A stretch of DNA of 64,000 nt from Dehalococcoidia bacterium (GTDB lineage: Bacteria > Chloroflexota > Dehalococcoidia > Plut-88900). Both the position numbers and the translations under genes were made by a program. Shown here piece after piece: positions 1 to 64,000 of the stretch. Location of the stretch: NCBI GenBank assembly GCA_965249275.1, contig CBDFLQ010000005.1, forward strand, positions 672,001 to 736,000, written 5' to 3'. Position 1 is the first letter of the stretch, and each line of letters opens with the position of its first letter. Below the pieces are notes generated by a model that saw only the letters and a list, made by a program, of their open reading frames with translations, searched no databases and had not been told where the DNA came from.

Positions 1-249
1 CTAGGGGGGCGATTTCACAGAGACCGCATCAGGCTCATCAGCAGCCAGGTCAGCACGATCGCTCCCGAGTGGTCGGGGAGGTGGTCCAAGGCGCGCCGAT
101 TCGATCTTGCATGGTCGATGATAGAGAAGCTGCGTCCGTCCCGGCTCGTGTCTCACACATTCCCACTCAACGACGCCGGGGCTGCCTACGAACTGCTGGA
201 CCGGGACCCGGCCAACGCCCTTCAAGTCCTATTTACCTACGATATCTGA
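1..249 (+). CDS. Zinc-binding dehydrogenase (MDR family), C-terminal part, truncated by window edge
   Basis: Frame 1 translates LGGRFHRDRIRLISSQVSTIAP...LVSHTFPLNDAGAAYELLDRDP..LQVLFTYDI*; typical MDR C-terminus; upstream of a PTPS-like gene. Confidence 0.75.
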   Translation, partial: LGGRFHRDRIRLISSQVSTIAPEWSGRWSKARRFDLAWSMIEKLRPSRLVSHTFPLNDAGAAYELLDRDPANALQVLFTYDI

Positions 250-271
250 TTCCCGCACGGGAGGAGCACCA

Positions 272-649
272 ATGTACACCGTATCGGTCAAACGGGACTT
301 TATAGCCCAGCACTACCTGGTGGGTGGGGACTGGGGGCCCGAAAATGACCTCAACTCTCATCACTTTGAAATAGAGGTGCTTCTAGAGGGGCCTGAGCTG
401 GACGAGCACGGATTCCTGGTCGACATCGTGGACATTGAGACTAACCTGGAAGACCTGGTTGACCGCTACGAAGACCACACGCTGAACAGCTTTGACGAGT
501 TCGAGGGCCTTAACCCGAGCATTGAGCACTTTTCGCGTATTGCTTGCCAGTCTCTCGCCGGCTCAATCAAGACCGCGGGCCTCGCCACCATCACCGTCAA
601 GATGTACGAAGACGCCGACGCCTGGGCATCCTACCGGCTCGAGCTCTAA
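272..649 (+). CDS. 6-pyruvoyl-tetrahydropterin synthase/QueD-like protein
   Basis: FIAQHYL, SHHFEIEV, GFLVDI, DHTLN, NPSIEHFSR, MYE motifs; GGAGG RBS. Confidence 0.85.
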   Translation: MYTVSVKRDFIAQHYLVGGDWGPENDLNSHHFEIEVLLEGPELDEHGFLVDIVDIETNLEDLVDRYEDHTLNSFDEFEGLNPSIEHFSRIACQSLAGSIKTAGLATITVKMYEDADAWASYRLEL

Positions 650-1713
650 TGCACATCGGCCTGGTCGTTTATGGCGACCTGTCTACCGTGTCGGGCGGAT
701 TCCTGTACGACCGGAAGCTGGTGGAATATCTGCGGGAGTCGGGGGACGAGGTGGAGATTATCTCGCTGCCCTGGCACGGGTACCCACGTCTGCTGGCGCA
801 TAATTTCTCGCGTAGTTTGCGCAGGAAAATCGACGGGTTGGGGTTAGACTTGCTTTTGCAGGATGAGCTTAACCATCCCTCGCTGTTTCGGCTGAACGGG
901 GCTCTTCGGGGTCTCCCCATCGTGTCAATCGTCCATCATCTGCGGTCCAAAGAGGCCCATTCCCGTTGGGCAATGCCTGTCTACCGGTGGGCCGAGACCC
1001 GCTACCTTTCCTCGGTGGACGCCTTTGTATTCAACAGCCGAACGACCAGGGCTGACGTCGCCAATGCGATTGGCAGACTAAAGACCAATGTCATTGCCTA
1101 TCCGGGAGGCGACCGGCTGAATCCGGCCATCACGCCCCTGAATGTCATAGAACGAGACAGCGCTGCCGGTCCTCTTCGCCTCCTGTTCCTTGGTAACCTG
1201 ATACAGCGCAAGGGGCTCCACACCCTGGTATCAGCGCTAGCTATATCGGGACCCGGGTGGCGTCTCGACGTGGTGGGGCCGGACGCTGATCGTAAATATG
1301 CCTCCAAGGTCAGGGCACTGGTCTCCGAGAAGAGCCTGTCCAACAGGATTACTTTCAGGGGTGCACTGGATGACGAGGCCCTGGCAGAAGTGTTTCGGGA
1401 ATGCCACGTCCTGGCCGTCCCGTCCACCTACGAAGGGTTCGGAATCGTCTACATGGAAGGGATGGGGTTCGGGCTCCCGGCTCTAGCGACGACTTCCGGA
1501 GCTGCGGTTGAGACCATCCAGCACGGTCATAACGGCTTCCTCATCGCACCCGGTGACATAGCGGGGCTTTCCCAGCACGTAACTCGACTGATCCAGGACC
1601 GGACCCTGCTGGCCGAAATGGGACAGACGGCCCTGAACACCTACGCCGCTCACCCGACTTGGCAGCAAAGTACAGAGACCATCCGCCGTTTCCTACTGAA
1701 AATCGCCCGCTGA
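649..1713 (+). CDS. Glycosyltransferase family 4
   Basis: ATG overlaps the previous stop (TAATG); SGGFLYDRKL, RKGLHTL, EGFGIVYMEGMGFGLP motifs. Confidence 0.9.
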   Translation: MHIGLVVYGDLSTVSGGFLYDRKLVEYLRESGDEVEIISLPWHGYPRLLAHNFSRSLRRKIDGLGLDLLLQDELNHPSLFRLNGALRGLPIVSIVHHLRSKEAHSRWAMPVYRWAETRYLSSVDAFVFNSRTTRADVANAIGRLKTNVIAYPGGDRLNPAITPLNVIERDSAAGPLRLLFLGNLIQRKGLHTLVSALAISGPGWRLDVVGPDADRKYASKVRALVSEKSLSNRITFRGALDDEALAEVFRECHVLAVPSTYEGFGIVYMEGMGFGLPALATTSGAAVETIQHGHNGFLIAPGDIAGLSQHVTRLIQDRTLLAEMGQTALNTYAAHPTWQQSTETIRRFLLKIAR

Positions 1714-1723
1714 GAATTGCGCT

Positions 1724-2644
1724 GTGCCCAATCCCGGAACTGCTGACTACCACCGATATTTGGCGGCCAAGAAGTCCATTGACGACAGGTCTCTCAACCC
1801 ACGGGTTTGGGACTCGCTGGCCCGTGCGCTCCCCGGCACCCGCCCGACGGACGTGTTGGAATTGGGCGCGGGTATCGGTTCGATGGTGCAGAGGGTAATC
1901 GAACGGGGGCTGTTAACGGAATGCCGATACAGAGCCGTTGATTTGGAACCTGGGAACGTGGCGGAGGCTATGCTGAGGTTGCCATCCTGGGCTCGAGAGT
2001 GGGGCCTCTCTGTTGAAGAGTTGGGGGAGGGGGGGCTGCGGTTCTCGGGGGTGGGGACCTTGATGGACCTATCATTCGAAGCGGCCAATGTCGTTGATGT
2101 TCTTAAGAGGCCTGACATCAGCGGGGTCTACGATCTGGTGATAGCCCAGGCGTTTCTCGACCTCGTGGACCTGGGTAGCGTCTTGCCGTTGATCGGTGCG
2201 TCACTCAGGCCTGGGGGACTAATCTACCTCTGCATAAATTTCGACGGGGGCACCATCTTTGATCCGATTATCGATGCTGAGTTGGATGCTCGGGTAGAAG
2301 CCCTCTACCACCGAACGATGGATGAGCGCGTGAGCGACGCCAAACCCTCGGGGGACAGCCGTACGGGGCGGAGGCTTTTCTCGGGGCTGAGAAGAATCGG
2401 AGCGCAGGTGCTGGACGCGGGCCCATCCGACTGGGTGGTGTACCCCACAGCTGACGGCTATGCCGGGGACGGCGATGTTTTTCTACACGCGATCATCGAT
2501 ACCGTACAGGGCGCACTCGAGTCCAGCGAAGAGCTTAGTCGAGAAACTCTAGCTGAGTGGAGCCGAGTGCGGCACGCGCAGGTTGAGGCTCGGGAGCTGG
2601 TGTATATAGCTCACCAACTGGATGTGTTGGCGCGCGTTTCGTGA
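1724..2644 (+). CDS. Class I SAM-dependent methyltransferase
   Basis: VLELGAGIG motif I, DLVIAQAFLDL, LRPGG. Confidence 0.8.
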   Translation: MPNPGTADYHRYLAAKKSIDDRSLNPRVWDSLARALPGTRPTDVLELGAGIGSMVQRVIERGLLTECRYRAVDLEPGNVAEAMLRLPSWAREWGLSVEELGEGGLRFSGVGTLMDLSFEAANVVDVLKRPDISGVYDLVIAQAFLDLVDLGSVLPLIGASLRPGGLIYLCINFDGGTIFDPIIDAELDARVEALYHRTMDERVSDAKPSGDSRTGRRLFSGLRRIGAQVLDAGPSDWVVYPTADGYAGDGDVFLHAIIDTVQGALESSEELSRETLAEWSRVRHAQVEARELVYIAHQLDVLARVS

Positions 2645-2869
2645 CCTTATTTGCTTTTTCGCCAAGATTCATTTGCGGAACTGCCTACTTAGACTAATTG
2701 GCCGGTTGCAATAGCCTTCCGCCGCCCCCCCGCTCATACTTCGAGAACCTCAGCACGAGCGGCCCCTCCCGCGGACCGGTGAGATACGAAAAGGTTCTCT
2801 ATGGAACGGGTAGAATGGTTGCCGCGGAGGCAAGGCAAAATTCCGTTGCCCCAGAGATGAGGTCATTCT

Positions 2870-3661
2870 ATAGATATAGCGGTTGAAATAGTTCTTGGGG
2901 CGGGGCTGGGGTTTGCAGTCGGGGTGACGGGGGTGGGTGGGGCGGCGCTGGCGGTCCCGAGCCTCGTGTTCTTCCTCGGCTTCTCCACGGTGGAAGCCAT
3001 AGCCACGACGTTTCCGTTTACCGCCGCCGTTAAGCTGGCGGGTTTTGCCCAGCACAGCAAGCAGGGCACATTTCACTATCGTATAGGGGCTGCACTGCTT
3101 TTGGGTGGTGTTCCGGGGGCCGTGGTTGGGGTGGCACTTCTTTCGAGACTCTTCGCAGAATATGGTGATTCGCTGGAGGTGTGGGTGAACCTCTGCATCG
3201 GGTTGCTGGTGCTCATAGGGGCTGCTCTTCTGGTCGTACAGATAAGGCTGAAACGCAGGAGCGTGGAGCAGCAAGGAAATGGGTTGAGCCCGAAGAAATG
3301 GTTGGCGGGGTCGGGGGTGGGGGGTGCACTGGGCCTGATCATGGGCGCAACCTCGGTGGGGGCGGGCACGCTGATGACCGCGCCCGTGCTGCTGATATTC
3401 CGCATCTCTGCGGACAAGGTGGTGGGTACGACGATTGGGGTGTCGCTGGTGCTGATGGTAATCGGGACGCTGGGGTATCTGAGCCAGGACCTAGTGGGCT
3501 GGAGTACGGTCCTGTTCCTGAGCATCGGGGCAGTGCCTGCAGTGATAGTCGGGAGCAGGCTCACGACCCGAATCCCCGAAAGGGTGCTCATCGCGGCACT
3601 TACGGCCATGATGCTGACGGCGTCCGGGAGCCTCCTGGCGAAGGCGGCCCTGGGGTTCTGA
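2870..3661 (+). CDS. TauE/SafE sulfite exporter family membrane protein (start uncertain: ATA 2870 or GTG 2924)
   Basis: GVTGVGGAALAVP and GATSVGAGTLM repeats, multiple TM segments. Confidence 0.85.
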   Translation: MDIAVEIVLGAGLGFAVGVTGVGGAALAVPSLVFFLGFSTVEAIATTFPFTAAVKLAGFAQHSKQGTFHYRIGAALLLGGVPGAVVGVALLSRLFAEYGDSLEVWVNLCIGLLVLIGAALLVVQIRLKRRSVEQQGNGLSPKKWLAGSGVGGALGLIMGATSVGAGTLMTAPVLLIFRISADKVVGTTIGVSLVLMVIGTLGYLSQDLVGWSTVLFLSIGAVPAVIVGSRLTTRIPERVLIAALTAMMLTASGSLLAKAALGF

Positions 3662-3736
3662 AGCACGGGCCACAGTTGACACCAGGCCGCCATCTCAATA
3701 TGTTTTGACCCACACCTATTTCCCGAGGAGTTAGCC

Positions 3737-4927
3737 ATGACTAAAGAGCAGATCACCGCCGAAGGCATCTATTCTACCGAGGCCCTAAAGTTCGCTCATG
3801 GGATCAAGTCAGGCAATGTCCTATACACCTCTGGGATTGTGGCTCGGGGGCCGGACGGCGAGATCGTGGGCAAGGGAGACGTCGAGGCCCAGGCACACCA
3901 GGTATATCAGAACCTGGAGGCGATACTGGCGGCCGCCGGGGCCACGTGGAACGACGTGGTCAAGTACAACACCTACCTTGCCAACCCCGAGGACAGGCAG
4001 AAGGCGCGGGAGGTGCATTTCCAGTATTTGCCCTACTACCAGAGAGCAGGGGCCACTGTATCCATGCCTCTGCTCCTCTCCGACTTGCTTATAGAGGTCG
4101 ACCTGATCGCCTATATCGGCCAGCCGAAGTTCAGCCTCAGCAACGTGCCGGACACCTTCGTGCCTCTGGGCTCTCCTCATTCCGTCCGGGTTGGGGACAC
4201 TATCTACGTTACCGGTCAGCAGCCGATTGCAGGGAAGCAACCTGTACTATCGGGCGGTAAGCTCGGGAACGTCGCGTCCCATGAAGCGGAAACCATTGGC
4301 AAAGGTGATTTCGTTGCGCAGGCCGAGGCTGTCTACAAGAACTTCGACAACATCCTCAAGGCCAACGGGGCCGATTGGACGAACGTGGTATGGAGCCACG
4401 GATACGTCACCCGGCACGACGTGATCAACGACTACCGGGATGTCCGTTACCGCTACCACCGTTCCGGCCAAGTGGCTGCGACGTCGGTGGTGTGCGGCCT
4501 TGTAGGGCCTGAGTGGATGATCGAGTCGGAGATCATAGCGTCGATGGCGCCGCGTGAGTCTTTCACGGTGCCTGGGGTCTCGGTGTCACCGGGTGTGGCC
4601 CACGCTGTGAGGGCGGGAAACACTCTCTACGTTCAGGGACAGGTAGGCAGGAACTCGCAGGACGAAACGGTGGGCGCAGGGGACTTCGACGCCCAGGCTG
4701 CCCAAGTCTACAAGAACCTTGACGATATTCTGAGGGGAGTCGGGGTTTCCTGGGACAAGGTGGTGCGCATCAAGTCTTACCTGGTAGACCGGGCCCACGG
4801 CCCGGCGGTCAGGAGGGTGAGGGACCGATACCTGAAACCCGGGGCCTACACCAGCACGACCGTGGTCGCGGGTTTCTTCAAGCCCGAATACATGCTGGAA
4901 GTGGAAGCGGTGGCCGTCCTCGACTAG
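3737..4927 (+). CDS. Rid (YjgF/YER057c/UK114) family protein with three tandem domains
   Basis: Three repeats of G(N/D)xlYvsGq...G.GD..AQA..VY.N...IL..aG..W..VV...EvE. Confidence 0.9.
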   Translation: MTKEQITAEGIYSTEALKFAHGIKSGNVLYTSGIVARGPDGEIVGKGDVEAQAHQVYQNLEAILAAAGATWNDVVKYNTYLANPEDRQKAREVHFQYLPYYQRAGATVSMPLLLSDLLIEVDLIAYIGQPKFSLSNVPDTFVPLGSPHSVRVGDTIYVTGQQPIAGKQPVLSGGKLGNVASHEAETIGKGDFVAQAEAVYKNFDNILKANGADWTNVVWSHGYVTRHDVINDYRDVRYRYHRSGQVAATSVVCGLVGPEWMIESEIIASMAPRESFTVPGVSVSPGVAHAVRAGNTLYVQGQVGRNSQDETVGAGDFDAQAAQVYKNLDDILRGVGVSWDKVVRIKSYLVDRAHGPAVRRVRDRYLKPGAYTSTTVVAGFFKPEYMLEVEAVAVLD

Positions 4928-4931
4928 CCCG

Positions 4932-5348
4932 CTAGCAGTTTGTCAGGGGGCTGTGAAGCGAACCCACCGAGTCGGGGGAGATGACCACTACGCGTCGCTC
5001 CTCGCCGGGCTGGTGGAAGGGGTACTCGTCCAGGCCGAGGTATTTCTTGGCAAGCTTGTCGATGTGCTTGCCCTCGTGATCGGGTTTGATCTCGGTGACC
5101 CGGCCCCGGACAAAGACGGCTTCGTAGGGCTTGTCCTGGCCGATAATCGAGACTGCGACACGGGGGTCTCTGCGAAAGTTTTTGACCTTGATCGTCGTCT
5201 CGTCGCAGTTGATCACTATGTCGTTTCCTACAGCCTCGCACCATACGGCGGATGCCTGGGGCGATCCGTCCCGCATGAGGGAAGTGACGTGGGCGAAGTT
5301 CTTGCCCTGGAATAATTCTCGTGCGTCATCCGGTAGGTTTACAGTCAA
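4932..5348 (-). CDS. PPOX-class F420-dependent oxidoreductase (split barrel)
   Basis: DGSPQASAVW, KVKNFRRDPRVAVSI, IDKLAKKYLG. Confidence 0.85.
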   Translation of the reverse strand: MTVNLPDDARELFQGKNFAHVTSLMRDGSPQASAVWCEAVGNDIVINCDETTIKVKNFRRDPRVAVSIIGQDKPYEAVFVRGRVTEIKPDHEGKHIDKLAKKYLGLDEYPFHQPGEERRVVVISPDSVGSLHSPLTNC

Positions 5349-5511
5349 TTTTGCTCCTCCATGTATAGGTCTTTACGTGAGTGTTCTAAAAGCAGGATCA
5401 CCCTCACCCTAGCCCTCACGCCTCAGCGCATCTGCGACTCATTGAGGGAGAGGGGACAAGACGGCTTTTATAGTCACCGTTGGCAGGGATAACTGTTGGT
5501 CTCATGTAGGA

Positions 5512-6702
5512 TTAGTGCAGGCCGATTTCTTTGAACAGCCACGCTGAGGCCAGCGACTTGCCTTCCCGGAAGCGGCGTAGCGAGAATATAGACATGTCCA
5601 CGAGGGTCGTGCGGCCCGTGGTGACTAGCTCTGCCATCAGGTCTCCGGCCACCGGGCCTTGCTGCATACCCAGTCCGCTCCAGCCGACCATGTTGTAGAA
5701 CCCTCCGACCTCCTCGCTTTCCTCGAAGATGGGGGAGTCATCGGGCGTGATGTCATATGCGCAGGAGTAGCCGCCCCGGTGCGTTGCCTTCTCCAGCGTC
5801 GGCAGGGCCTGAGATCCTTCTATACGGTGCCGGTCTACAAGTTCCGGTGCAGCGTCTTCGGGCATAGTGTCGGGGTCCACCATCTCTGCATCATCCCGGA
5901 TTTCCAGCGTGTTCAGTACGTTGATGAGGTTGCCGGGTTCGCACCTGAAGATGTAGTCGCTGCGTCCGTCGTGGAAGATGGGTCTGAACTCGGGCATGGA
6001 CCAATGCCTCTGGTATATGACGCCCTGGCCCCGAGTCGGGGTGATCGGGATGTCGATACCCACCATCCGCCCGATAGCCGGGCCCCAGATCCCCGCAGCA
6101 TTTATCACGACAGGGGCCGAAATGTTCCCCTTGTCGGTCTCCACCGACTGTACGCGCCCACCCGAAAGCCCGATTCCAGTTACCTTGGTCTCCTCGTTCA
6201 CCTGCACTCCCTGTTCTCTGGCGCGAGCCGCGAACGCCTCCGTCACGCCTCCCGGGTTTGAGTAACCGGCGTCGGGGAAATAAACGATCGGACCCAGGGC
6301 CTCGGTGTTCAGGCCGGGGACCATCTCGGCTAGCTGGTCGGGATCGAGGTACTCGCTCCGCATTCCGACTTTGCCGGTTAGCGCTACCATTTCCTGCATT
6401 AGGGTCCTGTTGGACTCGGGTTCGGCCCAGACCCGGCCCACGTTGCGGAACTGGCCGCCGCCACCAATGATCTCGTCGAAATTCAGGTATATTTTCGAGG
6501 ACTCGTGGATGATTTTTACGGTCTCCTCCACGCCGTGATAGGGACGTAGGTTGGCCAGGGAGCGGCCGGTCGGGCCGGAGGCGAGGTATCGTTGTTCGAC
6601 GAGGACGACGTCCGTGACGCCGCGTTTCGCAAGGTGATACGCGGTGCTGGCGCCCATCACACCCCCGCCTATTATCATGACCTCTGCCGTGCTTTTTACC
6701 AT
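5512..6702 (-). CDS. FAD-dependent oxidoreductase, DAO/sarcosine oxidase beta-like
   Basis: IIGGGVMGASTAYHLA, INAAGIW, YDITPDDSPI, GWSGLGMQQGP. Confidence 0.9.
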   Translation of the reverse strand: MVKSTAEVMIIGGGVMGASTAYHLAKRGVTDVVLVEQRYLASGPTGRSLANLRPYHGVEETVKIIHESSKIYLNFDEIIGGGGQFRNVGRVWAEPESNRTLMQEMVALTGKVGMRSEYLDPDQLAEMVPGLNTEALGPIVYFPDAGYSNPGGVTEAFAARAREQGVQVNEETKVTGIGLSGGRVQSVETDKGNISAPVVINAAGIWGPAIGRMVGIDIPITPTRGQGVIYQRHWSMPEFRPIFHDGRSDYIFRCEPGNLINVLNTLEIRDDAEMVDPDTMPEDAAPELVDRHRIEGSQALPTLEKATHRGGYSCAYDITPDDSPIFEESEEVGGFYNMVGWSGLGMQQGPVAGDLMAELVTTGRTTLVDMSIFSLRRFREGKSLASAWLFKEIGLH

Positions 6703-6851
6703 GAACCAGTCCTTCCCTTATAGCCGTGGAAAGCCGGACTAGAATATATGCCGCCGCGTCCGAGCGTCAACACAGATCGTAGCTTGACGGGGGAGGTGGG
6801 CAAAACCCACAATTACCAGTCAAGTCGCCAAAACCACAGAAGGAGCCTGTC

Positions 6852-7763
6852 ATGGAAGAAGCACACGAGTCCCTGGTCTACGTCAATGGAGAGCTTGTTC
6901 CGGCAAGCCAGGCTTCCGTATCGGTATTCGACAGGGGCTTCCGATGGGGAGATGGCGTCTACGAGATGGCCCGCACCTTCAGCGGCAAGATCTGGAAGCT
7001 GCGCGACCACCTGGACCGACTCTACTGGTCACTCCAGTACACGAGAATCGACCCGCGCATCGACATAGACGCCTTGGAGGCTGCGACTCATGAGCTGGTG
7101 GAGACCAACTTCCAGAGGTCGGGGCCGGAGGACGTGGGGGTGACCCACATAATCAGTCGGGGAGTCGTGGAGCCGACTCGGCAGGCGGAGCTAGAGGCAA
7201 CTGTCGTAATCTACACCGAGCCTCTGGCCTTTGCGATGTACGCCAAGTGGTACCGTGACGGTATCAGGATGATCACACCGGCGACTCGCCGCACGCCGCC
7301 TCAGAGCCTTTCCCCTAAGGCAAAGATATCCAACAAGATGAACCACATGGTCGCCGATTTCGAGGCGAAGGCGATCGATCCAGAGGCCCTGCCCCTGATG
7401 CTGGACTACGACGGCAACGTGGCCGAAAGCAGTGGCGCGAATTTTCTATTCCTGCGTAAGGACACGATTTACATACCCAACCGCAGGCACGTGCTGGGGG
7501 GGATTACGATGGACTCGGTGCTGGAGATAGCCTCGACACTCGGGTTCAAGACGGAGGAGGGAGACTACACACCCTTCGACGTATACAAGGCTGACGAAGC
7601 GTTTATAACCACGACTCCCAGCCACATATCCCCCGTGGTGTCCCTAAACGGGATTAAGATCGGGGCTGGGGTGCCGGGGCCCGCGTTCCAGCAGATCACC
7701 CAGGCCTGGAGCGACATTGTGGGGATTGACATCGTGGACCAGGCAATGGCGTATGTGAGGTAG
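6852..7763 (+). CDS. PLP-dependent aminotransferase class IV (IlvE/Dat-like)
   Basis: VFDRGFRWGDGVYE, HLDRL, KAK, ESSGANF, LGGIT, ADEAFIT. Confidence 0.9.
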   Translation: MEEAHESLVYVNGELVPASQASVSVFDRGFRWGDGVYEMARTFSGKIWKLRDHLDRLYWSLQYTRIDPRIDIDALEAATHELVETNFQRSGPEDVGVTHIISRGVVEPTRQAELEATVVIYTEPLAFAMYAKWYRDGIRMITPATRRTPPQSLSPKAKISNKMNHMVADFEAKAIDPEALPLMLDYDGNVAESSGANFLFLRKDTIYIPNRRHVLGGITMDSVLEIASTLGFKTEEGDYTPFDVYKADEAFITTTPSHISPVVSLNGIKIGAGVPGPAFQQITQAWSDIVGIDIVDQAMAYVR

Positions 7764-7858
7764 GGGGTAGGGGTCGTAGTCACCCTCACCCTAGCCCTCT
7801 CCCATCGAGAGAGAGGGTACTAGACTCCCCCAGACGCCGGGAATGACGGGGGGAGGCG

Positions 7859-8959
7859 TTAGGAGAGGAGCTTGGTGAGGGCGTATTGGCCGAGGTGGCG
7901 GTTTTCCTCAATGGTGTCGGGGTTGATGTCGGAGTTGTAGGCGATGAGGGGGATATCGCGTTCGTGGATGGAGGCGTGGGAACGGAGGCCGGGGCGCATT
8001 TCGATCTGGGTCGGGTCACCGAAGACGAAGTTCTTCTCGGCGTTGACGAAGATGTTGCCAAGCCTTCCTGGGTGGAGGCGGTATTCGAGCACGGCTTCGT
8101 CGTGGCTGAAGGCGCTGTGGACGCCAGGGGTCTCGCGGAGGATGGCCAGGGCCTCGGCCGCGTGTTTATCGTCCAGGTATACGAAGGTGCATCCCCCCAA
8201 GTTGGAGTGCTGAAGGACGTAGCGGTCCTTGATTATGGGCACGGGGTTGGAACCTATGCCGCGGGCTGCGAGGATGCTTTTCAGATCTACCATATGATCC
8301 TTGGCAGACATGCCGTGGTCGGCGGTCAGGAGGAGGGTGACATCAGGGTGGTTGGAAAGAAGCTCTCCAATTGTGTCGTCGAGGATGGTCATGTGGCGTT
8401 GGGACTCGGGGTGATCGGGGGGAAAGGTGTGCATCGCGTAGTCGGTAGTAGCGATGTAGACGACGTCGAAGGGGCTCTTGGACATTAAGTGGTCGGCGGC
8501 CTGGACTATCCAGCCGTTGACTTCGAGGGAGTAGATGGGGGGTGGGGGGCCGAGAACGGATACTGCCTCGTCCAGGGGCTGCTCCGAGGAGAAGCCGACG
8601 GTGGCGTGAGCCCCGATGAGGGTGCGGAGCTTGTCCTTGGAAGAAACCATCAGGGTGCGCTTGCCGAGCGATGAGGCCTTCTGGAAGAGGGTCTCGGCGA
8701 GGATGAAGTCGGCGGACTCCATATAGGTCTCAAGGCCGGTGTCGGTGTCGAGCCAATAGTTGCAGTTGATGCCGTGGGACTCGGGATAGAGTCCGGTGAC
8801 GAGGGAGACGTTGTTGACGTTGGTGACGGACGGCATCATGGAGCGGCCGATTTTCAGGAAACCCTTGGCGCATACCTCGTCGATGTTCGGGGTCTTGCAA
8901 GCCTGGAGGTACTCGGGGTCAAAGCCGTCGATGATGATAATTACTATAGGGTTGTCCAT
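7859..8959 (-). CDS. Phosphonoacetate hydrolase-like alkaline phosphatase superfamily enzyme
   Basis: IDGFDPEY, PSVTNVNNVSLVTG..HGI, TTDYAMH, TADHGM, RSHAS; PhnA-like. Confidence 0.8.
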   Translation of the reverse strand: MDNPIVIIIIDGFDPEYLQACKTPNIDEVCAKGFLKIGRSMMPSVTNVNNVSLVTGLYPESHGINCNYWLDTDTGLETYMESADFILAETLFQKASSLGKRTLMVSSKDKLRTLIGAHATVGFSSEQPLDEAVSVLGPPPPIYSLEVNGWIVQAADHLMSKSPFDVVYIATTDYAMHTFPPDHPESQRHMTILDDTIGELLSNHPDVTLLLTADHGMSAKDHMVDLKSILAARGIGSNPVPIIKDRYVLQHSNLGGCTFVYLDDKHAAEALAILRETPGVHSAFSHDEAVLEYRLHPGRLGNIFVNAEKNFVFGDPTQIEMRPGLRSHASIHERDIPLIAYNSDINPDTIEENRHLGQYALTKLLS

Positions 8960-9024
8960 GGGGGAATCGTAGCACAAGTGGGTATGGGCTACGACATCAG
9001 CTGGATGTAATCAGTTTTGGGAGA

Positions 9025-9426
9025 TTATCCGACGGGAGATTTGGCCTGGGTGGATGGAGTCTCGAGGTTGGCGGGCGAGGTCTCCTCTTCGGAGTCGGGG
9101 TGAGGGGATTTCTCGGTGGGCATGGGACGAATGACGACCTGCATGCCCAAGGCTCGGGTGAGGCGCATTATGGTGGCGAAGCTGGGGTTGCCGTTGGGCG
9201 AGAGGGTTTTATAAAGGCCGGCCCTGCTCATGCCGACCTGTTGAGCGAGTCCGCTCATGTTTTGGGCTCGGGTAACGTCTTGCAAGGAAGCTCGTATGAC
9301 GTTGCCGTCGCCGGGGTCCTCTTCAGAGCAGGCTTCAACATAGAGTCGGGCGTATTCTATGTCCTTGAGACGTTTGGTAGGATCCCAATATGTGTATCCG
9401 TCCGGTAACTTCACATTTACCCCCAT
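9025..9426 (-). CDS. Addiction module antitoxin (HI1420-like HTH)
   Basis: RAQNMSGLAQQVGMSRAGLYKTLSPNGNPSFATI. Confidence 0.85.
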   Translation of the reverse strand: MGVNVKLPDGYTYWDPTKRLKDIEYARLYVEACSEEDPGDGNVIRASLQDVTRAQNMSGLAQQVGMSRAGLYKTLSPNGNPSFATIMRLTRALGMQVVIRPMPTEKSPHPDSEEETSPANLETPSTQAKSPVG

Positions 9427-9725
9427 TCTCTAGCCAATTGGCGTGCACGTTCTATATCTCGGCGTTGGCTGGACTTATCGCCACCACAAAGTAGCACGAT
9501 GATATTTGGGCCGTTTCGGATGAAGTAAAGACGATAGCCGAGTCCGTAGTGGATGCGTAGCTCAAAAACACCGTTGCCTACGGCCCGCGTGTCGCCCAAG
9601 TTGCCTTCGGCCACACTCCTCATGCGTGCGTCAATCTTTAATTTGGCAGTGGTATCTCTAAGCCTGCTAAACCACCCAGTAAATGTATTGCTTTCAATAA
9701 TCTGGAAGGTCATATGTACCAACAC
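9417..9725 (-). CDS. RelE/ParE-superfamily toxin (HI1419-like)
   Basis: GNLGD..AVGNGVFELRIHYGLGYRLYF, LLCGGDKSSQRRDI. Confidence 0.9.
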   Translation of the reverse strand: MLVHMTFQIIESNTFTGWFSRLRDTTAKLKIDARMRSVAEGNLGDTRAVGNGVFELRIHYGLGYRLYFIRNGPNIIVLLCGGDKSSQRRDIERARQLAREWG

Positions 9726-9800
9726 GCATTGTAAACTATAGTGGACACTTCGTCAAAATGAAATACAAGGGGTAGGGGTGGGGTGTGGTAACATTCGGGC

Positions 9801-12800
9801 ATGGGAACAGGTGTGTTTCATCCGGTTGTAAAGGCATGGTTCGAGGAGAAGTTTGAGGGGCCGACGGAGGCTCAGGCGCAGGGTTGGGAGTCGATAGCGC
9901 AAGGGAAGCACACGCTGATCTCGGCGCCGACGGGGTCGGGTAAGACGCTGGCTGCATTCCTGAAGTGCATCGACGACCTGATCTGGGAAGGGCTGGACTC
10001 GAGGCTGGAGGACGTGACGCAGATAGTGTACGTCTCCCCGTTGAAGGCGCTTTCCAATGACATCGAAAGGAATCTGGCGGGACCGCTTTCGGAGATAACG
10101 GCGAAAGCGGAGGAGATGGGGATAGCGGCGCCGGAGATCCGCGTGGGGCTGAGGACGGGGGACACGAAGGCCTCACAACGGCAGAGCATGGCCAAGAGGC
10201 CGCCGCATATCCTGATCACCACACCCGAGTCGCTGTACATCCTGTTGACTTCCAAGAGCGGGAGGCAGGGGTTGATGGGGGTGAAGACATTAATCATCGA
10301 CGAGATTCACGCGGTGGCTGACGACAAAAGAGGATCACACCTGAGTCTTTCGATGGAGCGGCTGTGTGCGCTGGCCGAGGGCCCGGTGACCAGGATCGGG
10401 CTGTCTGCGACACAGAGGCCGATAGAAGAGGTGGCGAGGTTCCTGGTCGGTAACGCTCATATTGATGAGAAGAGGAATCCCGACTGCTTGATAGTGAATG
10501 CCGGGCACGCCCGGAAGATCGATCTGGCTATCGAGATGCCGGGTTCGGAGTTGGGGCCGATTGCGAGCCACGAGCTGTGGGCGGAGACGCTGGACAGGGT
10601 GGTGGAACTGGCCGAGAGGCACGAGACTACGCTGGTCTTCGTCAACACGCGTCGGTTGGTGGAAAGAGTGGCGCATCAGCTAACGGAGCGGCTCGGGGAA
10701 GAGGCGATAGCGGCCCACCATGGCAGTATGTCGCGGGAGAGGCGGTTCCAGACGGAGCAAGCCTTGAAAACGGGCAAGACGAAGATATGCGTGGCCACAG
10801 CCTCTCTGGAATTGGGCATCGACGTGGGGCTGGTGGAACTGGTCTGTCAGATAGGGTCGCCGCGGTCTATCGGGTTGCTTATGCAAAGGGTGGGGCGCTC
10901 CGGGCACACGATCAAGGGAACGCCCAAGGGTCGGATGTTCCCGTTGACCCGGGACGAGTTGGTGGAGTGCATCGCCCTGGCTCGAGCCGTGCGTCGACAG
11001 AACCTGGACACCCTGTCAATCCCGCCTTGGCCGCTGGACGTGCTAGCCCAGCAGATAGTAGCCGGATGCGTGGCGGAGGACTGGGATGAAGATGAACTCT
11101 TTGAGATGCTCCGCAAAGCCTATCCTTACCGGGACTTGCCGAGGGAGAAGTACGACGAGGTGGTGAAGATGTTGGCCGAGGGTGTGGCCCCGAGGGAGGG
11201 CAGGAGGACGGCGCACCTGCATCGGGATGGGGTGGCGGGCAAGTTGAAGAGTAGGAGAGGGGCTCGGATACCGGCATTGACGAGCGGGGGGGCGATCCCA
11301 GACACCGCCGACTACGACGTCGTGGCAGACCCCGAAGGTGTTTTCGTAGGGACGGTCAATGAAGACTTCGCAATAGAGAGTATGGCCGGCGACATATTCT
11401 TGCTGGGCAACACGCCGTGGCGTATCCGCAGGGTGGAGAGTGGGCGGGTACGGGTGGAGGATGCCCAAGGCCTGCCGCCATCGATTCCTTTCTGGTTGGG
11501 GGAAGCGCCGGGTCGGACGTGGGAGCTTTCGGAGGAGATTACGGAACTGCGCAGCGGAATCGAGGAGCGGCTGGGAGACAATGGCAAGGCAGAAGGCTGG
11601 GTGACGGAGGAGTCAGGGGTGGGAGGGGAGGCGGCTCGGCAAGTGGTCGAATACTTAGATGAGGGGAGGCGGGTGCTGGGGGGCGTACCCTCGGGGAACA
11701 AGATATATGCCGAGCGGTTCTTCGACGAGTCGGGTGGGACGCAAGTGGTGATACATTCGCCGCTCGGGGCGCGGGTGAATCGGGCCTGGGGGATGGCGCT
11801 GCGGAAGCAGATATGCCGCAGCTTCGACTTCGAGCTTCAGGCGGCGGCGACGGATGATGGAATCAACTTCTCGTTGGGGCCGAATTTGTCGTTCCCCCTG
11901 GAGGAGCTGTTCAGCTATCTGAGCACCAAGAACGTCGAGAAGGTATTGACGCAGGCGGCGTTGCAGGCGCCCCTGTTCCAGACTAGATGGCGTTGGAACG
12001 CTACGCGGGCCTTAGCTATCATCAAGTTCTCCGGTGGAAAGAAGGTGCCGGCTCCGCTGGTGCGGATGAGGTCCGACGACCTTTTGGCGTCGGTGTTTCC
12101 AGCGCAGGTGCAGTGTCAGGACAACGCGCCGACAGCCGATATCGAGGTGCCGGACCACCCGCTGGTATTCGAGACGGTGCGGGACTGCCTGACCGAGGCT
12201 ATGGACCTGGAAGGGCTGACCCGGCTGCTGGGAGACATAGAGCGAGGAGCGGTGGAGGTGTTCGCACGGGACACGCCTCAGCCCTCGGTGTTTTCCCACC
12301 AGATATTGAACGCTATGCCCTACGCCTTTCTGGACGACGCCCCGCTGGAGGAGCGGAGGTCCAGGGCGGTATCGTTGAGGCGGGCGCTGCCGGAGGACTC
12401 CCGGGACCTGGGCTCCCTGGACCCGGAGGCGATAGCTGCGGCGGTTGAGGATGCGTGGCCACCGGCCCGTGACGCCGACGAGATGCACGACCTGCTATTG
12501 AGCGTCGGGCCGATCTCGGATGGTGAGATAGCGGTGAGGTATGGAGATGGGGATGGCGGAGTCGTTAAGGAGTGGTTGGAAGAGCTATTGGAATCGGGGA
12601 GGGTGACGACGTTTCGGAGGGCGGACGGGTCTCGGGCGTGGGTGGCAGTCGAGACGGTACGGGAAGTGATGCCCGCATACCCGGAAGCGGAACTGCATCC
12701 AATACCACCGGAACGTTTCCTGAGCGACACGGAGGCAGATCCCGGAGAGGCGGCGGTGAGGTTGGTCAGGGGCCGTACAGAGGTCTCAGGGCCTCAGACT

Positions 12801-14024
12801 GCCGAGGAGATCGGGGAGATGCTGGCACTGCCGGAGGGGACTGTTAGGGCAGCCTTGGCGCAACTGGAATCGGAGGGACAGGTATTGAGGGGGTCGTTCA
12901 GGCCGGGTGCCATCGTGGAGGAATACTGCGACAGGCGTATCCTGGCCCGGATACACCGGGCGACTGTATCGAGGCTGAGGCGGGAGATCGAGCCGGTTTC
13001 GGAGTCGGTGTTCATGCTGTTCCTGCTGCGCTGGCAGCACGTGGAGCCGGACAGGATGTTGAGTGGGGAGTCGGGGTTGATCGAGGTTATCGAGCAGCTG
13101 CAGGGATTCGAGGCGGCGGCGGGAGCTTGGGAACCGCATTTGCTGAAGGCCCGGGTGGCGGGTTACGAGCCTTCGATGCTGGATGACCTGTGCTTTGGGG
13201 GGGAGGTGGTGTGGGGCCGGATGACACAACGCAGGCATATGCCCGATCAGCCTATATCCAAGGTGGGACTAACGAGGAACGGGCCGATAACGCTGGGGCT
13301 TCGGGAAAACCTAGATTGGCTGGTGGACCCGACTCCCGAGGATGATGAGGGGTTGGGTGGCGCGGCTCGGGATATCCTGAACGTCCTCACGAAGCGCGGG
13401 GCCTCATTCCAGTCCGACATTGCCAAGCTGAGCAAGCGGCTGCCTTCGGAGGTGAAGGACGGTCTGTGGCAACTGGTGGCGGCGGGCCGGGCCACGGCGG
13501 ACGGATTCACGCCCCTGCGGCATGTGAACAATGGCCCGCCCCCGAGTATGCGCCGCAGCACCCGATTGCGAAGGAGGGCGAGGAATCGGCCTTCGACGAC
13601 CCGTTGGTCCCTGCTGCAACCCTTGGGAGATGGCGAGACGTCTGCAACGGAGAGGGCGTTCCAACTGCTCCGGCGTTATGGGGTGGTGTTCTACGAGATG
13701 CTGGCCCGGGAGCCGATGGCGCCGACGTGGCGAGAGCTAGTGAGAATATACCGGCAGGCCGAGGCTCAGGGGAAGATCAGGGGAGGCAGGTTCATTTCGG
13801 GGCACGTGGGGGAGCAGTTTGCGCTACCGGAGGCTATCGAGATGCTGCGGTCGACGCGGAAGCAGGAGGGGTCGGGACGGTATGTACAGGTGTCGGCGTG
13901 CGATCCGTTGAACCTGGTGGGGATTATCAGCCCCGGGGCCCGGGTGCCGGCGGCGATGGGAAACCTAGTGGTGTACCAGAACGGGGTTGCAGTGGCGTCG
14001 GTGGAGGGGGGACAGGTTGAATGA
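9801..14024 (+). CDS. lhr: Lhr-family ATP-dependent DEAD/DEAH helicase (long form)
   Basis: APTGSGKT, SPLKALSND, DEIH, LSAT, HHGSMS, SLELGID, QRVGRSGH; C-terminal winged-helix/AlkZ-like region. Confidence 0.92.
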   Translation: MGTGVFHPVVKAWFEEKFEGPTEAQAQGWESIAQGKHTLISAPTGSGKTLAAFLKCIDDLIWEGLDSRLEDVTQIVYVSPLKALSNDIERNLAGPLSEITAKAEEMGIAAPEIRVGLRTGDTKASQRQSMAKRPPHILITTPESLYILLTSKSGRQGLMGVKTLIIDEIHAVADDKRGSHLSLSMERLCALAEGPVTRIGLSATQRPIEEVARFLVGNAHIDEKRNPDCLIVNAGHARKIDLAIEMPGSELGPIASHELWAETLDRVVELAERHETTLVFVNTRRLVERVAHQLTERLGEEAIAAHHGSMSRERRFQTEQALKTGKTKICVATASLELGIDVGLVELVCQIGSPRSIGLLMQRVGRSGHTIKGTPKGRMFPLTRDELVECIALARAVRRQNLDTLSIPPWPLDVLAQQIVAGCVAEDWDEDELFEMLRKAYPYRDLPREKYDEVVKMLAEGVAPREGRRTAHLHRDGVAGKLKSRRGARIPALTSGGAIPDTADYDVVADPEGVFVGTVNEDFAIESMAGDIFLLGNTPWRIRRVESGRVRVEDAQGLPPSIPFWLGEAPGRTWELSEEITELRSGIEERLGDNGKAEGWVTEESGVGGEAARQVVEYLDEGRRVLGGVPSGNKIYAERFFDESGGTQVVIHSPLGARVNRAWGMALRKQICRSFDFELQAAATDDGINFSLGPNLSFPLEELFSYLSTKNVEKVLTQAALQAPLFQTRWRWNATRALAIIKFSGGKKVPAPLVRMRSDDLLASVFPAQVQCQDNAPTADIEVPDHPLVFETVRDCLTEAMDLEGLTRLLGDIERGAVEVFARDTPQPSVFSHQILNAMPYAFLDDAPLEERRSRAVSLRRALPEDSRDLGSLDPEAIAAAVEDAWPPARDADEMHDLLLSVGPISDGEIAVRYGDGDGGVVKEWLEELLESGRVTTFRRADGSRAWVAVETVREVMPAYPEAELHPIPPERFLSDTEADPGEAAVRLVRGRTEVSGPQTAEEIGEMLALPEGTVRAALAQLESEGQVLRGSFRPGAIVEEYCDRRILARIHRATVSRLRREIEPVSESVFMLFLLRWQHVEPDRMLSGESGLIEVIEQLQGFEAAAGAWEPHLLKARVAGYEPSMLDDLCFGGEVVWGRMTQRRHMPDQPISKVGLTRNGPITLGLRENLDWLVDPTPEDDEGLGGAARDILNVLTKRGASFQSDIAKLSKRLPSEVKDGLWQLVAAGRATADGFTPLRHVNNGPPPSMRRSTRLRRRARNRPSTTRWSLLQPLGDGETSATERAFQLLRRYGVVFYEMLAREPMAPTWRELVRIYRQAEAQGKIRGGRFISGHVGEQFALPEAIEMLRSTRKQEGSGRYVQVSACDPLNLVGIISPGARVPAAMGNLVVYQNGVAVASVEGGQVE

Positions 14025-14153
14025 GAGGTCGGCATTGCCTCGGAGTGCGAAGTTGGAGGTTCTGGGGATGTCGGCGGCTGGGAGGTCAGGGTCGGAGGAT
14101 GCGCGGGGTGGGGTAGGGATGGGCGCGGGTGTAGATAGGCGAGACGACGCTTG

Positions 14154-14405
14154 AGATTCCTCGCGGGGCCTCGGAATGACAGGGGTGAAGGGGCTCGGTT
14201 GGGAATCAGGACTACCACGACGGATTAGCTGTCTGGGGCCGCCCCCCGCTCGACCCTTCGAGTGCCTCAGGGTGAGCGGCTCCGCCTCGAGGATGGATTC
14301 ACGCCTCGGCACACTCCAAAGGCGCATCCTCCTTAGGCGGCCGTTAGGCTTGCAGCATCTTCGACCGGCTCTCGGCGGCCGGAATGATCCGCCTAAGGCG
14401 GACAG
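14154..14405. repeat. Cluster of REP-like palindromes (AGATTCCTCGCGGGGCCTCGGAATGAC; GCTCGACCCTTCG..CTCAGGGTGAGCGG; CCGCCTAAGGCGG)
   Basis: The same units recur at about 2720, 29094, 29289, 29801, 47481, 48051, 55820, 63616 and 63708. Confidence 0.8.
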
Positions 14406-14446
14406 GCTCCCCTCGGGAGTGGTAGGGAAAGGGTGTACGGAAGCGG

Positions 14447-15157
14447 CTAGGCGTCCATCCTGAGCGTCCGGGCTTCTTTGCCTTCGCCCATCTTGTAGAC
14501 GGCGGAGTACATGTTCCACCACATGTTACGGCCTTCAAGGGCTGCGCGTCGTACGGAGGCCTTTTGCTCGGGGGTGGTGGCATGAGCGGCGGCGGTGCTC
14601 CAGCCGGTTTCTGCGTGGACCTCGTCGGCGCCGACGTGGACGGCGAAGTATGAGGCTTGCGCTTCGGTGTAGCCGTATTTGTCGATGAGGCCCTTGGTGA
14701 CGCCGTCGCAGAACTCGGTGAACATATCCTCAATGCCCATCGATACGAAGCTGAGTGCTTCCACCCATCTGCCGCGCATGGCGTAGGCGGAGACGGTGTC
14801 GGGGTAGACCTTGGTCTCTGGGATCATGGGACGGGCGTCGACGTCGTCTTCCGAGAAACCGGCGGCGGCCCCGGCCCGGATGGCCAGCTCCCAGTGGGAA
14901 GGCACTTCAGGAGTGCCGGTCAGCTCACCGAAGAGGTTCTCGGCGAGTTCCATGCGGGTGTGCCTCGGGGCCTGGGGGATGATGAGCGAGAGGGAGGAGA
15001 TGCCCTCTTCCACGGTGTGCTTAAGTTGGGCGCAGAGCTCGGCGAGGGTGTTTGGCTTAAGGACACCGTTGACGAGGTCGATGTAGATGGGGTGGTTGAC
15101 GACGGCTTCGCTTTGGATTTCTTCTCTCAGGTCTGCCCAGAAGGTGTCGGTGGTCAT
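14447..15157 (-). CDS. Heme-oxygenase-like diiron enzyme (TenA/PqqC/CADD family)
   Basis: ENLFGE...SHWEL, GIE, YFAVHVGADEVH. Confidence 0.8.
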   Translation of the reverse strand: MTTDTFWADLREEIQSEAVVNHPIYIDLVNGVLKPNTLAELCAQLKHTVEEGISSLSLIIPQAPRHTRMELAENLFGELTGTPEVPSHWELAIRAGAAAGFSEDDVDARPMIPETKVYPDTVSAYAMRGRWVEALSFVSMGIEDMFTEFCDGVTKGLIDKYGYTEAQASYFAVHVGADEVHAETGWSTAAAHATTPEQKASVRRAALEGRNMWWNMYSAVYKMGEGKEARTLRMDA

Positions 15158-15304
15158 GGTGCATCTCCGTTGGGGGTGGTGTGGGGCGATTTTAGCATAA
15201 ACGCATAGGAGTCTTTGGGATCGAAAAGTCGGTTGGCTTAACTGATGCGGGTTGTCGCTCTGGATTCCCGTGTCGGGGCACGGGAATGACGGGATATGCG
15301 GGGT

Positions 15305-16507
15305 CTAGGTTTCTTGGGAGCGGGTGGGGATGATGATTAGGACCAGGGCGGAGGCCACGATGGTAATTCCGGAGAATACGAAAGTGGACTGTATTGATAT
15401 GTGGTCGGCGATGAGGCCGCCTATCACGGCTCCGAATGCGCCGATCGCCATGGACGCCGTATAGATCAGGCCGACGGATGTGCCGTGAACCCCGGGAGGC
15501 GACAGGTCAATGGCTGTGGCAACGAAAATTGGGAGGTAGGTGAAGGTGACCGCGGCGATGGCAATAATGGTAAGGAGCAGTTGAATCCCTGGGTCGGCGA
15601 AGGCGAGCGCCACGCAGAGGAGGCCGAAGATTGTCAGTTCAGGCACGAGCACCGACTTACGACCGAACCGGTCCGATACGAATCCCATGATCGGATGTGT
15701 TGCTATGCCGACGGTATGCAGGAGGGAGATGTACACGCCAACTTTGAAGGTCGAAAACTCGAGGTGTTCCCTCAGATATATCGGCAGGAAGGTTACCATG
15801 GCGTAGTCGCCCATGCTTACTACGCCGCACAGTACCAACACGGCTATTAGACGCCGGTTCTTGAACAGCGGTACAACGGCTGAGAAATATTCTTTGCTCG
15901 ATGTTGCGCCCCGCTGGCCTTTCATGCCTCGGAGAGCGAGCCATACGACAATCGCGGCGAGGGCGGCGGGGAAGAAGCTGTACTGGAGAAGCTGGGGCCA
16001 CAGGATGACTGAGAGTAGCCCTCCAGCCACCAAGGGGCCCAGCACCTCTCCCACACTGGCCCCTGCCCCGTGCATAGTGAGGGCCAAGCCTCTTCTTGCA
16101 GGGAAACGTGCGGATAGAGCGGCTATGGCCGTAGGGTGCCACATGGAAGTGCCCACGCCGACCAGGATCACAGCCAACGCTATAGCGTAGTACGTTTGCA
16201 GAGACCCGGAGGCCAGGTAGCCGAAGGCGACCAGCATAATAGCCGCCAGCAGTATCAGCGGCCGCTTGCTGCTGTAGCGGTCGGCGATGAAGCCGCCGGG
16301 CATTGCGGCAGCGCCGCTGCTGACGTCCCGGGACATGACGAGGGCCCCGGCGGCGAGGTTGCTAAGCCCCAACCCGACCTTGATCTCGGGAAAGACGACC
16401 GAAAAGGCAGCGCTGTACAGGTGTTTGAGCCCGTGGCCCGTGACCATGGTGAACGCTAGCAGTTTAGGGCCTGGTTCGCGAGTGGGGGGCTGGGTGGAGG
16501 GGTCCAT
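15305..16507 (-). CDS. MFS transporter
   Basis: GFIADRYS, GFVSDRFGRK, about 12 TM. Confidence 0.9.
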   Translation of the reverse strand: MDPSTQPPTREPGPKLLAFTMVTGHGLKHLYSAAFSVVFPEIKVGLGLSNLAAGALVMSRDVSSGAAAMPGGFIADRYSSKRPLILLAAIMLVAFGYLASGSLQTYYAIALAVILVGVGTSMWHPTAIAALSARFPARRGLALTMHGAGASVGEVLGPLVAGGLLSVILWPQLLQYSFFPAALAAIVVWLALRGMKGQRGATSSKEYFSAVVPLFKNRRLIAVLVLCGVVSMGDYAMVTFLPIYLREHLEFSTFKVGVYISLLHTVGIATHPIMGFVSDRFGRKSVLVPELTIFGLLCVALAFADPGIQLLLTIIAIAAVTFTYLPIFVATAIDLSPPGVHGTSVGLIYTASMAIGAFGAVIGGLIADHISIQSTFVFSGITIVASALVLIIIPTRSQET

Positions 16508-16548
16508 CGTCAACACCTCCGTTTAAGGAGGTATAGAGCCTCCGTTCA

Positions 16549-17772
16549 CTATGCGCGGGCTATGGGCGCGGATTCCGTGTTGTCGCGGGTTGGGACGAAG
16601 ATCAGCAGGAATGCGGCGGCTATGACGACTATGCCGGCGAAGATAAAGGTCGACGGGAGGGAGACTTCGTCGGCGAGGAGGCCGCCGAGGATCGCACCGA
16701 TACCTCCGAATAACATGGAACCGGTGTAGACGAGGGCCACGGAAGTGCCGTGGACGCCGGGGGGAGAGAGGTCTATGGCGTAGGCGACGAAGATGTGGTG
16801 GAAAGTGAACATGACTGCGCCGATAGCGATGATGGTCAGGATTAGTTGAGGGCCCTCGGAGGCGTAGGCGAGGGCGATGCAGAGGAGTCCGAAGAAAATC
16901 ATGCCTGGGACAAGGGCGATCTTTCGGCCGTACTTGTCGGAAATGTACCCCATAAGGGGGTGTGTAACTATGCCTATGGCGTTCAAGAGCGAGGCATAGA
17001 TACCGACCTCTAAAGAAGAAAACCCGAGGTCTTCGCTCAGATAGATTGGGACGAAGGTTGTGATGACGTGATTGCTCATAGAGCGAAAGCCCGAGAGGAC
17101 GATCACGGCGATAAAGGCCCGGTTCTTGAGCAGAACGCCGGAGGTGGCGAAATACTCCTTGAGGGAGGTGACACCCTGCTGGCCCTTGAGATTCCTGAGA
17201 GCAAACCACACCAATACGGCGGCGAGGGCTGCGGGGATGAAACTGAGTTGAAAGAGTTGGGGCCAGGAGATGAGCAGAAGCAAGGCGCCGGCTATGAGAG
17301 GTCCGAGGATCTCGCCTGCGGACCCTCCCGACCCGTGGAGGGAGATTGCAAAACCAATCCTGGTTGGGAATCGGGCCGACAGGGAAGCGATGGCGGAGGG
17401 ATGCCAGAGGGATACGCCGATGCCGAAAAGGACGATGGAAATGGCGACAGCGAAATATCTCTCCACAGCACCGGCTGCGAGGTAGCCAACAGCTATAAAG
17501 GCCAAGGAAATGGTGAGGATTATGGCCCACTTGCCGCTGAAGCGGTCGGCGAGGAAGCCGGAGGGCATTGTGGAGACCCCGGCAGAGACGTCTCGTGCAG
17601 TGACCAGGGCGCCGGCGGCGAGATTGGACAGCATGAGGCTGGCCTTGATCTCCGGGAGGACGATCATGAAGGCGGCGGCGTAGAGGTGCTTGAGCCCGTG
17701 GCCGGCTACCGTGGTTGTGGCAAGGAGAGTGCGGCCCTCGTTTGACGATTGGGGGGTAGTAGGAGAGTCCAT
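16549..17772 (-). CDS. MFS transporter (tandem paralog of the downstream MFS)
   Basis: Start MDSPTT; GHGLKHLY shared with the paralog; GYISDKYGRK. Confidence 0.9.
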   Translation of the reverse strand: MDSPTTPQSSNEGRTLLATTTVAGHGLKHLYAAAFMIVLPEIKASLMLSNLAAGALVTARDVSAGVSTMPSGFLADRFSGKWAIILTISLAFIAVGYLAAGAVERYFAVAISIVLFGIGVSLWHPSAIASLSARFPTRIGFAISLHGSGGSAGEILGPLIAGALLLLISWPQLFQLSFIPAALAAVLVWFALRNLKGQQGVTSLKEYFATSGVLLKNRAFIAVIVLSGFRSMSNHVITTFVPIYLSEDLGFSSLEVGIYASLLNAIGIVTHPLMGYISDKYGRKIALVPGMIFFGLLCIALAYASEGPQLILTIIAIGAVMFTFHHIFVAYAIDLSPPGVHGTSVALVYTGSMLFGGIGAILGGLLADEVSLPSTFIFAGIVVIAAAFLLIFVPTRDNTESAPIARA

Positions 17773-17776
17773 AGAG

Positions 17777-19385
17777 TTAGAGGCGGGCTCCGTACCTGGG
17801 GTTGGGGCCGAGGGTTTGCTTGACAACACCCTGTGCGGCCTTGAGGAATCGGATGATGATGCCGCGGGTCTCGGTAGGGTCAATCATCTCCTCGACGCCG
17901 AAGGCCTCGGCGGTCTTCCAGGGGGATGCGGCCTTGGCGCATTCGGTTCTCGACCTCGGCGACTAGGGCAGCGGGGTGGCCGGAGGCCTGGATCCGGCGT
18001 CGGTGGGCTGAAAAGACGCCGCCCTCGATGGGGATGCCTACGAACTCGGCAGTGGGCCAAGCGAGGCGGAGGTTCAGCCGGCTGGCGTTGCCCGTAGCGA
18101 GGCCGGCCATGCCGTAGCACTTGTGCAGATAGATCGTGACCATGGGGACGTTTGCCTCAAGGAGGGCCTGGAGGGCGCGCATCCCTTTGCGGAGAGTACC
18201 ATCCCTCTCGGCGTCGAGGCCGATCATGAAACCGGGGATGTCTACGAAGTAGACCATTGGGATGTGGAAGGTGTCGCAGAACTCTATGAAGCGGGTCTTC
18301 TTCTCGGAGCCCGGGCCGTCTAGGGCGCCGCCGAGGTGCATGGGGTTGTTGGCGAGAATGCCGACGGGGTAGCCTCCGAAACGGGCGAAGCCGCATACGA
18401 AGGCCGGAGCGCGGTGGCCTCCGATTTCGAAGAAGGAGCCGCGGTCGGCGATGACCTTGATGATGTCACGTATGTCGTAGGCGGCTTTTGGGTCCTCGGG
18501 CATAATTTCGAGGAGGACCTCGTCCTGGCGGTCGGGGGGATCATCGGTGGGTACGTAGGGGGGCATCTCCCAGACGTTCTGCGGGAGGTAGCTGAGGACG
18601 GTCTTGATCTGGCGAATGGCGTCGGCGTCATCTTCGGCGATGTTATCCACGACACCGGAGATGACTGCGTGGACCTCGGCTCCGCCCAACTCGAACTTGT
18701 CGATGCGGTGACCCAGGGCCCGCTCGACGAGGGGAGGGCCACCGGCGAAGATGCAGGCGGCCCTGGTCATTACACTGAAGTGGGAGACCACGAGTCGGGC
18801 TCCGGTGACCCCTGCGCAGGCGCCCATGGCTGCAGCCATTACCGGGACCTCTCCCATTAGTTTGTAGGTAGGATCGATACTGATGCCGCTGACGAGGGGA
18901 GGGGAGCCCGCGTGAGCTTCCCAGCCGACACCGCCTCCGACGCCTTCCATGAGCATTACAAGGGGGATGCGGTATTCGTGGGCGAGATCCTCAACGAAAC
19001 CAGCCATGCCGCCCTTGAGCCGGTCATGGTGGATCTCAAGTACACCGCCTTCGACGGTGAAGTCCTCTCCGCCTACGGCAACGTCCCGGCCATTGACCTG
19101 GCCGAGACCCATAACGTAGCCGGAAGCGGTGGGCGGAAGGCGGTTGCCGTCGGGGTCGAAACGATCATGGACGGCAACGGTACCGACTTCGAGGAAGGAA
19201 CCGGGGTCTGTGATGTGGCCGATACGCTCTCGGATGGTCCAGCGACCTGCGGCACGTTGCCGGGCGATGGTCTCAGGGCCGCCGAGCTTTAGAGCGCGCT
19301 CCCGGGCCTCGACGAGCTTGGTTCGGGCGGTTTCCCATGTGAAAGCAGACGTTGGCGGCTCCGTGGGTTGGGTGGTTGAGTCCAT
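17777..19385 (-). pseudogene. Acyl-CoA carboxylase carboxyltransferase paralog with a +1 frameshift near the C-terminus
   Basis: Near-identical to 19389-20963; an extra C at about 17936 shifts the frame; the original tail ...PRYGARL* is present out of frame to 17777. Confidence 0.75.
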
Positions 19386-19388
19386 AGG

Positions 19389-20963
19389 TTAGAGGCGGGC
19401 TCCGTATCTGGGATTGGGGCCGAGGGTTTGTTTGACAACACCCTGTGCGGCTTTGAGGAAGCGGATGATGATGCCGCGGGTCTCGGTCGGGTCGATCATC
19501 TCCTCTACGCCGAAGGCTTCGGCGGTCTTCCATGGGGATGCGGCCTTACGCATGCGGTCCTCAATCTGGGCGATATAGGCGGCGGGGTCGTCTGATGCCT
19601 GGATCTGGCGTCGGTGGGCTGAAAAGACGCCGCCTTCAATAGGCATGTCTCCCCACTCGGCGGTGGGCCATGCGAGGCGGAGATTCAGTCGGCTGGCGTT
19701 GCCCGTGGCGAGGCCGGCCATGCCGTAGCACTTGTGCAGATAGACCGAGACCATGGGAACGTTGGCGTCGTGAAGGGCCTGGAGGGCGCGCATCCCTTTG
19801 CGGAGGGTGCCCTCCCTCTCGGCGTCGGGACCGATCATGAAGCCGGGGACGTCTACGAAGTAGATCATGGGCATGTGGAAGGTGTCGCAGAAGTCTATGA
19901 AGCGGGTCTTCTTCTCGGAGCCCGGGCCGTCGAGGGCGCCGCCGAGGTGCATGGGATTGTTGGCGAGAATGCCGACGGGGTAGCCTCCGAAACGGGCGAA
20001 GCCGCATACGAAGGCCGGGGCGCGGTGGCCGCCGATTTCGAAGAAGGAGCCGCGGTCGGCAACGACCTCGATGATGTCCCGTACGTCGAAGGCGGCCTTT
20101 TGGTCCTCGGGCATGATTTCGAGGAGGACCTCATCCTGGCGGTCAGGGGGGTCGTCGGTGGGGACGTAGGGGGGCATCTCCCAGACGTTTTGGGGGAGGT
20201 AGCTGAGAACGGTCTTGATCTGGCGTATGGCGTCGGCGTCGTCCTCGGCGATGTTATCCACGACACCGGAGATGACTGCGTGGACCTCGGCCCCGCCCAG
20301 CTCGAACTTGTCGATACGGTGACCCAAGGCCCGCTCGACGAGTGGAGGGCCGCCGGCGAAGATGCAGGCGGCCTTGGTCATGACGCTGAAGTGGGAGACG
20401 GCGAGTCGGGCGCCGGTGACACCCGCGCAGGCGCCCATGGCTGCGGCCATTACTGGGACCTCTCCCATTAGCTTGTAGGAAACGTCGATTTTGTGGCCGC
20501 TGACAAGGGGAGCGTGGCCCTGGTGCGCCTCCCAGCCAACACCGCCTCCGACGCCTTCCATAAGCATGACAAGGGGGATGCGGTATTCGTGGGCGAACTC
20601 TTCAATGAAGCCGGCCATACCGCCCTTGAGTCGATCATGTTGGGTGTCAATCACACCGCCTTCGACGGTGAAGTCCTCTCCGCCGACAGCCACGTCCCGG
20701 CCATCAATCTGGCCGAGACCCATAACGTAGCCGGATGCGGTGTCCGGAAGGCGGTTGCCGTCGGGGTCGAAGCGCTCATGGACGGCTACGGTGCCGACTT
20801 CGAGGAAGGAACGGGGGTCGGTGATGTGGTCGATACGCTCGCGGATGGTCCAGCGTCCAGCGGCGCGCTGGCGGGCGACGGAATCGGGGCCGCCGAGTTG
20901 TAGAGCGCGCTCCCGTGCCTCGACGAGCTTGGTTCGGGCGGCTTCCCATGTGAATCCGGCCAT
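19389..20963 (-). CDS. Acyl-CoA carboxylase beta (carboxyltransferase) subunit
   Basis: DFTVEGG, GGPPLVERALG, ELGGAEVH, FVDVPGFMIG. Confidence 0.9.
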   Translation of the reverse strand: MAGFTWEAARTKLVEARERALQLGGPDSVARQRAAGRWTIRERIDHITDPRSFLEVGTVAVHERFDPDGNRLPDTASGYVMGLGQIDGRDVAVGGEDFTVEGGVIDTQHDRLKGGMAGFIEEFAHEYRIPLVMLMEGVGGGVGWEAHQGHAPLVSGHKIDVSYKLMGEVPVMAAAMGACAGVTGARLAVSHFSVMTKAACIFAGGPPLVERALGHRIDKFELGGAEVHAVISGVVDNIAEDDADAIRQIKTVLSYLPQNVWEMPPYVPTDDPPDRQDEVLLEIMPEDQKAAFDVRDIIEVVADRGSFFEIGGHRAPAFVCGFARFGGYPVGILANNPMHLGGALDGPGSEKKTRFIDFCDTFHMPMIYFVDVPGFMIGPDAEREGTLRKGMRALQALHDANVPMVSVYLHKCYGMAGLATGNASRLNLRLAWPTAEWGDMPIEGGVFSAHRRQIQASDDPAAYIAQIEDRMRKAASPWKTAEAFGVEEMIDPTETRGIIIRFLKAAQGVVKQTLGPNPRYGARL

Positions 20964-21229
20964 AGGTCGCTCCTTGGGTGAGGGGTGGGGCTATGGTAAT
21001 GGGAAGGGCGAGGGGTTTTCAATAGGGGAGGGGAAGTCGGGATCACCCTCACTCTTCGAGAGGCCTTTGCGTAACTCCCAAAGCGGGACCCAATTGGGTA
21101 TTTTATTTATGCTAGTCAATTGTAAATTCTCGACCCTGGATTTCCGTGCAAACGGGAATGACAGTTATGCAAAGGTCTCGTCGAGGGAGAGGGGATAAAA
21201 CCCATTCCCCAGACCCAGGCAACCACGAG

Positions 21230-21560
21230 GAGCCTGTCTCAAAAGCTGGGGGTGGGGGTATGAGAGAGTACACCGGGGTAGGTTAGAGACTGAGTGTGGA
21301 GGTGCTAGAGATGCCACTTCGCCCGATGGGCCGATAGCAGATGTGGGTGATGCCTTCGACCCTGGATGAGATGGCTCTGAAGGACCATCCTGTGCGGTTA
21401 GTGGTGGCGTTCGTCGAGGCACTGGACCGGGAGGACTGGGTAGAGATGGGAGTTGACATCAACGTAGGTCAGACGGGAACGTCGGCATACCATCGCATGG
21501 CATTGTTGGGGGTGTGGGGTACGGATTCACGACAGGGGTTAGGTCGAGCCGCAAGCTGGA
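21230..21560 (+). mobile_element. IS1182-family remnant: left IR plus decayed 5' part of the transposase
   Basis: IR GAGCCTGTCTCAAAAG at 21230; MPLRPMGR*QMWVMPSTLDE..DHPVR..AYH..YGFTTGVRSSRKLE (DUF772-like) with a stop and a frameshift. Confidence 0.8.
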
Positions 21561-21592
21561 GGGGGCGGGGGGTGTTGGGGACGGCCCTACAA

Positions 21593-21690
21593 GAGTTTCC
21601 GGCACCGCCAGCCTCACCTGAGCCCCGGTCTACAACCGCCGCTGGGGAGAGGAGGACAGCGACTGTCGGATATTTACGTACAACACTTCG
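21593..21690 (+). repeat. ~100 bp direct repeat, copy 1 (abuts the SMT stop codon)
   Basis: GAGTTTCC..GCCTCACCTGAGCC..TGTCGGATATTTACG..AACACTTCG matches 22809-22917. Confidence 0.85.
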
Positions 21691-22743
21691 CTAAAGGGGT
21701 TTGCGAGCCAGGAAGCAGTACAATGGCGTGAAGATTCCGGCCCTGCCGCCCGCGACACAGGCGTTCGCGGTCCGATCAAGCAGTCCGACCACATCCGTAG
21801 AGCCTTTCGGGAACACTCTCAGCGCCTCGGCCAGCCTGGATGCCCCGATGAACACCTTGCGGCCGAGGGGGGTCCTACGGAGACCGTTGTTCAGGGTCCT
21901 GCGCCGCGTCTCCATGGGCTGATACCACGGCGTGATCAGAATGTTCTCATCAATGGCCCGGTTCTTCCCCTCGACGACAGAAAATCCAACCTTTTCGAGG
22001 GCTCGGTTCACCTCGCTCATGGCCGCGATATCCTTGAGCGCGATGCCATGCATCAGGTCCCGCTTGATAGCCCGGTGACGATTATCGTTGGGGTCGAACT
22101 TGTCCGTCATGCACATTTCCTGACCCCAAAAGAGGGCTCCGGGTTTCAGCACGCGGTATATCTCGGCGAACGCTCCCGCCTTGTCCGGCGCATGGCAGGT
22201 CGATTCGATAGCGTAGGCGCGGTCGAACGTGCCGTCCGCGATGGCGCCCATGTCCATGAAGCTGCAAGCAAGGTAGTCGACCATGTGGTCGAGACCCGCC
22301 TCGGAGGTCAACGATTTTGCCTTGTCCAGCTGGATTTCATTGCTGTTGACCCCGAGGACCCTGACACCGGACTCACGGACGACATTGCGCATCGGGCCGC
22401 CGATCCCGCAACCGACATCGACCACCGTCATCCCCTCGCGCAGTTCCAGCTTGGCTATCATGAGTCGCTGATGCCGGATCTTGGAGTCTTCCACGCTCTC
22501 CTGGGGCGACAGCGGAGCGAAGTGCAGGGATTCGCCCCAACCGAACACCATGAACTCGCTGCAGAGGTCGTAGTATTCCTTGACGGTTGCGACGTGGTCG
22601 TAGGCCTTGGCGTCGGCATCATTGGCAGACGCTCTATCGAGCCATCCATCGAAGTGCTGCACGCGACCGGCGACGTTCGACCCACGGTACGCGGCCTTCA
22701 GCCCATTGGATAGTTTGCGAAGTTGCATGGCAGCGTTTCTCAT
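21691..22743 (-). CDS. Sterol C-24 methyltransferase-like SAM methyltransferase (start 22743 or 22728)
   Basis: [65 protein letters not shown], as in ERG6/SMT1. Confidence 0.85.
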
Positions 22744-22808
22744 AAAACATATAGTACTAGTTTCAGTGAATGTTGGAAACGCCACGAGGTTTCATTACGC
22801 CGCGAGAG

Positions 22809-22917
22809 GAGTTTCCCCACCGCCACCACCTCCACCGGCCTCACCTGAGCCTCGGCCTACAACAACCATTGCGGAGAGGATGACAGGCGCTGTCGGATAT
22901 TTACGGATAACACTTCG
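22809..22917 (+). repeat. ~100 bp direct repeat, copy 2 (upstream of the SMT)
   Basis: Aligns with 21593-21690. Confidence 0.85.
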
Positions 22918-22987
22918 GTTGATTGACATTGGGAATGGTGTACAAATATCATCGCGTCTGCTCTCCGCGAGGATTTGGCATTCGTAT

Positions 22988-24238
22988 ATGAAGAACTATT
23001 CTTTCCTAAATCTGATACGCAACTCGTTCAGCCACCACGAGAACTGGCCTCGGGTGTGGCGCAGCCCTCAGCCTAAGGAGCGCTACGACGTTGTAATCGT
23101 GGGCGCCGGAGGGCACGGGCTGGCCACGGCCTACTACCTGGCCAAGAATCACGGAATTACGGATGTGGCGGTGGTGGAGAAGGGCTATCTGGGGGGCGGG
23201 AGTGTCGGGAGGAACACGACGATAGTCCGGTCCAACTACCTGTGGGACGAGACTTCCTTCCTCTACGAGCACGCTATGAAGCTGTGGGAGGGCCTGAGCC
23301 AGGAGTTGAACTTCAACCTGATGTTCAGCCAGCGGGGAGTGCTTAACCTGTGCCACAACCTGCAGGAGCTTCGGGACACGGCGCGGAGGGTCAACTCCAA
23401 TAAACTCAACGGTATCGACGCCGAGCTTCTGGATACGCGCCAGGTTGCTGAGCTGGTGCCGGTCCTCAACACGTCGCCGGACATACGGTATCCCGTGCTG
23501 GGGGCCTCCTACCAGAAGAGGGGAGGGACGGCACGTCATGACGCGGTGGCCTGGGGGTACGCACGGGCGGCGGACGACCGCGGGGTCGACATCATCCAGA
23601 ACTGCGAAGTTACGGGGATTCAGGTCACCAATGGAGAGGTCACGGCGGTCGATACGACTCGGGGTGTGATAAAGGCTGGGAAGGTGGCCCTGGCCGTGGC
23701 GGGCAACACCACCGTTCTCGCCGACATGGCGGGTATCCGGCTTCCCATATCCACGCACCCTTTGCAGGCCCTGGTCTCGGAGCCGATCAAGCCGATTATC
23801 GACAGCGTTGTGATGTCCAACGCCGTACACGCCTATGTCAGCCAGACCGACAAGGGGGAACTGATCATCGGGGCGGGAATCGACTCCTATAGCGGCTACG
23901 GGATGAGGGGCAGCTATTCCGTCGTGGAGGAGACCGTTGAGGCTGTGGTGGAGATGTTCCCGATATTCAGCCGATTGCGGCTTCTGAGACACTGGGGTGG
24001 GGCGGTGGACATCTGCCCCGACGCCAGCCCGATTATCGGGAAGACTCCGGTCAGGGGACTGTACGTCAACTGTGGTTGGGGCACGGGCGGATTCAAGTCG
24101 ACGCCGGGGTCGGGGTGGGTATACGCGCACACGATCGCTCAGGACCAGCCCCACGAGCTAAACGCCCCGTTTACGCTGGACAGGTTCGTCACGGGAGAGC
24201 TTATCGACGAGCACGGGGCGGCAGCGGTGGCGCACTGA
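22988..24238 (+). CDS. soxB: Sarcosine oxidase subunit beta
   Basis: [58 protein letters not shown]. Confidence 0.95.
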
Positions 24239-24254
24239 GAATCGGGACACGATC

Positions 24255-24551
24255 ATGTTTTACATAGAATGCCCATATTGCGGACCCCGGGAAGAGACCG
24301 AGTTCTCCTATGGTGGAGAGGCGCACATAGCTCGGCCCATGACCCCGAACGAGCTTTCCGACGAGGAATGGAGTCACTACCTGTTTGGGCAGACCAACAC
24401 CAGCGGTCTCTACCGCGAAAGATGGATGCACAGCGCCGGGTGCCGGCGCTGGTTCAATGCGGAGAGGGATACGGTCAGCTACGTAATCAAGTCGGTGTAC
24501 AAGACGGGTGAACAGCCGCCGGGAGGGCAGGAGCAAGATGGCTCGCAATAA
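24255..24551 (+). CDS. soxD: Sarcosine oxidase subunit delta
   Basis: CPYCGPR..EF.YGGEAH, ERWMHSAGCRRWFN. Confidence 0.95.
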   Translation: MFYIECPYCGPREETEFSYGGEAHIARPMTPNELSDEEWSHYLFGQTNTSGLYRERWMHSAGCRRWFNAERDTVSYVIKSVYKTGEQPPGGQEQDGSQ

Positions 24552-27500
24552 GCCTCAACCCTTCCGCCTTGACAGCGGGGGCCGCGTCAACAGAGACAAG
24601 CCGCTGAGCTTCGTTTTCAATGGGCGCACTTACCGAGGTTACGAGGGCGACACTGCGGCGTCGGCGCTGCTGGCCAATGGAGTGCACCTCGTCGGGCGGA
24701 GCTTCAAGTATCACCGGCCTCGGGGGATCGTGGGGGCGGGGCTGGAGGAGCCGAACGCACTGCTGCAGGCCGGCACGGGAGCGCGCACAACTCCCAACCT
24801 CCGGGCTACGGAGGTGCAACTCTCCGATGGCATGGTACTGAAGAGCGTGAACTGCTGGCCCAGTGTGAATCATGACTTCGCCGCCATTAACAGCAAGCTG
24901 ACCCGATTCCTGCCTCCCGGCTTCTATTACAAGACATTCATGTGGCCCCGCAGTATGTGGAAGACATATGAAGGGGTCATTCGCAAGGCGGCGGGACTCG
25001 GGGAGTCTCCTAGGGCCCCGGACCCCGACAAATACGACCGAATGAACGCTCATTGCGACGTTCTGATTGCCGGGGGAGGGCCGTCGGGCCTCGCGGCGGC
25101 GCTGGAGGCGGGGGCGACGGGGGCTCGGGTCATATTGGCCGACGACGGGACCGAGTTTGGTGGGAGCCTCTTGTCTTCTCGGCGCACCATTGAAGGCTTG
25201 CCCGCCTTAGACTGGGTTAAGGATGCGGTGCGTAGGCTTTCGGAGATGGCGGAAGTGAAGTTGATGCCTCGGAGCTCGGTATTCGGGTACTACGACCACA
25301 ACTTTCTCACGATTGCTCAGTCCTTTACGCCGGAGGAAGCTGCCTCCCACCCCCACCACCCCAACCAGCGCATATGGCGGGTGCGGACCAAGAAAGTCGT
25401 TATCGCTGCGGGTGCTTTCGAGAGGCCGTTGATATTTCCCAACAACGACGTGCCTGGGGTGATGCTGGCGTCAGCGGTGTCGAGCTATATCAACCGTTAT
25501 GCGGTCCTGCCGGGGCGCAGGGCTGTGCTCTTCACGAACAACGACAGTGGATACCGCACCGCCCTGGACCTGGCCGACGCGGGCGCGGAAATCAGGGCGG
25601 TGGTAGACCTCCGGCCCAATCCCCAAGGTGCATTACCTGCCCTCGTTAGGGACAAGGGAATCCATGTTATTGGAAGCCATGCCATTGTGGATGTTAAGGG
25701 TGTGAAGAAGGTGAAGGGTGTGGCGATCATGGACTTGGACCAGAGGGGCACGGGAGTGCGGGGGAATGCGAAGACCTTAGACTGTGATCTACTTGCGGTT
25801 TCCGGGGGGTGGAACCCGACGGTACACCTTCACTCACAGTCGGGTGGAAAGGCCCGGTTCGACGAGAAACTGGGAGCGTTCGTGCCGGGTGAATCGGTGC
25901 AAGAGGAGAGGAGCGTTGGGGCGTGTGCGGGTGCTTTCGACCTGGCATCGTGCATTGGGGGTGGGCTGACTGCGGGTGTGGGGGCGGCTCGGGAGGCGGG
26001 TTTCGGGGATGGTGTTGTGCAGACCCCGCTCCCGGCAACTGATGACGTGACGGAAGAGCCTCCCAAGACCGTTTGGTTGGCGCCTTCCCGCAAAGACCCG
26101 GTCCATGAACACAAGCAGTTCATCGATCTGCAGGAGGACGTGAGTGCGGGTGACGTGGTACTGGCCGCAAATGAAGGTTATGACTCGGTGCCGCTTCTGA
26201 ACCGATACACGACTCTCGGGTTTGGGACGGACCAGGGGAAGCTGGGCAACGTAATCGGGATGGGGGTGCTGGCCGACCACCTGGGGAAGGACATTACCGA
26301 AGTAGGGAGCGTTACGTTCCGGCAGCCCTATGCGCCGGTGACCTTCGGGGCGATTGCGGGCGGGGAAGTGGGGGAGATGCTCGACCCGGTGAGGAAGACG
26401 GCGATTCATCCCTGGCACGTGGCTCACGGGGCACTGTTTGAGAACGTTGGACAGTGGAAGAGGCCGTGGTATTACCCGAAACCTGGGGAGTCGATGCAGG
26501 ATGTGTTGAACCGGGAATGCCTCGCCGCTCGGCATGCCGTGGCTATATTGGACCAGTCGACGCTGGGAAAGATCGACGTTCGGGGGCCGGACGCGGCGGA
26601 ATTCCTGAACAGGGTCTATTCCAACAACTGGCTGAAGCTCGGGGAGGGCCGGGCGCGATATGGGCTGATGCTCGGGGAGGATGGGATGGTGATGGACGAC
26701 GGCGTCTCCGCCCGTATATCCCCCGGACGCTTTCATATGTTCACCACTACCGGTGGTGCGGCCAACGTCATGTCCTGGCTGGAACAGTGGCAGCAGACCG
26801 AATGGCCAGAACTGCAGGTATATCTCACTTCCGTCACCGATCAGTGGTCTACGATGTCGGTTGTCGGGCCGAGGGCCCGGGACACGGTGGCCAAGATATG
26901 CAACGACATTGAATTTTCGCATGAGGCTTTCCCGTTCCTGTCGTTCAGAGAAGGAACCGTGGCCGGGGTCCCGGCCCGGGTGTTCCGCATCAGCTTCAGC
27001 GGCGAGCTCACGTTCGAGATAAACGTGCCCGCGGACTACGGGCTCCACGTCTGGGAGTCGGTGATGGAGGCGGGGGCGGAGTTCGGGATCACGCCCTATG
27101 GCACTGAGACGATGCACATTCTCCGAGCGGAAAAGGCGTTCATAATCGTCGGGCAGGACACGGACGGGACGGTGACGCCGTCGGACCTTGGGCTGGACTG
27201 GCTGGCGTCGAACCGGAAGGACTTTTTGGGTAAGAGGTCGCTGTCCCGGCCGGACATTGTGAGAAAGGACCGGAAGCAACTGGTTGGGTTGAAATCGGAG
27301 TATCCGGTCAGGGTGATACCGGACGGGGCCCAGATAGTGGATGATCCTCGGGGCCCGATCCCCATCAAGATGATAGGGCACGTGACTTCGAGCTATTACA
27401 GCGCAACTCTTGGACATCCGGTTGCTTTGGCGCTGGTAAAGGGAGGCAAAGCTCGAATAGGGCAGCGGGTGTACATACCGCTCCACGACGGCAATTCGAT

Positions 27501-27561
27501 AACGGCGAGAGTAACCAATCCTGTGTTCTACGACCCGAAGAACGAGCGGCAGAATGTCTAG
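24538..27561 (+). CDS. soxA: Sarcosine oxidase subunit alpha
   Basis: GDTAASALLANG, RSFKYHRPRG, GFYYKTF, GTDQGK, GcvT-like C-terminus. Confidence 0.95.
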   Translation: MARNKPQPFRLDSGGRVNRDKPLSFVFNGRTYRGYEGDTAASALLANGVHLVGRSFKYHRPRGIVGAGLEEPNALLQAGTGARTTPNLRATEVQLSDGMVLKSVNCWPSVNHDFAAINSKLTRFLPPGFYYKTFMWPRSMWKTYEGVIRKAAGLGESPRAPDPDKYDRMNAHCDVLIAGGGPSGLAAALEAGATGARVILADDGTEFGGSLLSSRRTIEGLPALDWVKDAVRRLSEMAEVKLMPRSSVFGYYDHNFLTIAQSFTPEEAASHPHHPNQRIWRVRTKKVVIAAGAFERPLIFPNNDVPGVMLASAVSSYINRYAVLPGRRAVLFTNNDSGYRTALDLADAGAEIRAVVDLRPNPQGALPALVRDKGIHVIGSHAIVDVKGVKKVKGVAIMDLDQRGTGVRGNAKTLDCDLLAVSGGWNPTVHLHSQSGGKARFDEKLGAFVPGESVQEERSVGACAGAFDLASCIGGGLTAGVGAAREAGFGDGVVQTPLPATDDVTEEPPKTVWLAPSRKDPVHEHKQFIDLQEDVSAGDVVLAANEGYDSVPLLNRYTTLGFGTDQGKLGNVIGMGVLADHLGKDITEVGSVTFRQPYAPVTFGAIAGGEVGEMLDPVRKTAIHPWHVAHGALFENVGQWKRPWYYPKPGESMQDVLNRECLAARHAVAILDQSTLGKIDVRGPDAAEFLNRVYSNNWLKLGEGRARYGLMLGEDGMVMDDGVSARISPGRFHMFTTTGGAANVMSWLEQWQQTEWPELQVYLTSVTDQWSTMSVVGPRARDTVAKICNDIEFSHEAFPFLSFREGTVAGVPARVFRISFSGELTFEINVPADYGLHVWESVMEAGAEFGITPYGTETMHILRAEKAFIIVGQDTDGTVTPSDLGLDWLASNRKDFLGKRSLSRPDIVRKDRKQLVGLKSEYPVRVIPDGAQIVDDPRGPIPIKMIGHVTSSYYSATLGHPVALALVKGGKARIGQRVYIPLHDGNSITARVTNPVFYDPKNERQNV

Positions 27562-28174
27562 CGAATCCAGCGAAATGCGCCGGAGCTCTCCACTGGTGGA
27601 GTTCCTTGCCGAGCACCCACCCGTTGAGGCCGACGAATCGCGGGGCGTCGAGATGGAGGAGCGGGCGTTCTGGGGGCACGTCAACTTGCGAGGAGATGGG
27701 ACCGACGAGGCGTTTCAGGCCGGAGTCGAGAGTGTTGTCGGGGCGCGGGCGCCGATTGAGCCCAACACGGTGTCGAGGGTCGGGGATACGTTAATTGTAT
27801 GGCTGGGGCCTGACGAATGGCTGGTTGTCTCACCGCCCGACATCAAGGATGGTCTTTCTGCCAAGCTGGAAGAGGCGTTGTCCGGGCTTCATGCCTCGGT
27901 CAACGATATTTCGGGTGGTCAGACGATCATCAGGCTGCGCGGGGCACGGGCGCGGGACCTGCTGAACAAGGGATGCCCGTTGGACCTCCATCCTCGGGCG
28001 TTCGGGGTCGGGCAGTGCGCCCAGAGCCACATAGCCAAGTCCAATGCCCTTATCATTCAAGTTGACGATAGGCCGACCTACGACGTTGTGGTGCGGCGCA
28101 GCTTCGCTGACTACCTGGCCCGATGGTTTAACCACGCGGGCTTGGAATACGACATCGCGGTCGTTACCAGCTAG
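27554..28174 (+). CDS. soxG: Sarcosine oxidase subunit gamma
   Basis: WLGPDEWL, GCPLDLHP, VRRSFADY. Confidence 0.93.
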   Translation: MSSESSEMRRSSPLVEFLAEHPPVEADESRGVEMEERAFWGHVNLRGDGTDEAFQAGVESVVGARAPIEPNTVSRVGDTLIVWLGPDEWLVVSPPDIKDGLSAKLEEALSGLHASVNDISGGQTIIRLRGARARDLLNKGCPLDLHPRAFGVGQCAQSHIAKSNALIIQVDDRPTYDVVVRRSFADYLARWFNHAGLEYDIAVVTS

Positions 28175-28200
28175 AAAAGCGAGTAGGGGCAACGGCCCGC

Positions 28201-29061
28201 ATGAAGATTATCAACATCCTCTCCACCCGACCCACCCTCTCGTTCGAGTTCTTCCCTCCCAAGACACCCGCCGGAGTGACCTCTCTCTACAGGACAATTA
28301 AGAACCTCAAACGCTTCTCGCCCGACTTCGTGTCGATGACTTACGGGGCGGGTGGATCGACGAAGGCCATGACTGAGGAGCTGGCGCTGCGGATCAAGGA
28401 AGAGGAGCGGCTGCTGGTCATGGCCCACGTTACCTGCTCTGCCCAGACCCGAGTTGAGGTACACGAAGTCCTGGCTCGATACGAGGCCGGGGGTATCGAT
28501 AACGTGATTGCACTGCGCGGCGATCCGCCTCGGGGGCAGGATGCTTTCTCGCCCGTTGAGAACGGGTTTCCACACGCGACCGACCTGCTCAGGCACATAC
28601 GCAGCAACTTCGACTTTGGTCTCGCTGCGGCGTGCTACCCGGAAGGCCATCCGGAGGCCTCGGACCTTCGCACGGACATTGAGTATGTGAAGCGTAAGGT
28701 GGACGAGGGGGCTGAGTACCTGATAACCCAGCTGTTCTTCGATAACTCGGACTTCTACCGATTTTTGGAGATGGCGCGGGGGTCGGGAATAGGGGTCCCG
28801 GTGATTGCCGGGGTGCTGCCGATCCTTACCGGTGCTCAGATACGCCGTTTCACGGCGTTGTGTGGCTCAGCGATACCGCGGGACGTCGATGATCGGCTGG
28901 ACGCACTGGGTGAGGATGATGATGCGGTGCGGGAGATGGGGATCGAGTTGGCCACTGCCCAAATTGCTGATTTGAAGGCTAACGGGGTGGAAGGGATTCA
29001 CTTCTACGCACTGAATCGGGGGTATTCGATTACGAAGATATTGGAGAATTTGGGGGAGTAG
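28201..29061 (+). CDS. metF: 5,10-methylenetetrahydrofolate reductase
   Basis: SFEFFPPK, SMTYGAGG, ALRGDPP, YPEGHPE, ITQLFFD, GIHFYALN. Confidence 0.95.
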   Translation: MKIINILSTRPTLSFEFFPPKTPAGVTSLYRTIKNLKRFSPDFVSMTYGAGGSTKAMTEELALRIKEEERLLVMAHVTCSAQTRVEVHEVLARYEAGGIDNVIALRGDPPRGQDAFSPVENGFPHATDLLRHIRSNFDFGLAAACYPEGHPEASDLRTDIEYVKRKVDEGAEYLITQLFFDNSDFYRFLEMARGSGIGVPVIAGVLPILTGAQIRRFTALCGSAIPRDVDDRLDALGEDDDAVREMGIELATAQIADLKANGVEGIHFYALNRGYSITKILENLGE

Positions 29062-29093
29062 GGGTTTAGGGGGCGCGTGAGTGGGCAAGTCCT

Positions 29094-29370
29094 AGATTCC
29101 TCGCGGGGCCGCGGAATGACAGTAATATAACCTTGGCTGTGGAAGAGGAGCCATGTGTCACAGTGAACGGGGATGGATGGGATGGATCCTGGCTCGGGGG
29201 CCGAGGTGATGGAAAAGGCGCGAGGGGCGGGGGGTGGGGTGGTAGTTGGGACAAGGGCGTGACGGATTGGCAGTCCGGGACCTCCCTCCGCTCGACCCTT
29301 CGACGGTGCTCAGGGTGAGCGGCCCCACGCCGCCCTGGAATGAAAGTTTTCCTGCGCGGGAATGATGGGG
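29094..29370. repeat. REP-like palindrome cluster
   Basis: AGATTCCTCGCGGGGCCGCGGAATGAC and GCTCGACCCTTCGACGGTGCTCAGGGTGAGCGGCCCC units; the latter repeats at 29801 and 63708. Confidence 0.75.
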
Positions 29371-29423
29371 TGAGTGGTGAGTGGTGAGTGGTGGGGAATA
29401 TTCTCATCGAAGAGGACCCTCAT
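29310..29423 (-). pseudogene. Truncated DUF5615 PIN-like toxin
   Basis: ATG overlaps the DUF433 stop; MRVLFDENIPH then runs into repeats and stops at codon 38. Confidence 0.65.
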
Positions 29424-29647
29424 TAGAAGGTCGGTTTGACCAGACTCTCCCTCTCGCTATCCAGTACAGCTTCCACCTGCGACCTTTTGACACTGGGGAA
29501 CCACTCCAAGAACTCACCAATCGACGCGCCATCCTTGAGGTTTTCGAAGAGGGCGGATACCGGCACCCTTGTACCTCGAAACACCCAGATGCCCCCCATC
29601 CTCTCAGGGTCTCGTTCCACGACGCTGCTAGTCTCCCATACTGTCAT
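29423..29647 (-). CDS. DUF433 family antitoxin-like protein
   Basis: DPERMGG..VFRGTRVPVSALFENL..G.SI.EFLEWFP. Confidence 0.9.
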   Translation of the reverse strand: MTVWETSSVVERDPERMGGIWVFRGTRVPVSALFENLKDGASIGEFLEWFPSVKRSQVEAVLDSERESLVKPTF

Positions 29648-29918
29648 GACTTGTACTGCCCTTCCCAGTGCCTATAAACGACGTTGGCTTGTCCGTAAGT
29701 TGTAAACATTATATCTCGGAGGCGGCACTGACTGAATTATTTGGGTGGTGGTGGTTGGGGCAAGCGCGTGACGGAATGGCAGTCCGGGGCCTCCTCCCCC
29801 CGCTCGACCCTTCGACGGTGCTCAGGGTGAGCGGCCCCTCGCTGGGGATGGATTTACGCCTGAGGCGCACTTGCAGCCCGATCGGGGGCATGGATGACGG
29901 AGAGGGGGTGGGATTGGG

Positions 29919-31067
29919 CTAGCCGGTGGGGTGGAGGCGTTTGGCGGTGTGGCGTAAGGATTCTGCGAATTGGGAGACCTGCCATCGGCGCACTTCGGGG
30001 GCGTGCATTTCTTCGTCGAGTGTTGAGGGGTTGCGAGCCAGTCTGTCCAGGCTGTCGGCGGGCCATATGAGTGACTGGTCCAGTGACAACTCTTTTGCCT
30101 GAGCTGAGCGCCAGACTTTGAGTTGTTTGAGGTTGGCCATCTGCTCGTGGGATGGCCTCGGGGGGGAGGGTTTTCGGAAGGCGCGCCGGTCCACGGGTTC
30201 AGACGCAATGCCCTTGGCCACCGCCTTGGCTATTGCTTTGCCGTACCGACGCACCCCGAATTGTCCGATTCCCGAGATGCTCTTGAGGTCGGCATTCGGG
30301 TCCTGGGCTATCGCCGCCAGGGCTTGGTCTGGCATGACGCGGAATGTCGGGCGACCCAGCTTGAGCGCCGCAGACTCACGGAAAACGGCCAGCTCACGTA
30401 GTATCGCCAAGCCCCTGCCGTCCAGCCCTGAGTTTCCCTTGATGGATATGAAGGCTCTCTGTGGTTCGTCGGGAGGGGAGTAGCGCACATCCTCGAAGCG
30501 ACGGCACTCCTCTTCGACCCATTGGCTGCGCCCGAGGGCATCGGTGCGGCGGACGAGCTCGTCCGTAAGCCTTTTTAGGTGCAACACGTCGGAAGCGGCG
30601 TATTCCAGGGCCTCATCGGACAGGGGTCTTAGGCCCCAGTCGGCGCGCTGGAGGCGTTTGTGCTTGGCCAGCTTGAGGCCGATGACCTCCTCGGCGACGT
30701 TGCCTAGACCCAGCTTCTCCAGCCCGAGAAACCTTGCCCCGATGGAGGTATCGTAGAGATTGACGATGGTGAGGCCCCATTCCCTGTCGAGCGTACGGAT
30801 GTCGTTATCTCCGCTGTGGAGGATCTTCTTTATCGAAGGGTCATGGAGAATGCGGCCGAGGAGTTCGGCAGTATCGACGGCAAGGGGGTCGACCAGGTAG
30901 CAGCCGGTGTCGGTGGCCATCTGGACGAGGCAGACGCGTTCGGGATAGCGGAAGAAGCCGTTGGACTCGGTGTCGACGCTGACGAAGGGGCTGCGAAGTA
31001 TATCGTTGGTGATGCGTTGCAGGGCGTCGGGGTCTGCGACGTACTCAATATCGGGCCTGGATGGCAT
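29919..31067 (-). CDS. rnd: Ribonuclease D (DEDD exonuclease + HRDC)
   Basis: VDTESN, CLVQ, DTS, QRADWGLRPL, YAASDV. Confidence 0.9.
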   Translation of the reverse strand: MPSRPDIEYVADPDALQRITNDILRSPFVSVDTESNGFFRYPERVCLVQMATDTGCYLVDPLAVDTAELLGRILHDPSIKKILHSGDNDIRTLDREWGLTIVNLYDTSIGARFLGLEKLGLGNVAEEVIGLKLAKHKRLQRADWGLRPLSDEALEYAASDVLHLKRLTDELVRRTDALGRSQWVEEECRRFEDVRYSPPDEPQRAFISIKGNSGLDGRGLAILRELAVFRESAALKLGRPTFRVMPDQALAAIAQDPNADLKSISGIGQFGVRRYGKAIAKAVAKGIASEPVDRRAFRKPSPPRPSHEQMANLKQLKVWRSAQAKELSLDQSLIWPADSLDRLARNPSTLDEEMHAPEVRRWQVSQFAESLRHTAKRLHPTG

Positions 31068-31221
31068 ACTTAAATTCTAGGGCATGGGGCAAGCCCCCGT
31101 TTATTCCCTTTCCAGAACTACGATTTGGGTCGGGGTGAGGGGGCCATTGTTATAATCTGAATGCCTAACCCCCGGAGGTGTAATCCTGGCCCGCGATATC
31201 CATACTTCTCTCTTCTACCGT

Positions 31222-33390
31222 TTGGGCCGTTGGACCTACAGATACCGCTGGCTGGTCATTGTGTTTTGGGTGGTTGTGCTTGCCGGGGTCGGGGTGCTAG
31301 CGCCGAGAGTTGGGACGGTGCTTACGTCGGGGTTTGGGGAGCAGGATACCGAGGCTCGGCAGGCTTTCCAGATCCTCGAAGAGGAAGGCATCCTCAACGA
31401 GGCCGTAATCATCCTGGTCTTGTCCCACGATAGCCTCACCGTACAAGACCTCGTCTATGAAGCACAAGCCCAGACCGTTCTCTCCGCAGTGGGCCGTTAT
31501 CAGGGTGTAGCCAGGGTCGACAGCTTCTTCGCGACGGGCAACACGAACCTGGTCTCACCCGATGGGCGAACCACCTTCGCCATTGCCGGATTGGACATTC
31601 CATTGGATGACGTGCTCGACGAGGTGCCGAAAATCCGGGACTCGATTCCTGATGTCGAACTGGATGTTTGGGTAACCGGGGGCTCGGCGATCTTTTCGGA
31701 CATCAACGAGTACACGGGCCGGGACCTCAGGCGCGCGGAAATCATCACCTTCCCGGTGGTGGCGCTGGTCCTCCTGCTCATCTTCAGGACAGTGGTCTCG
31801 GTAGCTGCGCCCATAGCCATCGGGGCGATGGGACTCGGGATCACGTTGGCGGTTATCTACTTGCTGGGACTCGTGACTCCGATGTCGGTCTTTGCGATGA
31901 ACACGGCGACTCTGCTGGGGGTAGGCGCTGCCATAGACTACTCGTTGTTGATGGTGAGCAGGTACCGGGAGGAGCTGTCGGATAGAGGTGTGGAGGAAAG
32001 CGTGGCGGTGACGGTGGCGACTGCGGGGAGGGCGATACTCTTTTCGGGGATTACGACGGCCCTGGGGCTTATGGGCTTGCTCATATTCGAGCTATCGATG
32101 CTGAGGTCGATCGGGATTGGGGGGATGGTGGTGATTGCGGCGTCGGTGGTGGTGGCGCTCACGTTGGTGCCGGCGCTGTTGTCGGTGATCGGGAGGCGGA
32201 TAGACGCGTTGCCCATCCTGCCCGAGCGCCTATATCGTAACGGCCGGTTCTGGAGAACCCTGGCGTCGTGGGTCATACGACGTCCACTGCTAGTGATGGT
32301 CCCGGTGATTGTAGTGCTACTGGCTTTGGGAATCCCGTTCCTGCAGGTGAAGCTGGGTATCCCGTGGGCCAGCGTTCTGCCTGAGGAGGCGGAGTCGAGG
32401 CAGGGGTGGGATAAGGTATCAGAGGAGTTTGGGGAAGGGGCACTTGTACCGATACTGGTTGCGGCCCGGTTCGAGGAAGAAGTAGTTAACCCGGACAATG
32501 TAGCCGCGCTCCACCGGTATTCTCAGATGGCAAGGGAACTTCCGGGCGTGACGAGGGTAGAGGGCATCGTGGATGTCGGGCCCGGGTGGACGGTGGAGCA
32601 GTATCAGGCCCTGTACGCAAGCGCAGAGGCAAGGGGGTCTCCGGAGTTGGCCTCGGCGCTGGAGGAGTTTGGCGGTGGCCGGGTCACGATGGTCAGCATC
32701 TACACCGTCTACGAGATGAACTCGGAGGAGGCGCGTGACACGGTGCGGAGCCTTCGGGCATACGAGGGAGAAGGAGAGTTCCTGGTGTCGGGGGCGACGG
32801 CCAGCTTAATGGATGCGGTTGACGCCATGTACGACGCCTTCCCGTGGGCCCTTGTGCTGGTGACGGTCTCGGTATACATCGTATTGGCCGTGCTGTTCAG
32901 GTCTGTGGTTATCCCGTTGAAGGCGCTTGTTATGAACGGCATGAGCGTGTTCGCCAGCTACGGGGCACTGGTGTTCATCTTCCAGCAGGGGCACCTGGAG
33001 GGGCTGCTGAACTTCACGTCGACGGGGTTTCTGGAGGCGACCATCCCCATCCTCCTATTCACGATCCTGTTTGGCCTCTCCATGGACTACGAGGTGTTTC
33101 TGCTGACACGTATCAAGGAGATTTACGATGAGTCGGGGGACAACGCGTCCAGCGTAGCATTGGGTTTGGAGAAGACGGGTCGGATAATAACGAGTGCGGC
33201 TTTGGTGTTAATACTGGTCGCGGGGTCGTTCACGTTTGGGGACATCATAATCATCAAGGCGCTGGGGCTGGGGATTGCGCTGGCGATATTCCTCGACAGC
33301 ACGGTGGTGAGGGCTTTGCTGGTGCCGTCGCTGATGAAGGTGCTGGGGGACTTGAACTGGTGGGCACCGGGGTGGATGAGGAGGGGGTAG
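31222..33390 (+). CDS. MMPL (RND) family transporter
   Basis: IDYSLLMVSRYREEL, TAGRAILFSG, FGLSMDYEVFLLTRIKE, TGRIITSAA. Confidence 0.93.
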   Translation: MGRWTYRYRWLVIVFWVVVLAGVGVLAPRVGTVLTSGFGEQDTEARQAFQILEEEGILNEAVIILVLSHDSLTVQDLVYEAQAQTVLSAVGRYQGVARVDSFFATGNTNLVSPDGRTTFAIAGLDIPLDDVLDEVPKIRDSIPDVELDVWVTGGSAIFSDINEYTGRDLRRAEIITFPVVALVLLLIFRTVVSVAAPIAIGAMGLGITLAVIYLLGLVTPMSVFAMNTATLLGVGAAIDYSLLMVSRYREELSDRGVEESVAVTVATAGRAILFSGITTALGLMGLLIFELSMLRSIGIGGMVVIAASVVVALTLVPALLSVIGRRIDALPILPERLYRNGRFWRTLASWVIRRPLLVMVPVIVVLLALGIPFLQVKLGIPWASVLPEEAESRQGWDKVSEEFGEGALVPILVAARFEEEVVNPDNVAALHRYSQMARELPGVTRVEGIVDVGPGWTVEQYQALYASAEARGSPELASALEEFGGGRVTMVSIYTVYEMNSEEARDTVRSLRAYEGEGEFLVSGATASLMDAVDAMYDAFPWALVLVTVSVYIVLAVLFRSVVIPLKALVMNGMSVFASYGALVFIFQQGHLEGLLNFTSTGFLEATIPILLFTILFGLSMDYEVFLLTRIKEIYDESGDNASSVALGLEKTGRIITSAALVLILVAGSFTFGDIIIIKALGLGIALAIFLDSTVVRALLVPSLMKVLGDLNWWAPGWMRRG

Positions 33391-33513
33391 TCCACAGCCA
33401 CACTACATGGAATGATCTTCCAGATGTCCTGACGAGGGATTGACTAGGCCGTACTTCGTGAGCAGGTTCGGGCGCTGGAATGATTAAGCGGGTGCAGGCC
33501 ACCTGGTCCAAGA

Positions 33514-33771
33514 CTAGGCCAATGTGGACGAACGAACCAATAGAATAGACGTAAGGGTACAGTTAGAAGGCACTTCTACGTCTTCGGATGAACTGGGAGT
33601 AGCCAGTGGAAGGCCATCTCTCTCTGACTCGATGGCATAGTCTCGGAGGGCTTCCTCGGCGTTCTGGACAACTTGGTCGGGCGTGTCTCCCATGGCCACT
33701 ATTCCGGGCAGGTCCGGGAATACAATGCCGTAATCGTCTCCCCCGCCTTCGATAATTGCCAGATACCTCAT
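33514..33771 (-). CDS. HicB-like antitoxin (no adjacent HicA)
   Basis: YGIVFPDLPG..AMGDT..NAEEAL. Confidence 0.8.
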   Translation of the reverse strand: MRYLAIIEGGGDDYGIVFPDLPGIVAMGDTPDQVVQNAEEALRDYAIESERDGLPLATPSSSEDVEVPSNCTLTSILLVRSSTLA

Positions 33772-33795
33772 CTATGCAATTCCAGCGAAAGGGGA

Positions 33796-34179
33796 TTACT
33801 GTCCATTCTTGGAGGGTTTCTCCGCGGGTGAGGGTTCGTCAAAAGGTTCACCGGATGCTAAGGCTTCCTCCCGGCGTTCCATCCACGACATCCATTCCCT
33901 GTCACGCTCTGCTTCTCCCTTTTGCTTCCCTTCCTGAAAGCGCCTCTTGGCATATTTTTCATACAGCATTCCAGCTCCCTCCACAGAGGCATATATGGTC
34001 AAACTCAAGGTTACAAGAACCGCTGCCATCCGCTCCAGTACGGATAGCAGTGCGCTCAACACTCCTACCGTTTCGCCATCCGTTGCCTCATGCCAAATCA
34101 CTAAACCGAGACAGGTCAGGGAAATCATAATAAACAGACCCAGACCCAATCCCTCTCGGGACTTGTCCAAGTCACCCAA
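33796..34179 (-). CDS. Hypothetical small membrane protein
   Basis: Two hydrophobic segments plus a charged tail EGKQKGEAERDREW..W..RR..GEPFDEP. Confidence 0.6.
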   Translation of the reverse strand: MGDLDKSREGLGLGLFIMISLTCLGLVIWHEATDGETVGVLSALLSVLERMAAVLVTLSLTIYASVEGAGMLYEKYAKRRFQEGKQKGEAERDREWMSWMERREEALASGEPFDEPSPAEKPSKNGQ

Positions 34180-34222
34180 TCTTAGTATAAACCCGTCATT
34201 CTACCCATAGCTGGAGTCCTGG

Positions 34223-34912
34223 CTACCCCAGGCCCGAGATGAACTCTTCGATGGCGGGGTTGACGATGTCGGGGCGTTCGAGGAGAACGCTGTGGGTTGC
34301 ACCTTCTATGATGACGGTGCGGCAGTTGTCCAGGTTCTTTTCCAGGTATTTGGAATAGACAACGGGAGTCATGACGTCTTCGGTGCCGCAAATGGCGAGG
34401 GTCGGTAGCTTGATCTCCGAGACACGGTCCATGATGTCGAACTGGTCGCAGGCAGTCATGTCGTTGTAGGCGACTGCGGGGCCGACTTCCAACTTCTCAC
34501 GGGTAACGATTTCCCGGACCTCGGGAGTGTAGTCGGCAGCACCGTCGATGGCGGCCTGGTTCCACGGTCCGGGGTCCCTGATGCCTTCCTGATCTTCGGC
34601 GAGGTAAGCGGGGTGAACGCGGAGGCGCGCGCCGCTGCCGATGGTGATGATGCCCTTAAGCTCATCGGGATAGTTGACGGCGTACTGCAGGGTGATGCCG
34701 CCACCCATGGAGTGGCCGCAGAGGACCACATCCTCGTAGCCCTTGCCCCAGATGTAGCCTCGGAGCCATTCGGCGTAGGCGGGGATGGTCTTGCAGGGGG
34801 TGCCCTCTGGGTGGCCGGGTAGGGCGACGGCTTCGGAGCCTTCGAAGTGGCGAGTCTGGTAGTAGTAGGACTGGGGCGAACCGCCGGCCCCGTGGATGAA
34901 TATCAGCTTCAT
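34223..34912 (-). CDS. Alpha/beta hydrolase
   Basis: FIHGAGG, LPGH, GHSMGG, GTEDVMTP, GATH. Confidence 0.9.
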   Translation of the reverse strand: MKLIFIHGAGGSPQSYYYQTRHFEGSEAVALPGHPEGTPCKTIPAYAEWLRGYIWGKGYEDVVLCGHSMGGGITLQYAVNYPDELKGIITIGSGARLRVHPAYLAEDQEGIRDPGPWNQAAIDGAADYTPEVREIVTREKLEVGPAVAYNDMTACDQFDIMDRVSEIKLPTLAICGTEDVMTPVVYSKYLEKNLDNCRTVIIEGATHSVLLERPDIVNPAIEEFISGLG

Positions 34913-34922
34913 TGTTTTTCCT

Positions 34923-37403
34923 CTACTTAGACGGGATGTGGCCGTTGGAGCCAGCCCCGTTGACCTGTTCGGTCTGGCCTTCGGAGCAGGCAAGAGAGGC
35001 GACGCTGTCGCCTGTGTCGGGCTTCATGATGTTCACTCCCTGGGTGATTCGGCTCAGCACGCGGATCTCCTTCAACATGGTGCGGAATACCGTCCCCTGT
35101 TCGGATATGACCATCAGTTCGTGGGCCCGGTTCACGACCATGGCTGCCACCAACGGCCCGGACTTTTCAGTCACCTTAAACCACAACACTCCCGTTCCGC
35201 CGCGTTTCTGAGCATGATGCGAATCGAGACGTGTCAGCTTGCCGACTCCGTTTATGGACATCACTATGAGGTGATGATCGGCAAGGACAAGGTCCATTGC
35301 AATGGCCTCGTCCCGGCCTTGCAGCTTTATGCCTCGGACGCCACCACTGCCTCGGGAGGCGCTGCGCAGCAGTCCGACGTTGGCCATCAGAGCCTGGCCC
35401 AGCTTGGTGATGATGATGTAATCGTCTTCATCGGTGGCTAGCGTTGCAGATACGAGCTCGTCTCCTGGCTCCAAGGAGAATGCCTTCAGACCGTTGCTGC
35501 GGATATTGGCGAAGGCCTCAAGCGGAGTCTTCTTGATCTCGCCGCCTCGGCTGGCCATGAGTATGTAACCCCCGGCCTCGAAGTCCTTCACCTGGATGGG
35601 GGCGGTGATCATTTCGCCCGGCTCCATGTTAATCAGGTTGTTGACGTGCAGTCCCTTGGCGGTGCGGGATTGGGCGGGGGGGACCCTATGGCACTTGATG
35701 GATGTGACCCGGCCCTTGTTGGTGAAGAACAGGAGGATGTCGTGGGTGTCGGCGAGCATCATGTTCTGCACTACATCGTCGCCGCGGGTCTCCATGCCGG
35801 CGACACCCCGTCCACCGCGTCTCTGGACACGGTAGGTCTCCTTGGGCATGCGCTTGACGTAGCCGCCGTGACTCAGGGTCACGACGACTTCCTGATGGGG
35901 TATGAGGTCCTCGTTGGTGAAGGCGCCGGCTTCCTCATCGATGATTACGGTGCGGCGGGGGTCGGCGTACTTGGCTTTTATCTCCAGCACGTCGTCCCTG
36001 ATGAGGAACATGACCTTGCGGGGGTTATCCAGCAGGTCTTCGAGGTAGTTGATCTTCTTTATGGTGTCGGCGTATTCCTCGTCGATCTTCTGGCGCTCGA
36101 GCTGGGCAATTCGGCGCAACTGCATGTCGAGGATGGCCTGAGCCTGGACCTGGGTCAGGTTGAAGAACTGGATCAAGTTGGTGCGGGCGTCCTCGACGGT
36201 CGGAGACTGGCGGATTGTGGCGATTATGGCATCCAAGTTGTCGAGGGCGATCTTGAAGCCCTCCAGGATGTGAGCCCGCTCCCGAGCCTTGCGCAGCTCA
36301 AAGCGGGAGCGCCTGACTATGACTTCCCGCCGGAAGTCGATGAAGCTCTCCAGGGCGGACTTCAGGCCGATGACGCGAGGGGCGCCGTCCACCAGGGCGA
36401 GCATGTTGATGAAATAGGAGGACTGCATCGGGGTGTTCTGGTAGAGGTTGTTGAGCACCACGTCCGGGTACTGGTCCTTTCGGAGCTCGATGACCACCCG
36501 TAGGCCTTCGCGGTCCGACTCGTCTCGTATCTCGGTAATGCCCTCGATGCGGCGGTCCCGGACGAGGTCGGCGATTTTTTCGACGAGGGACGCCTTGTTG
36601 AGCTGAAAGGGAAGCTCGGTGACGATAATCTGACTGCGTTTGCCCTTATTGGTCTCTACGATGTCGGCCTTGGCGCGAACTATGATCTTGCCGCGGCCGG
36701 TGGTGTAGGCGTTGCGGATACCCTCCCGGCCCCAGATCTCGGCGCGGGTGGGGAAGTCGGGGCCGTGGACGCTATCCATAAGGTCGTCGATGGAGGTGTC
36801 TGGGTCGTCGATGAGCTTGACTAGGGCGTCGCACAGCTCGCCGAGATTGTGGGGCGGGATGTTGGTAGCCATACCGACGGCGATGCCGGAACTTCCGTTC
36901 ATAAGGAGGCTGGGGATCCGTGCGGGCAGAACAGTGGGTTCGCTGAGGCTGTCGTCGAAATTGGGCGTGAAGTCGACGGTCTCCATGTCGATGTCGGCTA
37001 GCATCTCGGTGGCGACCTGGGCTAGGCGGGCCTCGGTGTATCGCATGGCTGCGGGTGGGTCGTTGTCGACGCTGCCGAAGTTGCCTTGCCCGTCGACGAG
37101 CATGTAGCGCATGGAGAATTCCTGGGCCATGCGGACCATAGCATCGTAAACGGGGCTGTCGCTGTGGGGGTGGTATTTACCGAGGACCTCACCGACGATA
37201 CGAGCGCTCTTCTTGTAGGCGCTGTTGGGGTTGAGGTGGAGGTCGTTCATGGCGTAGAGAATGCGGCGGTGGACGGGTTTCAGGCCGTCGCGCACGTCTG
37301 GGAGGGCCCGGGACACGATGACGCTCATCGCGTAGTCCAGGTAAGAGCCCCGCATCTCGTCTTCGATTTTGATAGGCCTGATTTTTCCGATGTCGGTTAC
37401 CAT
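34923..37403 (-). CDS. gyrA: DNA gyrase subunit A
   Basis: [31 protein letters not shown], GyrA box QRRGGRG. Confidence 0.97.
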
Positions 37404-37412
37404 CGTAGACCT

Positions 37413-38096
37413 CTAGACGGTGATACTGGAGAACCTTTCTGCGGCCTCGGCGAGGGCGTGGAACAGGTTCAGGTTTTTGGGGTGGTTTTCGGACTCTCTT
37501 TCGGGGTGCCACTGGACTCCGAAAACCCAAGTGTGGGAAAGGGACTCCACGGCCTCTATCAGGTCGCCATCAAGGACGTAGGCGGAGGCCAGGAGGCCGG
37601 GGGCCTTCTGGAACTGGGTGAATCCCTGGTGATGCCTGCTGTTGACACGTAGAATCGGGGCGCCACCGAAGATCGCGCCCAGGCGGCTGCCGGGGGCCAC
37701 GTACACGTCGTGGAACACGGACTTGACCAAGTCGGGCGAGCGATGTCCTTTGATTTTCCGGGTCAGTTTGCCGCCCATCACGACGTTCAGGGCCTCCATG
37801 CCTCGGCATACGCCGAATACGGGCATATCCCGCTTCAATGCTTCTTTCAGCAGGGGCAATTCGAAGGCGTCCCGTTCCTTGTCGGGGGTCGCGTCAAGGA
37901 AGGGTTCTTCGTAGTAGTGCGGATCGATATCTTCGCCGCCGGACAGGAGGAGACCATCAACGCTATCGAGGATAGAAGGGAAGTTAACGTCGGGATCGGG
38001 GCGGAGGATTATGGGCTCAGCGCCGACTTTCTCCAAGACCCTTATGTATCGGGCCCCTTTGGCTTTCCTGGATGCGGTTATACCTACTATCGGCAT
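37413..38096 (-). CDS. Class I glutamine amidotransferase, peptidase C26/PuuD-like
   Basis: LSGGEDIDP, GVCRGM, VNSRHHQ, GVQWHPE. Confidence 0.88.
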   Translation of the reverse strand: MPIVGITASRKAKGARYIRVLEKVGAEPIILRPDPDVNFPSILDSVDGLLLSGGEDIDPHYYEEPFLDATPDKERDAFELPLLKEALKRDMPVFGVCRGMEALNVVMGGKLTRKIKGHRSPDLVKSVFHDVYVAPGSRLGAIFGGAPILRVNSRHHQGFTQFQKAPGLLASAYVLDGDLIEAVESLSHTWVFGVQWHPERESENHPKNLNLFHALAEAAERFSSITV

Positions 38097-38242
38097 GTGG
38101 GAAACGAGGTCTTGACGGACGGGTCAAGGTAACTGAAGTGAAGCGTAGAAAACCTTCACTTCAGGCACGAACATAGTATCATTTTCCAGGCAATTAGGCA
38201 ACATAATGTACTAGTTCGGCACGTCAGGGGCAGGCAAGGGCC

Positions 38243-38915
38243 TTTATTCGGTTGTGGGTTGGATTTTGGTTCTTATTTGGGAGGGTTTGGCGATGGAAGA
38301 CGCTGGCTGGACGCTGTCCCCGTTCATGTGCTTCGGGTGTTCCGACGCCCCGGGGCGAGGGCGCCGGCCCGACTACGGCGGACTAAAGCCGCCTGCCGCT
38401 GCTGCGGCCTGTGGCCCTGCATACGCTGGACATGGGCAGGGACCTTCAGGGCCAGCAGGTCCGAGCCCGACTCCGAGGGTTGGCTGCACCGCTATAGGGC
38501 GGCAAGGAGGCCCGTCCAGCGTCCGATGCCGGGCCTCTGCAGGCGTAGTGTGTTCAAGTTTGCCGGTGCGACCCGGAGCGCGTAGACCACCGGCTCCCGG
38601 CTTCATTAAGCGGAGGGGGTACCGAGAGGGCCTCGGCGCCGGGCCTATCCGACCGCTATTCCGCTCGAAGGAGCGGCTTCTCCGTAAGGAGCTTCACATG
38701 GAACTTAACGAACCAGGGCGTCTTTCCATCGCCTGGGGGTCAGGGAAGGGGCACGGGACCTGATGGGATGAGGAGATGGCGGCGTTTGCTTGAGCCGCAG
38801 GCCGCGGGACGGCCATTGGGATGGGCTTGGACGTTGAGTCCTCGGATGGGTCGGGTGGGCTTCCCTGGGTTTTTGGTTCCTCCTTGAGATAGTTAGGTTA
38901 GTGTTCGAACGGTGG
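38243..38915 (-). ncRNA. Putative structured ncRNA, copy A
   Basis: Homologous to 43890-44535; IR arms 38289-38303 and 38717-38733; no conserved ORF. Confidence 0.55.
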
Positions 38916-38917
38916 GG

Positions 38918-38962
38918 AGAATAGCACGAATGTTCATCTAAGGTCAAGGGGGTTGGTGTCAC
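38918..38962 (-). promoter_or_regulatory. sigma70 promoter with LexA-like box (TTGACC-N18-TATTCT; GAACattcGTGC)
   Basis: Same architecture as 43846-43889 and 63537-63580. Confidence 0.7.
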
Positions 38963-39029
38963 TCCTATTGAGGAAGGCGACCGGCCGGTCGTACCTACGG
39001 AAGTGGGGTGAGGTTGTATAATTGTCTGT

Positions 39030-40361
39030 ATGGCGGCGTTTAGGTGGGTAAGGCTGTTTCTCGGGGTGGCGATGTTGGTTGCAGGGCTGACGTTGCTGCT
39101 TAGTCCCGCCCTCGCCCAAAATTCGGAAGAGCAAGTCTACGTACTCACCTACGACGGAGATATAGGCCCAAACGCGGAGCGGTATTTTTCTCGCGGCATC
39201 GAGATGGCGGAGGTTGATGGGGCGGCGTTGGTCGTCATCAAGCTGGACACGCCGGGGGGGTCGCTTTCCTCCACTGAGAAGATTGTGGAGAGGCTGCTCG
39301 GGGCGGAGGTGCCCGTGGCGGTGTACGTCTATCCACCTGGCGCCTTTGCGGCCTCGGCGGGGACGTTTGTCACGGCGGCGGCTAACTTTGCGGTGATGGC
39401 TGAGGGCACGTCCATCGGGGCGGCTTCGCCGGTCGCCGCGGACGGAGAAGACCTGCCCGATACACTATCCGAAAAGGCCATCAACATAACCGTAGCTATG
39501 GCCGAGGGCATCGCAGAGAAACGAGGCCGCGACAAGGAAGCCCTGACCAAGACGATCACGGAGTCGGAGGCGTACACGGCGTCAGTGGCGGTGGAAGTCG
39601 GGTTAGTAGATTTCGTGGCTGTGAACATACAAGACTTGCTTGAACAGCTGGACGGAAGGGAGACGGAGACGGCGTTAGGAACGGTTACGATGCGGACCGC
39701 GGGGCTGGTGGAGCGTGAGGTCGATAGGAACCTCGCTGAGAAGTTCTTCTCGTTCGTCGCAAATCCGAACGTTATAGGTCTACTCCTGACGTTTGGCTCA
39801 ATAGGCCTCTTTGTGGAGCTTCTGAACCCGGGGCTGATCGTTCCCGGGGTCGTTGGGGCGCTGGCGTTAATCGTAGGGCTGGTGGCTCTTGGGGCGCTCC
39901 CGTTCAACTGGGCGGGTGTGGTGCTGCTGGGCCTGGCAGCCATACTGATCTTCCTGGAGATACAGGTTCCGGGGATAGGGTTCCTGGGGGTGGGGGGAGT
40001 GATCGCGTTCGTGCTGGGGGCGCTGCTGCTATTCTCGGTTGGGGAGCCGGACTGGCCGGGGGCCCCGGTGCTCAGGATCAGTTTCTGGCTCGTGGCCATA
40101 CTCTCCGGGATGATGGCGGTATTTGCCCTGGTGATCGTAGGGGCGGTGGTAAGGACGCGAAAGCTGAAATATGCCTCGAGTGTGGAGCTACTTATCGGGC
40201 AGACGGGACAAGTGCTCTCGGAGTTGAACCCCGTGGGGAACGTGCAGCTGAAAAGCGAGACGTGGAGCGCGGTGTCGTCGGGGGAGGGGTCAATAGGGGT
40301 GGGTGATAAGGTGGAAGTGGTCGAAGTCGACGGTCTGACTATCAAAGTCCGCAAGGCGTGA
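39030..40361 (+). CDS. nfeD: NfeD family membrane-bound serine protease
   Basis: LDTPGG, AASAG, SIGAASP, C-terminal OB domain; precedes an SPFH gene. Confidence 0.9.
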   Translation: MAAFRWVRLFLGVAMLVAGLTLLLSPALAQNSEEQVYVLTYDGDIGPNAERYFSRGIEMAEVDGAALVVIKLDTPGGSLSSTEKIVERLLGAEVPVAVYVYPPGAFAASAGTFVTAAANFAVMAEGTSIGAASPVAADGEDLPDTLSEKAINITVAMAEGIAEKRGRDKEALTKTITESEAYTASVAVEVGLVDFVAVNIQDLLEQLDGRETETALGTVTMRTAGLVEREVDRNLAEKFFSFVANPNVIGLLLTFGSIGLFVELLNPGLIVPGVVGALALIVGLVALGALPFNWAGVVLLGLAAILIFLEIQVPGIGFLGVGGVIAFVLGALLLFSVGEPDWPGAPVLRISFWLVAILSGMMAVFALVIVGAVVRTRKLKYASSVELLIGQTGQVLSELNPVGNVQLKSETWSAVSSGEGSIGVGDKVEVVEVDGLTIKVRKA

Positions 40362-40379
40362 ATTAGAAAGGAGCCTTAA

Positions 40380-41258
40380 ATGGCGACACCGGTATTGTTC
40401 CCAGTAATCATCGTAAAGCAGTATGAAAGGATGGTCCCCTTCAGGCTGGGGAAGTTCTACGGGTTGAAGGGCGCGGGTCTGCGGCTCCTGATCCCGTTTA
40501 TAGACAGCTTCCAGAAGGTCGATCTTCGAGAAGACGTAATCGACGTGGCGAGGCAGACCAACATAACCAAGGACAACGCCCCGATAGGCATCGACTTCTT
40601 GATCTACTACAAGGTAGTGGACCATGAGGCAGAGAAGTCGGTCATCGAGGTCCAGGACTTCCGCGCCGCGATTGTAGGTATGGCCACGACAACCCTTAGG
40701 GCCGTAATTGGTGACATCCCCCTGGATGACGTCCTCGCCAAAAGAGAGGAGATCAACATGGTCCTCCGGGTCAAGCTGGATGAAGTCACCAGCCGCTGGG
40801 GCGTGAAGGTGACGGCTGTCGAGATCCGGGAGATCGACCCGCCCACCGAGATCCAGCACGCCATGAACAGGCAGATGGCCGCCGAGCGGGAACGCCGAGC
40901 CGTAGTCACCGAGGCGGACGGCCAGAAAGAGGCCAACATCACAGTCGCAGAGGGACAGAAGCAGGCAGCGATCCTCAATGCCGAGGGCCAGAGGCAGTCA
41001 GAGATACTGAAGGCTGAGGGCAATAGGCAAGCGGCGATTCTCAACGCCGAGGGATTCAGCAATGCGCTGGACCAGATATACAAGGTAGCCCAGGGGGTCG
41101 ATGCGAAGACGATGAGCCTCCAATACTTCGAGACGTTGAAGGAAATTGGGGCCAGCCCCTCCACCAAGTTCATCTTCCCGATGGAGTTCACCAACGTTCT
41201 GAAGCCCTTCATGAACCTGGCCGCCAGCGCCGATGAGGATGCGGCCAACGGGAGGTAG
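40380..41258 (+). CDS. SPFH/stomatin (QmcA-like) protein
   Basis: KVDLRE, ITKDN, TTLRAVIG, WGVKV..VEI, QMAAERERRA. Confidence 0.92.
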   Translation: MATPVLFPVIIVKQYERMVPFRLGKFYGLKGAGLRLLIPFIDSFQKVDLREDVIDVARQTNITKDNAPIGIDFLIYYKVVDHEAEKSVIEVQDFRAAIVGMATTTLRAVIGDIPLDDVLAKREEINMVLRVKLDEVTSRWGVKVTAVEIREIDPPTEIQHAMNRQMAAERERRAVVTEADGQKEANITVAEGQKQAAILNAEGQRQSEILKAEGNRQAAILNAEGFSNALDQIYKVAQGVDAKTMSLQYFETLKEIGASPSTKFIFPMEFTNVLKPFMNLAASADEDAANGR

Positions 41259-41286
41259 GAACGCGGCTGGGGAGTAGACCTATTAT

Positions 41287-41325
41287 GTGGTGGGAAAGGG
41301 CTGCGCTCTTTCCCACCACCGTTTT
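41287..41325 (+). terminator. Intrinsic terminator after the SPFH gene
   Basis: GTGGTGGGAAAG...CTTTCCCACCAC followed by GTTTT. Confidence 0.6.
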
Positions 41326-41366
41326 GATGGGTGGGTGATATACTCGCCTCCCTGCTTCAAGCGCAT

Positions 41367-42530
41367 ATGGCTAAGTCCAACGACAACTCAACATCCGTCC
41401 GCGGGCGTAATGTCTCAGTCGCATACCGTCGGATAGTGGTGAAATTGGGCAGCAACCTGCTTGCGGGGCCCGACCGAGGCCTCGACCTGGGGTGTATGGC
41501 CTCGCTAGTTGGGCAGATAGCGACTATCAGGCGGGAAGGGATGGAGGTGGTGCTGGTGACGTCGGGGGCGATGGCGTCCGGGAGGGAGATTCTGGGCCGG
41601 GTGCCGGAGCACAGGGGTGTGCCGCTGAAGCAGGTGCTGGCGTCGGTGGGGCAGGGAAGGTTGATGCAGGCGTACGACAGGCTGTTCGGGGAGCACGGGA
41701 TAACCGTTGCGCAGGCCCTGGTGTCGAGGGGGGACCTGTCGGATAGGCTCGGGTACCTGAATGTGCGGAACACTCTCAACACTTTGCTGGAGCTCGGGGT
41801 GCAGCCAATCGTTAACGAGAACGATGTTGTTGCCGTCGAGGAGATCAAGGGGACGCGGTTCGGGGACAACGATAATCTATCGGCGATGGTGGCGAACCTT
41901 GTGGACGCGGACCTCCTGATGATCCTTTCGGACGTGGCGGGGTTGTACACATCGGACCCGAGCCTCGACCCGGAAGCGAAGCTCATCCCCAGGGTGGAGG
42001 CGATCGATGAATCGATTACGTCTCTGGCCCAAGGTACGAAGAGCGCGGAGGCAGTCGGTGGGATGGTAACGAAGCTGCAGGCGGCGAGCCTGGCTACGAC
42101 ATCAGGGGTGGACGTGGTGATTGCCAAGGGTCGGATGGAGGACGTGATACCCCGCCTGGCCCGTGGAGAGGGATTGGGCACTTTCTTCCCCAGCCAGACG
42201 ACGAAGATGGAGAGCCGGAAGCGGTGGATGCTGAGCGGGCTGAACTCCCGGGGCTCGGTGCGGGTGGATGGGGGTGCGGTGTCGGCGCTAAAGAGGGGAG
42301 GGAAGAGCCTGCTGCCCGCGGGTGTGGTGGAGGTGTCGGGGAGCTTTGAGCGGGGAGACGTGCTGATCATTCTCGACGGGGACAGCAACCGGATCGCATG
42401 TGGGCTGGCCAACTATGGGGCGGGGGATGCGAAGGCGATAGCGGGACGGCAGTCGGGGGAGATCTTAGAAGTTCTCGGGTACGAGTACGGGGCGGAGCTG
42501 GTGCATAGGGATAACTTGGTGTTGCTGTAG
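41367..42530 (+). CDS. proB: Glutamate 5-kinase
   Basis: VVKLGS, VTSGA, NENDVV, FGDNDNLSA, GGMVTK, PUA domain; start uncertain. Confidence 0.95.
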   Translation: MAKSNDNSTSVRGRNVSVAYRRIVVKLGSNLLAGPDRGLDLGCMASLVGQIATIRREGMEVVLVTSGAMASGREILGRVPEHRGVPLKQVLASVGQGRLMQAYDRLFGEHGITVAQALVSRGDLSDRLGYLNVRNTLNTLLELGVQPIVNENDVVAVEEIKGTRFGDNDNLSAMVANLVDADLLMILSDVAGLYTSDPSLDPEAKLIPRVEAIDESITSLAQGTKSAEAVGGMVTKLQAASLATTSGVDVVIAKGRMEDVIPRLARGEGLGTFFPSQTTKMESRKRWMLSGLNSRGSVRVDGGAVSALKRGGKSLLPAGVVEVSGSFERGDVLIILDGDSNRIACGLANYGAGDAKAIAGRQSGEILEVLGYEYGAELVHRDNLVLL

Positions 42531-42629
42531 GGGAGGGGGGGTTTGTACTGGATCTGGCTCTAGGTTGATTTTGAAACAGCGATATTTACAACTTCCGTCG
42601 CATATTTGTCTTAATGCGTATACCAGCTA

Positions 42630-43484
42630 ATGACTAAGAAGCGTTTGTCTACCAAAATCAGACAAATGGCCGAACTACAATACGCCGAGATTGTCGGACG
42701 CCTTTATGCCAGTGAACATCTGGAGTCGGAAATAGAGAACGTTTCCGACCCTCGCGTATTGTATGGATGGAATCTGTTGACTCAAGAAGTACTGATCCGG
42801 CTTGCGGAGGCGTCCCTAAAGTTGCTCTACATGGTTTACTTCGACCACGAACCGCCGCGTGGTCGCGATGGTCACGATCTTGCGGTCCTTTGGGGAAAAT
42901 TCCCTAAAGAAGTACAGGACGAAGTAGAAGCCAAGCGTCAGAATTATTCCGGCGGCGATCGGCGAATCAGTTTCCCTGACTATAATTTTGATGACTTCCA
43001 GGACGTCAGGTATTTGTACGAGCGCCTATTGGGAGGTCAGGCCAAGTCGTTTGAGACGCGACGATTGTATCTAGATTCGTTCGCCGCTAGAGACGTGGCG
43101 GAAGACTGGTTAGGCAACATAACGACCTGGCCTTGGGCGGGATTGGTAGACCTTGCCTTAGCTGGCTACGAGATCATTCCAACTGCGGAGGATAAGTTAG
43201 ATGTTTGGGTCAAGAATCCGATTAAGCCTATGGATTGGGCAGGCGCGATTATAGAACTCAAAGATGGCCGATATATCTGGACGCTTTTCTGCGGCTTCAC
43301 TAAAGGCAACGGTGAGAGAAAATCTTACAAAATTAAAAGCCCGTGCTACTCATGGCCGCTCGAAGATCTATTGGCCAATACTGTCGAGGAGTGCGCGGAG
43401 AAGATTCACCGGGCCTATCAGGAACCCTGTCCTGCATTGCTCAAGGCCATAGAGGAAGCGACTGAAATGAAGAGTATCAACTAA
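42630..43484 (+). CDS. Hypothetical protein, lower GC, possible HEPN-like N-terminus
   Basis: 284 aa ORF; EASLKLLY...GHDLAVLW..FP...DVRY pattern. Confidence 0.6.
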   Translation: MTKKRLSTKIRQMAELQYAEIVGRLYASEHLESEIENVSDPRVLYGWNLLTQEVLIRLAEASLKLLYMVYFDHEPPRGRDGHDLAVLWGKFPKEVQDEVEAKRQNYSGGDRRISFPDYNFDDFQDVRYLYERLLGGQAKSFETRRLYLDSFAARDVAEDWLGNITTWPWAGLVDLALAGYEIIPTAEDKLDVWVKNPIKPMDWAGAIIELKDGRYIWTLFCGFTKGNGERKSYKIKSPCYSWPLEDLLANTVEECAEKIHRAYQEPCPALLKAIEEATEMKSIN

Positions 43485-43635
43485 AGCGCGAGTGCACGGC
43501 ATAAGAGTTGCGTAGTCAATTGCACACAATTATTAGGTAAATAGTGGTAGGCAAAGGCTACCCGGACGGGCTCGTGGTATATTATTCAGGCTAAGATGCA
43601 CCTACCTCAAGTGTGCTGAAATTGAAGCAGAAAAA

Positions 43636-43698
43636 ATGACTACCAGCGTTAAACAGGACCTTAGGGCGCAGGCTTTGGCGGCTCGGGGGTCGGGGCGG
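43636..43698 (+). pseudogene. Duplicated 5' fragment of proA (21 codons)
   Basis: 59/63 nt identical to 44613-44675. Confidence 0.85.
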
Positions 43699-43845
43699 AG
43701 GTGGGTTGGGAGGGTGCGAAGAGGTGGTTTGAAGTGGAGTTGCTTAGGTCTGGCTAGTCGTCAGCTATTCCCACCCGGCATAGGAGACGCCTTCGGAGAG
43801 AGATTTACGTTGGGTCGGGCCGTTTGATCCCGTTCACATAGAGGG

Positions 43846-43889
43846 GTGACATCACCCCCTTGACATTATAAGTACTTATGTTCTATATT
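43846..43889 (+). promoter_or_regulatory. sigma70 promoter with LexA-like box (TTGACA-N18-TATATT; GTACttatGTTC)
   Basis: Near-consensus -35/-10; operator lies in the spacer. Confidence 0.75.
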
Positions 43890-44535
43890 CTAACCAGGTC
43901 TAGACCACCTAACCCAACTACCTTAAGGAGGTACACAACACCCAGGGAAGCCCACCCGACCCACCAGAGGACTCAACGTCCAAGCCCATCCCAACGGCCC
44001 TCGCGCAGGCCTGCGGCACAAGCAAACGCCGCCATCTCCTCATCCCCACGGGTCCCGTGCCCCCTTCCCTGACCCCCAGGCGATGGAAAGACGCCCTGGC
44101 CTTCACGCTCCCACCCTGCTCCCTGTACGGGAGATTGCATCAAGGGTGACCCGAGCATACACTCCGCGGACCGCCTAACCCCCATGGAGAACCGTCTCGA
44201 ACGTCGGGCCGCATTGCTGGAGATTGGCGCTACGGCGCGGGGGTGCCCGGAGGATATTCGCTCCTGTCCTTTTCCGGCGAACTTGGACACTATTAGTTAG
44301 GCTGTGGGGCCTCGCACAGCTGGATCCCTGGCCCCGACGTGCCCCCACGGGCATACAGCCCCCATAAGGAGCCTCTGCCGGACGTCTGGCCCGAGAATTG
44401 TCCGTGTATACCATCTAGCATCAGGGCATACTGGCTGCAAGTCCACGTACAAGCAGCTCTGCCAAATGGGCGTCTTCCATCGCCAACCTCCTCCCAACAG
44501 ACAGAACGGAAACCAAAACCCCACAACTGAATAAA
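43890..44535 (+). ncRNA. Putative structured ncRNA, copy B
   Basis: IR arms 44079-44096 and 44468-44484; many hairpins, including gcgc-TACG-gcgc. Confidence 0.55.
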
Positions 44536-44612
44536 ACCCGGTGTGTCACTAATCTACCGAACGAGTACACGTTCTTGCCCCTCGGCGGTCAAGTCCTGAT
44601 AATAGGAGAGCA

Positions 44613-45890
44613 ATGACTACGAGTGTTAAACAAGACCTTAGGGCGCAGGCTTTGGCGGCTCGGGGGGCGGGGCGGGAGCTGGGTCGGGCGAACAGTGCAA
44701 TTAAGGACCGGGCCCTGAGGAACATAGCGCGAGCCCTTCTCGAAAAGCAGGAGGATATTGTCGCGGCCAACCGTCGGGACTGCGAGACGGGTGTTGCAAC
44801 GGGGTTGTCGGACGCTCTGTTGGACCGGCTCCTGCTTACGCCCGAGCGGATTCAAGCTCTCGCTGCGGATGTTGAGGGCATTGCCGTGCTGCCCGACCCT
44901 GTAGGCGAGACGTTCGATATGCGGACGCTTCCGAATGGGCTGCAGGTCGGGAAGAGGCGTGTGCCATTGGGCCTGATCGGGGCCATATATGAAAGCCGCC
45001 CGAATGTGACCATAGACATATCTTGCCTATGTCTCAAGTCGGGCAACGCGGTGCTGCTGAGGGGCGGCAAGGAGGCCATCAGGTCGAACCTTATCCTCTC
45101 CTCAATTGTAAGGGAGAGCCTGGTCGAGGCTGGGGGGCCGGGCGAGGCTGTTCAGTTCGTCGAGTCGACGGACCGGTCCCTGGTCGGTGAGATGCTCGGC
45201 ATGAAGGGGTTGATCGACCTGTTAGTGCCCCGGGGCAGTGAGCAGTTCATACGCTACGTAGGAGAGAACGCTTCGATGCCGGTGGTAGAGGGTGGGGTGG
45301 GGGTGTGCCACACGTATGTGGACAAGTCGGCCAATCTGGACAGTGCGGTAGCCATAGCCTACAATGCCAAGGTACAACGCCCCTCCACCTGCAACGCCCT
45401 GGACACCCTCATCGTGCACTCCGCCGTCGCCCACGAATACTTACCTCGAATCGCCCGCGCCTGGAGTGAGAAGGGCGTAGAGATACGGTGCGACGAAAGG
45501 GCCCTCGACCTGCTACAGAGCGTGCCCGAGGCCCGGTCAGTCCCCGCAACCGAGTCCGACTGGGGTACGGAGTTTCTTGCCCTGGTCGCCTCGGTCAAAG
45601 TTGTAGACGGGCTGGACGAGGCCCTGAACCACGTAGAGACCTATGGGTCGGGGCATTCAGAGGCGATAATTACCGAGGACTACTCGGCGGCGCAGAGGTT
45701 CCTGGATGAGGTGGACGCGGCGGCCGTATTTGTAAATGCCAGCACCCGCTTCACTGACGGCGGCCAGTTTGGCCTCGGGGCAGAGGTGGGGATCAGCACG
45801 CAGAAGCTGCACGCTCGGGGCCCGATGGGGCTCCGGGAGATGACTTCCTACAAGTGGATAATTCTGGGCCGCGGTCACGTCCGGCCCTAG
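44613..45890 (+). CDS. proA: Gamma-glutamyl phosphate reductase
   Basis: IYESRPNVT, LKSGNA, RGGKEA, CNALDT, NASTRFTDGG, STQKLHARGPMGL. Confidence 0.96.
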   Translation: MTTSVKQDLRAQALAARGAGRELGRANSAIKDRALRNIARALLEKQEDIVAANRRDCETGVATGLSDALLDRLLLTPERIQALAADVEGIAVLPDPVGETFDMRTLPNGLQVGKRRVPLGLIGAIYESRPNVTIDISCLCLKSGNAVLLRGGKEAIRSNLILSSIVRESLVEAGGPGEAVQFVESTDRSLVGEMLGMKGLIDLLVPRGSEQFIRYVGENASMPVVEGGVGVCHTYVDKSANLDSAVAIAYNAKVQRPSTCNALDTLIVHSAVAHEYLPRIARAWSEKGVEIRCDERALDLLQSVPEARSVPATESDWGTEFLALVASVKVVDGLDEALNHVETYGSGHSEAIITEDYSAAQRFLDEVDAAAVFVNASTRFTDGGQFGLGAEVGISTQKLHARGPMGLREMTSYKWIILGRGHVRP

Positions 45891-45911
45891 ACCAGAGAGG
45901 AAACACCGCAC

Positions 45912-46226
45912 ATGGCCCCCTACCGCTTCGAAAGAGAATGCCGCACCCCGCACTCAGAGACCTACACGATCATCGATGATGAGAGCTCGGCGGGACGGGT
46001 CGATCTGCACTTTGGCGCCAGCGTGGTACACGCTACGCTCTGCGTACTTGAGAACATAACCCAGGAGGGCGTCCAGGAGCTCATCGATACAATCGACGAG
46101 GAACTAGTTATGACGGCGGACGCGTCTCGGGGCGACTTCATAGTCGCGGTGTACCAGGGCCGGGAGATCGGTGTGTTCAGCGACGAGGACTTCGACGAGG
46201 AAGAGGGCGGCGGCAGCGCTCAATAG
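45912..46226 (+). CDS. Hypothetical acidic protein
   Basis: Compact ORF with RBS directly after proA; FERECRTPHSE..GRVDLHF. Confidence 0.7.
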   Translation: MAPYRFERECRTPHSETYTIIDDESSAGRVDLHFGASVVHATLCVLENITQEGVQELIDTIDEELVMTADASRGDFIVAVYQGREIGVFSDEDFDEEEGGGSAQ

Positions 46227-47353
46227 CTCTGGAACAGCTTGCCCCAGCCTGTCTTCATTGCCTCCCTGATGCGACGTTTACCGATTAGGTTCATCCAGAA
46301 GACGTTGTGATACAGGTTCGAGGCCAGGTAGGCCCAGGGCACCAGGGGCGAGCGCAGCAACAGCTTCTCCAAGGGCTTGAGAGGGCCCCAGTAAATCAGC
46401 TTCTGGCCCCTGCTGGCAAAGGTGTTCTCCGATCCGCTGAACCCCCAGTTCACACCCGACAGGTCTTCCCCCGCGATCTCTATCTCCCTCGGGTCTCCGC
46501 ACCCTAAGCCCGCGTCGTGGGCGAGGCGTATGAACTTGATGGACATGGGGTCGAAGCCCATGAGCTTGGCGGCCACGGCGTCTATCGCCACCTGATCGGC
46601 ACTGGCCAATAGCAGGTTCTTGACGTGCCACCTCATGGCTCGGGGGCCGGGGCCGTCTCCGGCGAAGGAGCCGTCCATCATTGCGAAGATACCGGGATGT
46701 ATCTCTTTCTGGATTGCCAGGAGGTCGACTAGGGTCTCGTGGATGACGGAGTGGGTGTAGTGGCGTTTCCTATTAAGCAACCCACCGAAGGCGTTTTTCA
46801 TGGCCCCGGTCATCCTGGTGAAGACGTGGGTCTTCATGGTGGGCAGCTGGACTACGTTCTTGCCGATGAAGGGCTCGGGGATTTGAATGCCGTCAGGGAA
46901 GATGTCGTCGAGGGCGAGCATCTTGGCCTTGGGCCGGTACTCGATCCAGCGGACGGGATCTTCCTCAAGGTGCATGTTGGGGAGGTTGTACTTGTCGGTG
47001 ACGACCTTTTGCTTGTTACGAACCTCGCCTTCCCGGGCGTCGACGACCACGGTGCCGTTGTGCGCGGCGATGAGGTCGGTGTAGCCGTTTGACTGAAGAG
47101 CCTTGACGGCGCCCTCTATCTGCCAGGGTGGGGTGGAGCAGGCGGGGTAGTAGTATTGCCAGGAGATGTTGATCTTCAGAAGGGTGGGGAGGTCCCTGGG
47201 GAGGTGGTCTTCCATGCCCGCCAGCTCGGCGAGGCGGACGTAGTCGTCTAGAACGGTCTCGGGGGTAGTGAATACGGCTGCGACTGTGGACTTTCGGGTT
47301 GCCGAGGTTGCGGCCGGCACTGTCTTTTGAGCGGGCGAGGTTTGGATTGTCAT
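46220..47353 (-). CDS. DUF362 domain protein
   Basis: LLKIN, LPTMKTH..TGAMKNAFG, DG..GDGPGP, DQVAIDAV. Confidence 0.85.
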   Translation of the reverse strand: MTIQTSPAQKTVPAATSATRKSTVAAVFTTPETVLDDYVRLAELAGMEDHLPRDLPTLLKINISWQYYYPACSTPPWQIEGAVKALQSNGYTDLIAAHNGTVVVDAREGEVRNKQKVVTDKYNLPNMHLEEDPVRWIEYRPKAKMLALDDIFPDGIQIPEPFIGKNVVQLPTMKTHVFTRMTGAMKNAFGGLLNRKRHYTHSVIHETLVDLLAIQKEIHPGIFAMMDGSFAGDGPGPRAMRWHVKNLLLASADQVAIDAVAAKLMGFDPMSIKFIRLAHDAGLGCGDPREIEIAGEDLSGVNWGFSGSENTFASRGQKLIYWGPLKPLEKLLLRSPLVPWAYLASNLYHNVFWMNLIGKRRIREAMKTGWGKLFQSY

Positions 47354-47588
47354 TAGGAAATTATAGCGTCGCGGGGAGGGGGGGTACAATTCGAGGGAAA
47401 GGGATGGGTGCTACGGCCACTCTACGCTAATATTTCGATCCTCTAAAGGCGGACTTTCAGCAGCACGGGCGGCCCCTCCCCAGATTCCGAGGCTCCGCGA
47501 GGAATGACAGTTGTACAAAGGGCTCAGCAAGGGAGAGGGGATGTAGGAATCGACAGGGGGGAGAGGGGAGATTAAGATTGACGGCGAT

Positions 47589-49658
47589 ATGGTGAAGGTG
47601 TACGACGTAATTGTGATAGGCGCGGGCCACGCGGGGTGCGAGGCGGCATTGACCGCGGCTCGGATGGGCTGCGACACGCTGGTCCTGACGATGAAGCTGG
47701 ACCATATTGCTCTCATGCCGTGCAATCCGTCCATCGGGGGGCCGGCGAAGGGACACCTGGCTCGGGAGGTCGATGCGCTGGGCGGCGAGATGGGGCGGAA
47801 CACAGACAAGACCTTCATACAGATCCGGATGCTGAACACGGGCAAGGGGCCCGCGGTGCAGGCCCTCCGGGCGCAGTCGGACAAGGGCCTTTATGCGAGT
47901 GAGATGCGGAGGACGTTGGAGCGGCAGGAAGAGCTGACGATTCGGGAGGCGTTGGTTACGGGGATAAGGCCGGGGGGAGGGGATAGATCCTGGGTCGGGG
48001 GTGGGGATGACAGAGAGGGGTTGGGGAGGGGAGGTGTTGGGGTAGGTCCTAGATTCCTCCCGCCTCGGCAGGCTTTCAGCGCGGGGCCTCGGAATGACAT
48101 GAGTGATGGGAGGGGTGGGGTGATACGGCTGGAGACGAAGTCGGGGGAGGACTATTTGGGGAAGACCGTGATTCTGACGACGGGGACGTCTCTGGCGGGG
48201 AAGATCATCATGGGGGAAAGAGCGTACACGGGGGGTCGGGCGGGGGAGCCGGCGGCTACGGAGATATCGAGGTCGCTTAGAAATCTAGGTTTTGAGCTGG
48301 GGAGGCACAAGACGGGCACGCCGCCGAGGCTCGATGCCCGGAGCATCAACTTCGAAAAGGCGCGGATTCAACCGGGTAGCCCGACTCCACTTCACTTCAG
48401 CTTCTGGGGATTTGACGATGAGAGCCTGAACTTTCCAACTCCCAACCCGGTCTACCCTCGGGGGCCGGAGTCGGAGTGGCGGCGACAGATGGCGTGCTAC
48501 CTCGTGAGCACGAATCCGAAGACCCATGCGGTGATAACGGCGAACCTGGACAGGGCCCCGATGTTCAACGGGTTGATAGAGGGGGTCGGGCCACGATACT
48601 GCCCGTCCATCGAGGACAAGGTGGTTCGGTTTGCACACAAGGACTCCCACGGGTTGTTCCTGGAGCCTGAGGGCTGGGAGACGAATGAAGTCTACCTGCA
48701 GGGCGCCAATACCAGCCTGCCGGAGGATGTGCAGAAAGCATTCGTTAGGTCGATAGCGGGGCTGGAGCGGGCCGAGATACTGAAGCCCGGATACGCGATC
48801 GAATACGATTTTGTGCTGACGGACCAGATCAACGCTACGATGGAGTCGAAACCGGTGCCCAACCTGTTTTTGGCGGGACAGGTGTGCGGGACCTCGGGGT
48901 ACGAGGAGGCGGCGGGGCAAGGGATTGTGGCAGGGATAAACGCCGCGCTGAAGGTCAAGGGGCGGGCCCCACTGGTCCTACGTCGAGACCAGGCGTACCT
49001 GGGAGTGATGATCGACGACCTCGTGACCCGGGACCACTTTGAGCCCTACAGGATGCTCACGTCTCGGGCCGAACACCGGCTGCTATTAAGGCAGGACAAC
49101 GCCGACCAGAGGCTCGCTCCTATCGGGTATGAGGTTGGCCTTCTAAGCGCAGAACAATACGGCATTGTGGAAGAGAAGCGAGAGAGGGTTGCTCGGGAGT
49201 TGGGGAGGCTGGGAGGGACCTATTTGCCACAGGACGGGAGCATGGACACACACCTGGAGAGTCGGGGGTTGGCGCCCGTTCGGAAAGCGGTGACGACTCT
49301 GGAGTTTCTCCGGCGCCCGGAGGTCGATTACGACACGGCCCTGGCGCTGGGGCTCGGGGACCGGGAGTTGAATGAGGAGTGCAGAAGCCAGGTGGAGATA
49401 GAGGCCAAGTACCGGGACTACATAGCGAGACAGAGTCGGGAGGTGGAGCGGATCCAAAAACTGGAACAGCGCCCGATACCCAGTGGTGTTGACTACGGCG
49501 AGGTGCGTGGCCTGTCCAACGAGGCGCGGGATAACCTGAGCAAGTTTTTGCCGTTGACGGTGGGGCAGGCGTCTCGGGTGCCGGGGGTGGGGACTTCGGA
49601 CTTGAGCCTATTGCTGGTGTATTTGGAACGGAGAAGAGATAGGGCCAGAGCAATCTGA
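47589..49658 (+). CDS. mnmG: tRNA uridine-5-carboxymethylaminomethyl modification enzyme MnmG, with an in-frame repeat insertion
   Basis: GAGHAGCEAA, MPCNPSIGG, KGPAVQALRAQ, KTGTPPR, GPRYCPSIEDK, GTSGYEEAA. Confidence 0.96.
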   Translation: MVKVYDVIVIGAGHAGCEAALTAARMGCDTLVLTMKLDHIALMPCNPSIGGPAKGHLAREVDALGGEMGRNTDKTFIQIRMLNTGKGPAVQALRAQSDKGLYASEMRRTLERQEELTIREALVTGIRPGGGDRSWVGGGDDREGLGRGGVGVGPRFLPPRQAFSAGPRNDMSDGRGGVIRLETKSGEDYLGKTVILTTGTSLAGKIIMGERAYTGGRAGEPAATEISRSLRNLGFELGRHKTGTPPRLDARSINFEKARIQPGSPTPLHFSFWGFDDESLNFPTPNPVYPRGPESEWRRQMACYLVSTNPKTHAVITANLDRAPMFNGLIEGVGPRYCPSIEDKVVRFAHKDSHGLFLEPEGWETNEVYLQGANTSLPEDVQKAFVRSIAGLERAEILKPGYAIEYDFVLTDQINATMESKPVPNLFLAGQVCGTSGYEEAAGQGIVAGINAALKVKGRAPLVLRRDQAYLGVMIDDLVTRDHFEPYRMLTSRAEHRLLLRQDNADQRLAPIGYEVGLLSAEQYGIVEEKRERVARELGRLGGTYLPQDGSMDTHLESRGLAPVRKAVTTLEFLRRPEVDYDTALALGLGDRELNEECRSQVEIEAKYRDYIARQSREVERIQKLEQRPIPSGVDYGEVRGLSNEARDNLSKFLPLTVGQASRVPGVGTSDLSLLLVYLERRRDRARAI

Positions 49659-49680
49659 TCCCCGAGAAGGTGAAAAGCAA

Positions 49681-49713
49681 GGGGGCCGGTCGTGCGACCG
49701 GCCCCCTCTTTTT
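49681..49713. terminator. GC hairpin between the convergent mnmG and SBP genes; near-identical hairpins at 51251-51282 and 52802-52831
   Basis: GGGGGCCGGTCG...CGACCGGCCCCC with flanking A/T tracts. Confidence 0.7.
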
Positions 49714-49734
49714 GTCTAGCTTGCTTAGTACCCG

Positions 49735-51051
49735 CTAATTCTTGCCTTGAACTTCGAACCAGATCTCTGCTTGTGCTCCACCGATCATGCCGTCTGAGGC
49801 CTCATCCATGAGGATGGCGTAGGGGAGGTTGGCGTCGGCGGTGGGCAGGTAGGGCCGGTGAGTGTCGAATTCCGGCGCTGCGAGGAAGGGGCCCGACTTC
49901 AGGTTAGTGGGGCCATAGGGTTGATAGAGCGCCTGACTTGCGGCGATCTCAGGGTGCTGCGACCAAGCGAAGAAGAGGTTGATGAGCTCCCAGCGCTCGG
50001 GTTCCAGTTCAGCGAGGCCCTTGGGGGACCACCAGTTGTCTGTCAGCACATCGTGGCCGCACTCCCAACAGATGTGGGCGTTAAGGTCAGTGTTAACGAC
50101 GGAGTCGAAGGCGATTCCGTTGTCAGTCTCGCAGACGTCCAGCTCGCCGGACTGAATGAGGGCCGGGCAGTCGCTGGCACCGGCAAAGAAGACGTCGGTA
50201 TTGGGAATCATTCGCTCTTCGACGACTTGCCAAGCTCTTTCAAGCTCCTCGGGGCTCATGGCGGAGAGGCTAGCTCTGCCCTCTTCGGTGTCGAGGAGGG
50301 TAGGGTCATCGATGAGTAGTCCGAAGCGGACGCGGTGCTTCCAGGCCCAATCCTGGGAGAAGATGCCTCTGCGTCCGGGGAACTTCTCCTTGTCAAAAGC
50401 ATCGGCCATGGTCTTGGGACCGTCGTCACCGTAGGTGTCCTTGCTCCACATTACCATGTGGGAGAAGGCGGAACCTCCGCCGCCGATCCAGGGGGCGTCA
50501 CGGATGTGGGGGAATAGATCTGTCTTATCCACGATGGCCAAGTTGAGCTCTTCCAGGACTCCCTCCAGGCCCATTGTGATGGAAGCCTGACCGGAGCCGT
50601 CGATGATGTCCCAGGTGATGTTGCCGGTTCGGGCCATGGCCCTTACCTTGGCGTAGTCGGGAGGGCCGTCCTCAACGACTTCAACGCCGAATTCCTCGGC
50701 GAAGGGTACCAGGAAGGCCTGGCGTTGCATGGCCTGGTATGCCCCGCCCCAGGATGCAAAGGTGAAGGTACCGCCGCGGTGGGCCGCAAGAGCTGCCACT
50801 ACTTCCTCATGGGTGCCGGGATTGTCGGTGGTCCATTCGCTTATGGGGCGCAGGCCGGTGGATGGTTCATCCGGCTCTTCCATCATTGCTGTTGGCGTAG
50901 GCTCGGGCATTGCCTCATCCGCCTCAGGAGTGGCGGTGGCAGACTCGCCGCAGGCGGCAACGATCAACAAGGCTGCCAAGGCAAGGGACAAGAGCCCCAG
51001 AACCAGCCATTTCTTACTTCCATATATTGGGGTCAGATACTTCATAGTCAA
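49735..51051 (-). CDS. ABC extracellular solute-binding lipoprotein (PotD/PotF-like), copy 1
   Basis: Lipobox AAC, SWGGAYQ..QRQAF..PF, WDIID, FPGRRG, YGPTN. Confidence 0.88.
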   Translation of the reverse strand: MTMKYLTPIYGSKKWLVLGLLSLALAALLIVAACGESATATPEADEAMPEPTPTAMMEEPDEPSTGLRPISEWTTDNPGTHEEVVAALAAHRGGTFTFASWGGAYQAMQRQAFLVPFAEEFGVEVVEDGPPDYAKVRAMARTGNITWDIIDGSGQASITMGLEGVLEELNLAIVDKTDLFPHIRDAPWIGGGGSAFSHMVMWSKDTYGDDGPKTMADAFDKEKFPGRRGIFSQDWAWKHRVRFGLLIDDPTLLDTEEGRASLSAMSPEELERAWQVVEERMIPNTDVFFAGASDCPALIQSGELDVCETDNGIAFDSVVNTDLNAHICWECGHDVLTDNWWSPKGLAELEPERWELINLFFAWSQHPEIAASQALYQPYGPTNLKSGPFLAAPEFDTHRPYLPTADANLPYAILMDEASDGMIGGAQAEIWFEVQGKN

Positions 51052-51112
51052 ACCTCTCCTCCACTGCTAGTCAAAGCCCACGCTAATCAAATTCACAGGA
51101 AGCGATGCTGGT

Positions 51113-51165
51113 CTTCCTGCAGGCGGCTTATCGGCCGCTACGAATGGTCCATAAGCTACCTCCAG
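51113..51165 (-). promoter_or_regulatory. Conserved leader: SD + 4-codon uORF (MDHS*) + complementary strand
   Basis: Also at 52665-52716 and 54239-54283. Confidence 0.55.
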
Positions 51166-51303
51166 AACGGGTAACATGGCCGGGAAACGGCTGTGGTCTT
51201 TCTAAAGGCCGGTCGAGAGAGGGTGAGAGCCCAAGGTGCGAGTAACTATTGTGGGGGGCCGATCATACGACCGGCCCCCCACTTTTGGATTGCCTAGAAC
51301 TAT

Positions 51304-52614
51304 TTAATACTTGCCCTGAACTTCGAACCAGATTTCTGCCTGTGCTCCGCCAATGGCTCCATCCGCCGCCTCATCCATTAGGATGGCGTAGGGAAGGTTA
51401 GCGTCTGCGGTAGGCAGGTAGGGCCTGTGGGCGTCGTATTCAGGCGCTGCGAGGAAGGGAGCGGACTTTAGGTTCGTAGGCCCGTAGGGCTGGTAGAGGG
51501 CCTGGCTGGCCGCGATTTCCGGATGCTGGGCCCATGCGAAGAACAGGTTGATCAGTTCCCATCTCTCGGGCTCCTGCTCTGCCAGCCCCCTGGGGGACCA
51601 CCAGTTGTCGGTCAGCACGTCGTGGCCACACTCCCAGCAGAGATGCCCGTTTAGACCGCCGTTTACAATAGCGTCAAAGCCTACACCGTTGTCGGTCTCG
51701 CAAATGTCGACATCACCCGAACTGATCAACGCCGTACACTCGACGCTAGGGAAAAACACGTCAATATTCGGGATTATTCGTTCCCTGGTTATCTCCCATG
51801 CCTTGTCGAGCTGCTCGGGGCTCATAGCCGAGAGGGATGCGCGGCCTTCTTCCGTATCCAAGAGAGTGGGATCATCCACTAGCAGTGCGAAGCGGACCCT
51901 GTGCTTCCAGGCCCAGTCCGCACCAACCAATCCGCGCCGGCCGGGGAACTTTTCCACATCGAAGATGTCGGCCATGGTCTTGGGTCCGTTATCGCCGTAG
52001 GTATCCGCGCTCCAAATGAACAAATGGGAGAAGGCGGAGCCTCCGCCGCCGATCCAAGGGGCGTCCCTTATGTGGGGGAATAGGTCACTTTTGTCCACGA
52101 TGGCCGGGTTGAGCTCTTCGAGGACTCCTTCGAGGCCCATAGTGATGGAAGCCTGGCCGGAGCCGTCGATGATGTCCCAGGTGATGTTGCCAGTGTGGGC
52201 CATGGCCCTGACCTTGGCGTAGTCCGGGGGGCCGTCCTCGACAATCTCGACGCCGAACTCCGTGGCGAAGGGGATCAGGAATGCCTGCCGCTGCATGGCC
52301 TGGTAGGCAGATCCCCAGGATGCGAAGGTGAAGCTGCCGCCGCGGTGGGCCGCCAGGGCTGCCACTACTTCGTCATGGGTGCCGGGGCTGTCTGCGGTCC
52401 ATTCGCTTATGGGGCGCAGACCGGTGGAGGGTTCATCCGGCTCTTCCTCCATCATCGCTGTGGGCGTAGGCTCGGGCATTGCCTCCTCGGCTTCAGGAGT
52501 AGCCGTGGCTGACTCCCCGCAAGCGGCAATGATGAGCATGGCAACAAGGGCGAGGGACAAAAGCCCAAGGACCAGCCATTTCTTACTTCTATAGACGGGA
52601 ACGGAATGTGTCAT
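51304..52614 (-). CDS. ABC solute-binding lipoprotein, copy 2
   Basis: Close paralog of 49735-51051. Confidence 0.88.
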   Translation of the reverse strand: MTHSVPVYRSKKWLVLGLLSLALVAMLIIAACGESATATPEAEEAMPEPTPTAMMEEEPDEPSTGLRPISEWTADSPGTHDEVVAALAAHRGGSFTFASWGSAYQAMQRQAFLIPFATEFGVEIVEDGPPDYAKVRAMAHTGNITWDIIDGSGQASITMGLEGVLEELNPAIVDKSDLFPHIRDAPWIGGGGSAFSHLFIWSADTYGDNGPKTMADIFDVEKFPGRRGLVGADWAWKHRVRFALLVDDPTLLDTEEGRASLSAMSPEQLDKAWEITRERIIPNIDVFFPSVECTALISSGDVDICETDNGVGFDAIVNGGLNGHLCWECGHDVLTDNWWSPRGLAEQEPERWELINLFFAWAQHPEIAASQALYQPYGPTNLKSAPFLAAPEYDAHRPYLPTADANLPYAILMDEAADGAIGGAQAEIWFEVQGKY

Positions 52615-52854
52615 ATTCTTACCTTTCAGCTAATGCTAACCGATACATTCGGAAGGTCTGGGCGCTTCCTGCAGATAGCTTGTCTGCCACTATGGATAGT
52701 CTATAAGCTGCCTCCCGAAAGGGGTGAGTGCCCAGAGACGGCTGCACCCTTGCGATGAACCAACGGGGCAAGGTGAGCCCTAAAAGGGCGAATTACCGCT
52801 ACGGGGGGCCGGTCGTATGACCGGCCCCCCGACTTTAGGCTTGCCTGCAACTAC

Positions 52855-54177
52855 TTAATTCTTGCCCTGAACTTCGAACCAAATTTCCGCTTGGGCACCG
52901 CCGATCTCTCCGTCAGACGCCTCGTCCATGAGGATGGCGTAGGGAAGGTTGGCGTCGGCGGTGGGCAGGTACGGCCTTATTCTGTCGAACTCAGGCGCAT
53001 CGAGGTAGGGCGCCGACTTCAGGTTGGTCGGCCCGAAGGGCTGGTAGAGTGCCTGGCTGGCCGCGATTTCCGGGTGCTGGGTCCAGGCGAAGAACAGGTT
53101 AATGAGCTCCCACCTCTGCGGGTCCTCCTCCTTGATGCCTTTGATAACCCACCAGTTGTCGGTCAGCACGTCGTGCCCGCACTCCCAGCAGGCCCCGACA
53201 TTGAAATCTTCCTCCACGATGCCATTGAATGCGGCTCCGTTGTCCCCCTGGCAGATGTCAACCTCCCCGGAGTCGAGGAAGGCGATGCATTCGTAGATGC
53301 CGGCAGTAAAGATGTCGATAACTGGGATGAACTGCTCTTCAACTATCTGCCAGCCGGTATCCAACTGCTCGGGAGACATGGCTGATAGCGAAGCCCTGCC
53401 CTCTTCGGTCTCAATCAGCGTGGGGTCGGTGGCCAGGTGGGCCCAGCGCACCATGTGCTTCCAGTTCCAGTCCTGGGGAATCATTCCGCGTATGCCGGGG
53501 AACTTATCCCTGTCCAGGTAGTCGGCCCAGCTGGAGGGCTGAGGCCCGCCGTCCGGGTAGGTGTCCGTGCTGTACATCAGGACCATGGAGTAGGCGGAGC
53601 CTCCGCCACCGATCCACGGCGCGTCACGGATGTGGGGGAACAGGTCTTCCTTGTTGATGATGGACTCGTCGAGCTCTTCCAGCACGCCCTCGAGACCCAT
53701 GGTGACGCCGGCCTGGCCGGAGCCATCGACTATGTCCCAAGTTACATTGCCGGTGTGGGCCATGGCGCGTACCTTGGCGTAGTCGGGAGGGCCGTCTTCG
53801 ATGATGTTCACGCCGAACTTCTCGGCGAAGGGGATCAGGAACGCCTGGCGCTGCATCTCCTGGTAAGAGCCTCCCCAGGAAACGAAGGTGAAGGAGCCGC
53901 CCTCGTGGGCCGACAGCGCCGCCTCGATCTCCTCGTGTGTGGCGGGGTTATCGACGGTCCACTCGCTCACGGGTCTTAGAGCGGTGGACGAATCATCCGG
54001 CTCATCCTCTTCCATCATCGCTGTAGGGGTAGGCTCAGGCATTGCGTCTTCGGTTTCCGGGGTGGCGGTGGCGGACTCGCCGCAAGCTGCAACGATGAGC
54101 AGTGCTACCAAGGCGAGGGACACAAGGCTCAACGCCAGCCACCTCTTTTTCCTATATAACGAGATCGTGTGACTCAT
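52855..54177 (-). CDS. ABC solute-binding lipoprotein, copy 3
   Basis: Paralog; GGAGG RBS before MSHT. Confidence 0.88.
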   Translation of the reverse strand: MSHTISLYRKKRWLALSLVSLALVALLIVAACGESATATPETEDAMPEPTPTAMMEEDEPDDSSTALRPVSEWTVDNPATHEEIEAALSAHEGGSFTFVSWGGSYQEMQRQAFLIPFAEKFGVNIIEDGPPDYAKVRAMAHTGNVTWDIVDGSGQAGVTMGLEGVLEELDESIINKEDLFPHIRDAPWIGGGGSAYSMVLMYSTDTYPDGGPQPSSWADYLDRDKFPGIRGMIPQDWNWKHMVRWAHLATDPTLIETEEGRASLSAMSPEQLDTGWQIVEEQFIPVIDIFTAGIYECIAFLDSGEVDICQGDNGAAFNGIVEEDFNVGACWECGHDVLTDNWWVIKGIKEEDPQRWELINLFFAWTQHPEIAASQALYQPFGPTNLKSAPYLDAPEFDRIRPYLPTADANLPYAILMDEASDGEIGGAQAEIWFEVQGKN

Positions 54178-54568
54178 ACTTAAAATTCTCCTCCAAAGTG
54201 ATAGTAGCAGTGTCAAGAAGATGCACGCACCCTCTCCCAGGCGGCTTAATTGCCGCTATGGATCGTCCATAATCCACCTCCAGGATAGGAGCGAACACCC
54301 AAGGACAGTACATGCTAGCTAAGTAGCGAATCAGGCCGGGAAAGGTGGTGAGAAGGGGGAAGAGGGTGGTGATTCTGGGCGTCTGTTCAGGACTCGGCAG
54401 CGGGATCCGGGGTCACCTTTCTGCAATGGCCAATGACGCTAATTATGGTTTTGGATTATATGGAGCAGTATGGGGATAGTCAAATGGGGAGAGGGTGAGT
54501 ACAAGGCCTGCTCATAGGCGGGAGGGCAGGCACAAGACCTGCCCGTACGGGGGAGGGGGCTGCCTTGG

Positions 54569-55735
54569 CTAGGATGTGAGGCGATAGAGGTCTATGGCGT
54601 TGAGGCCCAGAACGTTGGCCTGGGCGTCGGGGGGGAGGGGTTTCAGGCTCTCTCGCAACTCATCGACGGCGCCGAGCATGCCCTCCGAGTGGGGGAAGTC
54701 GGCGCCCCACATGAATTTGTTAGAACCGAACCTCTCGACGACCAGGGGGGCGAGCTCTTCGTCGGGGTCCATGGAGGTCCAGACCTGGCGCTTAAAATAC
54801 TCGGTGGGGTACATCGACATCTCGTTGGTTCCGGGGAAGGCATCGAGTATGCCGTCCATCCTTTCGAACCAGTAGAGCATCCACGCGCTGCCCGTCTCCA
54901 GGAGCACGACCTTGAGGTCAGGGAACCTATCAAAGACGCGTCCGGCGATCATGCTGCCGAAGCCGAGGTGAACGGCGGGGGGTTCTTGAAGCACGAAATA
55001 CCAGATATCGGAGTCGGGGAGGTCATTGAGCGTGGTGTTCGGGAAGTTCGGGTTGTAGAAGGGGTAGAGCCCGCCGACAACGTGCAGAGTCACGGGTATT
55101 TGAAGCTCTTCAGCGGCTGCCCAAAAGGGGTCGAAGGCCGGGTCTCCGTAAGAGCGGCCGTTAAGAGGGAACCCGCTGATGAGGGCTGCTGTTACGCCTC
55201 GCTCCGCGACCCGGCGCAGCTCAGCGGTGCCTTCCGCTATGTCCAGGAGTGTGATGTGGGCGATGGGCTTGAGGCGGTCCGGGTAGTCGCTGCAGAAGTC
55301 GAAGACGTATTCGTTGTAGGCACGGGCGTAGGCGGCGGCTACTTTGGGGTCCCGAACGTCGGTTTCCCAGTGGAGGCCGAGGGTCGGGTAGATGAAGGAG
55401 GTGTCGATGCCTTCCTGATCGAGGACCTGGACTCGGGGGCCGGGTTGGTGGGAGGCGGGAACGTTGATCAGGCCCTGCTCATAGGTCACAGCTCCCGGCT
55501 TCAGGTAGAGGTCCCTCTTCTCCTCGATGGACTTGCCCGCGGCCATGCGTCCGAAGCGGCCTTCCCGGAGGAAGAGGTTATGGGGCATTCGGCCCTCGAC
55601 GCTCATGTATTCCAGGCCGCGATCGTCGACTTGGATAGAGAGGGCCAAGTCCCGGTATTTCGGGTCCAGATACTCGGCCATTAGGGGCAGGTTTTCCCAG
55701 ATGTGGCTGTCTATGTCTATGACGGGTCCCGGCAT
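54569..55735 (-). CDS. Amidohydrolase family 2 protein
   Basis: DIDSHIWE, YPTLGL, PVTLH, LETG, WGADFPHSE. Confidence 0.9.
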   Translation of the reverse strand: MPGPVIDIDSHIWENLPLMAEYLDPKYRDLALSIQVDDRGLEYMSVEGRMPHNLFLREGRFGRMAAGKSIEEKRDLYLKPGAVTYEQGLINVPASHQPGPRVQVLDQEGIDTSFIYPTLGLHWETDVRDPKVAAAYARAYNEYVFDFCSDYPDRLKPIAHITLLDIAEGTAELRRVAERGVTAALISGFPLNGRSYGDPAFDPFWAAAEELQIPVTLHVVGGLYPFYNPNFPNTTLNDLPDSDIWYFVLQEPPAVHLGFGSMIAGRVFDRFPDLKVVLLETGSAWMLYWFERMDGILDAFPGTNEMSMYPTEYFKRQVWTSMDPDEELAPLVVERFGSNKFMWGADFPHSEGMLGAVDELRESLKPLPPDAQANVLGLNAIDLYRLTS

Positions 55736-55884
55736 GGGGGTGTTCCTCCCTCGTATTGGGGTTGAGGCGCGGCTTTATGCTATCGGTGATGGGGGTGTGG
55801 GGTCAAACGGGGGGAGGGATGGATTCACGCCTCGGCGCATCTTCGACCGGCTCGGGGGCCGGGATGACACCATAAGAGAAGTTG

Positions 55885-56253
55885 CTAGTTGGTGGTGAGG
55901 TCGACTTTGATGAGGGGGGCGCCGGTGACGCGGGCATCCAGCTGGTCCAGGGTATCCTGTTTGGAGCAGATGGCATGAAGGATTCTGCGCTTTTCTGCGG
56001 GGTCGGTGATGGGGGTGGCGAGGGCGGGGAGGTCGGCGACGGCAGTCTCTTTGAGGTGAAAGGTCAGACGGGGGTCGACGAGGATATTGGCGTACCAGCC
56101 TCGGGTGCCGGGGAGGCCGGTAATGTAGAGGATGCCGTCCAGGTTGTGGAACCAGATCTCGACCCGGTGGGCGTCGCCGCTCTTTCTGCCGGTGGTTGTG
56201 ATATCGATGATTAGGTCTTTTCCCAAGGCCTGTTGGACATTGGGGTCGAGCAT
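55885..56253 (-). CDS. Deazaflavin (F420)-dependent nitroreductase-family protein, copy 1
   Basis: ITTTGRKSG..RVEIWF, WYANI..DP. Confidence 0.8.
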   Translation of the reverse strand: MLDPNVQQALGKDLIIDITTTGRKSGDAHRVEIWFHNLDGILYITGLPGTRGWYANILVDPRLTFHLKETAVADLPALATPITDPAEKRRILHAICSKQDTLDQLDARVTGAPLIKVDLTTN

Positions 56254-56311
56254 GACGTCGGTTCTCCTATGCGGGGGCAACGGTCCAGCCGATTCGGTTT
56301 GAAGTTGGAGC

Positions 56312-56686
56312 TTATCCGGCTTCGAGGCGTACTCTTATCAAAGGGGATTCAGCGACTCGGGCTTCGAGAAGCTCCGGCTCACCCAAGTTATCGCATATCC
56401 GCTCCAAGACTCTGTGTCTTTCCGCGGCGTCGGTTATCGGAGTAACGAGGGCAGGGAGGTCGGCTTTTGTTGTCCCTTTGAGATGGAAGGTCAATCGAGG
56501 GTCGTTGAGGATATTGGCATACCAAGCCCGGGTCCCGGGCAAGAGCAGGCCGGCGATGTAGAGTGAGCCATCCAGGTTATGAAACCAGATCTCGACCCGG
56601 CGGGGTGAGCCGCTCTTCTTGCCTGTGGTGGTGATATCGATGATGAGGTCTTTTTCCAAGGCCTCTTGGACTTTGGGGTCGAGCAT
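56312..56686 (-). CDS. Deazaflavin (F420)-dependent nitroreductase-family protein, copy 2
   Basis: Tandem paralog sharing the same RBS (AGGAGAACCGACGTCATG). Confidence 0.8.
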   Translation of the reverse strand: MLDPKVQEALEKDLIIDITTTGKKSGSPRRVEIWFHNLDGSLYIAGLLLPGTRAWYANILNDPRLTFHLKGTTKADLPALVTPITDAAERHRVLERICDNLGEPELLEARVAESPLIRVRLEAG

Positions 56687-56819
56687 GACGTCGGTTCTCC
56701 TAGTGCGGCTTGAAAGAAATCTAACAGGCCCCGTATCCGTTGTCACCTGCCCACGGGACGGGTGCGGTTGACACCGCGAGAATCGGACACTTAACATCGT
56801 GAGCGGAGGGGAGATTAAG

Positions 56820-57245
56820 ATGTCTGTTTTTCCGTCCGTCGAGTGGTTTGAGGAGGTCAGGGAGGTTGTGAACCCGAGCAAGGAGTTCCGGGCCCTGGGC
56901 AACTGTGACGCGAACATGGGGGTGAAGGTAGGGGACAGGGCCTTCTCCCTGAAGTTCGAGGCGTTTTCCTGCGAGGAAGTGTCCGAGATTGGTGCCGAGG
57001 GGCTGGCGGACCTGGACTTCTACCTGGAGATGTCGTCGAAGGACTGGCGGGAGTTGCTCAGCAATATCGAGTCCAACGGCAAGGCAGATGGGGAGCATAG
57101 CTTGAACACTCTTGACCTGACGCGGGAGGGTGGGATTTTGCGGGTCAAGGATGACTTTCTGCGGCAATCTTTTCTTCGATATCACCTTTCGTTCCAAGCC
57201 TATTTCGACGCTTCTGCCCAAGTGGAGACAGTCTTCGCCTCTTAG
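56820..57245 (+). CDS. Hypothetical protein, possibly SCP2-like fold
   Basis: N-terminal FPSVEWF..V...N motif and DLDFYLE....W. Confidence 0.6.
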   Translation: MSVFPSVEWFEEVREVVNPSKEFRALGNCDANMGVKVGDRAFSLKFEAFSCEEVSEIGAEGLADLDFYLEMSSKDWRELLSNIESNGKADGEHSLNTLDLTREGGILRVKDDFLRQSFLRYHLSFQAYFDASAQVETVFAS

Positions 57246-57254
57246 GTCGACCTT

Positions 57255-57539
57255 ATGCCACTGTACGAATACAAGTGCCTCGGGTGCCAGCATGTGACCA
57301 GCCGTTATTGGCGCAACTTTTCACCGCCTGAAACGATCGCTTGCGAGGGGTGTGGGGACGCTGGAGCGGAGCGGCGGTTCTCGACCTTCGCCTTTCACAA
57401 GTCTGCGGAGACGAAGATGGCGGAACTTGACCCGAAGTACGACAAGATGGTCGACGAGGCGTTCAAAAACTCGCCTGCCACGTCGGACCCCCAGCATTAC
57501 TTGGACAAGATGGCATCATTCGACGGCGTACCGGACTAG
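57255..57539 (+). CDS. FmdB-family zinc ribbon protein
   Basis: MPLYEYKCLGC...CEGCG..RRFS. Confidence 0.85.
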   Translation: MPLYEYKCLGCQHVTSRYWRNFSPPETIACEGCGDAGAERRFSTFAFHKSAETKMAELDPKYDKMVDEAFKNSPATSDPQHYLDKMASFDGVPD

Positions 57540-57569
57540 GGCATCTCCCCACTGCGCTAAACTAGGCCG

Positions 57570-58772
57570 ATGAGCATGGAAGTCGGGGTGTGGGTGGGAG
57601 CCGGTTTATCAGTTTCCGCATTACTTGCCTGGGGCTGGCTTACGCTTTTCAGAGGCCGGTTCTGGGCGACGGACCAACGGCTAGAAGTTCTACAGGCCAA
57701 GGAAGGTGGTTCCTGGCCGGGGGTCGTGGCGGTGATCCCGGCCCGGAATGAGTCCGAGGTCATTAGTCAAACAATTCCAACAGTCCTTGCCCAACGCTAC
57801 CCGGGTCCTGTGTCGGTCTATCTAGTTGACGACCGGAGTTCGGATGGAACTGCTGATATCGCTAAGGCCGCCGCCAGAGAAGCCTACAAAGGGTTTTCCT
57901 TCAAAGTGGTGATGGGCAAGGAAAGACCCGAGGGGTGGGCGGGGAAGGTGTGGGCACTGCAACAGGGCGTCGAGGCGGCAAAGACAGTCGACCATGAATA
58001 TTTCTGGTTCACCGATGCGGATATAGCCCACAGACCGAATGTGTTGGCGTCTCTCGTGGCGCGGGCGGAGGAAGAGGGGTTGGATATGGTCTCGGTGATG
58101 GCGAAGCTGCATGTGTCTACCTTCTGGGACAGGCTTCTCATACCAGCCTTTGTGTTCTTCTTCGGGAAGCTATATCCATTTCACTGGGTGAACGATCACG
58201 AGAAGAGTATGGCAGCCGCGGCGGGAGGATGTGTGCTGGTGAGGAAAGAACGGCTGGTGGAGGGTGGGGGTTTTGAATCGATGAGGGACGCGATAATCGA
58301 CGACTGCACTCTTGCTCGGTTGGTACGCGGTCCTGAGGGTCGGGGGAGATTGTGGTTGGGGATGAGCCAGGAGGTGCAAAGCGTCCGGCCCTATGACGGG
58401 CTCAGAGGCATTTGGGACATGGTGGCGAGGACGGCTTACGTACAGCTACGTCACTCGCCGATCCTGTTGGCGGGTACGATTTTGGGGATGGTGTGGCTGT
58501 ATCTCGGGCCTCCGGCGGCAATGGGCGCAGGGATAGGGTTAGCTGCCGTTGGGGTATGGGACACGCCGACGTGGGTGTTGTTGGTCTCGGGAGCGGTGGG
58601 GTGGGGGCTAATGTCGGCGATATACACGCCGATGTTGAAGTGGTACGGGCTGAACCGTTGTTGCGGACTACTGCTGCCTACGGCCGGCCTTCTGTACACG
58701 CTGATGACCGTGGACTCGGGGCGGAGGTACTGGATGAGAAGGGGCGGGGGGTGGAAGGGGCGGACCTACTAA
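57570..58772 (+). CDS. GT2 glycosyltransferase, HpnB-like
   Basis: PARNE, VDDRSSDGT, GWAGKVWA, TDADI, AAAGGCVL, IIDDCTLA, MVARTAY.QL, GGGWKGR. Confidence 0.85.
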   Translation: MSMEVGVWVGAGLSVSALLAWGWLTLFRGRFWATDQRLEVLQAKEGGSWPGVVAVIPARNESEVISQTIPTVLAQRYPGPVSVYLVDDRSSDGTADIAKAAAREAYKGFSFKVVMGKERPEGWAGKVWALQQGVEAAKTVDHEYFWFTDADIAHRPNVLASLVARAEEEGLDMVSVMAKLHVSTFWDRLLIPAFVFFFGKLYPFHWVNDHEKSMAAAAGGCVLVRKERLVEGGGFESMRDAIIDDCTLARLVRGPEGRGRLWLGMSQEVQSVRPYDGLRGIWDMVARTAYVQLRHSPILLAGTILGMVWLYLGPPAAMGAGIGLAAVGVWDTPTWVLLVSGAVGWGLMSAIYTPMLKWYGLNRCCGLLLPTAGLLYTLMTVDSGRRYWMRRGGGWKGRTY

Positions 58773-58784
58773 GCCAAGTGCCGG

Positions 58785-60026
58785 TCAGACCAGCTCTCGG
58801 GGGCGGCGGTCCCATTCGGCGGGGAGGAAGAAGGCAGCGATGGTCAGTGTTACTCCGGCCATACCCACGATGGTCAGTGCAAGGCGCCGGTCGTCGGAGA
58901 GTTCGTGAAGTACCCCCGCCGCTATGGGGCCGCTCATAGCTCCGACCATCAAAGCCGTCCTTAAGAATCCCATCGCCACGGCGATCTCCCGGGTCCGGAT
59001 GCCCTTCAATTGGAAGGGTATGGTGAATATCACCGGGAAGAAAGTGAAGCTGAGGCCGTGTAGCAGTGATAAGACCACCAAGACCGGGAAAGACCCGGAA
59101 TAGAGTAGGGCTACGGTAGTCACAGAAATCAACGCTCCGCCCACACGCAGAGCCGTTCTACGCTTACCAGTCTTGTTGACCATAAGGTTGATGCCCAGCC
59201 CGGAGGGACCGGCAACCATGCCGCCGATGGCCCAGATCAGGGCCGAAGTCTGGATATCAATGCCGTATGTGTCTTTCATGTGGCTGGGCCAGAAGGTGGC
59301 AAAGGAGGAAAAGGTCATCTCGACTCCCACCAATCCGATGGCCAAGAGCCACAGCTCCTTGTAGCGAAGGGCGCTCCTGATGGATACAGGCTCCTTACTT
59401 TCCTTTTCGGTCTCGGCGTCGGGCATGGGACGCTCTCTACCTACGACGAACCAGACCACGGCTAAAGCAATGGTTGCATAGCCGAGGACCTGCATAGTCT
59501 TGCGCCAATCGTCGTCCAGAGCCTTCAGGATGACCGGTATGAGGATAAATAACGCCGCGCCGATGCCCCAGAGCAGCTCAATAGAGGCGTTGGCAATCAG
59601 TATCTGCCGGGGCCGTATCCACATCCTGAGGAGCAGGGTCCGGGCGGGTTCTCTTAGGGTTATGGAGAGGCCGTATAGCAATCTCGCCAGCAGGACGAAG
59701 CCGTAGACGGGGGCCCAAGCCTGAAAGAAGATGACGCAGACTGCTCCAACAATGGAGACCAGGGTGAGCAGTTTGGGGGGGAAGCGGGAAAGGTAGAGCC
59801 CGAAAGGGATGGACAAAATGAGGACCGTCAGCTGGGGCGCTGCTCCGAGGAGGCCTTCCCGGACGGGGGTGAGATTGAGCTCCTCACGCATGGATGGCAG
59901 GAAAAGGCCCAGGGTCTCCATGACCAGATACCCCCACATGTGGATCGCCATCCAGGTGAGGATAACTACCCATCCGTAAATGGGGCTTTGGAGCGAATTG
60001 GCAATCCGCGGGACTGCTTGTGCCAT
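58785..60026 (-). CDS. MFS transporter
   Basis: About 12 hydrophobic segments, 413 aa. Confidence 0.8.
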   Translation of the reverse strand: MAQAVPRIANSLQSPIYGWVVILTWMAIHMWGYLVMETLGLFLPSMREELNLTPVREGLLGAAPQLTVLILSIPFGLYLSRFPPKLLTLVSIVGAVCVIFFQAWAPVYGFVLLARLLYGLSITLREPARTLLLRMWIRPRQILIANASIELLWGIGAALFILIPVILKALDDDWRKTMQVLGYATIALAVVWFVVGRERPMPDAETEKESKEPVSIRSALRYKELWLLAIGLVGVEMTFSSFATFWPSHMKDTYGIDIQTSALIWAIGGMVAGPSGLGINLMVNKTGKRRTALRVGGALISVTTVALLYSGSFPVLVVLSLLHGLSFTFFPVIFTIPFQLKGIRTREIAVAMGFLRTALMVGAMSGPIAAGVLHELSDDRRLALTIVGMAGVTLTIAAFFLPAEWDRRPRELV

Positions 60027-60264
60027 GATGCGGGCAATCCTAACACCGGCGGGGTGGGAGTGGGGCCTTAGCCTGAGAGAGTGGACTGCAATATCAATTA
60101 TTGCAGAGGATTCTTTTGTACTGCCTGGCCGGTTAGGGCATGGGCCGCGATAGTAATGAGAGAGTCACTGGGTGATACAAATGCCCTTAGGCACAGAATG
60201 CCGGTGCCTCAACGGGCGTTCACGCGTGGGGTGGAAGGGACCTTGAACCGTAGCGTTAGTGGAG

Positions 60265-60627
60265 TTAACTTTCCGATGTATCGTCGGTAAGCGGGGTAAC
60301 CTCACCGATGGGGGCAGTTGGGTATCCAAGTTCCAGGGCTAGCCGGTAGCGGCCTTCCAAGCCAACCCAAACGTGAGCCGGGATTTCCAAAACCGCCTCC
60401 AATTCCACGGCTGTCCTTGGCGTCAGAGCCCTCTTGCCCAGGGCGATTTCGTTGATAACGTGGAGGGGGCGTTTCATTTCGGCGGCCAGACGCCTCTGGC
60501 TCATTCCTCGGGCCTCCAGCTCATCCTTAAGCATCAGCCCAGGTGGAATCGCGATTTTAGGCATTACCTGCGAAATGTCCGAGGAAGCCGGAATTTTGGG
60601 CACTCCTGTTTTGGCTTCAGTCGCCAT
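60265..60627 (-). CDS. higA: HigA family antitoxin
   Basis: PPGLMLKDELEARGMSQ..LA..INEI..GKRALT..W. Confidence 0.88.
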   Translation of the reverse strand: MATEAKTGVPKIPASSDISQVMPKIAIPPGLMLKDELEARGMSQRRLAAEMKRPLHVINEIALGKRALTPRTAVELEAVLEIPAHVWVGLEGRYRLALELGYPTAPIGEVTPLTDDTSES

Positions 60628-60913
60628 AGTGTGCACTCACCTCTCTAACAACTACCGATTGGTCACCAACCGGCTCGATTATCAATCGCCAGCGTCCCTG
60701 GAGGGTCATGGCCCATAAACCGCTCATGTTTCCCTTGAGGGGATGCACCCGAAGCGCTCGGGATTTCATCAGGGCCTGCAAACTGTCTGCTACAACCAAT
60801 AGCTCAATCCTGTTCACATACCTCAACCCAATGCTCGGCCCCCATTCACGAATTGCATCCGATGGATTGTAAAAGCGCCGTTCAAGTCTCTTGTTGGCAA
60901 AATCCACTTTCAC
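60617..60913 (-). CDS. higB: HigB (RelE-like) toxin
   Basis: HPLKGNMSGLWAM...RWRLI; upstream of and overlapping higA. Confidence 0.85.
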   Translation of the reverse strand: MKVDFANKRLERRFYNPSDAIREWGPSIGLRYVNRIELLVVADSLQALMKSRALRVHPLKGNMSGLWAMTLQGRWRLIIEPVGDQSVVVREVSAHYGD

Positions 60914-61034
60914 TACTGGAATAATGTACCACCATCGGTGGTACATAGACAAGGTGAAGTTAGTGGCGCGGGGGAGTCGCTCTTCTCCCTTAGCAGAAGC
61001 GAGGCCTTGCAGGTCGAAGTCGGCCCAGACGGGT

Positions 61035-62321
61035 CTAGCGGTGGTTACGCGCCCACTTACGGACCATTCCGGGATCCGGTTCCTGTTTGAGGCAGCCTCG
61101 GGCGCCGCCTAGGCGCTGGAAGTCTCGGGAGCGCTTGGCCAGGTTTCGGCGGAAGAGGATCAGGCCCCTGTCGAGGAGGCCGAGCTTCTGGGGGCGCTCC
61201 AGGTTGATGTGCTCGGTCTTGAAGACGATGAGGTCTTCTTTTTCGTTGATTGCGACAACCCGGGCAGGCTTGTTCCAGAGGTAGTACCAGACGTCCATCC
61301 AGAACTTTCCGAGGAAGGTCTTGGGAGTCTTGCAGACGGTGAAAGTCCAGACCCGGGTGTTTTGCTCGTCGACGGGGACGCCCCATCTCAGATGCACCAG
61401 GCTGCCGATGCAAACCCTGATCTTTGTTGGCAGCTGGAGGTTGTGGTTGTAGGTGGCCCAGGCCTTTTCTCCTGTGGCGGTGGCGATCATGCCTGCGTTG
61501 GGTGTCTTAGGTGCGGAGAGCTTACGCCACCAGGTCTTTCGGGGCCATTTGCCAAGGCCGGGGTATTCTGCCTGGCCGAACTTGGCCTCGGCGGTCTTGA
61601 CCCAGATATTGTCCTCGCCTTCGGAGACGATCTCGGTGCCGCCGGTAGAGACGGACTTGGGCCGCCAGAAAGGTAAGCGGTAATCGACGAATCGCCAGAA
61701 GTTCAAGCCCCGGTGGAGGTAGAACTCGTGGTAGTCGATGCCCTGGTTCATGGGCTCGGTCCAGTTGGTTTCCCACGTCTTGACCCTGGTGTATTTACGT
61801 CCGGTGAGGGTCGAGTCGGAGAACTCGTAAGGGAGGTCCTCTTCGAAGGGGACAGGGTCGGTCTCTCCCATCCAGACCAGGACTATGCCCTGCCACTCGG
61901 CGGTGGGGTAGACGCGGGTGCGCATCTTGTTGACCAGGGGGGACTCGGTGCTCTCGATGAGGCCGGCGACGCAGTTACCCGTCTCGTCGAAAGTGTAACC
62001 GTGGTAGGGACAGGTGACGGTCCCTTCGAACTCGCAGAAGCCGCGGGAGAGTCGGGCGCCGCGGTGGGGGCACCATTCGTTGAGGGCAACTATTTTGCCG
62101 TTCTTGCCCCGGAACAGGACGAGTTCATCTCCGAGCATCTTGATGTTCTTGGGCTTGCGTCCCACTTCCTTGGTCCAGACGCAGGGGTACCAGTACTCAC
62201 GGAACCCGACCTTGGGAACGTAGTCAAAGGGGCCTATTTGCGTTGCGCCGTAGGACTCGTCCTGGACATCGGGGACGTGGACGGCTGGAATCTGTCGTTC
62301 TCTTCGTGTAGTTACTACCAT
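61035..62321 (-). CDS. Rieske [2Fe-2S] aromatic-ring oxygenase, alpha subunit
   Basis: CPHRG...CPYHG; N.GID.H...LH mononuclear iron motif; ED. Confidence 0.88.
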   Translation of the reverse strand: MVVTTRRERQIPAVHVPDVQDESYGATQIGPFDYVPKVGFREYWYPCVWTKEVGRKPKNIKMLGDELVLFRGKNGKIVALNEWCPHRGARLSRGFCEFEGTVTCPYHGYTFDETGNCVAGLIESTESPLVNKMRTRVYPTAEWQGIVLVWMGETDPVPFEEDLPYEFSDSTLTGRKYTRVKTWETNWTEPMNQGIDYHEFYLHRGLNFWRFVDYRLPFWRPKSVSTGGTEIVSEGEDNIWVKTAEAKFGQAEYPGLGKWPRKTWWRKLSAPKTPNAGMIATATGEKAWATYNHNLQLPTKIRVCIGSLVHLRWGVPVDEQNTRVWTFTVCKTPKTFLGKFWMDVWYYLWNKPARVVAINEKEDLIVFKTEHINLERPQKLGLLDRGLILFRRNLAKRSRDFQRLGGARGCLKQEPDPGMVRKWARNHR

Positions 62322-62605
62322 AGTGCCTAACCCCTCGCTAAAGATCTGCATCCGGGGACATGGGTGTGAGGATGATTCTACCAGACGTTGGGCCGGGCAA
62401 CAAAAGGGGGTTGGGGTTCAATTGTGGGGGAAGGGTGTGTGGGTGTGGGCTAGTGGGTGGTTCCTTTCTTGGGTCGGGGGAGGGGTGTGGACGCCCCGTT
62501 CGGGGCATCCACACCCTGGGCGACTGGCCGGTCGTCCCTACTGGGGAAGTGGAGAAGGGGGAGGGGAGGGGGCAAGGGGCGAGCCCCACCCCAGGGCGAC
62601 CAGCC

Positions 62606-62737
62606 GAGCCTGTCTCAAAAGTCGCCCCATGCCCCTCTTCCCGCTCTTATACGACTTGGATTCGTGCCTACGGCACCCGTCGCATTGGTCAAGAATATCC
62701 AATCGGGCTGTGTCTAACGGACTTATGAGACAGGCTC
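62606..62737. mobile_element. 132 bp MITE with IS1182-type inverted repeats, inserted in a REP
   Basis: GAGCCTGTCTCAAAAGT...ACTTATGAGACAGGCTC, 4 bp TSD AGCC. Confidence 0.85.
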
Positions 62738-62784
62738 AGCCGGTCGCCCCTACGGGGGAGGGGGCAGATAGAGGGGGAAGGGGA

Positions 62785-63535
62785 GGGGATGGAAGGTCCC
62801 GGACGGTTGCGCAAGAAGACGGCGACGCCTGTACCGATGGGTGTTGTCCGCGACAGCGGATGTTCCACATCGACGCCGGCTCTGCGACAGCCCCGTGCTT
62901 CTGAGAGGACGTGGAAGAGACGCGAGGGGATCTCGGTGTGGGGCAGTCTCGACCACCAGAAGTGCCCGACCACCCTAAGGGATGGGAGCGTGGACCCGTG
63001 ACCGGCGTTCGTAGACCGGAGTTCTCCGATGGTGACGACGGTGGAATCCCTAAATGGTGCGTTTGTTTTAAGTCGGAGGTTGTCCGACTGTTCGGACTCG
63101 CCAGCAAGGTCTAGGCCGGGGGAGTCCGGAGGTGGCGCTATGGCCCAAGGAGGAGACATGACGCTGTGCTCCGGGGCGTCGCCTGAGGAGGCGAAACGGA
63201 TGCGCCGGGTGAGTGGGGCGCGCACTTGGCAGTGGCCCTTGGAAAGGGCAAGCCAGGTTTTGTCCGGGGATCTTCCATAGCCGGTCGCGTGGACCGGGCG
63301 GGACAGTGATTGATCGCTGCGGAGGCGGAGGCGATGGGCCTTGGGGCAGCGCTTGTAGTGGGGGATGTGTGGTGGGACGTTGGATGGAAAGGGACAGGGG
63401 AGGAGGCGCGTGCCTGTGGCCGGGCGGTGGCATACCGCTCGGTTACGACGGGGCCTATGGAGGCTTGTGCGACTCATGGGACTCCTATGTCCTTTCCTTA
63501 TTAGGGCCGACGTTGGAAGAGTCGGGCCTGGGGGG
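62785..63535 (-). ncRNA. Putative structured ncRNA, divergent copy C
   Basis: Same promoter type; IR arms 62789-62804 and 63262-63278; core CGACTTAAAACA. Confidence 0.45.
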
Positions 63536-63536
63536 C

Positions 63537-63580
63537 AATATAGTACAGATGTTTTGATTTAGTCAAGGGGTTCGTGTCAC
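63537..63580 (-). promoter_or_regulatory. sigma70 promoter with LexA-like box (TTGACT-N18-TATATT; AAACatctGTAC)
   Basis: GTGACA..CCCCTTGAC upstream element shared with copies A and B. Confidence 0.7.
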
Positions 63581-63615
63581 TTTTGGGGGCGGGATGGGGA
63601 GGGAAGCCCCGCCCC

Positions 63616-63785
63616 AGATTCCTCGCGGGGCCTCGGAATGACGGGGGAGAAGGGGGTGGGGTGGGTGGGGAGGGGTGTGACGGATTGGTGGGGCGTGGGC
63701 CGCCCCCCGCTCGACCCTTCGACGGTGCTCAGGGTGAGCGGCCCCTCCCTGGGACGGATTCCCGATCGGGGTCGGGAATGACGGG
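63616..63785. repeat. REP-like palindrome cluster
   Basis: AGATTCCTCGCGGGGCCTCGGAATGAC, GCTCGACCCTTCG.., GATTCCCG..CGGGAATGAC. Confidence 0.75.
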
Positions 63786-63851
63786 TGAGCGTGGGTGGAG
63801 GGAGGGTTGTGCAGAAGCATGGGGGCGGGATAGCCTTTGGGGGGAGGAGTC

Positions 63852-64000
63852 ATGCCTGTATTAAGCGAGGGAACCGGAAGCCGTAAGGAGATTATCGGGG
63901 TGGTGCACCTGCTGGCGCTGCCTGGCAGTCCCGGCTGGCAGGGAGACCTTGACGAGGTCGTGCAGCACGCACTGCGGGATGCCGAGGCCCTGGCCCGGGG
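63852..64000 (+). CDS. BtpA/SgcQ family protein, N-terminal part
   Basis: MPV...IIGVVHLLALPGSP...ALRDAEALARG; AGGAG RBS. Confidence 0.85.
   Translation, partial: MPVLSEGTGSRKEIIGVVHLLALPGSPGWQGDLDEVVQHALRDAEALAR

What the first reader, a model, noticed from the sequence alone, without database searches (positions are those of the whole stretch)
38207..63580. Candidate new multicopy, SOS-regulated large structured ncRNA family (3 copies in 25 kb)
Seen: three intergenic loci share one architecture: A 38243-38962 (minus), B 43846-44535 (plus) and C 62785-63580 (minus). (1) A GTGACA..CCCC-TTGAC-N-TAT(A/T)(T/C)T promoter. (2) A ~200-250 nt C/A-rich 5' domain, nearly identical in A and B, recognisable in C through CAACGTCC..CATCCC and GTCCCG. 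(3) A long-range inverted repeat: GGCGATGGAAAGACGC / GCGTCTTCCATCGCC in A and B, and ATGGAAGATCCCCGGAC / GTCCGGGACCTTCCAT in C, where both arms have changed together and pairing is kept. (4) Between the arms, 370-460 nt of poorly alignable, hairpin-dense sequence with a central motif (CCGGCAAACTTGAACAC, CCGGCGAACTTGGACAC, CCGACTTAAAACA) 150-200 nt after arm 1. (5) A conserved C/A-rich 3' tail ending GAATAAA in A and B. A and B have an AAGGAGG with no start codon, and 1-nt indels between them break any frame, so they are not coding. I do not recognise tmRNA, RNase P, SRP, 6S or intron hallmarks. Inference: a constant scaffold plus a variable folded domain closed by a long stem resembles retron msr-msd (a1/a2) or guide/decoy RNAs acting with a protein encoded elsewhere. 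No RT or nuclease is linked in this window.
Basis: partly seen in the sequence, partly recalled or inferred. Interest (0 to 1): 0.92.

Follow-up and report, generated by a model that had tools for sequence, protein, structure and literature searches.

The report
Terminase-derived, promoter-carrying mobile repeat family
The three loci are copies of a roughly 65-copy family of 0.7-0.9 kb repeats that descend from a phage-type DNA-packaging (terminase) operon, kept its DNA-damage-type promoter and spread like miniature transposons, so they are not a free-standing new RNA gene family, although two of the three do look like structured non-coding transcripts.

Summary
The sequence features are real, but three copies is a large undercount. 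The 2.9 Mb genome holds about 65 copies, and all 9 genomes of the genus hold dozens. None was found in 292 other Dehalococcoidia genomes.

The family descends from a two-gene operon: a small ORF plus a terminase large subunit (TerL), driven by the same promoter with a LexA-like box. That operon is found in 32 of 41 related genomes.

Locus C keeps an ATG-started frame homologous to TerL residues ~194-375, but it evolves neutrally (dN/dS 0.87). Loci A and B keep only the promoter, the flanks and the last TerL codons and stop (GAATAA). Their cores do not keep a frame, and A-type cores show sense-strand covariation.

A subfamily that includes B has TG...CA inverted ends, 5-bp target duplications and clean empty sites, so it behaves like a MITE. 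A possible helper is an IS481-like transposase.

No reverse transcriptase gene, TnpB gene or Rfam match was found.

Verdict: a new variant of a known kind (a non-autonomous mobile repeat). RNA function and SOS control are plausible but not shown.

The parts
38209..38965 (-). Element A (core type 2): promoter to 3' terminus. No left terminal repeat; degenerate right terminus.
   Evidence: Present at 95% identity in G005 and G002. In G003 and G001 an unrelated 114 nt stands in its place. 8 type-2 copies in the genome.
38918..38962 (-). A: GTGACA (38962-38957), -35 TTGACC (38947-38942), box GAACATTCGTGC (38935-38924), -10 TATTCT (38923-38918)
38879..38885 (-). A: AAGGAGG with no start codon after it
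38718..38733 (-). A: arm 1, GGCGATGGAAAGACGC
   Evidence: helix 1: 14 pairs, 97.7% of cells paired.
38304..38717 (-). A: hairpin-rich non-coding core with no detectable TerL signal
   Evidence: no hit at E<0.1; covariation; hairpin-sized indels.
38289..38303 (-). A: arm 2, GCGTCTTCCATCGCC
38243..38288 (-). A: C/A-rich tail ending GAATAAA (38249-38243), read as the counterpart of the last TerL codons and stop (GGCTATGAATAA)
   Evidence: 13 of 19 full-length cassettes end ..TATGAATAA. The equivalence is by position and motif, not by a scored alignment.
38207..38231 (-). A: remnant of the right terminal repeat (..GTGCCGAACTAGTACA)
43825..44569 (+). Element B (core type 6): complete MITE-like copy with both terminal repeats
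   Evidence: Left end TGATCCCGTTCACATAGAGGGGTGACA, right end GTGTCACTAATCTACCGAACGAGTACA. Flanked by CGTT at 43821-43824 and 44570-44573.
43846..43889 (+). B: GTGACA (43846-43851), -35 TTGACA (43860-43865), box GTACTTATGTTC (43872-43883), -10 TATATT (43884-43889)
   Evidence: 11 of 12.
44079..44094 (+). B: arm 1
44095..44469 (+). B: non-coding core. It shares only motifs (stem + GGCRAACT, CTGGA) with the A-type and type-3 cores.
   Evidence: The nhmmer profile of A-type and type-3 cores does not reach B itself at E<=1e-3, and reaches two B-like copies at about 7e-4.
44470..44484 (+). B: arm 2
44485..44535 (+). B: C/A-rich tail ending GAATAAA
43636..43710 (+). Second copy of the first ~75 nt of proA (44613-44687) upstream of B. 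This marks a rearrangement junction, not a target duplication.
62775..63580 (-). Element C (core type 0): promoter, SD+ATG, TerL-derived open frame, arms. No terminal repeats seen.
63537..63580 (-). C: GTGACA (63580-63575), -35 TTGACT (63566-63561), box AAACATCTGTAC (63554-63543), -10 TATATT (63542-63537)
   Evidence: 10 of 12.
62689..63477 (-). C: 262-aa open frame. No Pfam or PHROG family. dN/dS among 9 paralogues is 0.87.
62809..63378 (-). C: stretch homologous to TerL residues ~194-357
   Evidence: tblastn 52% identity, E 1.9e-50; profile hit 5.7e-31.
63262..63278 (-). C: arm 1, ATGGAAGATCCCCGGAC
62789..62804 (-). C: arm 2, GTCCGGGACCTTCCAT

Best explanation
A, B and C are three members of a genus-restricted family of 0.7-0.9 kb repeats, with about 65 copies in this genome.

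Origin. The family arose from an internally deleted copy of a terminase operon: LexA-box promoter, small ORF1, then terminase large subunit. The repeats kept four things from it: the promoter and operator; the part of TerL around residues 194-375, bounded by two arms that have become a 15-17 bp inverted repeat; the last TerL codons; and the stop codon.

Spread. The repeats spread in two ways. One is as non-autonomous, MITE-like transposons with TG...CA inverted ends and 5-bp target duplications, moved in trans by an rve-type transposase, possibly the IS481-like one. The other is recombination among copies, which swaps cores at fixed sites.

State of the three loci. In C the TerL-derived frame is still open but drifts neutrally. 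In A and B the core is non-coding and keeps a sense-strand fold.

Inferred, not shown: each copy is repressed by LexA. After DNA damage it gives a transcript of roughly 650-750 nt with no terminator, which can read into the gene downstream.
For: Copy number and range:
- Searches give the copy number in this genome.
- All 9 genus genomes have matches.
- In a class-wide DNA search, 9 of 301 genomes matched and all 9 are from this genus, 1 of 192 genera.

Descent from the terminase operon:
- The long cassette at G000:C7:110671-112620 has the same promoter.
- Its ORF2 hits PHROG terminase large subunit families at 2.6e-6.
- 12 of 24 homologues hit Pfam Terminase_6C.
- The model's best Foldseek matches are T4 gp17 (1.9e-11), HK97, Sf6 and D6E large terminases.
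- A TerL profile hits the cores of types 0, 4 and 5 in one frame, 20 of the 21 copies of these types at E<0.1.
- The TerL stop context GGCTATGAATAA matches the A/B tail.

The promoter is ancestral:
- The TerL operon of another genus has TTGACG..TAGAACGCATATTCTA..TATTAT.
- recA has TAGAACACATATCCTA. That is 14 of 16 identical, by my count, to the cassette's TAGTACACATATTCTA. lexA has AGAACGCCCGTTCC.

Mobility:
- 9 copies have both terminal repeats. Exact 5-bp direct repeats flank 5 of the 9, and 4 of 5 bases match in 2 more.
- Two elements in relatives face clean empty sites here. One has the duplication TTTCG.
- A is present in 2 and not present in 2 of 4 relatives whose flanks align.
- The IS481-like element (rve, rve_3) has a TGTA.. 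terminal repeat and 5-bp duplications. It matches the element's right end at 17 of 27 positions by my count.

Core swapping: 4 of 10 orthologous sites hold elements less than 70% identical, between flanks that are 86-95% identical.

Coding state:
- dN/dS is 0.87 for C-type, against 0.29 for full-length TerL.
- A/B-class landmark distances are not frame-keeping.

Fold. Frequent G-U pairs on the promoter-sense strand.

Transcript run-on:
- No terminator-like site at the 3' ends.
- The downstream gene is co-directional for 37 of 55 copies (p=0.014, crude gene calls).

RNA: contigs of two RNA libraries lie on 38394-38782 and 43969-44168.
Against: - Only 9 of about 55 promoter-bearing copies have both terminal repeats. 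A has only a degenerate right end and C has none, so most copies show no transposon ends.
- No autonomous element with the same ends was found in this genome.
- Close relatives of the IS481-like transposase were found in only 5 of 9 genus genomes. One of those has a single copy with stops. All 9 genomes hold the repeats.
- The cores of A, B and of types 1 and 3 give no TerL signal, so their descent from TerL is by chain only: shared 5' domain, arms and tail.
- Neutral decay does not explain why the 7 distinct C-type lengths (9 copies) are all 0 mod 3.
- A purely selfish repeat does not explain the covariation. Nor does it explain why locus A is 97.5-98.6% identical between species while its flanking genes are 93-94% identical.
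- Transcription, LexA binding and read-through are untested. The RNA-library contigs could be carried-over multicopy DNA.
Confidence: 0.6

Rival explanations
1. The A/B-type elements are working, trans-acting structured RNAs induced by DNA damage. They act with a protein encoded elsewhere, most naturally the ORF1/TerL packaging proteins from which they derive, for example as a cofactor, decoy or regulator. Their high copy number would be a by-product of being carried on a mobile unit.
For: - Sense-strand covariation with controls.
- Hairpin-sized indels.
- Arms lengthened from about 6 complementary bases in the TerL gene to 15-17 in the repeats.
- Core types kept at 80-99% identity across species.
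- Locus A is more conserved than its flanking genes.
- The promoter and operator are conserved in 50 sites.
Against: - At 8 of 10 orthologous sites the element is less conserved than its flanks, and cores are swapped at 4 of the 10.
- No linked partner gene was found.
- The covariation rests mostly on one split between two clades, and the structure was derived from the same alignment.
- The B-type core is only weakly related to the A-type core.
- No Rfam family matches.
- The profile of A-type cores finds nothing in 80 viral loci that carry TerL relatives.
Confidence: 0.2
2. The copies are portable DNA-damage-inducible promoters. The host-relevant effect would be read-through into the downstream gene, and the internal sequence would be a passenger.
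For: - No terminator-like site at the 3' ends.
- The downstream gene is co-directional for 37 of 55 copies, and the upstream gene is divergent for 34 of 55.
- By my reading of the ORF list and Pfam hits, A, B and C all point at the next gene: pepC26-gyrA, proA and a Rieske oxygenase. The crude gene calls score C as convergent.
Against: - The bias is modest and rests on crude ORF-based gene calls. It could equally reflect insertion into promoter regions.
- 600-700 nt of conserved, folded leader is not needed for a promoter.
- The downstream genes have no common theme.
Confidence: 0.12
3. The loci are plain decayed duplicates of a terminase gene, that is pseudogene fragments with no mobility and no function.
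For: C-type dN/dS is 0.87. There is TerL homology.
Against: - About 65 dispersed copies with sharp ends.
- Target duplications, terminal repeats and empty sites.
- A conserved promoter.
- Covariation.
Confidence: 0.03
4. The loci are retron, TnpB/IscB guide-RNA or group II intron relatives.
For: Only the superficial layout: a long stem closing a variable folded domain.
Against: - No RVT_1 and no TnpB-type match in the genome (completeness 87%).
- No Rfam match at gathering score in the window, and none credible at E<=10 on A or E<=1 on B.
Confidence: 0.02

Closest known systems
MITEs: miniature inverted-repeat, non-autonomous derivatives mobilised in trans by IS transposases
   Same: Under 1 kb, no transposase gene, dozens of copies, TG...CA inverted ends, 5-bp target duplications, and presence/absence differences between species with clean empty sites.
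   Different: - The interior derives from a phage-type terminase operon, not from an IS.
- Every copy carries a full sigma-70-type promoter with a LexA-like operator and an SD.
- The interior shows RNA-type covariation.
- Most copies lack recognisable ends.
- No matching autonomous element was found.
Phage terminase large subunit genes (T4 gp17, HK97, Sf6 type), and the terminase genes of gene transfer agents (the latter recalled, not tested)
   Same: The full-length cassette's ORF2 has the terminase fold and motifs. C retains the region around residues 194-375.
   Different: The three loci do not encode a terminase. C lacks the ATPase domain and the C-terminal part of the nuclease domain and drifts neutrally. 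A and B are non-coding.
LexA-regulated promoters of the SOS regulon (Gram-positive type box GAAC-N4-GTTC; consensus recalled)
   Same: A palindromic xxAC-N4-GTxC box sits between the -35 and -10 hexamers. It resembles the boxes upstream of this genome's lexA and recA.
   Different: Binding and induction are untested. Many copies carry GTAC-N4-GTAC or GAAC-N4-GTGC variants.
Large structured bacterial RNAs (OLE, GOLLD, ROOL, HEARO) and the phi29 packaging RNA (recalled)
   Same: Length of about 650 nt, many hairpins closed by a long-range stem, and a link to packaging proteins by descent.
   Different: No Rfam match; about 65 copies; mobile; confined to one genus. No evidence of a ribonucleoprotein.

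Membership tests
MITE / non-autonomous DDE-transposon derivative | Short, multicopy, no transposase gene | tested here: met
   0.7-0.9 kb. 55 promoter-bearing members in this genome. No transposase-like ORF inside.
MITE / non-autonomous DDE-transposon derivative | Terminal inverted repeats | tested here: inconclusive
   Present at both ends in 9 copies, including B. About 20 left and 22 right ends in all. A has only a degenerate right end and C has none.
MITE / non-autonomous DDE-transposon derivative | Target-site duplication of fixed length | tested here: met
   An exact 5-bp repeat flanks 5 of 9 copies, 4 of 5 bases match in 2 of 9, and none in 2 of 9. TTTCG is duplicated around the element in L012 and occurs once in the empty site here.
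MITE / non-autonomous DDE-transposon derivative | Empty sites in relatives | tested here: met
   Two clean empty sites. Locus A is not present in G003 and G001, but there 114 nt of other sequence stands in its place.
MITE / non-autonomous DDE-transposon derivative | Cognate autonomous element with matching ends | tested here: inconclusive
   The IS481-like element matches 17 of 27 end positions and makes the same 5-bp duplication. Close relatives were found in only 5 of 9 genus genomes.
Structured non-coding RNA family | Conserved secondary structure with compensatory changes | tested here: met
   A-type plus type 3: 14 of 73 pairs changed on both sides, covariation score 0.176 against 0.120 in shuffles (0 of 500 reach it), slid controls 0.04-0.06. 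Caveats: two clades, and the structure was derived from the same alignment.
Structured non-coding RNA family | No conserved reading frame | tested here: inconclusive
   Met for the A/B class. Not met for C-type, where 9 of 9 copies stay in frame.
Structured non-coding RNA family | Transcribed as a discrete RNA | tested here: inconclusive
   Contigs of two RNA libraries lie on parts of A and B, but contigs cannot show ends or exclude DNA.
Known Rfam families (retron msr, group II intron, HEARO, OLE, GOLLD, ROOL and others) | Covariance-model match | tested here: not met
   0 matches at gathering score in the window. Nothing credible at E<=10 on A or E<=1 on B.
Retron | Adjacent or genomic reverse transcriptase | tested here: not met
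   PF00078 gives 0 matches in the genome (completeness 87%).
TnpB/IscB guide RNA | TnpB or IscB gene | tested here: not met
   PF07282 gives 0 matches. IscB was not searched separately.
Terminase large subunit (as a gene or a fragment of one) | Sequence or fold homology to TerL | tested here: met
   Met for C and for the full-length cassette. For the A and B cores it is not met.
Terminase large subunit (as a gene or a fragment of one) | Purifying selection on the protein | tested here: not met
   C-type dN/dS is 0.87, the same as shifted frames (0.89 and 0.80). Full-length TerL is 0.29.
LexA (SOS) regulon member | Operator like those of lexA and recA in the same genome | tested here: met
LexA (SOS) regulon member | LexA binding and induction by DNA damage | not testable with these tools
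   Needs EMSA or ChIP, and RNA-seq with mitomycin C.

The most novel reading that the evidence does not exclude
The repeats may be a dispersed, DNA-damage-induced accessory of the class-wide conserved terminase operon. That operon is a stand-alone small-ORF plus TerL unit with no other phage gene recognised among its immediate neighbours. The repeats could be structured RNAs that bind or regulate the packaging proteins, or dispersed recognition modules that let a gene-transfer-agent-like system start packaging at about 65 chromosomal sites. Under this reading their mobility would be secondary.
Probability: 0.1. Interest if true: 0.9.

Novelty: new variant of a known kind. Interest (0 to 1): 0.55.

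Why it matters
The finding shows how a phage-type packaging operon can seed a high-copy mobile repeat. That repeat scatters a complete, probably LexA-controlled promoter and a folded transcript across a small symbiont genome. About 65 loci would then share one stress signal, and the repeats offer many sites for recombination: cores are swapped at fixed sites, and a rearrangement junction lies at proA.

It is also a caution for RNA discovery. Covariation and lack of a reading frame do not by themselves mark a dedicated RNA gene.

The side finding may be the more important lead. A stand-alone terminase operon with a LexA-type promoter is kept in most Dehalococcoidia searched.

Tried and rejected
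Retron, TnpB and intron readings. No RVT_1 or TnpB match was found in the genome and no Rfam match.

C as a real protein.
- No Pfam or PHROG family matched.
- 464 database relatives exist, all unnamed.
- 146 of the 150 matches listed in the genus have no stop. However, other frames of these C-rich sequences are also largely open.
- dN/dS is neutral.
- I leave the 0-mod-3 lengths unexplained.

A 76-nt 'target duplication' at B. I rejected this. It is a junction between two different proA upstream arrangements seen in relatives.

Purifying selection on single copies. It is seen at locus A but does not generalise: 8 of 10 sites go the other way.

A/B cores as TerL-derived. Neither blastn nor a TerL profile on three frames supports this. 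Only motif-level resemblance remains.

A-type core profile against 80 viral loci carrying TerL relatives. No hit at E<=1.

Neighbours of TerL in one viral locus (L186). No Pfam family was found, so the viral context was left open.

RNA libraries X19 and X20. No contig lay on the first ~130 nt of A's predicted transcript, on the first ~70 nt of B's, or on most flanking gene bins.

Literature. Four full-text searches found nothing on such elements: Dehalococcoidia/noncoding RNA/repeat/LexA; large noncoding RNA/Chloroflexi/multicopy/structured RNA; terminase/MITE/IS481/LexA; sponge/Chloroflexi/Dehalococcoidia/terminase/gene transfer agent. I saw listings and abstract openings only and read no paper. 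Supplements are closed.

Not done:
- A covariance model of the core.
- Characterisation of ORF1. It has no Pfam or PHROG hit, and its reading as a small terminase subunit is a guess.

Full report
**What is there**

Reading the three loci confirmed the shared layout. Each has:
- GTGACA, a few bases, then CCCCTTGAC;
- an 18-nt spacer that holds a xxAC-N4-GTxC palindrome;
- a TAT(A/T)(T/C)T -10 hexamer;
- a leader with AAGGAGG (A, B) or AGGAG-N4-ATG (C);
- a C-rich 5' domain;
- two arms that pair over 15-17 bases around 370-460 nt;
- a C/A-rich tail.

The consensus scan independently calls the three promoters: A 38947-38918(-), B 43860-43889(+), C 63566-63537(-). It finds no terminator-like site at their 3' ends. 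Rfam gives nothing at gathering score in the window, and nothing credible at loose thresholds on A and B.

**Copy number and range**

A blastn search of the whole genome (2.9 Mb, 7 contigs, 87% complete) shows the loci are not a trio.
- There are 54 long matches to the A/B 5' domain and 13 to the C 5' domain.
- A strict promoter pattern hits 50 sites.
- A looser pattern followed by all-against-all comparison gives 55 promoter-bearing members in 10 core types, of sizes 14, 13, 8, 7, 5, 2, 2, 2, 1 and 1.
- A belongs to type 2, B to type 6 and C to type 0.

All 8 other genomes of the genus hold dozens of first-look candidates (49-94, of which only part were scored), and the same core types recur there at 80-99% identity. 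The 5' domain was not found in 32 genomes of other genera. The whole A element matched in 9 of 301 genomes of the class, all of this genus, 1 of 192 genera. Record titles of relatives read 'MAG: Dehalococcoidia bacterium'.

**Coding or not**

For the A/B class, distances between fixed landmarks take all residues mod 3, and no start codon follows the SD. These elements are not frame-keeping.

C is different. All 9 C-type copies keep the ATG, and the ATG-to-arm-2 lengths are 600 (three copies), 669, 681, 687, 699, 708 and 741. All are 0 mod 3, and the frames stay open for 246-303 codons.

A genus-wide translated search placed part of this frame inside open frames of about 490-575 codons. That led to full-length units.

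**The parent**

G000:C7:110671-112620 carries the same promoter (GTGACACGAACCCATTGAC..TAGTACACATATTCTATATT), a 137-aa ORF1 and a 462-aa ORF2. The evidence that ORF2 is a terminase large subunit:
- It hits PHROG terminase large subunit families for both halves of the protein (2.6e-6, 3.8e-6, 2.5e-4).
- 12 of 24 homologues hit Pfam Terminase_6C.
- The AlphaFold model has a mean pLDDT of only 59, good in the nuclease domain. Its best Foldseek matches are T4 gp17 (1.9e-11) and the HK97, Sf6, D6E and T7 large terminases.

The neighbours of this copy are ordinary genes (UbiA, a PQQ-type propeller protein, YidC). Each genus genome has 1-4 intact copies.

TerL relatives were found in 32 of 41 related genomes, mostly once per genome. 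More than 4000 database proteins and 139 viral-contig loci are related.

In another genus of the family the operon has TTGACG-TAATAGAACGCATATTC-TATTAT upstream. So the promoter and box belong to the operon and were inherited by the repeats.

**How the repeats map onto the parent**

- C and types 4 and 5 match TerL residues ~194-376 in one frame and match the cassette DNA colinearly.
- The arms correspond to the TerL codons around GKGRFID and GPSIVKP. In the gene they share about 6 complementary bases. In the repeats they pair over 15-17.
- The tail ends at GAATAA, as the TerL genes do: 13 of 19 end ..TATGAATAA.
- The cores of A, B and of types 1 and 3 give no TerL signal. They are tied to the family by the shared promoter, 5' domain, arms and tail.

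C-type frames have dN/dS 0.87, the same as shifted frames. Full-length TerL has 0.29. So C is not kept as a protein, although its frame keeping remains unexplained.

**Mobility**

Nine copies, B among them, have the left end TGATCCCGTTCACATAGAGGGGTGACA and the right end GTGTCACTAATCTACCGAACGAGTACA. This is an imperfect TG...CA inverted repeat. Exact 5-bp direct repeats flank 5 of the 9, and 4 of 5 bases match in 2 more.

Two elements in relatives face clean empty sites in this genome. One has TTTCG duplicated. Locus A is present in G005 and G002. In G003 and G001 an unrelated 114 nt stands in its place.

No larger unit with these ends exists here.

The genome has a 12-14-copy IS with a 320-aa rve/rve_3 transposase, the end sequence TGTAAGTGTTAGGTAATTCGTTGACAG and 5-bp duplications. 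It matches the element's right end at 17 of 27 positions by my count. Close relatives of this transposase were found in only 5 of 9 genus genomes, so the helper is not settled.

At 10 orthologous sites the element is less conserved than its flanks in 8. In 4 it is under 70% identical, which means a different core sits at the same site. This points to recombination among copies.

B also marks a rearrangement junction: the first ~75 nt of proA occur twice.

**Is there an RNA?**

On 19 A-type and type-3 cores, RNAalifold predicts the closing stem and 16 further helices, 73 pairs in all.
- 97% of cells are paired.
- 14 pairs changed on both sides, against 9.1 in shuffles (0 of 500 reach it) and 1-4 in slid controls.
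- G-U pairs are frequent on the promoter-sense strand.

The caveats are that most double changes reflect one split between two clades, and that the structure came from the same alignment. B-type cores share only motifs with these.

Contigs of two RNA libraries lie on parts of A and B. That is compatible with transcription but does not prove it.

**Regulation and effect (inferred)**

The boxes resemble those upstream of lexA (AGAACGCCCGTTCC) and recA (TAGAACACATATCCTA) in this genome.

There is no terminator. The downstream gene is co-directional in 37 of 55 cases (p=0.014, crude gene calls). Damage-induced read-through into neighbouring genes is therefore plausible.

**Verdict**

The interpretation as a new stand-alone RNA gene family is only partly right.

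The best-supported reading is a genus-specific, terminase-operon-derived, promoter-carrying repeat family. It spreads like a MITE and by recombination. A and B are probably structured non-coding transcripts, and C is a drifting TerL remnant.

Noticed in passing
G000:C7:110671-112620 (L098:2671-4620); relatives: A stand-alone operon of a small ORF plus a terminase large subunit, with a LexA-type promoter. No other phage gene was recognised among the immediate neighbours checked. TerL relatives were found in 32 of 41 related Dehalococcoidia genomes, mostly once per genome. This could be a domesticated or gene-transfer-agent-like packaging module.
   Followed up: partly
window 38097-38208: The spacer between element A and the pepC26-gyrA genes is 112 of 112 identical to G005 and G002, while the flanking genes are 93-94% identical. 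It holds a hairpin (CTGAAGTGAAG..CTTCACTTCAG). It may be a leader or regulatory element, or part of a recent recombination tract.
   Followed up: no
window 63590-63640; many other places, e.g. L100:3030-3082: A short REP-like repeat (GTCATTCCGAGGCCCCGCGAGGAATCTGGGGCGGGG) is scattered through the genome. It is the preferred insertion target of the IS481-like element, which duplicates ATTCC/GGAAT.
   Followed up: partly
window 62680-62737: A 58-nt stretch just past element C recurs at 100% and 98% identity at three other places (C5:488411-488468, C7:193088-193145, C5:57815-57872). This is another small repeat family.
   Followed up: no
window 43636-43710 and 44613-44687: The first ~75 nt of proA occur twice, either side of element B. 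Relatives show two different proA upstream arrangements, so B sits at a rearrangement junction.
   Followed up: yes
G000:C6:411198-411650 (L131:298-750): A third copy of the promoter, followed by a diverged ORF1 homologue (37% identity). No TerL follows. Nearby on the other strand is a DNA methylase-HNH fusion gene.
   Followed up: partly
G000:C5:2212-4410 (L099): A 732-aa ankyrin-repeat protein lies next to the second full-length terminase cassette at the start of contig C5.
   Followed up: no
G000, genome-wide: Other multicopy transposases: an IS5-like family (11 copies), a second rve family (8 copies, ends TGTACAGACCGGG..), and a 498-aa family (3 copies). The family labels are from my reading of the sequences.
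   Followed up: partly
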